A stretch of 63,942 nt of DNA, filler included, from Lenisia limosa (lineage: Eukaryota; Protista; Breviatea), in the NCBI GenBank assembly GCA_001655205.1. It is 11 parts of 11 records of this genome, joined end to end, with 100 filler letters (N's around TTAATTAATTAA, not from the genome) between each part and the next. Parts side by side here need not be neighbours in the genome. Positions count along the whole stretch, not along the records: positions 1 to 21,866 come from LPNZ01006109.1; positions 21,967 to 26,297 come from LPNZ01001376.1; positions 26,398 to 34,479 come from LPNZ01010109.1; positions 34,580 to 40,039 come from LPNZ01008291.1; positions 40,140 to 42,238 come from LPNZ01005018.1; positions 42,339 to 44,259 come from LPNZ01006866.1; positions 44,360 to 48,007 come from LPNZ01010354.1; positions 48,108 to 57,399 come from LPNZ01005222.1; 3 more parts are not named here. One strand, 5' to 3'. Numbering within the stretch: the first letter of the stretch is position 1; every line of letters begins with the position of its first letter. The notes under the pieces are model-generated. The model ran no database searches. It saw only the letters and a list, made by a program, of their open reading frames with translations, and was not told the DNA's origin. This document shows positions 1 through 63,942 of this stretch, in pieces. The position numbers and the translations under genes were made by a program.

Positions 1-353
1 TGGGTTGGTGAGACGAAACGTAAATAAACAACCATGTATGAATAGTGTTGTGCTGCCCACTTGTTTGATGGGCTGGGAGAAATAGGGGTCCATATGGCTT
101 TCAAGGGGTTCAGAGAAGGACGGATCATTGCCAATCACTTCTGAACGGGTGAGTTGTTTTGGCAATACATTCCGAGACACTAAACAGAATTCATCAATTC
201 TCTTAAACACCAACCTGCAGGAGGGGGTTTGGGGTTTTCTTCATGTGTTAAACTCGGCCGCCTGATATCCCGCGAACTGAAATTGGTGAACACAAAATAT
301 AATACAAAAAGCAGTGGACTTGGGATTCACTGGACACTATGTAAAAACAAATA

Positions 354-3300
354 TTAACGACCGTATTCTTCAACAAAAACGAGAGGGGAGAGTTCAGTGA
401 GGAGTGACATGGAATCGACGATCGTCCACATACTGTGATGGCTTTTCGGGTTCGGGTTCGCTGGCTTCGGGACTAATGGGCACGAGTTGCTGGAATTCGT
501 GAGCAGGTGAAATAGAGACACCGTAGAATGTGCAAAAGTAACCATTCTTGGTCCAAGAAGATATTCACTCTGTTGTGATTGTATCCCAAAATTGCCAAGG
601 TAGAGNNNNNNNNNNNNNNNNNNNNNNNNNNNNNNNNNNNNNNNNNNNNNNNNNNNNNNNNNNNNNNNNNNNNNNNNNNNNNNNNNCAGGGGCCTTCTTG
701 CTAAATAAGGAAGGTAGCGCAAGTCGGACAATATCCGAGAAATGTGCTGATGTGGGGGATGTAACCTCCTCATCGGGTTCCTCGTCCATGTATGGCCAAA
801 ACAGGCAGTAGAGGATAACGAAGATGATCACGGCGAGGATGAGGACTATGAGAAGCCATAAGTACCATGGCCAACTGTCGTCTTCTTCAGGCTCTGTTAC
901 TGCAAAGGTGAGTACAAAACTATACTTTATTGTTTTTTTTGGAAACTACTATTGCACCAACAACAGCAAAAAAAGAAAACACCCTTCGCACTAATAACAA
1001 CATCGGAAGAAGAGTCGTCAACAATTGCAGTCACACAGTCGCTGCCGGTATATCCGTCTGAGCACTGGCATTTGCCCTAAGATGATGAGTGTCTCGTTTG
1101 ATAAGGGATAGATGACCAAGAGAACCTAATTCTATCGCGGGGTAAAGTCTTGATTCAAAAGATCGAGCCACAAATAGGGCTTCACTCCGATCCAAAAAGA
1201 AGGAATTATCTCGACAAATCCTTGATAAATATCGATATTTTACTGGTCTTTTTCCGAACAAGGGAATCCCTGGTAACAAACCTCCGAGCAGCTCCCGTGT
1301 GAGCATGACGCCGGGTCACAGACTCCTGTATTGTCAGGACTTTTGATGCGATAAACAAAATAGAGGAATGTGGAGACAGGTCTAGTAAAAAACCCAGAAA
1401 ATGAAGTCAGACACAGGTCAAAGATATATTGACAAACAGTCCGCGAAAATCGAAGAAAAAAAGAAGAAAAAGAAGAAAAAAAGAAGAAAAAGAAGAAAAA
1501 AAGAAGAAAAAGAAGAAAAAAAGAAAAAAAAATCAACACGCGATTTGCTGTTATGTCAATATAGTGCAGTTCAGTTCAGTTCCGCTCACGATCAATTGAC
1601 AGTGATACGCCATTTGTGACTTTTGACACTGAGAGCCCAACGCTGTCACTTGAAGCTCCAAAAGCCTCAACCTGTACGCGGTAATGGGAAATTCGCATGA
1701 TAAATGGGGGGGGGGGGNNNNNNNNNNNNNNNNNNNNNNNNNNNNNNNNNNNNNNNNNNNNNNNNNNNNNNNNNNNNNNNNNNNNNNNNNNNNNNNNNNN
1801 NNNNNNNNNNNNNNNNNNNNATGTCATTAATCCTTACAAATATTGCTATTACCTTGATCACCCGAAGCTTTAATAATCTCCATACCTTCGCAGAGAGAGT
1901 AGTGGTGATGGCTAAAAGAGCCATTGTGGAGCCTTCTGCAGCAGGAACTGAGGGGACAGAAACCTGGGTGGTCAATGGATGAGAGTCTCCGCCGGTGTGC
2001 TAAAAAGACGTTCTATTCACTAAATTCACCAATCAAAAATGTACTTTGTTCGTGCAAATGCTCCCCCCCCCCCCATTANNNNNNNNNNNNNNNNNNNNNN
2101 NNNNNNNNNNNNNNNNNNNNNNNNNNNNNNNNNNNNNNNNNNNNNNNNNNNNNNNNNNNNNNNNNNNNNNNNNNNNNNNNNNNGCGAAGTAATAACACCA
2201 GATCCACTAAATCGGGTTAACGACACGGTTAACAGCTTATAATTGAAAGTATAATGTACATGGGTTAATATGTATGTGATAAATTTCATATGTTTCATCA
2301 TGACATAATAAAAGGGAAATAAGCCAAGAAGAAAAGCACCCCCTACTTCATTGCTAGCTCAACCCAGCCTGCATCTTCAACCTGAAACGTGAATAGGAAA
2401 ATATAGCGTTAGAGAGAATGAATTACAGTTTAATGTTAAATACAGAATAATAACAATAAAAAAGATATCATAGCGAAAACAGAGATGTATATGGTCAAGG
2501 TTTGCAAATCCTCAGTTTAATAAGTGGCCTAACTACACTTGAATAACCGATGCTCCCAAAATATATAACAAACTGACTAATATCCTTCATTTTGATTCAT
2601 ACCCCCCCCCCCCTCCAACAGACAAAGACGCACTGATGGTAGGAGAACCGTCGGCAACAACAAGGCGGCCGGAAGCCACACGTACATCGCCGGTGACATC
2701 ATTCCAAAGCTCTAAAGTACCGTCGGAAACAAGTACACCGGAAGGGGCAGAAATAGCCCCCGCAGCCGCAACAGTTAGTTTGCCTTTGACCACGACTTCC
2801 TGGCCGGCGGTGAGGACTCCGGAGAAGACTGCAGCGGCGGAGGTGTCAAAGAGAACGGGCATAGCGGAAACGGTGAGGTCTCCGGCAGCGGACAGGGGCC
2901 CGTCTGGGGGGTGGGGTAAAATTGGAAAATTTATGAAACAAGTAAGCCCCAAATCAACTCTGTGGGCTAACAACATACGGGTTTAAAACAACAAAACGGG
3001 GGGGGGGGGNNNNNNNNNNNNNNNNNNNNNNNNNNNNNNNNNNNNNNNNNNNNNNNNNNNNNNNNNNNNNNNNNNNNNNNNNNNNNNNNNNNNNNNNNNN
3101 NNNGGTATTAATCGTCAATACTATTTCAATTGTAATGAGACAAAAACGTTCGAAGATAATCAAAATGATTAATCCTACCCACACCCCACAAACCGAAAGA
3201 AACAGAAGACCCTTCAGCTCCCGAGAGAGTTACGGTTTGTACATCAGCAATGACAACACTGGATGAAGACTCAAAACGAAGCGTACTGTCCTTTTCGAGC

Positions 3301-6300
3301 GCCCATGTTGAGGAAGAGAGCGATGCGGCTCCTTGAAGAACAAGAGACGTGTTGGTCGGAAGTGAGACTGACCCGGTGAACTCTGCAGAGCCGGAAATGA
3401 TCAGAGAACAACTAATGATGGCGTCGGAAGCCGAGAACGCGGAAGAGAGCGCAAGAGCGTCAGAACAGCTAAACGTGGCGCCGGAGGAGACCGTTAGATG
3501 TGTTACGGCCGAACTAAACTTAGTGAAATTGACGGAAGTCCCCGCTCCGGTTATGGTGGTTTGCTGAACAGTGAGGGCGGCGGCGGGTTGTGAGTGAGCG
3601 TTGGCCACGAATATCAAGGATCCGGGGCCTGTAACAGCTCCGAGTGAAGACGAGAGCGACGTGACAGAGGAGACTTCGAGGCGACAGTCAGCCCCAAGGA
3701 ACACAGTACCGTTGAGGGCTAGGTCTGATGGACGGATAGTGGCTGCGGAAGTGGCCGTAAATACGGCCCCAGACCGGATAATGAGGGTACCAGTTCCGGA
3801 TAATTCGGAATTAATTGCGGAGTTGGCCTCAAGATCAAGGGTAGCGTCAACGATGACGTCACCACTAAACGTGGCTCCGGCTGCGGCTCGTACGGTGGTA
3901 GAAATGATGACGGAGTTCAACGGAGCCCAGTGCGCGTAGAGCGTCAATGGCGCAAGGATCTGAACGGGACCTTCGGTTACAAGGCCCGGGCCGGCAGCAC
4001 GTCTACGCGAAGGTTCGAAAACCTTAAGGTCGGCCGGGTTGGTGTTGACAATGAAAGTGGATCCGGATAACGTTCGGAGAGTGGCCGTGGAGGCCATATT
4101 GATAGCACAGTCGGACCAGGTCAAAGCGTCGGGGCCGGAGGATTCAATAGACCCTCCGTCGTTAATGGTCAGAGAACTGTTGTTAATCAAATTCCATCCG
4201 CCAGCACTAACAGGTGACACGTCCGCAGCAACAATGATTCGGCCTCCGTCAAGAGTGACAGGTCCGGTGCAGGTTAATGGAGCGTTGAAGACAACGTCAC
4301 CCTTAAGAATAAAACTGGCGGCAACGGCCACGGAACACGTCATTTCCGTGCCAGTGTTGACAGTAAGACTGGACGACGACGGAATAATGATGGTAGATGA
4401 GTCGCGAGCCTCGATATTGCCCCCATTAATAACGACGGCCGAGTTGAACGAGAGGAACGCGCTTCCGGCTACGACACAGTTGTCAGTGCAGGTGAGTTCG
4501 GTGAGAGATGAGATGGTGATTGCCCCGGAGGCAGATGAGCTGAATTGGCCACCTTGCCACGTCAGAGTCGGGATAATTACATCCCCTGCTGGAAGACTGA
4601 TCTCAGAAGCGGAACCGGATAAGTGCCAATTGCTAATTGACAGACAGCTTGAGCAAAGCACACTGAAAGTAGTGGACACAGCAACAGACCCGAGTCCGGA
4701 AAGGGAAGCGGTAGAAGCGAGGGTGACATCGGAGATGACAGCAAGTGAGGCGTTAGCAGCCACCGAGACGGCACCCGATAACGTGGAAGGGGCAGCGAGC
4801 GTCATGGTACCAGTTTCAATGGAAAGTGTGACAGGAGACGGAGGGCTGTAGGGCCACTCCCAACGCAGGTCGTCGGTAGCGGAAGGAAGAGCAACCTGAA
4901 ACGTGAGAAGGGCCTAGATAGTTACAAAAACCACGCATGATCCAAATATATATGCCTTTTGTTTTAACTAAATCATACTATTGAGAACCAGAGCTTCACA
5001 GAATCTTCTATAAATAGTACAGTATAGCCCACAGATAGGTCTCCTTGAATGACCAGCGGGGCCGGGGAGCGAGGAACCGACGGGGCAATGGGGACGGCGG
5101 AATTGATGGTGACGGTACAGCCTGGCTCGGAGGTGATTACTGCAGAATTGACAAGCGTTAATGAACCGGATGCGAGGGTTAAGGTTGCGCCTGATACGCA
5201 AATCAAGGATTCGGACAGAGAAACGGAATCGGAGGACGCAGCAACTGAAAGAGCGCTGCCAGAGAGCATCGTAATTTCGGAAGTGATCGAGCCCGATTGA
5301 AGTTCTAAAACGCTACCCGGGCCCAGCGTGATGTTGGCAGCAAGGATGGCAGAGGAGGAAACGATGACGTGTCCACCAGTTCCGATTATCAGAGTACCGG
5401 CTCCGGATAATGATGTTGCGGACAGGTCCAACTGTGAGGTTACCTCCAGGGTCTTGCCGGAACTGATTGTAGCATCAGTGGCCATGAGAACGCCTGGACC
5501 AGAAACGACTCCGGCCAATTCGCTTCCGATGAAGTGAACTGAACTGCTAGCTTCCGACAAAACGACCTGGATGTCATCCCATATAGGGGTTGCAGATGAG
5601 GTGTACGTTAAAAGTCCACCGGCAGCTACATTGACTGCTCCTGTAGAGACCTACTGCGTAAAATGGGGACATATTACTTGATAAAAATCATTCTACAATC
5701 AGAAATGGCCCAAAGCTTACCCCCCCCCCCTACCTTAGTTGTAGTAGTGCTGAAGAGCTCGGTGGTATGGGTGAAGACAACCGCTGACGAGAGGCTCACG
5801 TTTTCAGCAACCGAGAGAGCTCCATCAAAGAAGAGGCCTAGGGGTGAGAGGATATCGGGTCATCAGAATGTCAACAAATCAATAGCAATCAAAACTAAAA
5901 CGATGGATGTCGTCTGTTTTTGATAATCTACTTTCATATGACATATCGATAAATATAATGATATAATAAGCTACGTTATGTATGAGTGTTTCTGTGTTTT
6001 TGTTTGTTTTGTATTTTGGTATTATGCCGTGTGGAATTACGAAAAGAAATTAATGTGAGCAAGCCTAATGAAAAATGCTAATGTAATTATCCTTCGCCAA
6101 CCCACCAAGTATATTTGGAATACCATTTGAAAGTATATTTGGAATAACATTTGATAGTATATTTGGAATACCTTTTTTGGCACTTTTGAAAACGTTATTC
6201 TTCGTGCGTTTAAACATCCACGAAACCAATTCCAAGCCCACCATTATCGCTGCCACCAGGAAGCTCCGAAATGGAGGAGTCATGGCTGAAGAGTACCTGG

Positions 6301-7630
6301 CTACCAGCTGAGGCCAAAAGGGCCGTGTACTACATCGTTAGTAAGTTAAAATCAAGCGCACCACACGAATATCAGAATGAGACATAGTTGCACTTAAATC
6401 TCTTCACTGCGCCCATAACGTGAAACAGACCCTTACAAACCTTGTCAAAGATGAGATTAACAGGGCCCTGGGTGGTGGCCAAAGCGCCAGAATCCATTTC
6501 AATGTTGAACATCGTCAGACTGAGCTCACTGACAACTCCCGTGGCGGAGCCAAAGACAAGTCTGCCGCCACTTTTGATGGACACTGCTGAGGCCAGGAAA
6601 AGGTCCTTGAACCCCGTCATAGACCCAGATTCGAAGATAAGAAGGCCTGTTTCATTAAAACCATGTGAATGCGTTTATATAATACATGGAGAAATAAATA
6701 TTTGCTATGGTAAGATATTAATGCTCATGTCTGAATAATCTATAAGAAAAAAAAACATATTGACCCCCACCTTGATCCAGAATATCAAGCCCATTGGAGA
6801 ACACGAGGGAGCCAGTGACAATAACCTCGCCTCTCTGGCCGATGTCCGTCGAAATGGCCTGGGACATAGTGCCCCGGACACTGATGCGGAATTTGGAGGC
6901 AGATGCGTCGATGGCACATGGCGCGCCTGTACCACTGCAGACTCCACATTCATCAAACGTGCCTGAGGTGCAAGCTGCGAGGAGGGTGATGGAATATTGG
7001 AAGTAGTCTTTGGGAGTTGTTAAAATCGTATCTACTAATTCAAAACACCAGAAAAGAGACAACAAAGATATTTCTGATTGAGATGTTTCTGGCACATACT
7101 ATTACAATAATCTCATAATACAACGTTGAACAGGGAGAGAAAGAAAACCCCAGCATAGGCCGCTATGATACATGGACAATAGGGGGGTTTTACGATTGTG
7201 GAATTACAGTAGTGTGCCCAAGGAGCTGTCTCCTCTTACAATGCTTCATTTCTCTAAATACCCCAATACTCCAAACGTCAAACACTCCTTGTCCCCATAA
7301 ACGAGAAAAAAACATGGCGATAGGTCCCTACAAGCCATGTACAAAGTAAGCCCACCTCCAATATAGGCGTGCTGGTAAAGGGCTGTGTAGCCACTGGGGA
7401 TGGTAACTTCAATATCTGAAGCTGAAATAGCTTTCGAGAAAATAACTGTATCACTGGATCCAGGCACCGCTCCTAATGACCAGTTCTACAGGGGATAAGC
7501 AATACTGCTACGATCATTGACTTACGTTATGGTCTGACCAGAGTCCAGAGCCTCCAATCCATTCAACATTTGTGGAATAGCAACCTGAAAAAGCCGCAAG
7601 AACGACCCAGAGGGCCAGGAGGGTCCTCAT
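354..7630 (-). CDS. Large multi-exon cell-surface protein: signal peptide, Ser/Thr/Ala/Gly-rich beta-helix/autotransporter-passenger-like repeats, EGF-like domain, one TM helix, cytoplasmic tail
   Basis: Start ATG at 7630 reads MRTLLALWVVLAAFSGCYSTNVEWIGGSGLWSDHN|NWSLGAVPGSSDTVIF, a signal peptide followed by a W-x-G-G-x-G-x-W...NWS-x-G-x-VP motif. Other exons: DECGVCSGTGAPC (~6900); long exons ~4973-5660 and ~3200-4900; split EGF VCDPASCSHGSCSE|GKCQCSDGYTGSDC (~1290-1335 and ~1030-1075); TM WPWYLWLLIVLILAVIIFVILYCLFW (~800-880). The last exon frame and the stop (354-396) are uncertain. Confidence 0.85.
1458..1530. repeat. A-rich (AAG)n-type microsatellite in an intron
   Basis: aagaagaaaaagaagaaaaa repeats; explains the spurious poly-K and poly-F ORFs. 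Confidence 0.9.
2904..3009 (-). mobile_element. Intron-associated repeat family A (3' module) forming the acceptor of an intron in the surface-protein gene
   Basis: Minus strand reads gttttgttgttttaaacccgtatgttgttagcccacagagttgatttggggcttacttgtttcataaattttccaattttaccccacccccccAG and is followed directly by an exon. Confidence 0.8.
6095..6172. repeat. 24-bp tandem repeat x3 (intronic)
   Basis: tatatttggaata(c/a)catttga(a/t)ag repeated. Confidence 0.8.
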
Positions 7631-8123
7631 TTAATGGAAGAGGCGTCTACCTGGCGAAGTCAAACAAGATTAATGGCTTGGGCCCAACTCTTTTGCTAGG
7701 TTCTTCTTGTAAATATATATTTTTACATGTTACAGGGGCAGCTGAAAACGGAGGCTTCTCAAATCAATAAACCTGAGGTTTGGTGGTAAATTCCAGCTTT
7801 TGACGGTAGGATTAATAAATAATTATCCAATATCAACAATATAAATCACACGCTAATACATACAATTGTCTGTGGAGATTAATTTGGTTTTGCTGAGTTT
7901 TTATTCGATAAATAATATCGATAAAATATCGAGCTTTTCAGTCCAATTGATTAGAAGAATCATCCTTTTGTCCTTCTACAGCTGCCTCCCTTTAGCTGCT
8001 CCCGTATTAGTGAGTTATTCCTAGAAAAGTGGGAATTGAAAAGTAAGAACTTCTAGATTATATTTCTTTGGCATTGCTTACCTAACAAAGTGTCTGACGC
8101 TCTAGCTTTGTGACTTTCCCCAA

Positions 8124-11100
8124 ATGTCAGAAGCCAAGAAACAAAGAAAAATGGAAGCCCAGGAGAAACTGGTGTGTTTTGGGAAAGTATGACATTTTCC
8201 ACCGAAGCTATTCTCGTCTCTTCATCTTCGTATTCACTCTTCAGGTGTGGCTTGACTGTGACCCTGGGCATGGTAAGCTTACCTGTTGGTTCCAATGTGG
8301 TGATACAGCAGACTATTACGATAATACTGAAAGAACCATAACGGTGATATTCAAGATACAAGTTTAACCAATAATAATCAGAGCTTATAATACCTGATAT
8401 CTTCTTTCCTCACTCCTTTAGATGACATGATGGCAATATTCCTTGCAAGTTTGTTTATGGGATTAATCATAGAGTTGTACATTTGACTGTGTGTGCTGCA
8501 GTACTTTTGTTTTTTTGAAAAATGATATATTTTTTGGTAACTTTTTTTTTTTTTTTGTTTTTTACGAAATAACTTCAAACTTTAGCACATACCCCCGGGT
8601 TGAAGCTCATTGGATTGTCCACTTCTCATGGCAATGTGGATGTTGAAAAAACTACAGCAAACACTCTCAAGGTTTGGCACCTTCTTTTGATTTGTAGCTT
8701 GTTTAAGTTAAATATCTGTCTTCTTTCTTCACAACTGCAACCACTCATCTGCGGCAGTTTCAGAGTCTAGTCTTTCTTTTGGCACGAGACATAAACGTGT
8801 AACTTTTCAGGCATGTTTAATGGCAGGATGTACAGACGTTCCCATTTATAAGGGTCAGGCTAAGCCTATTGTTAGGTGTGTTAGCCTTCGTCATTTTTCT
8901 GTTGTTTTTTTTTTATTCCGGTTCTCATTTTTCAGGGATGCCTGGGTATGCCCTGAAATACATGGCGATTCTGGCCTTGATGGTGGGCTTTTTATTGATT
9001 CAGTGTTTTAATATCCAAGAACATGATATCGTTTTTTCACCCCTATGCTGATTCAGTCTAAGGCTGCTTCACCCAGTTGCAGGAAGCTAGTCTTTAAAAA
9101 TTATTGCCTATTCTCAACTTGAACAAATAAACGACGTGATGGTGGTGATAGTAGAAACTCATAGCTTGCTCCTTTGTTTTGGCTTTCTCGGTTCTGCCAA
9201 TCTCTGCCATTCACAAGCCAGGTACAAGCTTTGATTGGTCCATCCTGGAAAGCGCCGAATTCAGCAACCAGGTCAAGCCTCAGAAGGCTGTAATGGCCAT
9301 GGCCGAAGCCATTCGTGGGGAGGGGGGTATATTTGCAATTGTCATATGACGTTGCAAATAGAGACGTGCATTGTTTGCCGACTCTGATCATCAGTTATTT
9401 TTGAAAAGTCATTAGCAATGAACTTGAAGTGAAGCCTTATTAATCCCAGAAAACGCCAAATCAAAGGTAACAGTTGTTGCAACAGGCTGTCAAACAAATG
9501 TTGCTCTCATGCTGACGTTGTTCCCGGAAGTTAAGAGCAATGTTGGTGAGACAAACATCCAGAATGTCTTTTTTACTTGTTTTTTTGTTTGAACAAATGT
9601 TTCAATGGAGGAAAAGTCATCTTGTTATGTGTGAACTATTGTCATCTAACTTCAGATTGAGGAAATTGTCTTTATGGGAGGAGGTATTGGCTTCGGAAAC
9701 ATCACCCCAGCAGCTGAATTCAATATCCTGGTATGTCACCCTCTTTCATTTGCTCTTTTGTTGTTATATTGTTTGCATTGCTCCTCCTCGTTCTAGCTTT
9801 CCTTTTTAGTATGTGCACTTTTCAACATGAGATAAACTTCAGAAGATTGCACTACTTTTTTGGAAGGAAGATGAACAGGAATAATCCCTCATACTACAAT
9901 GATAGTATGCGAATCATTTATAAAACCCCCACTGAATCCCCCACACACTCGTCGTTACCCTCCCTGCTGGGCTTGGTGTGAGTTACAATCAAGGAAATCG
10001 TATCAAAGAGATAATAATAATTCTGGTAGTTTTTGAAGTGAGTGTGTATCCCCTTTCTTTTACTGCCATGTGCTAGATCGACCCAGAAGCGGCTCGTATT
10101 GTCATGGAGTCTGGGTGCAGAGTGGTTATGGTGCCTCTTGAGGTAGGCAAATATGTTGGGGAAAGGAGGATATCGAGAAATAGAGATAAGTTACCAAGAT
10201 TTTTGTTTGATTTTGAATAATTAGTCGTAAATACAATATTGAGTTTAAGTTATACTACTCCCTTTTTGGCCTTCACCTCCCAGGTCACCCATAAATGCCT
10301 TGTTACAAAGGAGGTTCTGGCATCCATTAACGAGTGGGAGGATGGGCTCTGAAAATGGTCCCAAAATATCGCTAACATGGATTTATTGAGAATTTATTGA
10401 TAAATTCAGGCTTTCAAAATGAAGGATTATACGTTTCACCCCTAATTGCCTTACTACCGTAGCTTTGTCAGTAACTCACCCCATTTTTTAGGATTGGTTC
10501 CAACTTCTCCACCATTGTTAATGACCTTCTTTTGTTCTTCAAGAAAACCTACGATGTAGGGGAATAAATACTGTCTTTTCGGTTTAAGATATTACCAAAC
10601 AGGCTTTTTAGACTGTTACAGTCAAGATCATATATCTGTTTACCATATACCTCTATGTGTACCATACCTCTTAACCCTTCGCAACTCATTTGTCATAGGA
10701 GGTATTTGGGATGCCTGATCCACCCCTTCACGACCCTTGTGCTATCGCCTATGTAATCAATAAGGAGGTAAGTGGTGCGTATGGTGTCTAAGATACTAGC
10801 TGACAACAGGATATATCAATGAAGAGGGTGTCTTGAACTGTTTAATGATTATAACGATTGTCCTTATCTCTTTAAAAGGGCTCAAGACAATGAATATTGT
10901 CCTTTCTCTCCCGCCGTTGCCTTGACAGGAGAAAACTTGTTTCCAGTGTATATTTCGCACATTTTAAATTGACAGCTCTTCAAAACGGCAACATGCAACG
11001 TTTTCATTGACACGAGCGAAAGTCCCACTGCCGGGCGCACCTGTTGTGATATGTTCAAACTGAACAAGGTATTGATTTTTATCAATCTTTTTACAGAAAT

Positions 11101-11239
11101 TCTAAAATTGGTTCATTACCTTACTGCACAGGATGCGAAGCACACCGCTATTGTTTGCGAGTCAATGGACGTTGAATCTTTCTGGACTCTCATGATTTCG
11201 TCGTTGAAGAGAGCTGATGCAGTGTCTGGTGTGAACTAA
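8124..11239 (+). CDS. iunH: Inosine-uridine preferring nucleoside hydrolase (IUNH family), multi-exon
   Basis: Exons read MSEAKKQRKMEAQEKL|VWLDCDPGH|DDMMAIFLA (DxDPGxDD motif), LIGLSTSHGNVDVEKTTANTL, VCPEIHGDSGLDG, GIGFGNITPAAEFNI, DPEAARIVMESG...VPLEVTH, PPLHDPCAIAYVI, FIDTSESPTAGRTCCD and MDVESFWTLMISSL; stop at 11239. Confidence 0.93.
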
Positions 11240-11598
11240 TTTCGTTATTTCTTACGGCTTCTTTGTTTCTTTTGTTCTTCATGGTTTTGAGTAACCAAGT
11301 GGTATGGCTTGATATAAAGGTATTTTTATTGGTGTGTGGAAAAGTGGAAAGCAAAAATCCATAACGGCATGAAATTGAATCTGAGGTGGACGCGAAAGGA
11401 TTTTGGATTTTGATTTGGGCGGTTTTAGTCAAGTTATTGTTAGGGAGCTGTGAATAATTGTTGTTTTGGTATATTATTTGAATAATAATAATTCATGATT
11501 TTAAAGAGTAGAGACTGCTAGGAGAACCCAACCTTTCCTGAAAACGCGAGAACAGGAACACTATCCTTCCCTCAAGGTCCCCAAATCAGTAATCCACA

Positions 11599-14500
11599 AT
11601 GTCTCTCTTCCAAGAGGTGTTATTCGCAGCTTTAGAGGACAACAACACTCTCGCTATTCAATGTGCTCTCAAGAATGGTGTGTTCTTCCCAACTGTTGCT
11701 CCTTATAAACATTTATTGTCCATGTGTTTGATGTCATCCTAAAACAACATTGTCAAAATGTTTGCACATTTGATAACTGCTCTCAAGGTGCCGACATAGG
11801 GCATGTCTACACCGAGCACTACAACTTCACTGTGTTCCATATTGCCTGTGCCCTAGGTTGGTGGGAGGTAGCTTCATTAATAAGATATCTGTCCAAAATT
11901 TTCACTCTGTGCTTCCCGAGAATGTTGGCTATCAGAAAGCTTCTGGCGGGAGGCGCCTTCTTATGGTCTTAATCTCTTTGCTTACTTCAGCTTTGTCTTC
12001 TACAACGTGGTCACTCATATAGGACGAGAGGAATGTCTGATGCTGCTTTTGAGTAATTTGAAGGACCAAAGTGTTCTTTACACGTAAGCCACCTCTGTAG
12101 TTAGTAACTTTAGTCTATTATGATTCAATACCTTGCAGTAACTAACAACAATAATCTCCGGTAACCTCAGTACAAATAGCCGCTTACGTTACAGGCCAGA
12201 CAACAGCGGGAAAACATGTCTACATAGGGCGGCTGCCTGCGGTCATGTCGGGGTCATCAAGCTTCTTGTCAACGAAGGTATTTGTGATGCGCTTTTATGC
12301 AGTTGGCCCTTCCATTGAATTAGTTAGAGCCTAACACTTTGAAAATGAAATATGGGTGAAAAAGGCTGAAAACACTTCAACTAAGGATTTGTGTTTTTTT
12401 TTTTAATGAAGCTAACCCCAGGCGGGCTAACCTTTATCACATTGCCTAGGTATCCTTGTTGACACCCTTGATAACGACAAACGGTCCGCCGCCGTGGTGG
12501 CTGTTTTTGCCGGGTGTGGTGAGGCTGCTGCCACCCTCATGAAGCTTGAAAATGTCCAGCGAGGTAGCATGGAGGGGCGAGTGTGTCGGTATTGAACCAT
12601 TTACAGTATTTAATCTCATTTCCACATTATTCACAAGAGTGTAATTGAAAGATGTGCTTTAAAAATATTAAGCTCCTTCATTATTAATTTACCACGTTTT
12701 CATCCGACAAGGGGCTATACTTAGGGCCTCACTTCGGTTCAAATAATACCGGTAAAATATCGATAGTTTTCGAGGATTTATTGAGATATTCAGTCTTTTT
12801 TTCGAACCTACATAAGTGAAGCCTTAGCTGTACATTTCAAATATCAGAATAATCCTTGACATTTTAAATTCTAACCCCTCTACCCCTCTTCACCCCGAAG
12901 CTGCACTGACTGATATGATGAGCCAAGTCCGGGTTGAGAATATGAGCGATTCCGAAGATGATAGTGATAGTGACTTTGAGCCCCTACAGGTGGGCTGTTT
13001 ATCATCATATATACATAGTATCTACTATATGATCAAATCAAATATATCAGATGTAGTGTACGGTGCTTTATAGTTTTGTGAGATTAATGAAACTATGTCT
13101 TGGCATGAATTTTTTGCAGTATTGTTTCAACTTTATCGTATTTGTGACGATTTAGGAGTCACCCCTTCCAAAAGCAACCTGCAAAGAATGGACAAGTATG
13201 GGGGATCACCAATGGGCGAAAAGAGTCATGCATGCACATGCTGAGAACAGACACCTATCTAATTTCTTGTTGGATATTTCTTCTTTTTCAGTTCCCTTTC
13301 CAGAATTATTTTGATGATATCATGCTATTATCTGTCTTTTTGAGATAAATTGATCTAAATTGGGGTTTTGCTTTCGAACCCCAAGTCAAGTTACTTCTGA
13401 TACTTAGGCCTTCACGTGGCTGCGGCTTCGGGGGATTTAAATCTGCTTCGATCCCTTTTGTAAGTTTGGGTGTTCCGCGTTGAATCTTTGTGGTATTTTG
13501 TGATGGTTAAGATAATATCCTACAGAACAGCAATCAACCAGGTATCAGTAGGGACCTCAATAACCAGTGCTCCTTTCTGGAATTATTGCGCATCTGAATA
13601 TTTATTTGTGTTCGATTTCAACCTTTTATAAACGTCTTTTGATTTCAGCAACAAAACGAATTATTAACAACTCCTAGTGCCTCTTCAGAGAACCCCCGCG
13701 ATTACGTTGACATGAAATCCTATGGTTTAACACCCCTCTTTGTGGCAGCCACGTGTGACCACCATCACTGTGTCAACTATCTTCTTGCTGTTGGAGCTGA
13801 CGTATGGAGGTGGTACAATGGACCAAAGATTGCAATGACAACATGTATTTATATATGTGTTTTGGAGAAAGTCTGTAGATTTAAGAACAGAGGAGGGGGT
13901 AAGGATTAACTAAGCATATCAGAGCAAGAGTTTTCTGGTGCACCAGAGTGGTGGTTTTAAAAGACGTAAGACTCTCAGCCTCTAATGATTCAGATCCACG
14001 AAAGGGACATTGATGTCTGTACGATCCTCCATCGAGCCGCTTGCACTGCCGGACGGGAAACAATCGGCATACTGATTGACAGTGGGTGTGATACTACTAG
14101 TGTGAAAATGTATACACACATGTATATGTGTGTGTTTTTTTTATCTTGATGGGATTGTTTGTGTTCTCTGTTGTGTTTATATAAATCGTATAGAGCGTAA
14201 CTAAAGGCATTTCCAGTTGCCGTATAGTAGCAACATACCACATCTATCTAAGCGCTGACCCCTTAGGTGGAGCCGAGTTGGATGAGCCACGACCACAATC
14301 CGGTGTGACGCCGCTGATGAACGCTGGTTAGTATTTCCGTGTAAATTTTATATTTTATGCTGTATCTATCATATTTAGCATTCTAATGGCATTTTCTGCG
14401 TTTTGGTGGGAAACTTCAGCCGACATATATTTTTTCTAGTTGTTTGTCATGTGTTTTATGAGATCAAAACAGCCCACTGACGTAATAGCGAGAAGAGGCA

Positions 14501-17500
14501 ACCTTCCTGCCGTGGAACTGTTGATTGAGGAAGGCTGCGACATCCAGTTTGGGAACAGTCAGGGCCTCAGCGCACTCCATTTCGCGTCAAAGGTTGGGCC
14601 ACACTTGACATTTCACGTGATCCGAATCTTTGATTATCTGGTTTATGCCCCAGGGAATTCATATTGAATGCGTTCAGGCCCTCTTAGCAAATGGTGCAGA
14701 CGGTAAGGGGCAGAGAAACATATGTATCAATGGGAGAGAATGCAATTTCTTGGTTCTGTGGATATGTGTGATGTATAATACTGCGTGATTTTACCGCCAC
14801 TCAACCTGTACAGCATGTGTCCGAAGTAATAATCGCACCACTCCGCTCCACTGGGCGGCAATGTACCCTGCCCCCACTACACCCCACCAACAAAGTGGTC
14901 TCGCCAAAGCCGTGGACCTGCTGCCGAAAGACGACTTTATCAGCAGAACTGCCCTCCAGTCTCTCATGGATTCGTCCGTTGTATGCGTGGCGGCAAAAAG
15001 AAAGGCTTCAATAGTGATCTTTGAAGTACAGGTGTCTCTCACCCATGCTAATCGCAACCAGCATGAAGGTGCTGTTCTAATATATCGACTTTTACGTTTC
15101 AGTCATCTTCGTGGCACCCCGTCGCTGGGCGCTACCGTGTCCCTGGACAGAAAAAAACCATCCCGTCCGCTCAAAAAGCAGGAGAGGTGAGTGTATTTGG
15201 GCTAATTGACGAGAAGGGGATCCGATCTTTAACTTCAGTCCCTCAATCTTTCGCTGTTAGATATTATTTCACCATTCCTCCAGTTGGTTTCCCTGCTCTG
15301 TGATGCGTGCCCTCAGGCTGCACTTGTGGCATCCAAAGGGCTCCGTAAGAGGGGTGGGGGGTCATGTGTTTTTGTACATGTGGTGAAATGAGGGTAGTAG
15401 AAAAGTTGATATCAAAATTAACGATTTATAAAACCCAATTCGTAGCGATTAATTTTGTCATATTTGCCAACACCCTACCATTTTCCCACAGAAAGCACAA
15501 TAATTGATCTTTGACAACTTAACCCCCCAGAAACACCACTTCACTTGGCTGCACGTCACGGTAACGTTGACTCAATTAAGGCCCTTCTTGTGCGAACGAA
15601 AGTGGACGTGGATCAAGTGGCAGACAGGGAACAGACTGGTATGAGAGCAGCAATCTCTAGGACGGTGATATGAGAGTCTTGGACGGTGATATGAGAACAG
15701 AAATCTGTAGGACGGTGGTATGAGAGCAGCAATCTCTAGGACGATGGTATTGTTTTGCCTCATTTATCATACTTTCTGTTCTATCTAAATCTCTTTATGC
15801 ATTTATGGACCTCTATTGGATTTACTTCTCAGAAAAACTCTCATTCCTGTCTTCATCAGCCATTACCCCCTCTCAGCGCTGCATTTGGCTGCAGGGTGTG
15901 GTCACTATGATGTTGTGGAAGTTCTCATTAAACACAATGCAAACTTATACTGTCTCAACAACAGGGGCAAGGTATGCTTTGGGTAACGTTTTGAACAAGA
16001 CTTCTTGATAAATGGTCTTCAATGCGATATATTATGGGATTTTCGCTCTCATTATTTTTACTTATTTTATCCGATAATCAGGGAACATCTGTTACAATTA
16101 ACATTTCCCTAGACGCCAGCAATGAAAGCTCTGCTTCTCCACCACCATAATATTGTCGAACTTCTCCTGAAGTATGGCTTTAACCCGAATTTCCAACACC
16201 AAGAGAGGTTTGATGGATTTGATTTTGATATATTCTTACCTTAATAAAAATGGACTTGAAGACGTTTTTGTTTCCTTCTTGTTTTATTTTTGGGGCACTC
16301 TAAAATACTTGCTTTTGTTACTCCCTTACTTGATAGTGAATGTACCCTTCTGCATTTGGCATGTGAAACATCTGACCTGAGACTGGTGGAAATTGTGATG
16401 AAGGTATCATGGGTCAAAAAACAACAATTTTTTGTGGTGTTTGTCTTGTTACAATATTTTGAGAGGGGAGTATGGGCTCTTTTTATCACAAAAAAGCACA
16501 AAATCTCACGAACATGTAGTATGGTGGTAACCCATTCCTATGCACTGCGGATGGCAACACCCCGCTTCACTTTGCTACTGTGTCAGATAAAATCACCATT
16601 TGCGACAAGCTGGTTTTTGGGCCTCGTGGAGTACCAAGGTAAGACAGCTTTTCTGATTTTTGTTTTTAAAAATAAATATCCTCTTCCTTAGGTCTCACAA
16701 CATTTGAATTAGCAATTCAACAAATTTTAATGTAACTTTTGAAAACGCCGTTATCTCCCAAATAAGCCACAGCATTATGTCTATGTTATTAGAATGTAAA
16801 GGGTAGCAGTGATATTTTTAAATTTTAAGTTGTTTTGTTTTCGATTTATCCCAATCGTCATCTATCAAATGCTATGGAGCCACATTAACTATTTCAGAGA
16901 GCCAGAGGACACAGCAAAGCCAAAACAGGCATGTGTGATGGGGCACTGTTATTTTGTTGCAACTTCTGTCACATATTAAAAGAGGGGAACTGATGTGATA
17001 ATCAAATTTTCCCCTTTATTGTTGGGATTGGTCCAATCTAAACTAAAACGTCTATTATCAAATCATATGCAATCCCAACTACCCTATCTCTCGCGCAAAC
17101 CCCCCTTTTGACATTAGGCCTGGTGACACCACCGGAAAGTATTGAAGACGATGGGCCTCGAATGGACCTCTTCCAAATGGTCGGACGCAACGGATCCACT
17201 GCAATGAGCATTGCCCTGCCCCACGCTGACATTCTCATGTACTACCTTGTGCTCGGTGGGCTGCAGGAATTGTTTTTTGTTTGTTTTGTCTCAGTATTGA
17301 CGTTCAGGCTGCAGCCCCATTCAGCCCATCCCCGGCACCACCTACACAATTCTTGATAAGGCAGCCACTTCTGAATCTCTCCAAACAACTAAGGTGTGTA
17401 GATGTTTCTGTCGATGGTTACTTCTTATCAATATTGTCGCAGTCTAGTTTTTGAACCCAAATAGAATCTCTCTTTTTTTGACGTTCAATTTGATGGCAGA

Positions 17501-20336
17501 AGCCGACAAACCGCATTATCCTGCTTTCCTCTTTGATTTTCCAGATTCTTCTCCATGACTTTAGCCAGGACGACATCAAGGCCATGTTTGCTCGTCACCC
17601 TTCTCTCGGAATGTGTATTGGTATGTTAGGATAAAGAATGAGAATTTATCGAATACTTAAGAGAAAAGTAAATACCAGTCTCTATTCTTGATATGATGCT
17701 CCTTTAAAAATGTTTACTCTTAATTCAAAATCTAATTTCCGCGGCTTGTCAACCATTACACTTTTTGAAGAACGTTGCTGTTTTGTGATTTGATGATGAA
17801 TGCGTTGAAGGGTTTTTTTGTCCCATTCAATAATTGCATCTGACCTTTAAGGCACATTTAGACCTGTGCTACCCTTTACACCAGCGATACTCGCTTCCGC
17901 TCTCACTCAGGCTATTGTCAACAACAGAAATGAGTATGCGCTTCTTGTACAACACAGGTCATCTTATTCCTTTTAAGTATAGTTCATGAAGTTTGTGTTA
18001 TATTTCGGAAAAACAATCTGTGAATCCAACACCTGAATTATTCAATTAACCCTTTCAGGACTATGAAGTACCTGATTGAAAGAGAGCCTCGAGCAGCTCA
18101 AATTCCTGTATTGATAAGGAACGATGAAACTCCAGTCAACGCCTTAGTAAGCGAACAACCTCCACCAATGCTAGATAGCTAATGGCTATTTATTAGGGCT
18201 TGGTGCAATTTATACAAATTGATTGCAAAATAAGTGAGACCTATAGAAACGGTAACCCCATTTCAGACACTTTAATTTCAAATTTTGTCAATTTCTTCAA
18301 AAACAGTAATTGCATGGAGTATTTATCCTCACTCGCTCTTATTTCCAACCCAGATCCGGGCGTCGGCGTGTCAGAATGTTGAGGCCTGCAAATATCTTGT
18401 CAAGAAGGGTTTCGAGTCGTGTGTCCAGGATGAGCTTGGTAGAACCGTTAGAGGGGGGGTGATTTAAAAGGCAACTTTTATATTTTTCGATAGTTATGCT
18501 GAATTATGGAGGTTCTGAAGAAGTCAAACGCGTTGACTAGTCATTCACCTTCAAGGCCCTCCATTTTGGCTGCTTGTGTCCCGATGTTTTTGTAACTCTT
18601 CTCACTGAGAAAACCGACGTTTCAGTCCGCGACTTTGACGGCAGAACAATTCTCCATATCATCTCTCAAAACAGTGAGCTTCGCTGCTTCGTGTTATTTT
18701 GATTGCTTTATGGGAGAGTGTGTTTTGTGAGTTTGACATTGTTTTAGTTTCTTTGCTTTTCATAATAACTCTGATGAAGTATTCTGAGGTCGGGGTAATC
18801 CACATAATATTTGATTTTTGGGGATTTTATATTAATATTCAGAATTGGGCATTCCAAGAAGTTGAAAGTGACTTCAAGCTAACACTTATTAAAATAACAA
18901 ATGACAACTCCAGGAAACGCCGAAGCCCAAGAAATTTGTCTTGTCCTTCTTCTTCACCACCTCTTCCCCGAGCACATGCCAGATGACCCAAAAAGCCCTT
19001 ATCCCCCCATCCCGGCTAGCCATTTGCCCCTCAAAACCAAACTGGATCTTATTTCTGCTACTGTTGACGGCTTTACAGCCAGTGAAGTTATGCGGCTACA
19101 GCAACGTGACGTTCCTTCTAAAGTAAGGGGAGGGGGGTGACGTTTCATTAATTTATATTGTCCCCCTCATAACTTGTCCAGATGCTTGAAGAGCTCTTTG
19201 TTGCCGTAGTAACAGAACACGAGGTTTGTGGGATACACCTTGGAATTGTGATACCTTATTCTACTCGATTCTGTAGTGATATTTTTGAAACATATCAAAT
19301 GAGACTTTCATTGTGTTCCCCCAGGTTTCATGCGAGGATGTTTGGTGCTACGAAGCTGGAACACCCGAAAAGGTAGAGAGGGTGAAAAGGATAGGAATAT
19401 AGAATATGTAATGTTCATGTGTATGATGAGAGAAACACTCCTGGTGATTTGTTGGAGGGGGGCTTACATGAGTACACAACGAAACAATCATGGAACAATA
19501 CCTGCCTTGCATATTATCAATAGTATATACAGTGAATACTGGTGGATTCCTTAGTTTTCTATTCAAGAAATCCATATTATTTTGTTGTTGCTCCACACAC
19601 CGTGTTATTTATTCAGAAAACATGCCATTATAAGGAAGGTTATGCCCCGAAGGGGTCTTAAGGTGCTTTTATCCCGGACTGCGGATACTAAGATACAGGG
19701 CAAAATATAGCATAGAAATTTACGGATACGGGTACTACATCCCCTAACAAAACTGTGTTCACACAGCTTTCTGCTTTATTAATTATTTTTGTGTTAGTCT
19801 TCAGATGAATTTCCTCACCAGCTCTAGGACTATGTGGCTGAAGTGACAAGTCAGGAAGGCGAATTTGAAGATAACGTCAACTTTGAAATACAGGTAGGAT
19901 TACAGTTTATGTAAACTGAGACAATATGCAAGTCACATTATTGGTTAAAAAAATACATGGGAACCAAAGAAACCTTGAATATATTCTGATGTCTACTTTC
20001 ACAATATCCACATTCCTATATTACCACACAGGATAAATGTTGATATTATGCTTTTTGTTGCTCAACCGTAAACCTGGAGCATTAACCTGCTTAGACGGAA
20101 GACGGCATGCTAAAGAGCATGAGAGACACCCTTGACGCCAAAAAGCAAAACTGGTGGATCTACGGACTAACAGGTTGGCACTCTAGGATGAAGCCGAATC
20201 ACCTCAACTTGGGCTTCACATCATGTTGTAGCACGCCTTTTGTTTGTAGAGTCGACACCAATCTCTATGTTAGAGTAACGGTTTAGGTATGGCCTTTGCT
20301 GCGGCCGTTTTAGCAGTCCGGAGGGCGTTGAGCTAA
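11599..20336 (+). CDS. Long ankyrin-repeat protein with a C-terminal hydrophobic tail anchor, many exons
   Basis: Starts MSLFQEVLFAALEDNNTLAIQCALKNG. Repeated ANK cores include FTVFHIACALG, GKTCLHRAAACGHVGVIKLLV, GLTPLFVAATCDHHHCVNYLLAVGADV, GLSALHFASK, TPLHLAARHGNVDSIKALL, LHLAAGCGHYDVVEVLIKHNA and GRTILHIISQN. Ends KKQNWWIYGLT|GMAFAAAVLAVRRALS-stop (20336). Some internal exons are unresolved. Confidence 0.85.
12721..12827. mobile_element. MITE family B copy (intronic)
   Basis: Termini tagggcctcacttcggttc and gaacctacataagtgaagccttag, with the internal core ggtaaaatatcgatagttttcgaggatttat shared with many other copies. Confidence 0.85.
15637..15746. repeat. Degenerate ~22-33 bp tandem repeat in an ankyrin-gene intron
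   Basis: tggtatgagagcagcaatctctaggacg / tgatatgaga...ggacgg units. Confidence 0.75.
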
Positions 20337-20487
20337 AGAAACCGCCCAATGTTATTTATGTATTAGTTTTCTTGCTTGGTTATATAGTACTGGAAGCTGA
20401 GCCGAGAAAAGAAAGCAAATGAATTATAAACAGAACATTGACTAAAGTAAATAAATAGACATTGATACCATAGAAGGAGTATAGAGG

Positions 20488-21698
20488 TTATGAAGAGTTG
20501 CAGCGGTACATTGGGAAGGGAGGCATGATGGACGAGTCCTGCAATGATAAGCTGTGCAATATGGTGATGGTTAAAAAAACAAAAAAAAAAAGTGTTCTGC
20601 GGCAAGGATACCACAAACAAACAAAGAATGAATGCACAATACCTAAATAAAACAAAAAACAACAAAATAAAAAACCCAAGCCCCTACCTGCGGATACTGT
20701 AAATTCGACACCGATCGTGACAAACCGCCCTCGGGGACACACTGCTGGTGACACTGGAGGTGAAAAGAGGAAAGATTGGAGTCAGCAGGGGAGGAGACGA
20801 GGGGTGAAATGTTAGGTAGGAAGTGCGACTGCGGAGGCTGCATAGCTAAGAATTGTTGGGACTGTTGTGTGTTTTGCCCAATAATGGCTCGGGCTTGCTG
20901 GTGTGCCAGGGCAGCAAGCTGGTCAAGTTGGGATGCAGAAAGGAAGGGGTTGTCTCTTCCCAAGTCCGCAAGAAGACCGTTGATGTCGGTTGTGTTCGGC
21001 TCAAGAACAAGCTGACTGGCCAAGGCGTTGACAATATCCTGTGGGGGGGGGGGTANNNNNNNNNNNNNNNNNNNNNNNNNNNNNNNNNNNNNNNNNNNNN
21101 NNNNNNNNNNNNNNNNNNNNNNNNNNNNNNNNNNGGTTGATAACAATAAAACAAATTAAACAAAAAAATAATTCAGAATCAATCTGTTGGCTAGGATTTG
21201 TTTCACCCATAAGGGTTAAAAGGCACCAAATCCCATCCCTTCAGCGTACATGGGGATGAACTGGGACATATCCGAGATTTTTTAATAAAAATAATAATAA
21301 AAACTGACAGAGGGAGAGAAGAAAGAGTGCTGGGGTGTATGATATATAGGGAGGGTAATCAGCTATCAGCCACAATACCTTAACTTCCACAGGTTCAGCT
21401 GCTGAGGTGGGCTCGTCAAAGGGCTGGCACGGGGCCCTGATACATATGAGAAGGGGTGGGGGCAGCGTAGTAAGATTAAGTCTTGATAGAACACGCGGAT
21501 TTCCATTTAACAGACCTTGTTTTGGCACAAAAGTGTTTTTTACCCCGCCATTGCCATTGAGAAGAATGACAATATTCCTTACCATAATATGATATCCTTT
21601 TCACTCACCTTAGATTGATTTCTCCGCGGGCTTGAGGATGGAAGTAGGCCATTTCTATGAAGAGCGCATCGCGAAGAGACTCTCGTGACAGAGGGACC
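20488..21698 (-). CDS. Partial gene (5' end lost in gap), unknown protein with a Gln/Ser/Pro-rich C-terminus
   Basis: Exons VPLSRESLRDALFIEMAYFHPQARGEINL|RAPCQPFDEPTSAAEPVEVK|...DIVNALASQLVLEPNTTDINGLLADLGRDNPFLSASQLDQLAALAHQQARAIIGQNTQQSQQ...|LSLQDSSIMPPFPMYRCNSS-stop, with canonical GT/AG boundaries. Confidence 0.7.
21039..21249 (-). mobile_element. Family A copy that appears to be a complete intron (candidate introner)
   Basis: Minus strand begins GTACGCtgaagggatgggatttggtgc, contains tagccaacagattgattctg and ends taccccccccccacAG just before the exon gatattgtc. Interrupted by an N gap. Confidence 0.7.
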
Positions 21699-21779
21699 TG
21701 GAAGATGAGTCTTGTGCTACTTTAATCATAACATATCTGATATGCATATCATATCCTTACTCTCAACCCCGTCACTATG

Positions 21780-21866
21780 TTTGTTTTGTTTGGAGTTTTA
21801 GATTATTCCGTTCGTGATTAGTACCTTTACGCCAATATTTCTTTCGTTTTACTGCCCCCCCCCCCC
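21780..21866 (+). mobile_element. Family A/C 3' module, antisense to the minus-strand gene whose intron it lies in
   Basis: tttggagttttagattattccgttcgtgattagtacctttacgccaatattttctttcgttttactgcccccccc matches copies at 28780-28830 and 29962-30030. Confidence 0.7.
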
Positions 21867-21966
21867 NNNNNNNNNNNNNNNNNNNNNNNNNNNNNNNNNN
21901 NNNNNNNNNNTTAATTAATTAANNNNNNNNNNNNNNNNNNNNNNNNNNNNNNNNNNNNNNNNNNNN
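21867..21966. other. Assembly gap with an artificial TTAATTAATTAA linker (also near 26342, 34524, 40084, 42283, 44304, 48052, 57444, 60214 and 62842)
   Basis: An identical 12-mer with stops in all six frames is centred in ~100-nt N runs. This is a scaffolding artefact, not biology. Confidence 0.95.
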
Positions 21967-22956
21967 ATCGGACGAAGCGCCCATGCCCAGGTTGCCGTCT
22001 TTTCGCCTGGGCAGAACCAAGCTCAGTCCATCCAGGACCCTCGAGCAATAGTGTTACAAGTAGGGGTTGGGGAAGGGATATAGGTAGTGCTGCTCTTCGG
22101 TTCGGTTCGATATCGATGATAGAGACCGATTCAGATTGACCCGGTTCGGTCTCAGATTATACTTAGACAAAGATAGATGGGGTAAAAACGACTGAGCTTA
22201 AAGTTGTCTGTTCCCAGTTGTTACTAAAAGTAAATGCCAAGTTGTTTGTTTTTTGAAAAAAAAAATAACACGTTACCCGTCCCGTATAAAGCAGTGCTTC
22301 AGACAAGCTTGGTCTTTGATCATATTATTGTTTTCAACCCTCGTATATGTTACCGAAATGTTAAGCCAACAGATTTGATTTTGGTTTTTTTTTGTTTCCA
22401 ATTTTCCAACCCCAAACCCAATAGGTCTCCTTGGATGACGGCAAAACGTTTAATGCGATACCCTCGCTACAGTTCTGTCAGCTCTGCAAGGTACCGTTGG
22501 CTTGTATCGTATTTGAACTTCACGTTCCACTATGTCTAAGATCACTTACAGTACTTGATTTATTGATACCTGTAAATATTTTTTCAAACAATATTATTGC
22601 TATTATTTCGTATGAAGAGTGTCTTTTGATAAACATGACTATTGTATTGTACGTGTGGTATTGGCTCGTAGGGCATCTCTGTTTTATTATTGATTAATAA
22701 CTGATCCTCGTTTCTCTATCTCCATGCTTTTTTGATGTTTTTTGTTTTAGTTTTGTTAGAAGGTACTCATATCAAAACGTCTCAGAAAGAAAAATGTCTG
22801 AGTGCGATTGATAAAGTTCCCCCCCCCACTCCAAGAATCCAGGCCACCAATGAGAACAGTATTCATCCATTAACAGGGCACCTTGAGCATCTTTTTCAAG
22901 ACATCTCTTTGCTCTGTTTCAGTAGACACTTTGACAGCATCCTTACCCCACTCTAA
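21967..22956 (+). CDS. Partial gene with an IPT/TIG-like strand motif and a C2HC-type zinc finger
   Basis: Spliced ...QDPRAIVLQ|VSLDDGKTFNAIPSLQFCQLCKVPLACIVFELHVPLCLRSLT|EGTHIKTSQ...; donor caa|gtaggg and acceptor aatag|gtc. Starts at a linker gap. Confidence 0.55.
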
Positions 22957-22979
22957 GAGGGCAGGACCATTCTAGGTTA

Positions 22980-23812
22980 TTAATAAACTAACTAGCCATC
23001 CATCCATTAGGTGTGTGCACAACAGTACCTCCAAAGCTTTCCAGAATTTCTTTTTCATGAGTAGCAGTTTTATTATGGACAACAAAAAGGAGGAAATCGA
23101 GTTCCATCGGACCTAGAGGTGTTATCAATTGTATTATTTACATTATTCCACCATCAATGCTCCAATTTCCCATCAGCCTCTTTGTTAGGCTTTAAGTTGT
23201 CATAGGTATGTACTTTGCTGGGTTTTTTCCCATCAACCTGAGTGAATATTTCATCAGTATTTCCAATTAACCACGGAAGGACATTTAAGCCTTCTAATGT
23301 TTCGAAGAGAACAGCAAAGTACCGTTGCAGCTTTGGAGCTTGATCAATAGCATTTGTTTATCCACAACACGAGGAGTCAGATTAATAAAAACAATAACTT
23401 TCAGATTGATATTGGCGTCTTTATGTCTTTCAAGAAAACCACGAAGCCATCCTAGAGTAAGGTTTATAGCATGGATAGAGATTTGAATGTCTTTTTCTTG
23501 CCTATTTTGTGATAAATGAACACAATAATAAGTCAATATTTGAATAAACATCCAAGTTCACCATTTCGAATACATCATTTTGGGATGGGGGGTCACCAAT
23601 GAAAATCTTGTAAGCATATCATGGAGCAGATGCACTTCTTCTTTCACAGTAAGGGCACACTGACCTCCAGTTTTCTTTACCTCTTCTGAACCATTCATCT
23701 TAGCTCGTCTGGAAACAGTTGCCTGGGACACTCCCAGAGCTTCAGCAATTTGACGTTGTCCAAGAGTTTCGCCAATTAAAATGTGGACCTTTTCAGTGAG
23801 CTCCAAGTTCAT
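22980..23812 (-). mobile_element. Decayed pogo/Tigger-like (DDE_1) DNA transposase
   Basis: Intronless frameshifted fragments: HTH LGQRQIAEALGVSQATVSRR, CENP-B-like GWLRGFLERH, and LPWLIGNTDEIF resembling the pogo I-x-N-x-DET first catalytic motif. Confidence 0.7.
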
Positions 23813-23899
23813 GAAACTATTGTCAATAAGGTGGCGCTCTTGAATTGAGGCCTAGCGAGGAAGCTTGTTAAAAGCAACCATGGGCTTGTTAACAACCTT

Positions 23900-26000
23900 A
23901 AAAACCTTAAAGGTACTCCTCCTTTCGGGTGAAGTGCCCTGTCGTTCTCTTTTAACCCTTATTGCCACAGCAGAAGGACTTGTTTGCAGACAAACCAGCC
24001 CAATTTTTCCGTAAGCTGTTGCCTTTCAACACCCATCCTAAAGCAATTATCTCAAAATGAAAATCTTAGCTTGAAGATAAGTGACATAATAACAGCAGTA
24101 TTATCAGGAAAAGGGAACCATACTTGCTCAAAGGCGTGACCAGGAGTGGTTTGTCGTCTGAAGTTACAGTGAGTCATGTATTAACAAATATATTATATCT
24201 TGACTGTCTTAAATGCCTATTTTTAAAACCTAATCCCCCTTAGCTGATAAAGTAAGCCCAACTAGTTTTCCGTCAATTGCTTTGTCCAAAGCTCGGGGGT
24301 TCTCCTTCATCTTATCCGAATCAGAGAGTGCGAGGTTTCCAAGCTGATGCCAAGATAACAATAGAAGAAAGAGACATAGCATGTCAAGCTGTCTCACTGT
24401 ATGCCTTTTCCATTTCGGTAGGGTTCCATTGGATTGACTTGAGAATCTGACGCACCTGCAAAAATGATACTCATACTCTCGTGAAGGAGCCATCATTAGC
24501 CTCCCTCACTCCAATGAGTGGAATCGTTCTGAGAGAGTAAGAAATTCAAGAACAAAAATACAGATGAGAAAAAATAATAGATCATTAATTGACTGTTGAA
24601 AGTCAAATATCTTGAGAAGTCTCCGATTTTGTCCAAAGTTCCTATTTTTGCAGTATATCAGTTGTCGTTCTGGTTTGAGTGCCTTTGGAGATACTATTAC
24701 ATTTTGAATCTTTTTTTTCATTTATTTTTCTGAATGACATGTCTTGTCGATTCTTTCAGCTGTAATTTTCAATCGATTTATTAAATAATTCTTTTAATGT
24801 TTACTTTGAATACAGTGCTTTTCGACAAGTTTCCCAAATTTTTAACCTGGTGTAGTCCCATACCATCGCATGCAGCCATCAACCAACCCACACCGCCCCC
24901 ATCCAAATCCCCTCAAGCTGGACACACCTTCGAGCTGTACACCCCCCTCTTCTCTTCCCACACCCCCACCGAAGTGTNNNNNNNNNNNNNNNNNNNNNNN
25001 NNNNNNNNNNNNNNNNNNNNNNNNNNNCTCTGAGGTTTGCTGATGTAGAATTGTTCCTACTTTCTTTACTTATATTACAACATTTTTTTTTTAATATTTT
25101 CAAGCAGTGTGTCTCTTTCTTCTTGTCCTCACCATTGTTTTTCTTGTCCTTCCCCCCGAATAAGGCTATTAACTTCTTTACTCTCTTTTTTTTTCTCATT
25201 TTACTTCTTTAATACTTATTATTACATAATTTCTCATTCCACTTGTAGTTTGTAGATCTTTTCTTATTTATCTTTGCTTCTTACCCTTATAACATTTATT
25301 AATCGCCATTTTCAACGACAGAAGACCCAGTTGATTTACATTGTGGTAGAAACCCCAAAATAATACTTATATCGGGCACTCAACGATGAGATCACATACC
25401 TTGATAATGCCTGCTGAAGAGTCTCAAGGCAACTGCAGCGCTGAATGGTTTGTCTCCGGATGGTTTTCTTGAAGGAGCTAGCTCAAGAGGAATTTAAAAA
25501 GTTCTACCTATGTGACATTTGAAATATACAGAAGAATAAGAGGAAGAAAAACGTTTACTCAACAACAGGTCTCGAGAGGTTACATAATCCGGCGACGGCA
25601 TGAAGAATGTCATCTGCCAGGTGATGAAAAGCTGGGTGAAGTTCGCCACCAATCACGCGGAATTTCTTGATGTGCCTCACTGCTTGTTTAACATGAAGTC
25701 TCACAGAAGAGTTTACAGACGAATTAGCTCTTTAAAACATTATCAAAGAAAAGAGTCAAATAATTGAACATACATTTGAACCGCCATGCACGAATCCCAG
25801 TACAACACTCTGAACTCGTTCTTGGGATTGGTGCATCTAACAGAATAGTCATGAGAGCAGGGATATTCCACACTGCTTCAAGAACTCAAAAAATAAATCC
25901 TGAAAGTAGCACGTAGCATCTGAAGAACAATAGAGGGTTCAGTCATTGAAACTTGTCGGTTCGTATCTTGAGTTTAAAGAGATACCACTTTAAGAAGGAG
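23900..26000 (-). pseudogene. Intron-poor, stop-riddled coding-like relics of unknown origin
   Basis: Fragments such as YMTHCNFRRQTTPGHAFEQVWFPFPDNTAVIMSL, SDKMKENPRALDKAIDGKLVG and VLEAVWNIPALMTILLDAPIP; no intact ORF. Confidence 0.3.
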
Positions 26001-26537
26001 TTTATTCATGAGAAATACCATAAACTGTGACATGGCTCAAATACAATAAGAACCTCCACATTGTGTATTCATTCATTGAATTTCACGTTTATTATATAAA
26101 CCCACATATTATCACACAAGAGGATATGTTTTGATTTCCATTTAAAATAGAGACCAAAATTAATAAATTGGAACTTCCAATTAGTTTTTCTACTATCCTT
26201 CATTACTAGTTCGCCTTTAGATGATCTCTCGTTTTGAAAACGGGGTTGATATTTGGGTTCATAAAATGCCTTTTTATTATTATTGTTGTTGTTGTTTNNN
26301 NNNNNNNNNNNNNNNNNNNNNNNNNNNNNNNNNNNNNNNNNTTAATTAATTAANNNNNNNNNNNNNNNNNNNNNNNNNNNNNNNNNNNNNNNNNNNNAAA
26401 ATTTATAAAATAATAATAAGAAAAAAATAATAGTAAAAAAATCACCCAGAATCAAGAATGAATTTTATTGGATACTATGTTGCAAGGTACATTGCATTAC
26501 CGTCATGTTTGTAAGGGTTATTGAAGAAATTCTACCA

Positions 26538-29500
26538 ATATGACTTAATAACTCACCCCACCAACCCATTATTTCTCAAGTCAATAACAAGTCTTCCAAG
26601 CTTTCTGTGGTATTTTGCCCATCCCTGCTGAATCGTCCTGATTGTGTCCTGTGCTGTTAAAAAAAGCAGGAAAAACAAAATAGACTATGATCTGGAGACA
26701 GGGAAAGAAAACAAGGTTGTATCTGGCCGAGGCCAGTCACTGTACATCACATAGCAAATCTGTCAAGACTTATCCCGGCCAGTGAATATCACATAGCAAA
26801 TCGGTCAAGACTAATCTCGGTCACTGTACATCATGTAGCAAATCGGTCAAGACTTATCTGTGCAGATACCCCCCCCCCCCNNNNNNNNNNNNNNNNNNNN
26901 NNNNNNNNNNNNNNNNNNNNNNNNNNNNNNNNNNNNNNNNNNTGAAAATGGTGATAAGTAGGGCTTCGGTTCCAAAAAGACTGGTCAAAAATGGATTTAT
27001 TGAGAAATTCAGTCTTTTGTTGAACAGAAATGAAGTGCCAGTGACAAGGTATTATTTTACTCACAATATTTAAAATGATTAATTCCGAAACCGGACTGTG
27101 AAAAACTATTTTAATAGGATATGGAATCTTCAAGACACCCCTGTCGGGTGAGAATGGAATCTTCAAGAAACCAAAAAGGCACAAAACCAATTCTAAACAC
27201 AGCAGTTTGAAGGGTGTAATGTAATTACACAGATACCACCAACGTTCAAAAACAGTATTTCACGTACCCCCTCTTACGTTTTCCACCCAGAAAGCATTTC
27301 CATCATTTGACTTAAACATTCTATCTTCTGGGGCGACCTAAGTGGTGAGGTGGGTGATAGTTATGATGGTGATGATATGATGATGATGGTGATGATGATG
27401 ATAGTGATGATGATGATGATATGATGATGATGGTGATGATAGTGATGTTTATGTTGATGATATGATGTATGGATGATGACAATAATAATATTGATGCTGA
27501 TAATGAATAATACATATTAGATATAACACTGTCCCCACCTCAAATTCATAAGGGTACACGCCGGGTTCAGCCACGTCCCCGATAAGTTCGTGGACTTGAT
27601 CGTTGATGAGCTTCAAATGGTGCTCCTCGTGTGTCAAGATGGGAGAGGCGGAGGTGTTGACCTTGGGGTGGAGTAAAAATGGAAAAGTAATAAAAAAAAA
27701 TCAAATAAAAAAAAAGCTCAAAATCAAACACAATAACAAAGCTCAAAATCAAATATGAGCGGGGGAGTAAAATTTGAAAAGCTATGCACCCCCCCCCCCC
27801 CNNNNNNNNNNNNNNNNNNNNNNNNNNNNNNNNNNNNNNNNNNNNNNNNNNNNNNNNNNNNNNNNNNNNNNNNNNNNNNNNNNNNNNNNNNNNNNNNTCG
27901 GTTCCATTAAGCGACGTGGCTTTTACTACGACCGAATTGTGTACGGGGCGGCTGAATGTGATCTGTGGGGGAGTAAAATTGGAAAATATATGATTACTAA
28001 TCACGAACCAGTCTTTTCAGATCATTATAATCGATATAGTATATCACAAATATCGATATTTATCACAAATATATATACTATATATATCATATATCATATA
28101 TACACGTAGATCGATATTTATCACATAAATATCTCGAAAAAACCGCGGACCATGGGTCTGTGAGCAAAGAAGCCGAACCGAGACTGGCCGAAGCCTGCCG
28201 TCGCCAGGTTGAAACGTGCGCCGCTGTCCTTTGTGTATCCGATCTGGGGGGTGATGGGGGGAAACGAAGGAAATTTCGATGAAGATCACAAACAGTAAAA
28301 TTGGAAAATTTATGAAACAAAAAAAAGCCCAAAATCAACTCTGTTGGCTGACAACACACAAGGGTTGATAACAACAAACAAACAAAGCCCAGGCCAGTCG
28401 CATCTGCAGCACCGCATCCCATCACTCACAACCGACAAATACACCGGACATAGGATAATGACCAAAAACAAGTACCTTTTCGGAGTAGACGTGGAGAGCC
28501 TGAATAGCAGGAACGCCGTCAATCTAAAAAGTTAGTTCCACATTCCTGAAGTGCTTTATCAATTCATAGTAATCTTTATCAATTCATAGTAATCTTTATC
28601 AATCTTAAGATCTTAATCTAAAATGTCACTGATATCTCAATCTTTTGTTGCCTGCAGTACAGATACCCCCATTCCCCCTCTCGACCCAACCTCATCTACA
28701 ATGAAGGTGTGGCCCAATTCGGCAGCAGTGTCCTGGTACAAAGTTGTGTTATACGCCAGATCGTAGCCTTTTCCAAACTGCGGTATGAGGGGGGAAAACT
28801 AAGGAAAGTTCCATGAAGAATATTGGCGTAAAGGTCCTAATCGTGAAAAGACAATTATAATATGTATCAACAAAAAACCAAAATATCATCTTCAACAACA
28901 AGAACAACACCAACAAGCTTTAGAACACCCCTTACATCAGCAACAAGAACAGCAACAATTCCTTACAATCAACAACACCACTTACGTCATCAACAAGAAC
29001 AGCCACAATGCACTCGTGGCCCTCAATGTAGACCGGGAACATAACGAAAGGCAAACGGTACGTGAAGGCCGCGTACGGCGAGGGCTGGGGGGGGGGGAGT
29101 AAATTGGCGTAAAGGNNNNNNNNNNNNNNNNNNNNNNNNNNNNNNNNNNNNNNNNNNNNNNNNNNNNNNNNNNNNNNNNNNNNNNNNNNNNNNNNNNNNN
29201 NNNNNNNNNNNNNNNNNNNNNNNNNNNNNNNNNNNNNNNNNNNNNNNNNNNNNNNNNNGATTCACCCAAAGTTGATTTTGGGCTTTTCTGTTTCAACATT
29301 TGCCATTTTACTACTACCTCCCACTTTAATAAGGCGGGTGTGGGCGTCGTTCAAACGGAGGAAAATCTCTGCCAGGTGCTAAAATATCAGTTTTTGTAGT
29401 ATTATAATATTATATAATTACATGCAATTATACTACAATGTAGTACCAGTACACCTCATGATATACGTATAATATTATATATACAAAGCCATCACACCAT

Positions 29501-30801
29501 CACGCTTATATGATTATGATAGTACATGTAGTAGTATATCATATCATATACTAGTATACTACATGTATATACCATATAATATGCATATGTGTATCCCAAT
29601 AGCCCACCTCATGGCGACCATGCACATATTATAATATAGCGATGAGAAATAAAAAACAAGGTTGCATCTGGCCACACCATCATTCTTATAAGAGATAAGA
29701 GATATTAGATTAGAGGTAACACATGGTATGATACAACATAAAATACACACTGTTATATATCATATATTCCCAACAGGCCATCTCATAGGTTTCTATCATT
29801 TATTATGTACAATATAATCTAAATCCTCGAAAACTATCGATATTTTACCGGTCTTTTTTTCGAAACGAAGTGAAGCTCTACTCCCAATCGCCCACCTCAT
29901 AAGTGTCGACCTCGAAGCCCGTTGTAGGCATCTTCTTCTCAAGATCTGCCATGATGTCTACCTGAGAGGGGGGGTAAAACGAAAGGAAATTTTGATGAAG
30001 AATATTGGCGAACCGAATAATCTGAAACTCCAAAAAAACAAGCAATAACAAACACGTTAAAACTAGACAAAAACAAGAAGAATGAAACACAAAACCAAGC
30101 CCTAAAACTAAGGAAATATTTATTAAGAATATTGGTATAAACTACTAATATACAGCGGATCAACTTGGGTTATTATGAACACGAGGCGCATGGACTTGGA
30201 TTATAATGAAAAAGTAAGAATCCCAAGTCAATGCGCCGTAGTATACAGCCCAACTTATTGTACAAGACAGTGGCCGTGATAGTCTTGACTGTTCATAGTG
30301 GTCAGTGAATAATATATCATGTCTATGTCTATGTCTATGTCTGTCTCCCGATGTCCCAGTACATAACACAAACATCTGTTTCATTCGCCCTCCCTTTCCT
30401 AAGCCTGATTGCATGCGGAAGTATTAAGAACAGCAATTGCACAACCGAAGAAAACGCCAGAACAATTCAGACAATCCTGACCAATTCACCAAGCACAAAC
30501 CATCCCGTCCGCCAGCTCCTTGCTTACCTGAAGAGGCACGTCGGGGGATGGTGACGAGCGGGACATCTCGGTGAAGACGTAAAACTGAGCCGCTTCCTTG
30601 AGAGAAGATCGGAGCTACAACGTCAATCAGCAGCGACCTCCTCCTTCCAACCTGCAACTGTGTCTCCTTCGAGATTTTGATGGACTTAAAGCACTTGTCC
30701 ACATCCTCCACCCGCGAGAACTCCTGGAGAACCTCGCATTCCGGGGATCCGAAGACCGCCACTGCAGTGAGCAGGATTATTAATGTTATCAATGATTTCA
30801 T
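26538..30801 (-). CDS. Secreted peptidase S41-like protein (eukaryotic tail-specific-protease-like), 3' partial
   Basis: MKSLITLIILLTAVAVFGSPECEVL...VDKCFKSIKISKETQLQ|SLKEAAQFYVFTEMSRSSPSPDVPLQ|VDIMADLEKK|HLAEIFLRLNDAHTRLIK|PSPYAAFTYRLPF|IDGVPAIQAL|IGYTKDSGARFNLA|...RKLGRLVIDLRNNG. The LNDAHT, DxGARFN and LVIDLRNNGG motifs are typical of S41-like proteins. Truncated at a linker gap. Confidence 0.8.
26738..26862. repeat. ~40-bp tandem repeat x3 (family E unit)
   Basis: catagcaaatcggtcaagact(a/t)atc...ggtcactgtacat; the same unit occurs as an inverted pair at 63486-63550. Confidence 0.75.
27350..27500. repeat. (GAT)n microsatellite in an intron
   Basis: gatgatgatggtgatgatgatg run. Confidence 0.9.
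28244..28427 (-). mobile_element. Family A copy plus short C tail, ending at an S41-gene acceptor
   Basis: gagtgatgggatgcggtgctgcagatgcgactggcctgggctttgtttg...agccaacagagttgattttgggctttttttgtttcataaattttccaattttac...aaatttccttcgtttccccccatcaccccccAG. Confidence 0.85.
29962..30135 (-). mobile_element. Family C module ending at an S41-gene acceptor
   Basis: ttgtctagttttaacgtgtttgttattg...ggagtttcagattattcggttcgccaatattcttcatcaaaatttcctttcgttttaccccccctctcAG. Confidence 0.8.
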
Positions 30802-30967
30802 GCTTGATATCACTGGAAACAAAGAGTGCGCGAAAATTATGCCAGAACCTTAAAACCCGCCTAATATCGTAAACATTTTTAACCATTTTTTTTTAGCATG
30901 TTCCCCTAAAAACTCCGTACAATAGCAATAACAGAGTAAAGTAAAAGTATATTTAAGCGCTAAAAGA
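30802..30967. promoter_or_regulatory. Putative compact bidirectional promoter
   Basis: Only 166 bp separate the divergent start codons at 30801 (-) and 30968 (+). Inferred from geometry only. Confidence 0.45.
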
Positions 30968-33900
30968 ATGCCAGGATGGTTCAGTCGATTTTTTCGGTCA
31001 AGACCCACCCTGAGGGCTTCCTTCGAGGCAGTCCAGACATGGAGTGATGTAACAAGTGTCGATACATTGATAAAGGACTTTGTCTCCCGGGAGAGAATGA
31101 TGTGGAAGGTATTATTTCCGCTGCTTGGTGTGTAGCCTAACCATATAGATGGAGAATAAGCTAACTCGTATGGCAACTTCATCTCCGAAGTTTGCTGGGC
31201 GAATGGCTGCTTACAGGAAGCTCAGGCAAGAAGCTCTCTATTTGATGAGACAGATGGTGATGGTTCTGGAAGTTAGCCAGGCTACACGTCATGGAAGAGA
31301 TGTAGGCGGCGAAAGAGTCACTTAATCCGAACTTTCTCTTTCGAGGGGTCGTGGCGCCTCGCACTCTTCTAACCTCGCAGCTCTCAGTATTGGACTATGA
31401 TGAAGAAGTTCTGAGCGAAGCAGAGCGGTTGAATAGGTCGGTGTCGACATCAAGATCATCAGCTCTTCGTGGACGTCTTGCAATTGCCCCTGCAGCCCGC
31501 CTGCTTTCGCACGCCTTTGCTGAGGCTAGACTCGTTATTGTGATGCTTCCAGCGTCGCCGAGACACCGAGGTGGGCTCTGGCTTTCCTGCCGAGATCATC
31601 TTTCAGTCTTTTTCTTTCCATCTTGGCGGACTTAGCGGATAACTGTAACACACATGGGATATGTTATTGATTAAACGGGTAATTGTCTCATACGAATGGG
31701 ATATTTATTGATGACCGACTGATCAGAAGGGGTGCTTCTGGGTTCTTGGGGTGAGCGGAGCAGATTTGAGGAGAAAAATGGACAGGGGTCAATGAGGCTG
31801 TAGGATAATATTGAATTACAGAAAGTACTTGGGGGTGAAACAGGTGAACGAGGTTTTGTTTTCAACAGTGACCGTGCTAAGTCTGGAGAAATACTCTGAT
31901 TTCTGTTACAGAAAATAGGTCAAGACTAGGGCTTCACTTAGGTTTGATAAAATATCGATAGTTTTTGAGAATTTAGCGAAAAATCTAGTCTTTTTTCGAA
32001 CCGAAGTGAAGCCCTAAAGACTAAATAGTGTATATGGACGCACCTGATTGTATTTCTCATCTCATCATATATCTATACACTGAGTGCACGGATATTGAAC
32101 TTTATCTTTATTCAATCGTGTCAGGACTTATGGTTAGTGGATGTGATAAAAGCAAGCCTTCATATCCAATCGAAATACCATTAATATTCACTGACAGCTC
32201 TACGTCCTGACACGATTGGCCAAAGATAAGGCTCAATATCCGTGTAATAATGACATATCGCACTGTATACCAGAGTTTCGCTTTCGGTTCCGTAAGACTG
32301 ACAAAATATTGATATTTATGGAGGATTTATCGAAAATTCAGTCTTTTTTTTTTGGAATCGAGCTCTACTGTATTCTAGCCCCATACAGCCTTGAGCTGGG
32401 CTCTGCACTTCTTTGGTTATCTTTTTTTTTTGTTCCAGAAATTCACTGTCCTTCCGCACCCCCATCAAACATTCTTCCCTTACCCCTTCAGACGACACGA
32501 TGCTGTTCACAACCCTCGGGGTATTCGACCGCGCCTTTGCTTCTTTCGAACATTCTGTACGGGGGGAGGGGGGAGGGAGATAAATAGGGTTTGTTTCTCT
32601 TCGGTTCGATAAAATCCAATAAAATATCGATAGTTTTCGAGGATTTATCGAGAATCAGTCTTTTTTCGAACCAAAGTGAAGCCCTAGAGATAAATGTGAA
32701 CATTTGACGGGAGGAGTAATGGGTGGGAACAAAATATGGCATCCCTATGCATTCTTATGTTTCACTAGATTATTTTAATATAATTTTCTTGCTCTAAAAA
32801 TATATAACAAAGTAAGTACAGTGAGGGGTAGGCTTAACATTCAATTGGGGAAGGGGGTAGTAGGTGGGGGTTGTGAGTGGGGGAATGTAGAAACATCCAC
32901 ATATGATATATAAGGTTCAGTGTTCAGTTGTGCGTGGGTTGCCGGGCTTCATTTCGGCTTTTTCTATAAACTCTCGAAGACTATTGATACTTTACACGTC
33001 TTTTTTTTTGACGGGTAGCTCGGCTTTTAAATATCGGTAGTTTTCAATCGCGAATTTTTTGAGAAATCAGACTCAAGCAATCATTATTCCTTGGAAATTA
33101 TATACCCTTCGGTTATATTGTTGTGCGTGATGCTTAGGAGTGTGATGGTCAAAGAACGGGCTGTGGATTTCTGGATTAATATGTTTGCTAGTTAACGAGT
33201 ACCGTGAACATGTTTTTTTTTAAGCAAGACCTCTCGCTCATCACCGTTTGGTCATATGATTGTGTTTTTTTTTCTGAAAGAATATAGACTAACCCGCTCG
33301 CGAGATAAGTAGCCATATTTTTGGTGGTATTGATAGGGGGGCTTCCCTACGGTCCCAACAAAGACTGAATTTTTCAATAAATTCTCGATAAATATCGACA
33401 TTGTAGCGGTCTTTGTCGGACCGTGGGGAACCCTAGGTATTGATTTTGAAGAATAAATATCGAAACAACAGTAAACATCTGCATATTTCAGGCTCAATGG
33501 CACTCCCCGCCCATCTATCGCTTCAATCGTGATCTATGTGATCGTGACTAATCTCTTTAGTATGCTGAACACGCTTTCTCATCATGGACCACTGCTACCC
33601 CAGGTACGGCAATAATAATATAAAAATTATAGCATTTATAATTTTGACATGGTTCGGCAATAATTATGAATTGACAAAATTAAGGTGTCTGGGATGAAGG
33701 TCCCAATACTCTATGTCACACTTCGCTTTTTGCAATTTGTTTTTCAATTAATTGCAGGAGTCCTAGCAATAGCATTGCATAAGGCCTAGCAATAGCATTT
33801 TTATAGCATGCGGCATAATACTAGCATTTTTATAGCATGCGGCAATAATAATAACATTTATTCAGATATCATCTATGATATACACTGTATCTAGGAGTAT

Positions 33901-34802
33901 GTATTTTCTTGACATGATACTGCAATATTCTAGGATTTGTGTTCATGCTAAACTTGTTGTATTGGTCACCACTTACCTCCCCAGAATTGATTTGGGCTTT
34001 TTTTGTTTCATAAATTTTCCAATTTTACGTACGCTGGAATGATGAGATGCGGTGCTGCAGAAGCGANNNNNNNNNNNNNNNNNNNNNNNNNNNNNNNNNN
34101 NNNNNNNNNNNNNNNNNNNNNNNNNNNNNNNNNNNNNNNNNNNNNNNNNNNNNNNNNNNNNNNNNNNNNNNNNNNNNNNNNNNNNNNNNNNNNTTTTCAA
34201 TTTTACTCCCCCCCTCCCCCCAGAACGCAAACTCTCTGTCCTGGATCCAAACGGTCGGACACGGACACTCCTCTCTAACGCCCTCGATCTGGCTCTTCTC
34301 GATAAGACCATCGATATGCTTGATGTGGGGAGGAGAATATCGGGCAAGAAAATATATTAAACAAATCAAGAGAAACATAAGAATGCATAGGGAACCATCA
34401 ACAAGTCGAAATATCCTTCGTTTTACGCTGGAGTGATGGGATGCGGTGCTGCTGGCCTGAGCGTTGATTGTTTTGTTGTNNNNNNNNNNNNNNNNNNNNN
34501 NNNNNNNNNNNNNNNNNNNNNNNTTAATTAATTAANNNNNNNNNNNNNNNNNNNNNNNNNNNNNNNNNNNNNNNNNNNNATGATATATATAGTGTGTGTA
34601 TATGTACTCGTACATATGCATAATACAGTAAATATATTACATATGACATATTATATATCATATGATATCATATGTATATGTATATGATATATCATATATT
34701 ATATATATGAAATGTGTATACATATGATACACTGTATATAATTTTGAAACTTTTAGGCTTGAAATTGAATCTGGAGTCCTTGGATCTCTGGCTGAGAGCT
34801 GA
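30968..34802 (+). CDS. Hypothetical multi-exon protein with an Arg/Ser/Phe-rich N-terminus
   Basis: MPGWFSRFFRSRPTLRASFEAVQTWSDVTSVDTLIKDFVSRERMMWK|FAGRMAAYRKLRQEALYLMRQMVMVLEVSQATRHGRD|LSVLDYDEEVLSEAERL...|LYVLTRLAKDKAQYP|DTMLFTTLGVFDRAFASFEHS|...ERKLSVLDPNGRTRTLLSNALDLALLDKTIDMLD|LEIESGVLGSLAES-stop. Confidence 0.7.
31927..32016. mobile_element. MITE family B copy with clear TIRs
   Basis: ta-GGGCTTCACTTAGGTTTGA...TCGAACCGAAGTGAAGCCC-ta. Confidence 0.88.
32585..32687. mobile_element. MITE family B copy
   Basis: cttcggttcgataaaa...atatcgatagttttcgaggatttatcgagaatcagtcttttttcgaaccaaagtgaagccctag. Confidence 0.85.
33334..33435. mobile_element. MITE family B variant copy
   Basis: tagggggg-cttccctacggtcc...ggaccgtggggaaccc-ta inverted termini, with the shared ctcgataaatatcga core. 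Confidence 0.75.
33985..34223 (+). mobile_element. Two head-to-tail family A copies ending at an acceptor
   Basis: gtttcataaattttccaatttTAC|GTACGCtggaatgatgagatgcggtgctgcaga...N...ttttactcccccctcccccAG. Confidence 0.8.
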
Positions 34803-34879
34803 AAACTCCATTTTGGTGGCTGACCATTTCCACATTTTAACTTCAAGAGTCTACTTTGAGAGGGTTTCTTCCAAAAGGT

Positions 34880-35900
34880 GTGTGCTTTTTCTTCTCACGT
34901 TCTCAGTGTTTTTTTAAGTGCAAAGAACTCTACATTATCAAGATATTCACTGAGCATCTTCTTTTTTCTGGATTTTAATGTGTCCCCACCTTCTTTTTGT
35001 ATATCAAATAGAAGACAAACCAAATGGATAAGCTCTGCGTCGATTGGGATTTCTGGCTTCGGGCTTAATTCAAACAGCCACGTGTCACTTGAGGTCATCC
35101 CAACTGGTCTGCTAATAATCGCCTGAGATGAATTTTTTTCCACCTACCGGTCTTTTTTTATCTTCTGGGACATTACGAGCATCTGCTTCAATAGCGCATG
35201 AAATGAGATCAAGTTACTACAAAAGAAAAAAATACTGAAAGTAGCTGCTTTTATAGCGGTATGTGACGTTATTCCACAAAACAAATAGTCCGTATTATCC
35301 TGAAGCGTAAACACAGCGTCAACAAACTACAAGTCCTTTGGTTCCAATAAGAGATACAATTGGATGAAGTAAAAGAAATACGACTTCAATGATTGTCGGT
35401 GTATGTTGATTTTTTTTAACACAAAGAGAACTCCTTGACAGGGGCGGCTGTATAATTAAATTTACCAACTACCAACTTTTCCATCAACGAAGATTCTATC
35501 AACCAAACTCAGAGGAGATGCAATGGAACTATCAGCAAGAGTCAACTGACCAATCTGCTAGACATCAGAAAAGGGCTCTCGAAACCAACTTGGAAAATAC
35601 TTTGAGCCTTGACCACTGGAGTCGTCTGTTGATGGGGAGGTTTTGTGGATAAGGTTGAAAACGGAGGGAGCAGTGACAAAAAAGCAGACGCTTGAAAGAT
35701 AACAGGATAAAAAGCTCAAACCATTAGAAAGCGAAATGCAACTTGTTATCATATCAACAGCATTAGCAACATTCCCAGTTTGAAGTGCACAAGAAATAAC
35801 ATCCTTTGTCAAAAAAAAAACTAACCTTTGCATTGTATGGAATGGCATCACCCATGCTGATAGGAATAGAAAATTTGCCAAGTCAAGCTTCTGAACTCTA
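34880..35900 (-). pseudogene. Decayed intron-poor ORF of unknown family
   Basis: Fragments include FVDAVFTLQDNTDYLFCGITSHTAIK and AIISRPVGMTSSDTWLFELSPKPEIPIDAELIHLVCLLFDI; stops and frameshifts throughout. Confidence 0.35.
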
Positions 35901-37249
35901 ACTCTCTAACCTCTGAACACTTCCCGGGGAGCCCCGGGTCTCATGAAATGAGACCCGGGCAGCTTTCAAAGCCATTTTGTAGAGATTGGCTCATTCAAAC
36001 GGCAGTAAGAAATTCCGTTGGTCATTGATAAAAAGTAAGAAAAGAAGAGCTTTAGGGATGGTATTGTGGATACTTGTGGCTCTTTCAAAAGCCGAGATTG
36101 GAGCAAGGTTAACGTCCCTTCCCGGCCCTTTGCTTATAATAATAATAGGTTTCGTTGAAAAAGTTGTATTTCACTAATATTCTGCGCTGGTATCTTCAAA
36201 CTGGTATAATGATCATTATTCAAGCCATTTACATCCCTCATAACAAGTCAGATGCCCAAAGATGGTGAAATGAAGGACACTAATGAGTTGGAATGTGAAC
36301 CTTAGCTTCATTTCACAGTTGGTTGTGTTATTATGCTTATTAGTATTTTTAGAAGATCACACAAATAGTTTATCACTCATCATATTTTACCATTATATCG
36401 TATGATTATGGGACTTTATCACCCTCAACGTACTCAATTGTTTCCTTGATTGACTTTTTGACTAGAATGAGTGCTATAACATGAGAGTCACTGCAAGCTT
36501 ATACAGAGACTACTGCCAAGTACAGGTAAACTCGAGGACATATCCTGCTAACTACCGCTTGAAGGTCAAGCGTTCAATGTTGGTTGTGCGATAAGGATAA
36601 GGGATGTTCTGATCATTTAGTCCAAATAATAACACCGAGTTTGGCTTCGAAAATATCTCCCTTTGTAGACTGCAAAATATGNNNNNNNNNNNNNNNNNNN
36701 NNNNNNNNNNNNNNNNNNNNNNNNNNNNNNNNNNNNNNNCGAATACAACAAGGCATTTCTCAAGTTCAGCCTGTCTATGAAGTCGACCCACTCACTTTAA
36801 AACTCTGTACGGACTTGTGAATATGGAGTACGATCGGTTGGTGTTCCTTTTCCCTAACTCTCCAGCGAAAGCCCATTCAGTAGCGATTTCTCGCAACAAA
36901 TGAATGATTACGCAATCAATATGGCAGAAATATACCTATTTGTAGAAGGGGAAGTTGCTGAGCTGTTTGCTGTCTCAAAAAAGTCACTGTTTATGCCAAC
37001 AACCGATGAGCTGGAGGAAAATCCTGATTTGTTGTTGCAGAGAATGAAGCTGGAGCTTGGAGGTGAGACTACTTCATTTAATTGTGGCATCCTTGTTCCA
37101 AAAATCTCATCAAGCCAGTTGTCAAAGACCGAGTGAAGGCAAAAATGCCATATTTTGTCAAAAAAAATGGAAGTTCAGAAGAATCAAGCCGTTGATGACT
37201 GGGATGATGTTTCATAGTTCGTTTTTCTTACCTGTATACGTGAGCGCAA

Positions 37250-39090
37250 ACACCAGCGGCTGTCCCTGAAGTCGTACGCCTTCAGCATCTACCTGAAGGG
37301 TCAAGGAGTGGCCAGCAATGTTGGTGCATATTTCCAAGGGGAGTATGGGTAGTTGCACTAGTAGTTCTCAGTAGCTCAGTATCATACAGACAAGAGGACA
37401 TATCGTATCCAAAAAAGGCTAGTCTGATCAAGTTTGAAGATGACCAATCCAAAATAAACAAAGACAAAAAAGGGTATTTTTTTTATTATTTTTTTTGTTG
37501 TTTTTGTACCTATCTTATTATTAAATAGGTCTTATACTGTAGTTATATTGCGCCATACTTGCATAAGCGGGCCAAATGAGCCTCAAAAAATGTTCTTGGC
37601 AAGCTTGATAAGTGTATCCGAAGACTTAGAGCCTCAGCTTGCTGGTCTTCTCCTTCCAGTGCTTGTTTAGCGGTAATCCTTCTTTATAGCGAAATGTCGC
37701 TTCTGTTCCATTTGACGGAAGCACATCACCCTTTCTCAGAAATTTGTCTCACATGACTGGGTACAGGGTGCAAATCACCAAGTGTTCGGTAGTTTTGATT
37801 AGAACCTTGACTGTTTTGAGCTTGAGCGGTTTTGCTCTAGTTTGTGATGCTGGCTTTTGTCTTCTACATGCGCCGTCCATGATGAGCTTGATTTGAGCGT
37901 CGTTTTGAAATGGATATGTACCGTCGTGGATAATGCTGAATTGTGAAACTGAGTATAACCCTTACGTAATTCTTACCACTCCGGACAAGTAGCTCTTAAT
38001 AATCCCGCTAGCAAGCTTCTTCATAACCATATAAGCGACAAACAGTTTAGCTTTCTCCTGATCAATTGGCCATTGTGTATTGCCCGTTCTTTGTGTAGCA
38101 AAGCGTTAGCCTTGATAAAGTTCGGCTTGAAACGTCCCCGGCTTGCACCTTCGGTGTTTGTATTGTCCTCAGCAAAGTGTATTACTATACCTCTGTCCAT
38201 GCATCTGAGAAGACCGGACTGAATGGGTTTGTTGACAATTGTCCTGTACTGTGGATTCTAGATTATTTCATACCCAGAGTCTGACGCTGTTCCTCCTTTC
38301 TTGAACCACTCCATTGCGTTGGTGTTGTCGATGCCGACGAGGATTGAAACATTCTCCATTGAGGCTGTAAAGACTTTGATGCCAATCTGAGGGTACATTT
38401 AATACTGAACTTACCAGTTGGGCTACAAGTTTCAGTACTGCTATTGAATAGCGCTTTTTAACCAGAGGGACTTCTTCAGCAAAGTAGGTGTTGGTGGTGG
38501 GACAGGTTCCTGCCACAGCTTCCAGTGATGCGTTGTGAAATATGCTACTACTTGGTCGGTTATCTTCTTCGGATCCAATGATGGATTGTCCTTCCTTCCT
38601 TGATGCTGTTCCTTTAGTGAGAGTGTCATTTATAGTACGGAGGTAAGATATGACCTTGGCTGGGGAAATTTCGGCGTTTATTTTGGTAGAGCGTGGCTGG
38701 GAGCTACAACTTATTTGGTGCGTATTGGATCTATCTTGTAGTTATTGAGGGTGCAGAATAGTGTTAACAGGCAGTAACGTAAAATGATAATTGTGGAGAG
38801 TTTCTTGATGTTGCTGTTGTAGTCCTAGGAGGTTAAAGTGCACTGGTGAATTCCTGAAATCCATAGGCGTTTTCTTGAAATAGCCTACGTGGCCTGAGGG
38901 GAGTTGAAAGCAGAACATATGCTTCTCGTTGTGTGCGACGGTTATGAGATAGAAAGCGTCTGGGAGATTGCCTTCGAACAGCCACCAACCTTTATTGAGG
39001 CTGCTCCTCAGTTTATCAATGCGGGTGAGGCGGAATGGTGCGTAAAACTTTTTTGTGCAAAATGCCGTTTTTTTTACTCAAAATGAATAA
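37250..39090 (-). mobile_element. Decayed DIRS-like tyrosine-recombinase retrotransposon (RT, RNase H, YR)
   Basis: RT fragment WLFEGNLPDAFYLITVAHNEKHMFCFQLPSGHVGYFKKTPMDFRNSPVHF (~38850-39000). RNase H fragments IAVLKLVAQL and ILVGIDNTNAMEWFKKGGTAS (~38290-38450). YR N-terminal WPIDQEKAKLFVAYMVMKKLASGIIKSYLSGV (~37980-38080), then FLRKGD (~37730) and a degenerate GYD...YDTELLRTTSATT box (~37350-37410). Many stops and frameshifts. Confidence 0.85.
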
Positions 39091-40762
39091 NNNNNNNNNN
39101 NNNNNNNNNNNNNNNNNNNNNNNNNNNNNNNNNNNNNNNNNNNNNCCGGACATCATTAAAAACTTACCGGACACACCAAAACTTCTGGACAGCTTGAGTT
39201 ATATAAAATCATAATAAACCCAATAATCCTTTTGTTTTCGAAAATAATTTCAATCTTAATCAAAGGATAAAACGTCTACTTCATATGCACAGGTTGACCT
39301 TTAACAGGAGGCTAACTTTGGAAATATCCTCTTGGTTAATCCTGTTGCGATAATATAACTCCATGAAATCTCTGTCTCTAAGTTATTAGAAAATAAGCCA
39401 ACTTCAAGGAGCAGTAAAAACTCAGTGACCTCAAAAAAAAACTTCCATCATATTTTGTCCGTTCTTTTTGTAATTTACGCTCATTTTTTGCCTAATTTGT
39501 CTTATTTTGTCAACTTATATGCCTCTAGTTTGCCCAAGAGTGGTGAAATTCAAAACTGTTGGTGCAAGAACGTCTTTGCTTTATCACAAGGACGATTTTA
39601 GGCCCAGAGTCTGTGTTTTTACTGTATTTTGCATGAAATATTCAAGAGTTATGAAAGTGGTATATTTCATGTATTATATTGATACTCCTTCCTAGGCTTT
39701 TGAACAAAACCCTGTCTAAAAAAGTGTTTTGGGCGATATTTGCAAAAAATGTGAAAGAGCCGTAAATAAGGACTCTTTTTTGTTCGCGGTTTTTTAATGA
39801 TATTCCCGGTTTTAATCATGTTCGCGGTTTTAACAATACATAATATTATGATATATCTTACGCAAGCTCAATAGTAGGCGCTTTCAACACTCCACGCAAA
39901 CATAAGAGTATGCAACGTACAAAATTCAAACTCAAAGCTCAAACCTGATGCACTCTCTAACATGGGGCTTGAGCAGCTTGTTTTGTTGTTTTCAAATTGA
40001 GAGATACAGTGTGCTAAGATGACATGCTCTTTTTCATGANNNNNNNNNNNNNNNNNNNNNNNNNNNNNNNNNNNNNNNNNNNNTTAATTAATTAANNNNN
40101 NNNNNNNNNNNNNNNNNNNNNNNNNNNNNNNNNNNNNNNGGGGGGGGGGGGGTCAAACAGGATATGATGATTTGGAAGAAGAAAAATACCAAAAACCAAA
40201 ACTAATTTCTGTTACAACTCTGGGAGGGTATATAAACTACTTTTGTTTTGGGAGAATGTGAATGAACAGGAGAGGATGTACGCTCAATTAGACTATAATA
40301 CGAGTCGAAGCGATTGCAAATACAATGATAGCAAATTCCGTGCATACTTAGCCTGAAACACTCTCTGGCCGGTTCGCGGGGACAGCACTTCAGGTTCGGA
40401 AGAGTTCCTAAGGTGTATGAATTGTTATGTGGATTCTAATACTAACCCTTTAAACTGTGTCTCCCCCCCCCCCCCNNNNNNNNNNNNNNNNNNNNNNNNN
40501 NNNNNNNNNNNNNNNNNNNNNNNNNNNNNNNNNNNNNNNNNNNNNNNNNNNNNNNNNNNNNNNNNNNNNNNNNNNNNNNNNNNNNNNNNNNNNNNNNNNN
40601 NNNNNNNNNNNNNNNNNNNNNNNNNNNNNAAATGAAGAGTCGACATTTTGACAGCCGTGCGACTTGGTCTGTTTCATTAGTGCGGGGTATATACTATATA
40701 GCATGTGATCATACAAGACGAGAAATGATATCAAATGATTCGTTGATATCATCTGTTCCTCC

Positions 40763-43700
40763 TCACCCATTTGCGATGGCTACAGTATAGGCGTTCTGGG
40801 CAGCATCACATTCCAACTAAGCAGTGATTAGAACGTGTGGCTCAGCTGAAATGCAAGTAGACTTTTAAGATTGAAACAAAGCACTCCATATTTGTCACCC
40901 TTCTTGGTCTTTAGGGATCTGTCCCACCTCTACTCGTTCGCGTTCTTCAGCCACAATGGCACCGTCATCTATAGACACCAGCGAGGGGCATGTCTGGATC
41001 AGAGTGGAGCGGTACGCCTTATGTCGAGCTACCGGGTTGGAAGCGAGCACCACTGATTCGAGGCGAGTGGCTTCGAGGTTCTGGGGGAGGGGTAATAAAA
41101 CACCAACACAACTACCAAAGTACTGTTTTGTAATAAACAGTAGGACTTCACTTCAGTATATAAAAAGGGTGAATGTCTCAAAAACTACCGATATTAATCT
41201 TTTTGGACCGTAGTGAAGACCTATCACAAGGATTCGCTTGGAATGATGTCGAATACTTTCAGACATATATAAAATAAAAAAGAAAATAATAGGACCTTGA
41301 GCGTTGTGGAAATTAGAAAAGAGTTACTTCACCACCACCATCCCACCTGCAGGTCTCGGATGTCAGATATTCGATTTGATGACGCAATGAGAGTGTGGAG
41401 GTGGGGGAGGGGAAGGAGGGATGGCAGGGACTTCAGACCATTTCCTCTAGAGGCGAATTAACAATTTGTGCTGCAAGAGGGGGAGTGATAGATTGATAGA
41501 ATAAGATCAACATCTCAATACACACAGGCAAACGTTTGGTATCATGAAGAAATGAGAAATAAAACGGGAATATTTGGTATAATATTTCAACAAAAGGTTG
41601 ATAGTGTATTTTCCAATGATAAAAAGCCAGATTCCGAGAAGCAACAACAGTGATATGACGTACTTGATGTTTAGTACTCTAAGGAGAGGGAGCCTCATGA
41701 AGTGAGTGTCTTCCAATGTTCGAATGCGGTTATTGGAGACATCCAGAGACGTGACAGTGGCTGGAATGGTCATAGTATTTTAGTTTTTTTCATATTGATG
41801 TTTTTTCTTTGTTTTCATATTATTATACTATGTAATTACATATATCGTATATTATATGCATATGATATGATATATTCTAAATATATAGACCACAAGAAAA
41901 AGAAATTTAATCAGCGATACCACTCAACAACACAATTTCTCAAAATAGCAATTAATCCCCAATAATTCCTTCAGCGGTAACATGGCAATCTTGTCTATAG
42001 TGTCCCCATTTTTTCATTGAATATTATTAAAGAAAGCTGCAAAACCTCAAATGGAAACTCGAAGTGAAAGTAGTTTACCTAGGATTTGTGGAAGGAGTTT
42101 TCAAAATCATAGGTTATGATAATGTGAATCTCGTTTGGAGACATGCAGTAATACATGCTCTCAACACGTACATGGAACGCCTTTTAACCAAATATGTACT
42201 ATGTAATATATCATATAGGTGACCACCCAAAAACGCGANNNNNNNNNNNNNNNNNNNNNNNNNNNNNNNNNNNNNNNNNNNNTTAATTAATTAANNNNNN
42301 NNNNNNNNNNNNNNNNNNNNNNNNNNNNNNNNNNNNNNTCCCCCCTCCCACTCACCCATAGACGCTTGTCGTCTATGACTCTTATCGCCATGGTGGTGAT
42401 GGTGGTGCTTGTGATGGTGTTTATGACGATGGCGATGGCTGGGTAAAGTTACACGATTGAAATGACACGAAGAGATATACTTGTAAGTACAACAAGGTTG
42501 TATCTGGCCGAAGCCGTCCACATCATCACGCTGAGAAGAGATATTGGATAATCAGTATCATATCAATTAACCCAATCATTTGCCTTATTTCTGCGTGGTT
42601 CCCCACTAGTGATGGACTGTTTCGAAAGGAATTGAATTAGGGTTTCACTTCAGTTCGAAAAAGACTGAATTTCTCGATAAATCCCCGAAAAGTATCGATA
42701 TTTTCCCCGGTATTTTTTCGAACCGAAGTGATATAATTCAAATTACCAAACACAAACCTTCCTTTGACTTCAGAGAGGGATTCTAAAAAGTGAGAAAAAA
42801 GTCACGTTAGGTGTACTCGCATACAAGTGACACACATTATACGATGTAAAGATATCATCTTCATAATTGTCACACCCAAACGTGGTGATTCTATTGAGAG
42901 TAATCATTTTGAACATATAACGAATCCGCATATAAACTGTCTTAATAACTTTCACAAATCATCAAAATAATAATTTAATAATAATAATAAATAAAAGTGT
43001 CTATTTGCAATTCTAAACACAATATCATCACCCACCCGAATGAAGGGATTCTAGGTCCTGCAAGCTCGGGATTCTCTTGGTGAACTCGTCGTCCTTGGCT
43101 GACAGCAGGGGCTGGCTCGGACTGCCAGTAAGAGCTGGCTGCTGGGGGATCTGGGGGACGGGGGAGTAAAATTGGAAAATTTAAGAAACAAGACCCAAAA
43201 TCAACTTAGTTGGTTAGCATTTNNNNNNNNNNNNNNNNNNNNNNNNNNNNNNNNNNNNNNNNNNNNNNNNNNNNNNNNNNNNNNNNNNNNNNNNNNNNNN
43301 NNNNNNNNNNNNNNNNNNNNNNNNNNNNNNNNNNNNNNNNNNNNNNNNNNNNNNNNNNNNNNNNNNNNNNNNNNNNNNNNNNNNNNNTCTCCAAAATTAC
43401 AGTAATGCCTTCACATTTCAATTAGTCACCATTTCTACCTTGGGCGTCACTTGGGTTCGAAAAATACCAGGAAAATCTTGATAGTTTTCGAGGATTTATC
43501 AAGAAATTGACTTTTTTGAAGCGACAAAACCTTATTTCTACCATTATTTTAAAAGTTACTCCTTGCAAACAAACACCTCATCCCCTCCATAAATTACCCT
43601 CGAGGGCGTATTTTACCAGTAACAGTATTTGATACCTGTTATTCAGAAAATACAACTATCTCCCCCTTCTTTACATTCCACACTCTCATATTTCGAATTC

Positions 43701-44208
43701 ATCCTCCTCCTCCAAAACTCTCCCCCNNNNNNNNNNNNNNNNNNNNNNNNNNNNNNNNNNNNNNNNNNNNNNNNNNNNNNNNNNNNNNNNNNNNNNNNNN
43801 NNNNNNNNNNNNNNNTTCAGAACACCCAAAGACTGGGGGGTAAATTGGAAAATTTATGAAACAAAAACTGTTGGCTGACTAGGAATGGGGTTTCATAGTT
43901 CATACTCTTTAACACCATATTGCCGTATTATTATATTATTTAAATCAAATCACATCTAATTTCATATTCACTCTCCCAATATTCTTTATCAAAATTTCCC
44001 GTTTTACCCCCCTTTGTTTTGTTGCTTCCCAAAAAAAGTTAACTCTGTTTTGGTTTGTTTCATGAAACCCCCGAACATCCCACCACACCTGTAGGGACGA
44101 AGATGACGAGGGCTCCTTGGCGCTCAGTAGGGGTCTTTGCTGGGCTTCAGCCGAGGGGGTGTCACAGACCACTTCAATGTTGGGCACAGCATCATCGTGT
44201 TTCTTATC
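40763..44208 (-). CDS. Leucine-rich-repeat protein with C-terminal LRRcap, 5' partial
   Basis: ...DKKHDDAVPNIEVVCDTPSAEAQQRPLLSAKEP|...IPQQPALTGSPSQPLLSAKDDEF|...TIPATVTSLDVSNNRIRTLEDTHFMRLPLLRVLNIK|GNGLKSLPSLLPLPHLHTLIASSNRISDIRDLQ|NLEATRLESVVLASNPVARHKAYRSTLIQTCPSLVSIDDGAIVAEERERVE|LECDAAQNAYTVAIANG-stop. Confidence 0.82.
42491..42600. repeat. Dispersed repeat family D
   Basis: acaaggttgtatctggccgaagccgtccacatcatcac...gagatattggataat...acccaatcatttgcctta; also at 56289-56403, inverted at 62690-62770, partial at 26710 and 29655. Confidence 0.75.
42638..42731. mobile_element. MITE family B copy
   Basis: tagggtttcacttcagttcgaaaaagactga...ttttttcgaaccgaagtga. Confidence 0.85.
43151..43222 (-). 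mobile_element. Family A 3' module at an LRR-gene acceptor
   Basis: gttgattttgggtcttgtttcttaaattttccaattttactcccccgtcccccAG. Confidence 0.8.
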
Positions 44209-44788
44209 CTACGGGAGGGGGATAAAGGGAAATTTATGAAACAAAAAAAGTCCAGAATCNNNNNNNNNNNNNNNNNNNNNNNNNNNNNNNNNNNNNNNNN
44301 NNNTTAATTAATTAANNNNNNNNNNNNNNNNNNNNNNNNNNNNNNNNNNNNNNNNNNNNTCCCTAACCGACTTGCCGGAGCTTTGTTTGTTTTATTTTGC
44401 TGTTTTCAATCGTTGTATGTTTCTTAATTATTTGGCCAACAGAGTTGATTCTGCGGTTTTTTTTGTTTTCTCAATCACCCTGCTCCCTGAATATGTTATT
44501 TCTCTTTCCACACAATTACGTGTCCTGGTTACGGAACAAGCGCTAATGTTGGCTTTTATTGCGAATGTCAACCCACATTTTTATTTTATTTTTTATCATG
44601 GTTTGTACTCCTAATAATTCGGCTTTCTTAAAACAATGCCATCTANNNNNNNNNNNNNNNNNNNNNNNNNNNNNNNNNNNNNNNNNNNNNNNNNNNNNNN
44701 NNNNNNNNNNNNNNNNNNNNNNNNNNNNNNNNNNNNNNNNNNNNNNNNNNNNNNNNNNNNNNNNNNNNNNNCCCCTTTCACATTTTAG

Positions 44789-46055
44789 GGCGACGACGCC
44801 GACGATTTGAATGTGCGAAAAGTCCAGCTGCAGACCAGAAGCCAAGTGGGTAGTATTCAGTCTTTTTTGGAACCAAAAGTGAAGCTCTGGTTTTTCTTCC
44901 TATTAGGATGATGAAGTGTTCTGGGCTTTGTTGTCTTCAACCCTTGTGTGTCCCTAGCCAACATAGTTGATTTTGGGATTGTTTTTTTGACTTCAAAAAT
45001 TTTGTTATCTGGCTTTTGTCAAGTTTTAGCGTTGGTTGCTCGTGTTTGTTATTGTGTGTGTGTTATTGTGTGTGTGTTTTTGTTTGTTTGTTCGGAGTTT
45101 CAGATTATNNNNNNNNNNNNNNNNNNNNNNNNNNNNNNNNNNNNNNNNNNNNNNNNNNNNNNNNNNNNNNNNNNNNNNNNNNNNNNNNNNNNNNNNNNNN
45201 NNNNNNNNNNNNNNNNNNNNNNNNNNNNNNNNNNNNNNNNNNNNNNNNNNNNNNNNNNNNNNNNNNNNNNNNNNNNNNNNNNNNNNNNNNNNTATGTGAA
45301 GCTGATCAAGGAAAAAATCGTGGAGGAGAAGGAATTGGCAAAGCAGTTCTTGGATGTGGGGGGGGGGGGTAAACGTTGTTTTTTGAAGAGAAATACTATA
45401 GACATTTGAAGAAACCTAGGGAAATAATACCTACATAAGGACATCATAAACTAATTACCATACTTCCGCGCCCCAAATGATGGTTTTGTTGTGTTTTACT
45501 GCTGTGAGGACTGGTACTTACAATAATATTTGTTGTGTGTGTTTGTGTATGTAGCGAGGGGTTAACATGGTTTGATATATGATGGTTTTGTGTTTTTTTT
45601 TTTTGGAATATCATGGCAATCAGCTGAGAGAAGAGGGACATCATGGCAATCAGCTGAGAGAAGAGGGACATCATTTGATTTTGAATAGATAAAAATTGGT
45701 AAACGTTTTCTATTTTTTTTAAACAAAAGAAATAATATGTATTAAAAATCTAGGGAAACTAATAAATACATAGGGACCATCATCAAATAACCATTATATA
45801 TATATATATTTTATATCATATGTCAATTTTTTTCTCTCCATACTATCTGCGATTGGATGCGGGCCTGGGCTTTGTTTTGTTTTGTTGTTTTAAACCCTTG
45901 TCTGTTTCCCAAATGCGAGCCAATAAAGTTGATTCTGGAAATTTGTCGTTACATAAAATGTCCATTTTCACCCCCTCCCCCAGGGAGGCGAGAGAGAAGC
46001 AGCCACTCACTGCCTCCGGAGAGTCAAGTGCATGCAGGCTGAGATTGAGGAGTAG
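44789..46055 (+). CDS. 3' fragment of a helical protein, weakly like CC2D1/DM14-type helical repeats
   Basis: GDDADDLNVRKVQLQTRSQ|YVKLIKEKIVEEKELAKQFLD|GGEREAATHCLRRVKCMQAEIEE-stop with good splice sites. The family assignment is from memory only. Confidence 0.55.
44940..45108 (+). mobile_element. Long-form element: family A module running into family C module
   Basis: aacccttgtgtgtccctagccaacatagttgattttggg...atctggcttttgtcaagttttagcgttggttgctcgtgtttgttattg...ggagtttcagattat. Confidence 0.75.
45850..45983 (+). mobile_element. Family A copy at an acceptor
   Basis: ggcctgggctttgttttgttttgttgttttaaacccttgtctgtttcccaaatgcgagccaataaagttgattctg...ttttcaccccctccccAG. Confidence 0.8.
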
Positions 46056-46548
46056 ACCTTTCCTAAAAGGGTAATGTGTGTTTTTTGAATCTTTCCTTTC
46101 GTGTTTTTTTGTTTGTTTTGTTCCTTATGTATTAATTTGCCAAAATTGCTTCTCGTGAGATTTTAAAATTTTGTTTAGAAGGTACAGTAAAGGCGGTATC
46201 ACTATTTATGACCTGGCAGTGAAGAGGGGTCCCTACGATCCGAAAAAGACTGTAAAATATCGATATTTCGATGATTTAACGGGAAATCCTTTGGGACCTT
46301 AGAACCAGAACACACATAATTTAACCAAAGATTTCAATTTTGATTCATAGTCTTGGAAGAAGGCTTTAACTTGCTGGCTAGAGTTCTGAAATGGTCAGTG
46401 GGCAAACAGGTAACTCATCAACGAAAAAGGAAAAGACAACTCAAAAAAATTGACTCAAATACAGACAATCATCAAAGTATCAACTTCAAAAATATTTATG
46501 AATAATATTACACACAAATAGAGAAATTCTACAACACACAATGTATTT

Positions 46549-47622
46549 TTATTGTATTATACGTACCAATGTTTCACCAACGTCTGCACCGTTGTCAATT
46601 AGGAACTTGCAGACAGCCCTCCTCAGCCGCGTATATGAGTGGCGTTTTGCCCTGTGTAATGAAGGTCTCATTGAGTCATCAATAATAGAGAATAGAAATG
46701 TTGTGGCTCCATCCGAATAAATATAGTCCAGTGTCAGACTTCTACCCACAAAATCATCAGGTTCATCGATATCGACGCCCTTCTCAATGAGGTACTTCAC
46801 TATGTTAAAGTGTCCAGATTCAGAAGCATAACTGAGGTGAGGATTTTCCTGAATTGCGTCATCCAAGGAAGTTTTTGGGGACATGGTAGATGTATTATTT
46901 AATTAAAAAAGAGAAGCCAAATACACATTCTGTGGATGCATGGTAAAAAGTGATCCAAACGCTTGCAATGATGAACGCTACTTGACCAAATGACCCCAAC
47001 CATTTCAAATCAAATACCAAAGAGATGAATCTTAAAAAAAATGTATTCATAGTTATAGAAGCTTTTATTTCGGGTGAAAAGCGAATAGGGCTTTGTTTTT
47101 TGGGTCTTTCTCAATAGTTGCAGTTCTAGCATATTTAATTAAGAGGATCGAACATCCAATGAGGTACTCATGATACACAAGTGGCCACTTTCAGCAGCAC
47201 AGATGAGTGGAGTGCGAGGATAACTTTTATTACAATATCAAAGCGTTTGTGCAATTCTTTAAATGTTAATGATCAATCCTAGGAGGAATATATACAGTGT
47301 GTGTTTTTTACATATAGCTACTTCAGCCGTTAATTTCATTAATAAATATAATCATAAAATTATTGCAAACTGTGATATCGTTTGTGCACATACCTGTTTT
47401 GTCTATGTGGAACAAGACAGCCCCTCCACACATTTAAAGAGAAAGCCCCTCCACACATTTAAAGAGAAAAACACAAACAAGAAAAGATAATCATGTGTTT
47501 ATCGTTCCTACTGACAAGGAAAGGGCAGCAAGCATTTGTGACACTTCTATCGGCTTCAAGGTGCTGTTATACTCCTCAAGGTTCCCATTTACACAAGCCT
47601 CAAAAATGTTCTTGTCCCTCAT
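46549..47622 (-). pseudogene. Small ankyrin-repeat gene with frameshifts (pseudogene or assembly errors)
   Basis: MRDKNIFEACVNGNLEE; TPLICAAESGHLCI then frameshift to EYLIG; YASESGHFNIVKYLIEKGVDIDEPD; GKTPLIYAAEEGCLQV then frameshift to KFLIDNGADV. Confidence 0.65.
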
Positions 47623-48106
47623 CTTATTTTTTATGTCGTTGTGGGAGTGTGTTTTGNNNNNNNNNNCAGTTAGGAAGGAGGAGAGGCGGGCCAAAAACGA
47701 AAGAACACAGAAAACAAAAGGCCCGGTCCGGAAGGAACACAACCAGTACATTGAGTCTCTTCGATTGAGTCACAGCAGTCACAGTTGAGTCATTGAGTAG
47801 TAAACAGTTTCAGTTAAGTGTAGTGTAATTCAAATGTATTAGGTTCTTATTAGGTAAAAATTACATAGGTCTAATTATTATTTACAACGATTATGCCAAA
47901 AACAGTGGTGGATAGTGGAAACCAGGAGTGGAGGAGGCCCCTTGTCCAGTGATAGTAAGTATTAACCGATTTTTCTTGAGAAATCACAGAGCAAATCGGG
48001 GGAAATGNNNNNNNNNNNNNNNNNNNNNNNNNNNNNNNNNNNNNNNNNNNNTTAATTAATTAANNNNNNNNNNNNNNNNNNNNNNNNNNNNNNNNNNNNN
48101 NNNNNN

Positions 48107-48192
48107 NAGTCAGCCCGGGCCTTTACTCCCCCACACAGGACTAGTCAGCCCGGGCCTTTACTCCCCCTCACAGGACTAGTCAGCCCGGGCCT
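48107..48192. repeat. 35-bp tandem repeat containing a splice-signal-like core
   Basis: agtcagcccgggcctttactcccc(ca/ct)cacaggact, two full units plus a partial third, at a contig edge. Confidence 0.85.
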
Positions 48193-48215
48193 CCGCGCCT
48201 TAGCCGACGTTGGCG

Positions 48216-51200
48216 TTACGACTGCGCCAACAGGTACCGGAGACGGCGTTCGTACGGCTGCAGGGTAAAGGAAATGCTCCGTCTCATTAAAAAATGGCTT
48301 GATATTTTCAAAAAAAAAGGTGATAAAAGTGATGTTTTAATATTAAAGGAGAGAGTAGCTCACTTAAAAATATAATAACAATATCGATTAAGAAGATAAA
48401 CCGTGATAGGGCTCAAGGAAATATGGCTCCTCAAACATGGAACTTCAGCGGTGTGGGTGATGGCGGTCATTTTCGGCTGCTGCGGCGAGTGTGACATAAA
48501 ACTACTTTCCTTTTTCGGCTTCTTCTGAGGGGAGACAAAAGGAAGCTTGGAAGTTTGAAATCTTTTTGGTGAAGTAAGGGAGTCAATAACATGGCCCGGA
48601 AGTTGTGGAGCGGTCCGACCAGAGAATGCAGGTGAATTAGATGATAAGGAGCTGGACGGCGGCTGGGAGGAGATCCGGCCGCTTTGCTTATTGAAGGAAA
48701 TGGGTGGACTCAGTGGCTGATGTGCGAGAGCCGGCGACAGCATGTTCCGCGGCAGAATTGTACCGCCACAATCGCTTTCGTCCGTGTCGGATACAAACAT
48801 TTCAGCTACATTGAAGCAGGTCGAAGATGGCTCAGAAGGGTTGCGCGTTGAGCGCTGAGATAAGCGCGGTTTGGGGAGTTGCGACTGGCTCCGAGCAACG
48901 GCACATACTGAATTAGGTATGTATTGTGTGGAATGTTTGGAGGTGGCTGGTGCATCGGATGGATTGCTAATGGAAACCCCAGGAGAATTAGTGGATGTTT
49001 CTTTCTTTGGGGAGGTCTTTGGTGTAGATTTTTGCGACTTGCTCGGTGGAGGAGAGAGACACTGACTGGCAATATGAGCCGGAAGGGGTATCGTGATTTT
49101 GGAGGGCTTTCGACGAAGAGTATTCGACTTCACAACTGCCTTATTATGAACTTGAGAAAAGGGGGTCATCTCATTAGGAAGTTGGGAAGAGGAGAGTACT
49201 TCCTCGTTTGGAAGTTGAGCAGCGAGGAAATTTGTCTGATTCTGAAGATGCTTCAGGGAGACTTCCTGTTTCGCCACACCAATTTCCAGAGGGCTAGGCG
49301 ATCTTGAAAAGGGTCGTTTACTTGGGAGTCGCTGGAGTTGCGGCGGGGTGTGAGGGAAATAGGAGGGGAACGGTGGAGAGGCGGGAATGGGACTGCTTCG
49401 AACTAACTGCTCCTTTTCTTTCCTTCGATCTTCTGCTTTTTTCATTTCTTCATCCTTTTTCTCTTGAGCTTCAGCGCCTTCTTTCCTTCTTATTTCTTCC
49501 ATTATTTTAACTTCTTCTTCTCTTTTTAACTTCTCTATTCTCTTCTTTTCTCCTTCCTTCCTCACCTTTTCTTCTGCTTTTCTCACTTCCTCTTCTCTTT
49601 TCTTATTCTCCTCATTCTTTCTCCTCTCTTCTTCTTTCATTTTCATCTTTTCATTCCTTCTCTTCTCTTCTTCTTTCCTTTTCTCTTCTTCCCTCTCTAG
49701 CTTCATCTTCCTGAGCTCCTCACTTCTCATTTCCATCATTTGGCTGCGCTGGTCTTCGCGTATGTGCGTTGTCCGCTCATTCTTGGCACGAGCTTCAAGG
49801 AACCTCTGCTGCCGTACTGCCTGCTCGAGGCCTTTCGAAAGGTCTGCAGACATCCAAGGCCAAATACTACTCCGCCACTTACTGTCAGAAGCCCCGGCGG
49901 CGGACTGTGTGAACGACTCTAGCGATGCCGTATCCGTAAACACAGCTCGGGTAAGCAGGTCGGAATCGGGGAGGTTGAGCACAGGTGGAGCTTCAATCGC
50001 GGCGGAACTATCTGGAACAGCCAATACAGTAGGTGTGGCGATTGGCCGGGGTATAAGGGGGCCAGGAGTTTGAGACAGCGACCGTGTTCGGAACATTTCG
50101 ACGGGGTATGATGGGTCAGGAATGTGGGAAAATGGCTTGGGTGGCTGGTTGCTTTGATTTGTTTCTTCGACTTGTGTGAGTGGAGGTGAGAGAGATGGGA
50201 GAGCCATCCAGGTAATGGCTTTGTCACAGGGGCGTGAAGGTGATGATGCTCGTTCAAAGACTCTTCTGTGGGGAGGGGGGTNNNNNNNNNNNNNNNNNNN
50301 NNNNNNNNNNNNNNNNNNNNNNNNNNNNNNNNNNNNNNNNNNNNNNNNNNNNNNNNNNNNNNNNNNNNNNNNCTCTGTTGGAAGGGAGGAGGGAAAAGAG
50401 AGAAATGAGCGAGAGAAAAAAGAGAGAAATGAGCGAGAGAAAAAAGAGAGAGGTAAGAAGCTACTGCGATTCGTAATAAAAAGTGGATATTTGGGTATTT
50501 AACCATCTTATCAGGCCAAAACCATTTAAAGATAGACATATTATATCCTTCTGTATAGACCCCCGAAGTAAATACTCGTGAATATACATTTATTTAAATG
50601 TACATAAAGAATTACATAGAGAAATTCACACAAAACAAAAGAATTGAAGAGCCAACAAACCGAATTTTATCATCTCTAAAAAAAAGCAGGATCTCAACCC
50701 AGAAAAAAATCCTGCCTTCACACAGTTAGTCCAGACAGGCAGAAAAGAGAAATATAGGTAGCCGAAGCCATAAAGCCATCAACTGTGAAACATATAATCA
50801 TATATATACGTATTCCTGATACTTTCCCAATGTCAAACATTTCCTGTCCCTTACGCTGGATTTGGCGAAGATATCCTGTCGAAAGTGAACTCTGGCTCAT
50901 TGTTATCGTCACTGTCACTCTCCATTGGAATCGAAGAAACTGAGTACCTAAGGGGTAGGATGATAGGCGTATGAGAGAAAACGAACACTCATCATATCGA
51001 GCATATGATATACTTAAAAACATTTCATTACATATAATATATCAAATGGATATAATGGAGCACTGGTTATGGGAAATCAGCTCACTGATTGAGCGCGCCG
51101 AAACCTCCACCGTGTCCGCCAGACTTGGGCTGTGATACCGTGCTGGGTGAAGGAATCTCAGTATCCATCTACAGAGTCAACCAAGAGAAAAATCTGAAGA

Positions 51201-54200
51201 AGATATCTCCAGTTCTACAGTCCCCCCAGACAGGGAAGGACGAAATATTGAACTGAGAGGGTGGAGCTAGGCACTCAAGGGCTGTTTCTACCATAGGCTC
51301 TACAGAGGTTACATGCGTAGAAAAACAATTCCATCACTTAGAAGTCAAAATGGAAGGTTATACATCAATGAAAAAAAAGAGAACTTTCAATATTCATCAA
51401 TATTTCAGTATTCCAGGTCCTTCACCTCAGGCTTTGAAATGTCTCTTTGCAACTTGTCCTATGTTTATACTACCATATCATATGATATCATACGATACTA
51501 TTTGATGTAGTATAATATCATATGATATGAAATAACATACCAGGCGGTTCTTCGTATCCAGGGGAGAAGGCCAGGGCTTCGGGTGCGGGAATTGGGATCT
51601 AAAAAGGTTAGAATTTTGTTGTTCAAACAGTGTAAGATAATAGGGTTTTGGTTGGAAAGGTAAGGTCGCCAAATCTATTACGCAAGTTGAGTAACGCCAA
51701 ACTACACTCATCATAGGGTGCTTTTGATGAATTTTTATATACTTTTCCCAGAATTCCATCTGTGCACCCCCCCCCCCTCACAAGTTCGTCTTCCGACTCC
51801 TGCTTCTCTTTGTCCCCTTCATTATCCTTGTCTTTGGAATTCGCGCCTTTCTTCCTTTGTCGCTTGGCTGGTTGCTGATTGGAGTAAAATAATCAAGAAC
51901 TATTTGCACAATTTATTGAAAGGGCTAGAAGAAATAAAGACAAACCTAAGTTGCTTATAAATGCTTACCCTTCGCTTGACTGGTGTTGGTGGGAGAAACG
52001 AGGGAAGAATCGAGGGGTCCTGAAGGATTAGAAAAAGCAACAGGGGCATAAAAACAAACAAAACATAACAAAATAAAATTGAGAAGATGGATGAATATTT
52101 TCTTTTGATGCTTCAGCTATTTCACATCTCCCTTTACCCCTCATACATGACGTAGACGTGCAGCAAAGGAAGACACGGCATTGAGAACTTGAAAGTTGCG
52201 TGACTTCGGGTTTCTTGAGAGCGATATCGGAAGGTTCATCAGGTTAATTGCAGGGACTAAAAATGGTGAATCTTCGTCATTGTTGAACAATAAAACAAAC
52301 TGATTGGATCATAAAAGTCAGTACCAAAAGGCCCGACTTTACTGTTAAAAATCAGCCAAACACCCACCCGCAGCCATTCCTCCAGGGGGCAGCTTAGTGG
52401 CCAACCAATCTTCAGCCTGGAGTTTGTTATCATGCGGACGCTCAGAAATTAAACGGAAATTGCAGCTATATATCTGATCTATGCAGGCAATTGGAGCTAT
52501 ATATCTGATCTATGTATGATGTATCCATACTGTAATTATACTCTAACATCACCAAATCCTCTCTTCCGTTTTGTTTTTGTGTGAATTTTCTCTCCAAATT
52601 CCGGATCACCCTCCACTCTTTCACTTCAAATCGCCCATTACCATTACAGCGGCTTNNNNNNNNNNNNNNNNNNNNNNNNNNNNNNNNNNNNNNNNNNNNN
52701 NNNNNNNNNNNNNNNNNNNNNNNNNNNNNNNNNNNNNNNNNNNNNNNNNNNNNNNNNNNNNNNNNNNCTTTTTTGGGCTTAGCAACCATGGGAGAGAGAG
52801 CAATCATTTTCTCGGTAAAAACCGGGTTGACACCAGGGGGAATCTGGGGCGTGTTAAATGCAGAATCTTTCAGCCCTCATCCGCCGGCTGGAGTACTGGG
52901 AATGGCGGTAATTACATTTCAATGAGAAATAAAAAATATCAGGCAGTGGCCGTCCANNNNNNNNNNNNNNNNNNNNNNNNNNNNNNNNNNCTCCATAGCT
53001 CTCCATCGACAGTCGTAGCATTTACAATCAAGTAGATATTCAATTTGCCCGAAGTGAATCTGAGATCGGAATGGTTGGAAGTGCACAAACCATGAGGGGA
53101 GGATTGCGGAAGAAGAGGAAGTTCTTCGTATTCTTCAGCATTTTGTTCACCTGAGGGAGGGGGGGGGGGAGTAAAACGAAGGAAATTTCGGNNNNNNNNN
53201 NNNNNNNNNNNNNNNNNNNNNNNNNNNNNNNNNNNNNNNNNNNNNNNNNNNNNNNNNNNNNNNNNNNNNNNNNNNNNTAATCTGAAATTCTAAACAAAAA
53301 ACAAAAAATAAGCAATAACAAACACGAGCAAACAACGCTAAAACTAGACAAAAGCCAGATGACAAAAAGGGGGGTGAGAGGGGGAAAACACTAATAAAGA
53401 CCATAGAAGAGAGAAAAAAAAATTATTACCTTGTGTACCCATTGAGACAAGGGTAACAGTCTAGGCTTCCCTTCGGTCCGAAAAGACCGGTAAAATATCA
53501 ATATTTATCGAGGATTTATCAAGAAATTGAGTCTTTGTTTGGAACTATATATTCCCGAACCGAAGTGAAGCCTTAGATCCCACCAGCATCTCACCTGCTT
53601 GGCTTTGAGCAAGGCTGTTTCGTACTTCTTCACCTCATCACCCTCAGTTAGCAGCATTATAACTCGGCCGTCTCGTTTACGTCCTGTTCGTCCCTGTCTT
53701 TGTACCATTCTGGAGGAGGGAGTGAAATGAAGGACAATTTTGATGAAGAATACTGGTGTACNNNNNNNNNNNNNNNNNNNNNNNNNNNNNNNNNNNNNNN
53801 NNNNNNNNNNNNNNNNNNNACTATAATAAATTATTCATGAAACAAAAAAAAACAGAATCAACTCTGTTGGCTTGCATTTGAGAAACACACAAGGGTTAAA
53901 AACAACAAAACAAAGAGAGAGGGGGTAACGAATTGTGGTGCAGCATTGTTCCTTCTGAAAAAAGAGTATGTCATTGGTTTCGCTCCGGTCCGAAAACGAC
54001 CAGTAAAATATCGAGAAATTCAGTCTTTTCGGAGCGATATGAAGTTCAAGTCATATTAGGGCTTCACTTCGGTTCGAAAAAGACTGATAAAATATCGAAG
54101 ATTTTTCGAATATTTACCGAGGAATTCAGTCTTTTTTTGAACCGATGTGAAGTTCAAGTCCTAATCCTTAGATCTGCGATCCTTTTAAAACCCCCACAGA

Positions 54201-57199
54201 CCTGGCAGGAGAGGCAGTGGCGTCAAAACAGACCAAAAGGTCGACTTCTCCAATGTCAAGTCCTATGTAATCATTTTCAAATCGTATTTTTGTTTGTTAT
54301 GCAGAAAAGATATAATAAGTGAATCAGATCAACCATGCGGTTATGCAGAAAAGATATAAGTGAATCAGATCAACCATGCGGTTAAGCAGAAAAGTGAAAT
54401 TAAAAACAGTATCAGGCCAAGGTATAATATCTTGTTTATATTTTTGGAACAGGTCAATTGGAAATAATAGGTTTTTCGAAGATTTCAGTCTCTTTTTGGA
54501 ACGAAGTGAAACCCTCAGTGCAATTAACTCAAAGAAATTTTGCGATTCAAGGTGGAAAAAAATGCAAAACAAAAACGAAAAGCAAACTTGAAGAAGATTG
54601 TGATCTTCTGGATTCCATGCCCTCAAACCTTCCTCAGCAATACATGTGGCAACAAGTGTGTTATACACGCCCTCTTTGAACTTCTTCAGGGTAGCTATCT
54701 GCTCTTTTTGCCTCATGCCTTTTCCACTGTGATTTGCAGCCTGACCCGTGAAGGCGATGGGCTGGGCGGTTAAAGAAAAAAAANNNNNNNNNNNNNNNNN
54801 NNNNNNNNNNNNNNNNNNNNNNNNNNNNNNNNNNNNNNNNNNNNNNNNNNNNNNNNNNNNCCCATCCATACCTTGATAGCAGGGTTCTTGCACATGACCT
54901 TGACAATCTGTTCCACTGAGTCTCTTATTTGGCTGAACACCATGACTCTTGTGTCTGGAGGATGGGTTCCTAAAAGGGGACATAAAGGGACCGAGAATAT
55001 ACGCTATGATACACAATAATACTCTAAAAAAGAAAGAAATAATCCCCAAATCAGGATCAAAATATCAATTATTGAAATAAATAAAATTTTATTTCTTTTG
55101 CCATAATAGAATGAAAAGAATCATGGATATTTACCCCACCGAAATGCTCTGTAATGACTTCCTCGAGTTTGACTATTTTGGGATGAAGCCCATCTAAAGT
55201 ATTAAATCATATTTAAAAAATAGAACATGCTTTGGTCTGTAGTCTTAAAGGTTACACTTACGGATAAAACATCGATATTTATCGAGGATTTATTGAGAAA
55301 TTTTGTCAGACCTTCGCCTTTGCCCTCCAGCTCAGCGGCCTGTAGAAGATCCTGGTACGTCTACATAGTTACTAAATGGAGGGCTTTGCANNNNNNNNNN
55401 NNNNNNNNNNNNNNNNNNNNNNNNNNNNNNNNNNNNNNNNNNNNNNNNNNNNNNNNNNNNNNNNNNNNNNNNNNNNNNNNNNNNNNNNNNNNNNNNNNNN
55501 NNNNNNNNNNNNNNNNNNNNNNNNNNNNNNNNNNNNNNNNNNNNNNNNNNNNNNNNNNNNNNNNNNNNNNCTCCCCCGGCACCTTGGTCCAATTGCCTCT
55601 CCCCCCCGGCACCTTGGTCCAATTGCCTCTCCCCCGGCACTTTGGTCCACTTGCCTCTCCCCAGGCACCTTGGTCTTAGCAAAAGCTGATTTCGCGCCAT
55701 TAGTCCTGAAAGACGTGAGGATTAATGTTGTACTAGAATTGAGGTTAACAAATCAATTATGATCATAGTACTAGAATTGCCTCCTTCCAACCAGAAGTAA
55801 AGCACAACAATTTACAAAAACGTATTTCAAGATACTATAAAAGATGTGTCAAAAAATTATTCCATTCAGTCCCATAAAAGTCCAAATGTCCGGATAAGCA
55901 AAGATATTCTGTCAGTCCGAAATCAGTCATTTCGGACCAACATGCCCCCCACCGTTTCCCTGCTGCCGGCGTTGCAGTAAACTTCTTGAGGGCCATTATG
56001 AAGGGCACAAGGCCGCTGACGGCCAGGGTCTTCTGTGATTTATGAGAAAACATGCGAGTAATATTATGTACCAGATAGCACTGGAAAAACGCGATATTCC
56101 TTCGAAATCAACGGTCAGGAGTCAATTTGGAATCAGATTACACCAAAAAACATCACACAATAAAAGGTTCACTATTGTTTTAGGAATCCACATCACAATC
56201 GGAACTGAAAACCCCAAGAAAAAAAGAGCACAAAGAATATGTACCTCAGCTATGTTGTGTTAACTTTTATTAATAGAAATGAGAAATCGTATCTGACCGA
56301 AGCCGTCCACACCTTCACATTTATCAGAGATATTGGATAATAGTATAATATTAATTCACCCAATCATTTGCCTTACAACTCTGTACACACAGCTTTCTGC
56401 GTGCCTAAGAATAATAATCGAGGGGTGCAGCCATCCACCCACTTTGCAAGATAAAAGGCTTGACGCAAGGCCGAATTGGGAGAGTGCCTTGCCCCTCTCA
56501 GCATCTTTCACTGAAAAGTGAATAGTTTTAAAAAATAGTCACGCTTTTCGTAGAGAACATATCTCGGTTCTTTCTTTGGAGCTAAAGTGAAAGTTACTGA
56601 AATGACTGTCATTTATTAGAGCTTCCTTTCCGGTTCCACTAAGACTGAATTCGATAATCTTCGAGAAGATATCTTAGGGTGAAGAAGCGGAATCGTAGTG
56701 ATTTGATGGTGCCCCTGTGTATTTATTTGTTTCTCCCAATTGTATTTCACGAATATCATTGTCACTCTCAGATTACGTAACCTTCATACTTGCTCGCCCT
56801 CCGCCTTTCATCAGATTCTGCATCTCCATGATGACAATTCCAGAAGAAATCTAAACTATTATCGGAAAAACAGTGCGTTGTAATGACGTAACTGAAAGTG
56901 ACTCTTTTAGATATTGGAATAAAGCAGCATGACGACCAAAGTAGTTATCGATGAATATTGCTATTTCTCTCTTGCACGGAGTTTAAGGGAAGTAAGTGAA
57001 TAAATACTGTCAAAGCCTTTTAGCTTAATGAGCTCTTTTCTCTACACTACCCTTTCATCCCACCTCCTCGTATGTTTTGTGAGACCGGAGTGCATTGATG
57101 CCTTGGAGGTACGTTATAGGCCCCTTGATGGACTCGTTCAAAAGCGCAATCACTCGCTTCATTGCCCCCGATAGCGGAACTTGGAAGACTTCAATTTTC
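48216..57199 (-). CDS. FANCM: FANCM/Mph1/Hef-family DNA helicase, 5' partial (N-terminal DEAH motifs beyond the linker gap), with a long low-complexity C-terminus
   Basis: RKIEVFQVPLSG; DTRVMVFSQIRDSVEQIV; FTGQAANHSGKGMRQKEQIATLKKFKEGVYNTLVATCIAEEG|LDIGEVDLLVCFDATASPAR|MVQRQGRTGRKRDGRVIMLLTEGDE (helicase motifs IV-VI in FANCM form). Large exon ~48430-50265. The 3' end is uncertain. Confidence 0.88.
53151..53365 (-). mobile_element. Family C module at a FANCM acceptor
   Basis: atctggcttttgtctagttttagcgttgtttgctcgtgtttgttattg...agaatttcagatta N ccgaaatttccttcgttttactccccccccctccctcAG. Confidence 0.8.
53461..53576. mobile_element. MITE family B copy
   Basis: ctaggcttcccttcggtccgaaaagaccggtaaaatatc...gaaccgaagtgaagccttag. 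Confidence 0.85.
53710..53915 (-). mobile_element. Family A+C copy at a FANCM acceptor
   Basis: ctttgttttgttgtttttaacccttgtgtgtttctcaaatgcaagccaacagagttgattctg...N...cagtattcttcatcaaaattgtccttcatttcactccctcctccAG. Confidence 0.8.
53975..54155. mobile_element. Two adjacent MITE family B copies
   Basis: ccggtccgaaaacgaccagtaaaatatcgag...gatatgaagttcaag, then tagggcttcacttcggttcgaaaaagactga...gaaccgatgtgaagttcaag. Confidence 0.8.
55571..55677. repeat. 27-30 bp GC-rich minisatellite, ~4 visible units, continuing into a gap
   Basis: ctcccccggcac(c/t)ttggtcca(a/c)ttgcct repeated with no spacers. Confidence 0.9.
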
Positions 57200-57747
57200 C
57201 TAGGATATTAGAAAAAATGAAATGAGGGATTAGTTCTCAATAAAGGTGGCTGGCTGTTTTTTTGGAAAATCTTTCCATGATAAAGAACGCAGAGATTGTT
57301 GGAAGCAATGGAGAGACGTAAACTTCTGAATTCAAACTTCCCCTTACTTGCCATCAATGTAAAGACAGACCACCCCTTACTTGCCATCAATGTAAAGACN
57401 NNNNNNNNNNNNNNNNNNNNNNNNNNNNNNNNNNNNNNNNNNNTTAATTAATTAANNNNNNNNNNNNNNNNNNNNNNNNNNNNNNNNNNNNNNNNNNNNC
57501 GGAATATCCACTGGCAGCTGGTCTCATAAGAGTATTGCAATGGGTGGGTGGTGGATGTGGTGATGACGTAGTTAACACACTTTTCTTTTCGATCGCATGT
57601 GTTTCATTTTCTTTTCTATTAGCTTTCCTGTGTTTTTCCAAAACCTTCATGTTTATTGCAATGCTATCCAACTTGTATGTTGCTCAAGAGCAAAGTTGTT
57701 TTTTCAGTTTCGTAACTTTTCATGTTAACCCCCGCCCTCCCCCTCAG

Positions 57748-60110
57748 ATGCCCTCATTTCTTTGGCAACAGTCATAAGTGACCCGATATTCTCGACATTT
57801 GTTCGAGACACAATTTTGGACTGTTCCGCTCCTGCTGGCACGGTATACTCCCCCCCAGTTGACAAAGCAGCNNNNNNNNNNNNNNNNNNNNNNNNNNNNN
57901 NNNNNNNNNNNNNNNNNNNNNNNNNNNNNNNNNNNNNNNNNNNNNNNNNNNNNNNNNNNNNNATTATCTTGAGTTGGAATAGGAGCAAATATGTTTATCA
58001 ATTCTTGCTTAATCTCAGCCTGTGTAAATGTTACAACTTGGATACAAGTTTGATTGATCACAATTTCAGCGCTGGAAAGCCCATTGGAAGCGTCACTATT
58101 CATGTGGGTTTGGTTGGATTGCCCTAATTGTTAGCGTAGGGTGCTCTATTGTAATTTTATTTTTTTTAACAAATGATTGACCCTATAGTTTGACATGGGC
58201 GTTGTCGTCACGTCCTTGTTACATACGGAAACCTTCCGATCAATGGCGTTCCGTTCCTTCAACTCTCTGGTTGAGCATCACTGTATCAACCCTGCCATTC
58301 TATCCGCAGTACTCGAGTCAAGATTGGACCCCTACATGATGGTTTGCTGAACTTTTCTCCAGCTTTGTTGTCAGAAAGACATCAAAGCTAAGGTGAAGAA
58401 CTACTACCCATCGACTGCATTTATTGATTAAATCCCAAAAAAATATCGTTAATAATTATGTTTTTGTTTGGACTGTCATGATCTTATAGTGCGATAACGA
58501 GTCCCTGGTGTACCAAGAGAAAGACGACGGCAAGTGGCCTATGGCATCGACCCTTTTCCCCCAGTCCAGTGACCCCGGCTGTGACCTCCCGCTCTTCGAC
58601 ATTCTGCCCATCTGGTTCGAGTCGTGCATGCCGCCACTCCTCGTGGTGGGTACAAAGGGGATCATTGTGTTGTTTTGACTCTGTGTGTTTCCTGCGTTTG
58701 GTGCAAATAAGACGCAGGAGTGCAAATAAATGAGATTAAATTGTACTCCTTTTATCCTATATTATGTACTTTGCTATATCATATATATATATATTATATG
58801 ATATTATTTCCCAATCATTGTAGCAGTTGATGATAGTTGTACGGATATGGATTATTTTTTTTTACGATTTTTGTTCAATTTTGCTTTAAGGTCATTGTGT
58901 TTAATAAAAGTATTCTTTGAGTCCGTATTTGTCACTAAGATATTCCTCATTATATTTTCACCGTCAAGGGTATGATGTTTGCACTGTCTGAAGACTTTGA
59001 AGAAGGCCTACAAGCTGGCTACCCTGGTATGTCGGCGGTAGCCATATTCCTTATTTTGAAATTAAATCGGTAAATGTATCCCTCAATCAGTCCTGCCTTC
59101 TCAAAACTGACCCATTAGCCACGCCGTTTCTGAAATTCCCGCGCATAGCTGGCATGTTGACCCCTGAGTCCGCTCTCTGTCTTGCAGTCGCCTTCTTCAT
59201 CAACTACCTCCCCAGCATCACTGAGACAACAGCCAAGTGGGATGGGGCATTAGATCCTTGGTTCTCAGATGCTGTTGAAGCCACTTTTTCATATCATATG
59301 TAAACCAAAACTCTGATCCCGTAGAATCCCTGCCTGGGTTGGCCTCAGTGTTCTCCTGAAATGTGAGAGGGATCATCTTCGTGTTGCCCACGTATTGATA
59401 GTAGCTGTTTCACCTCTGACATAAATGTACTCTTGTTGTTTAGCACATGTTTGTTTCATTCATTATTAGTAACATGAACACCCATCACCCTTTAGGTACC
59501 CCCGATTACTTGGCCTCCTCCACCGTCCAAGGCCTTCTGGGCCGACTTATGGTGTTCATTGAGCGCTCTCAGGACGACGCTCAAGGTTACTGTACCATCT
59601 TCAATGAGCTTATTAGTGGGCCTAATTTTACTTAATTTGAACTGGCGTTTGAAGCTTGGAAGGGAATGGCTTTTGCATTATAAGACCGCAATTTGGTTGT
59701 AACACATTTAGATATCATGTGATATACTATTCACATTCTCTACCGTCTTGATTATTTTTTCATGAACCCATATCGAATATTGGCTGCCTTCTGTCTGACC
59801 CACAGACGGCGCTTCATGTGAGGCTGCTGAGGCCAAACTACCTATCGGAACCTTCCCGTTGGCCTCCCCAAAGCCCCTCATCGTCTACCAGGTTTGCCGA
59901 TAATAGCAATTCTTCAATGATAGTAGGCCAGATGCTACCTCATTTTGTATCTCATTTCTAACTGTTATCTGATTCTTTGCCTGTGTTCATCGAGGATTCA
60001 AAAGTTGTCTTCTGTTTAGGAAGACCACTCATTATGTAGGACCATTGCTGCGTTTTCCCTCGTGAGGACTCCTTCCGCCCTTTGACAATCGTGGGGGCTG
60101 GATTAAGTGG
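57748..60110 (+). CDS. Partial multi-exon hypothetical protein, predicted helical (HEAT/ARM-like composition)
   Basis: ALISLATVISDPIFSTFVRDTILDC|FDMGVVVTSLLHTETFRSMAFRSFNSLVEHHCINPAILSAVLESRLDPYMM|LCCQKDIKAK|...TPDYLASSTVQGLLGRLMVFIERSQDDAQGYCTIFNELI; bounded by linker gaps. Confidence 0.65.
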
Positions 60111-60289
60111 TGCTTCTGATATGATAAACTTCTATTAGGATCGAATTGACTGGATTTGTGAGTATTAGCNNNNNNNNNNNNNNNNNNNNNNNNNNNNNNN
60201 NNNNNNNNNNNNNTTAATTAATTAANNNNNNNNNNNNNNNNNNNNNNNNNNNNNNNNNNNNNNNNNNNNCCCATACCCCGCGCGATGGT

Positions 60290-61170
60290 ACAAGCTTTTG
60301 GCCATTTTCTGACATAAAAAGCTCACCAGCATTGCGGATCAAAAGATTCAGGCTCAAGTGAAGGACCTCACTGAAGAGAATCTGATTGTGAGCTTCGGGT
60401 AATTCGGTGCCTTTACAACGTGCCTTTGCTTTTTTCGTATGGCATCACAACCACACTGCCACTCGAGGGAATGTCTGACTTTTTAGTATGAGCGCATTGA
60501 AGCTGTTCTTGCCCGGATGCGTTTGGAGGATGTCAAAAACAAGAACAAGCAGGAAGGTGCGTTTGGAGCAGTATTTGCCATCATGAGCACTGAGGCAAAA
60601 CAGGGACTCATGAGCTTCAGAATCAGAAGAACCCGAGCACAAGGCTAAGAAGCAGAAGAAATCCGAGCACGAGTGTGTGGGGTTCCTGTCCTAACATCGA
60701 TGTACTTATGGGCTATTGGGACCTTTTTAGCAAGTGTGACTGCCAAACAACCCATCACCAGCACGATAGCTGACTCAGTAGGGAGCTGGAGACTGTTGTC
60801 CCTGAGTTGCCTGCTGACGTCAAGAAGTACTTGCCCTGGGCTGAGGCAGAGGTTTGCTGGCTATTTGGCGTTGACGACGCACACTCCACAGTTCCGCTCT
60901 TTTCTCACATTTCAGATACACCGAACACCGATCACTGAGAAGGAGGTACTCGAGATCCACCAGGTCCTTCTGGAGAAGGAGGAGAGATGGGAGGAAGTCC
61001 GTCAGGTTTGAGGGCTCTTCAACTGGTTTCATTTTTGAACAAGATAATACTTGAAATCAACAAGTACATTGGGATACCATCAACTGGATTTTACTCGTTA
61101 TGCTTCCAGAAACGACTTGAGGAGAGGAAGAAAGATGCCAAGAATATGCCGCAAGTCGATAGGTGAGCGC
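60290..61170 (+). pseudogene. Decayed intronless ORF, possibly a mobile-element ORF1/gag
   Basis: Frameshifted fragments YERIEAVLARMRLEDVKNKNKQEGAFGAVFAIMST, SESEEPEHKAKKQKK and ELETVVPELPADVKKYLPWAEAEVCWLFGVDD. Confidence 0.4.
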
Positions 61171-61639
61171 CTGGTGTCGTTTTTCTGAATTATATCATTC
61201 ACTGCACCATGCCTCAAAAGAGATTAAGCTATTACACAGCATTGATTGGATTTAATGAGCTAGACGCGCCCCGTTTGACCGTTCTCAGCTCTTCCAGTTC
61301 TATTTTTGAGTATCTCAGCTCTTCCAATTCTTTTTGAGTATCATGTATTTTGCTTTATTTTTCTCCCTAAGTGCCTGGCAGTCGCTCTTGCGCACCAGTT
61401 TGGTATCGAAGAAACATTCATTTCAAAACATCAAAATTAAAAAGAAACCATCATAATACACGAAAAGAGTAATAAGAAAAGACATTAAAGAATAGATAAA
61501 GAAAGGATTAAAGAAAATCAATCATCATAGTCCGAACTCATTCCATAGCTTCCGAGCGAAAGAGAAGATGATGAGTCTGTGTCAACTTAAGCTGTGAGAC
61601 ACCCTAATACTCAACAATCTATTTATCGCACAAATTGTC

Positions 61640-62669
61640 AAAAAAAGGCCTCCTACCATCGCTGGCTATAATTGTCTCGCCTTCGGGCATTGCTTCCAAC
61701 TCCGGGGACATTCTGGGAGGTTACGCTCTCTAATGCGGAAACCATCGCTGCATGTGTAATTGAAATGAAATCAGAGATCTACTCACGTGGAACTCCTCTT
61801 CCACCCCACACCCCCGTATACGCTAAAGGAGGCGCCTTGTGTGGCCGAAGGTTGTCAGCGGGGAGTTCTGAATCCGAATCCGAAGACAGGTTGTCGAGGT
61901 CGTCGGCTCTGTGGGGTAAACAAGGCTTCGTGGCAATTTCTCGATAAATCCTCGAATCTCGATGTAAACAATAAGATAATTAAATCCTCGAATCTCGATG
62001 AGATAATTGAATTCGTTTGTGTCCAAAAAGGAGCCAGAAACGGCAGCTCACCCGAAGCCTTGGTGTAATGCTGCAGCCCAACTTGCCAGGGCACCCTTCG
62101 CAATATCCACCGAACCTTTGGGGTGAAAGAGGACCATGGGGGACGGGGTTTCACTGTTTTTGACGCTCAAAAAAGAAGATGCCAGCATATGAGAAATTAC
62201 TCACTAATGTGTTTCCCTGGCTAACCTCGCCTGGAGGCAGGAACAAACGGTGCGACTGAGGGGCTGGTGTTGGCTGACCCGTATCTGAAGACATAAACAA
62301 ACTATCTGATCTTCGTATCATTTCCGACCACTTGGTTAAGGACCCACTTTGAAGATGGACGCGATCGTGGTGGCAGCAAGTTGGCGCCTTGCGAGGGGTC
62401 TGTCACCGCAAGGTTCTGCGATACCATGGCCGAAAAGTCGGCCGTGACAGACTGCCGACGAGTCTTTAGACCTGGGCCGTGAGCTCAATTGACATTCAAC
62501 GATGTTGGTTCCAAACTCAAGTGTGTAAATGGAAGTAAGTAATCAGCCCAAACAAGATGCAGCATCACCCCACGTTTTTCCGTTTTGGGTTTCTGAGAGG
62601 TCGGCTCGGATGAATCGCTATTCAGTCGCGGGGAGGCGCGGACAGTTGGCAGCGCATTTCGGACCTGCA
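61640..62669 (-). CDS. Fragment of a Ser/Pro/Arg-rich multi-exon protein
   Basis: VRNALPTVRASPRLNSDSSEPTSQKPKTEKR, TRRQSVTADFSAMVSQNLAV and ADDLDNLSSDSDSELPADNLRPHKAPPL are flanked by GT/AG sites with C-rich acceptors. Confidence 0.5.
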
Positions 62670-63485
62670 GGGGGTGTGGGGATGAGACACACGAAAAGCT
62701 GTGTGCACAGGGTGAATTGTATACCAAATTTTATTAAACGTGATGGTGTGGACGGCTTCGGCCAGGTAATATCTGTTTTACTTCTCATCTCTACCTGNNN
62801 NNNNNNNNNNNNNNNNNNNNNNNNNNNNNNNNNNNNNNNNNTTAATTAATTAANNNNNNNNNNNNNNNNNNNNNNNNNNNNNNNNNNNNNNNNNNNNAGC
62901 AAAGTATCCAACTTTTTGAAATTAGTTGCCACTGCAAAGAAAACTTTACTTTTTACTTAGCTTGAAAGGTTTTTTCAAGGCTTCTGCATCTGTAAACCTT
63001 GTCTTCTCAAGCTAAATGCGCAATTTCCAGGTATAACACGGATATCAGCATTTTTAACTAAATGTTCAATGTGCTTTTTTCATTGGTTGTCATATCGGCC
63101 TTCATTTCGGACATATATTTCTAGATTCCTAGCGAATAATGGGATAACATATCATAGATATAGTTTATATGTGAGATATCATATAATATACATATACTGG
63201 CGGTCACAAGTCTTAATTATTTTCCCGTGATAAACTCGTTCACCCAATTTTGTTTTTTTGGATATTTAATAGACATGTGCAAGGGGAATTTCATGTAGCA
63301 CAAATTTGACAAGAGGTCGGGACGGTATACCAAGGGATATACTGTCCCAAATTTTGAAAACCTGACACTGATTGCCAATCGTCCTAGCAATTTTGTACAA
63401 CAAAACAAAAATGATATCGAAGTACTTTTCACAAACTCTTTTTTCTTTTATATCATTAATTGATATACAATGTGTTATACTATAC

Positions 63486-63550
63486 AGTGACCGGGCTTGA
63501 CCGATTTTCTTGGCGATTCATAGTAAATCGGTCAAGACTAAATTCGGTCA
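63486..63550. repeat. Family E imperfect inverted-repeat element
   Basis: gtgaccgggcttgaccgattt ... aaatcggtcaagactaaattcggtcac. Confidence 0.65.
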
Positions 63551-63942
63551 CAATGTTATACTATGTAGCTATGTAAGAAAAGGAATAATATAATCAATGT
63601 ACATGTATATGATATATGATATATGATATCATATATACTGTGTACATAGTTATATCATACAGTGTTACTTGGACGGCAGATACCAGGTAATAATCATCAA
63701 GATACCCATAATTTTTCAGGATTTGCAAAAATTGACTCTATGTTCGTCTCCGTTTACGCTTCAAACCCGCCAAGCGTTGTTGCAACCTATCAACTTTCCC
63801 CCCGACAGCGACAACTGGGAGTGTAATCCTATCCCCAAACTTGGCCTTCCCTTCACCATCCCATCAAATAACCGTAGTGTGCCCCCCCCATCCATGTGTT
63901 GGAGTGAAAGATGAGAGGCTGTCCTTCCTTAACTGGTCAAAT

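Follow-up and report, generated by a model that had tools for sequence, protein, structure and literature searches.

What kind of repeat ends, again and again, exactly where an intron ends? The question is raised by 63,942 nt of DNA (filler included) from Lenisia limosa, in which 11 parts of 11 records of assembly GCA_001655205.1 are joined; this whole stretch is called the window here. A first-pass annotation described a dispersed family with a module A and an optional module C, and proposed an introner that generates introns or replaces their acceptors. The family is real, and the two modules and the positions then given can be found in the sequence. The window holds 23 copies or stacks of it. 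Read on the strand of the host gene, seventeen of these finish with a branch-like motif followed by a C run and AG, and they are spread over eight modelled genes rather than the seven first counted. The best explanation, offered tentatively, is a high-copy repeat ending at acceptors that likely inserts into the C-rich splice-site tracts of existing introns.

A profile search at 7 bits or more returned 12 module-A and 6 module-B/C matches against none in 10 locally shuffled windows, the seed copies matching by construction because the profiles were seeded from these same copies. Tip motifs gave 14 matches where 4.7 were expected, and a second tip set gave 7 against 0.24. DNA contig depth puts the genome copy number at about 500 to 15,000. 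Summed depth is about 500,000 throughout the 5' block, and full-length copies are therefore common genome-wide, a point against this tentative explanation. The full unit would run from a GT start to an AG end over about 150-165 nt, and may be an excised intron. The GT start is visible in only two copies, and a third begins one base inside it. The 3' end of the copies is fixed, whereas the 5' edges vary and copies are stacked head to tail.

All 14 acceptors on the first list have a host-strand AG (one, given as 27664, is actually at 27662), and those at 22424, 28778 and 50266 can be added. Module A alone supplies the acceptor at 2904 (core, 2904-3009, minus strand), 22424 (diverged core, 22328-22424, plus), 27662 (two tandem tips, the second at the acceptor, 27662-27793, minus, short matches only), 27963 (tip, 27963-27995, minus), 43151 (3' half, 43151-43222, minus), 43833 (3' part, 43833-43877, minus), 44209 (tip, 44209-44259, minus) and 45983 (45850-45983, plus). 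Module C does so at 28778 (28778-28860, minus) and, as a variant with 11 C and 31 bases visible, at 29085 (29085-29115, minus, short tip match only). Composite copies are a near-full module A with a C tip after it at 28244-28430 (minus), a C tip followed by module B-C at 29962-30135 (minus, acceptor 29962), and an A 3' half followed by a full-start A (34029) and a 127-nt gap before acceptor 34223 (33982-34223, plus). FANCM introns carry 9 bases of A core, separated by a 91-nt gap from C run and AG, at 50266-50381, module B-C ending at acceptor 53151 (53151-53360), and A then C ending at acceptor 53710 (53710-53912), the last a junction fixed by homology; all are on the minus strand. The copy at 21039-21249 (minus) has a full GT-bearing 5' start, a 79-nt gap, and a C run with AG. 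At 21039 and 50266, then, an N gap lies between the recognisable element and its AG. Further plus-strand copies are a module C copy with its C run that enters a scaffold gap (21777-21866, plus on the window), a C tip fused to an A start that does the same (34405-34479), a diverged module A adjoining a scaffold gap (44374-44475), and module A then B entering a 184-nt gap that precedes an exon (44925-45108).

Are these AGs used? The RNA and DNA contigs come from two runs of one study (one RNA run), and the junction check covered 28130-34479, with 2904, 21039 and FANCM outside it. The acceptors at 28244 and 29085 are fixed by pieces of RNA contigs whose ends fall precisely at 28243 and 29084, and a third piece fits 34223. 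The supply of acceptors is thus upheld by RNA at three AGs, whereas the generation of introns finds no support in the window, where 12 of 14 donors are unrelated to the element. Genome-wide, 165 DNA contigs leave the 3' end of module A with a consensus of a long C run and then CAG (agreement 0.48), and 169 leave at an internal 5' point. One simple idea is that a long C run is the ordinary acceptor of this genome. This is only partly true: median C fraction and C run are 0.33 and 2 at element-free acceptors (37 introns) versus 0.73 and 6 at element acceptors (13 introns). The 3' ends of element introns are also alike, 6 of 28 pairs scoring at least 24 compared with 0 of 378 pairs of element-free 3' ends.

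The donor side is different. Similarity stops short of the donor in 12 of the 14 modelled introns, and these donors are unrelated to the start of the element. The donor-to-element distance, measurable in 13 of the 14, is 48-494 nt; modelled donors 28475 and 45356 lie 48 nt and 494 nt upstream of the copies at 28244 and 45983, and donors 28150 and 28985, fixed directly by RNA, lie 155 nt and 125 nt upstream of those at 27963 and 28778. Only 1 of 91 pairs of 5' ends scores at least 24, and the best score of a donor against the element start (19) equals the best element-free score. The intron models come mostly from frame, homology or length, no intron has both ends in the RNA table, and length fits are non-unique (2639 and 34 candidates). 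Because the repeat usually starts far inside introns, it likely inserts into existing ones and takes over their acceptor end.

What if it is nevertheless a true introner? A GT-to-AG unit would then enter exons and make whole introns; the partial copies would be lengthened old introns or secondary insertions comparable to the nested introners of Micromonas, and the young whole-intron copies would sit in N gaps. Several observations suit this idea. The full unit has a donor-like GT start, an AG end and a weak inner inverted repeat, and the depth of its 5' block equals that of its core. At 17 acceptors, three of them with RNA support, the similarity runs up to the 3' boundary and ends where the exon begins, and similar sequence occurs in introns of unrelated genes. 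Introns 29324-29085 and 44088-43833 carry family sequence, inverted, at both ends. The early remark that many N gaps fall inside copies holds for 13 of 36 gaps, which touch a copy, while 19 others are not assignable; the copies most likely lost there are young ones, and true introner copies could hide in them. The copy at 21039-21249, first read as a whole intron, may be one, but two donors fit the frame: 21249 and 21378. The 129 nt between them have an intron-like GC content of 38% (22-42% in 12 introns, 44-61% in 13 exons). They are also stop-free in frame, as are 10 of 90 intron frames. An Atlas search with the disputed 21250-21576 frame gave no match, which does not discriminate between the donors.

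The evidence against is mainly at the donors. An introner lengthened by later insertion should still have its GT start at the donor, yet same-orientation similarity at the 5' boundary fails in 12 of the 14 modelled introns, depends at 21039 on which donor is used, and in the last is replaced by an inverted copy at the donor, gap-hidden copies being unscored. With the donor unrelated in those 12, the family fails the introner test in the window and does not appear to create introns. Nor does an introner predict C-rich tracts before 5' edges, or antisense copies. Intron positions in host genes might have helped. All four positions in the FANCM helicase-C region, 455.1, 489.0 and 559.1 (element-free) and 579.2 (element), are matched in 0 of 80 metagenome loci, as an introner would have it, but the result is the same for element-free introns, and 65 of the loci, which include no close relative, are without an inferred intron. 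The nucleoside hydrolase (IUNH) gene at 9.4-11.2 kb (Pfam PF01156) is without copies, and the gene labelled, putatively, as an S41 peptidase gave no Pfam, PDB or convincing profile match on single exons. Overall, a true introner is unlikely, if the best of the rivals.

The tentatively favoured reading, insertion into existing C-rich tracts, draws on what lies next to the copies. In 7 of 18 the 25 nt before the 5' edge contain a C-rich tract, versus 9 of 340 intron-interior windows (Fisher p 2e-6), with a cut-off (6 C in 10) chosen after the data were seen. These tracts are indistinguishable from the 37 element-free acceptor tracts. One of the seven belongs to the element, and earlier copies may have left these tracts behind as their tails. 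At 2904-3009 a 12-C run (2998-3009) lies directly upstream of the 5' edge, followed by a gap; C-rich tracts also lie upstream of 21777-21866, 50266-50381 and 53151-53360, and a branch-like motif with a C tract precedes the 5' edge of 53710-53912. The stack at 33982 follows a complete acceptor-like motif with AG (33970-33984), at a junction inside a DNA contig of single-copy depth. Antisense tips are found at 2 of 34 donors, above all 1020 shuffles. One is a module A tip (29267-29324, plus) whose C-rich end serves as modelled donor for intron 29324-29085; it scores 20.1 bits, where the best of 1020 shuffles reached 4.0. The other is a C tip then an A tip (43976-44088, plus) ending at modelled donor 44088, with scores of 16.4 and 6.2 bits compared with 9.1 and 4.0 for the best shuffles. 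By eye, donors 2619 and 45356 also seemed to have antisense copies, but the shuffle-scored search gave these no support.

The window also contains a MITE, a separate family, with 7 sense and 8 antisense copies inside modelled introns, 66-874 nt from acceptors. Unlike this resident, the repeat has no confirmed copy in mid-intron or intergenic DNA within the window, which favours targeting over selection. A one-ended match that is precise, strand-biased and recurrent likewise looks like targeting.

How might such targeting work? The full GT-to-AG unit would be an excised intron RNA, intron-shaped and copied by target priming. At a nicked target tract, pairing of the RNA's C-rich 3' end with the G-rich strand would prime the copying, and frequent early stops would give partial copies. 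The branch motif and C run of the inserted repeat would then become the new 3' end of the intron. Part of the old C tract would remain upstream, and stacks would arise through repeated insertions. The C strand would set the orientation, so that copies would be sense at acceptors but antisense at G-rich donors. The observed combination of a fixed 3' end, a target-matching tail and a variable 5' end also characterizes simple-repeat-targeting, SINE-like retroposons. No Rfam match at the gathering score and no tRNA were found in searches of the element, hence no tRNA-, 7SL- or 5S-derived head, though a decayed one would be missed. Counting against the idea, neither a reverse transcriptase partner nor an RNA intermediate nor an empty allele came to light. 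Relatives of the element numbered 0 in metagenome contigs and none in phages; prokaryote genomes gave 0 and then 3 seed-only matches, and viral contigs 5 seed-only matches and then 0, all read as chance. The stronger version of this idea is possible but rather doubtful: that re-copying of an excised intron into the C-rich acceptor tracts of thousands of introns replaces branch site and acceptor, the splice site being a harmless landing pad.

Perhaps no RNA is involved. Breaks at G/C runs could be mended at the DNA level from the C-run-AG end of another intron, by templated repair or ectopic gene conversion, with no dedicated enzyme. This would equally account for anchoring at the 3' end, for mosaics and stacks, and for independence of strand, and would suit the gene-wise clustering of copies (6 of 9 modelled introns of one gene versus 0 of 24 in two others, p 8e-5). 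It would also leave no target duplication. Target-site duplications, one sign by which the annotated element might have been recognised, show no excess: own flanks match over 5.4 nt and mismatched flanks over 5.2 nt (13 copies), and the single 8-nt flank match is of a kind found in 7.7% of mismatched pairs. However, the copies that start exactly at GT or one base in have unrelated flanks, and nothing would make DNA copying end at that point. An amplifying element is also a better fit to a few modules present hundreds to thousands of times. Repair ranks next after the introner and is, like it, unlikely.

Less probable still is a C-run-targeting DNA transposon of the non-autonomous kind, either a MITE or helitron-like, whose 3' terminal repeat happens to give CAG. 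An imperfect inverted repeat between the two ends was reported at first and does exist, but it spans just 9 bases, one of them mismatched, and a C run of variable length; the 28244 copy is the only one in which it extends to about 13 bases. It omits the first five bases of the element and so is not at the 5' terminus. The 28244 copy folds no better than its shuffles (z -0.03), with no strong RNA structure. A Harbinger-type transposase fragment is present in the window, as is the separate MITE, and DNA elements that target simple repeats are known (PMC3812793, as far as its available text goes). Against a transposon are the lack of excess duplication, the absence of the 5' terminus from most visible copies and the near-total sense bias at acceptors, unlike the resident MITE. 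The termini expected of a helitron were absent by eye. An assembly artefact, in which short-read scaffolding set repeat pieces beside C runs, is very improbable: many of the 36 gaps do fall within copies or beside G/C runs, and the tandem joint at 34028/34029 is in no listed unique contig, but zero-difference contigs of single-copy depth (from a run that may be the assembly's source) span junctions of the element with exons and with introns (at 28398-28842, 28815-29115, 29259-29848 and 32659-34016), and RNA exon edges agree with element ends.

If insertion at acceptor tracts held genome-wide, a selfish element would be rewriting branch sites and acceptors in a substantial fraction of all introns and driving a turnover of 3' splice signals invisible to present introner screens. 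It could explain the unusual C-rich acceptor signal, and would offer a testable case of RNA-route intron transposition, a process proposed long ago but seldom observed. An intron might even receive both its ends from the family when an inverted copy sits at a G-rich donor, with CAG at one end and a one-base change to GTG at the other. No description of an acceptor-homing family was found in the largely open-access literature searched, though the supplementary tables of the two introner surveys could include this one.

How does the repeat compare with known systems? In antisense Alu exonisation a repeat supplies a pyrimidine tract and AG, and new internal exons arise from intron middles. The copies here sit at a constitutive acceptor and add no exon. 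Another likeness is with the stwintrons and sister introns of the Hypoxylaceae (Fekete et al., 2021, PMC8469720), in which, in the text available, an intron-shaped unit lies in a splice element of another intron, with similar copies and no target duplication. However, a stwintron is removed in two rounds of splicing, and those that proliferate lie within the donor, and excision of the GT-AG unit at 21249 or 34029 would, from its sequence, rebuild no AG at the junction. Simple tracts are the targets of the non-LTR elements Waldo, Mino, Kibi, Koshi and Dong, the Micron MITE and the MINE-1 helitron, and the retroelement tail pairs with the tract and primes copying (PMC3812793). The targets named in the portion consulted are AC, TC, TTC, TAA, GAAA and TA; none is a C run or a splice site.

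Introners themselves are short multi-copy intron sequences that lie in unrelated genes and are spliced out, and some families give only the 3' splice site, as here. The introner surveys (Gozashti et al., 2022, PMC9860276; 2025, PMC12130899), in their available text, demand similarity at both intron boundaries and filter secondary insertions, setting one-ended family matches aside as passive. The repeat here is similar at the acceptor only in 12 of 14 introns, and such a family would therefore be discarded by these pipelines. In Micromonas, 32 introner remnants are described inside conserved introns, along with several nested or merged copies, and an RNA route has been proposed (Verhelst et al., 2013, PMC3879977). 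As far as that account goes, all of these are minor cases within a whole-intron family. In the window of L. limosa, by contrast, most copies are partial, acceptor-anchored and stacked, and donors can carry antisense ones.

The repeat family described in the first-pass annotation is real. Searches with profiles derived from copies in the window give 12 hits for module A and 6 for modules B/C, against none in 10 shuffled windows, and unbiased tip motifs are enriched (14 vs. 4.7, and 7 vs. 0.24). The window total is 23 copies or stacks. Most (17 of 23) finish with a C run and AG on the host strand; the others enter gaps (three), lie antisense (two) or have no settled splice context (one). Modules A and C are similar over their last 25 bases. 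Identity over aligned core columns has a median of 86% (range 77-100%), and element activity was therefore spread over some time.

The analysis spans one window and one RNA run. Its sequence comes from an intron-rich eukaryote and was scaffolded from short reads, with 46 N runs that merge into 36 gaps, and gaps fall in the youngest copies. Sized gaps at 52656-52767 and 57872-57962, flanked on both sides by coding-looking sequence, could conceal whole young introns. Two matching sequencing runs from one study, X1 and the polyA RNA run X2, were used as contigs and not as reads. X1 contains all sampled window words and is possibly the source of the assembly.

The family had been proposed to be intron-generating or acceptor-replacing, and RNA exon starts support the second half. 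RNA contigs were compared over 28130-34479. One record matches 28151-28243, 28986-29084 and 30652-30787; its pieces end at 28243 and 29084, so exons start right after the AGs at 28244 and 29085. RNA also sets donors 28985 and 28150 directly. A stop-free eight-exon model supplies the required 207 and 135 letters, a length fit that is not unique and was picked among alternatives by frame and splice-site strength. Another record matches 31147-31301, 31381-31568 and 34218-34326. Its third piece begins six bases ahead of 34224 because the preceding exon has identical last six bases, and the modelled exons at the 34223 acceptor yield precisely the required 110 letters.

The intron-generating half is not supported in the window. 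Of 14 modelled element-bearing introns, 13 allow the distance to be measured, and in these the donor is 48-494 nt upstream of where the element starts; the 5' ends of the 14 are no more alike than those of element-free introns. Element-bearing introns are longer (median 341 vs. 167 nt), with more C-rich acceptors. The copy at 21039-21249 has two donors in frame, and the choice is about even: composition favours 21378 and open frame 21249. Introner surveys by Gozashti et al. require similarity reaching both intron boundaries (PMC9860276, PMC12130899; the portions available), and under that rule the family, as seen in the window, is not an introner.

What is constant is the 3' end. The 5' edge varies, with two copies starting at a donor-like GT, and modules stack head to tail at single acceptors (A-C, A-A, C-A, C-B-C). 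C tracts closely precede the outer edge of 7 of 18 copies, vs. 9 of 340 interior windows, by a threshold (at least 6 C in 10) set post hoc and with one of the seven belonging to the element itself. These tracts look like ordinary acceptor tracts, and some may be tails that older copies left behind. A complete acceptor-like motif at 33970-33984, AG included, precedes a stack, and the downstream AG is the one RNA fits. Long G runs follow many donors (2619, 19123, 32557, 45356, 51781) and C runs lie by acceptors, element-free introns included; further runs are at 1706-1717, 40140-40152 and 40464-40475. Such runs could pair intron ends or make G-quadruplexes, and several gaps begin there.

Strand bias and a strong gene bias are seen too. 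Two antisense tips, whose ends are 15 and 22 nt away from donors, score above all 1020 shuffles; two further antisense copies suspected at donors failed the shuffle test. If selection alone were at work, harmless antisense copies would be expected throughout intron middles and intergenic DNA, but none was confirmed there in the window. Nor was any excess of target duplications found at window copies. Copies are clustered by gene: a secreted protein gene (27500-30850, minus strand) carries the element at 6 of its 9 modelled acceptors, vs. 0 of 24 in the nucleoside hydrolase and ankyrin genes (9400-20300, plus strand).

Our best reading, held at slightly less than even confidence, is that an intron-shaped RNA is copied, target-primed, into C tracts. 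The 3' anchoring, stacking and strand rule are observed. The RNA intermediate, nick and enzyme would follow by analogy with simple-repeat-targeting retroelements (PMC3812793, as far as the accessible text goes).

Could it be a true introner whose young copies are concealed in gaps? This is unlikely, but it gains some weight because, genome-wide, the 5' block equals the core in depth and both splice sites are present in the full unit, from GT start to AG end.

Copy number can be gauged from X1, where 22,794 of 195,906 contigs map to 6.35 kb, a second repeat family counted in. Over module A the contig depths add up to 325,000-536,000 at the listed positions vs. ~36 in single-copy bins. The ratio gives ~15,000 copies, or ~500 if overlap inflation is worst-case, summed depth not being copy number. 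If the window is typical, its density (~20 per 64 kb) favours a figure on the high side of this range. Element depth in RNA is only ~16x that of host mRNA, which fits nearly all copies being intronic. X1 joints matching 28377-28427 reveal other genomic copies in which the 5' block of module A, 41-51 nt long, is repeated in tandem (joint depths 315 and 800); others run from the A end through a C run to B, one retaining AG between modules. FANCM helicase exons were located by homology. None of four intron positions, element-bearing or element-free, matches introns inferred in 80 metagenome loci (several doubtful); 65 of the 80 show no intron, many loci being probably archaeal or intron-poor.

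DNA-level conversion would leave a footprint almost identical to that of target-primed copying, and we consider it improbable. Weaker than either is a C-targeting MITE, which seems quite doubtful. The window does hold a high-copy MITE of ~100 nt with terminal inverted repeats (21 hits, e.g., 1175-1271, 12723-12826, 31928-32016, 32593-32686, 33338-33435, 53462-53575 and 54058-54156; X1 bin depth 10,000-67,000). The copy at 33338 has an 8-base target duplication; taken together with the termini, this suggests a hAT element. Of the family's 15 intronic hits, six are no more than 36 nt away from a donor. However, unlike the element, it occurs in both orientations and at no acceptor. Other traces are a Harbinger/PIF-type transposase fragment at 25558-25731 (minus strand; Pfam DDE_Tnp_4, E 7.5e-6) in a broken region at ~23-26 kb, and broken frames at 35500-39100 (minus strand), without match in a Pfam search, one of which looks by eye like the RNase H region of DIRS-type retroelements. 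Self-comparison adds small dispersed repeats at 26736-26858, 42485-42587, 56289-56375, 62735-62783 and 63519-63551. An assembly artefact, also weaker than conversion or a true introner, is very hard to credit.

Relatives of the element were sought in metagenome contigs, prokaryote genomes, viral contigs and phages, and none was found. The literature searched, supplementary tables aside, describes no acceptor-homing family. Transposon-derived introns have been reviewed (PMC11282704, in the part available). Among the closest systems, going by the sections of each paper at hand, are introners, including nested and merged Micromonas copies (PMC3879977), stwintrons (PMC8469720) and simple-repeat-targeting elements (PMC3812793).
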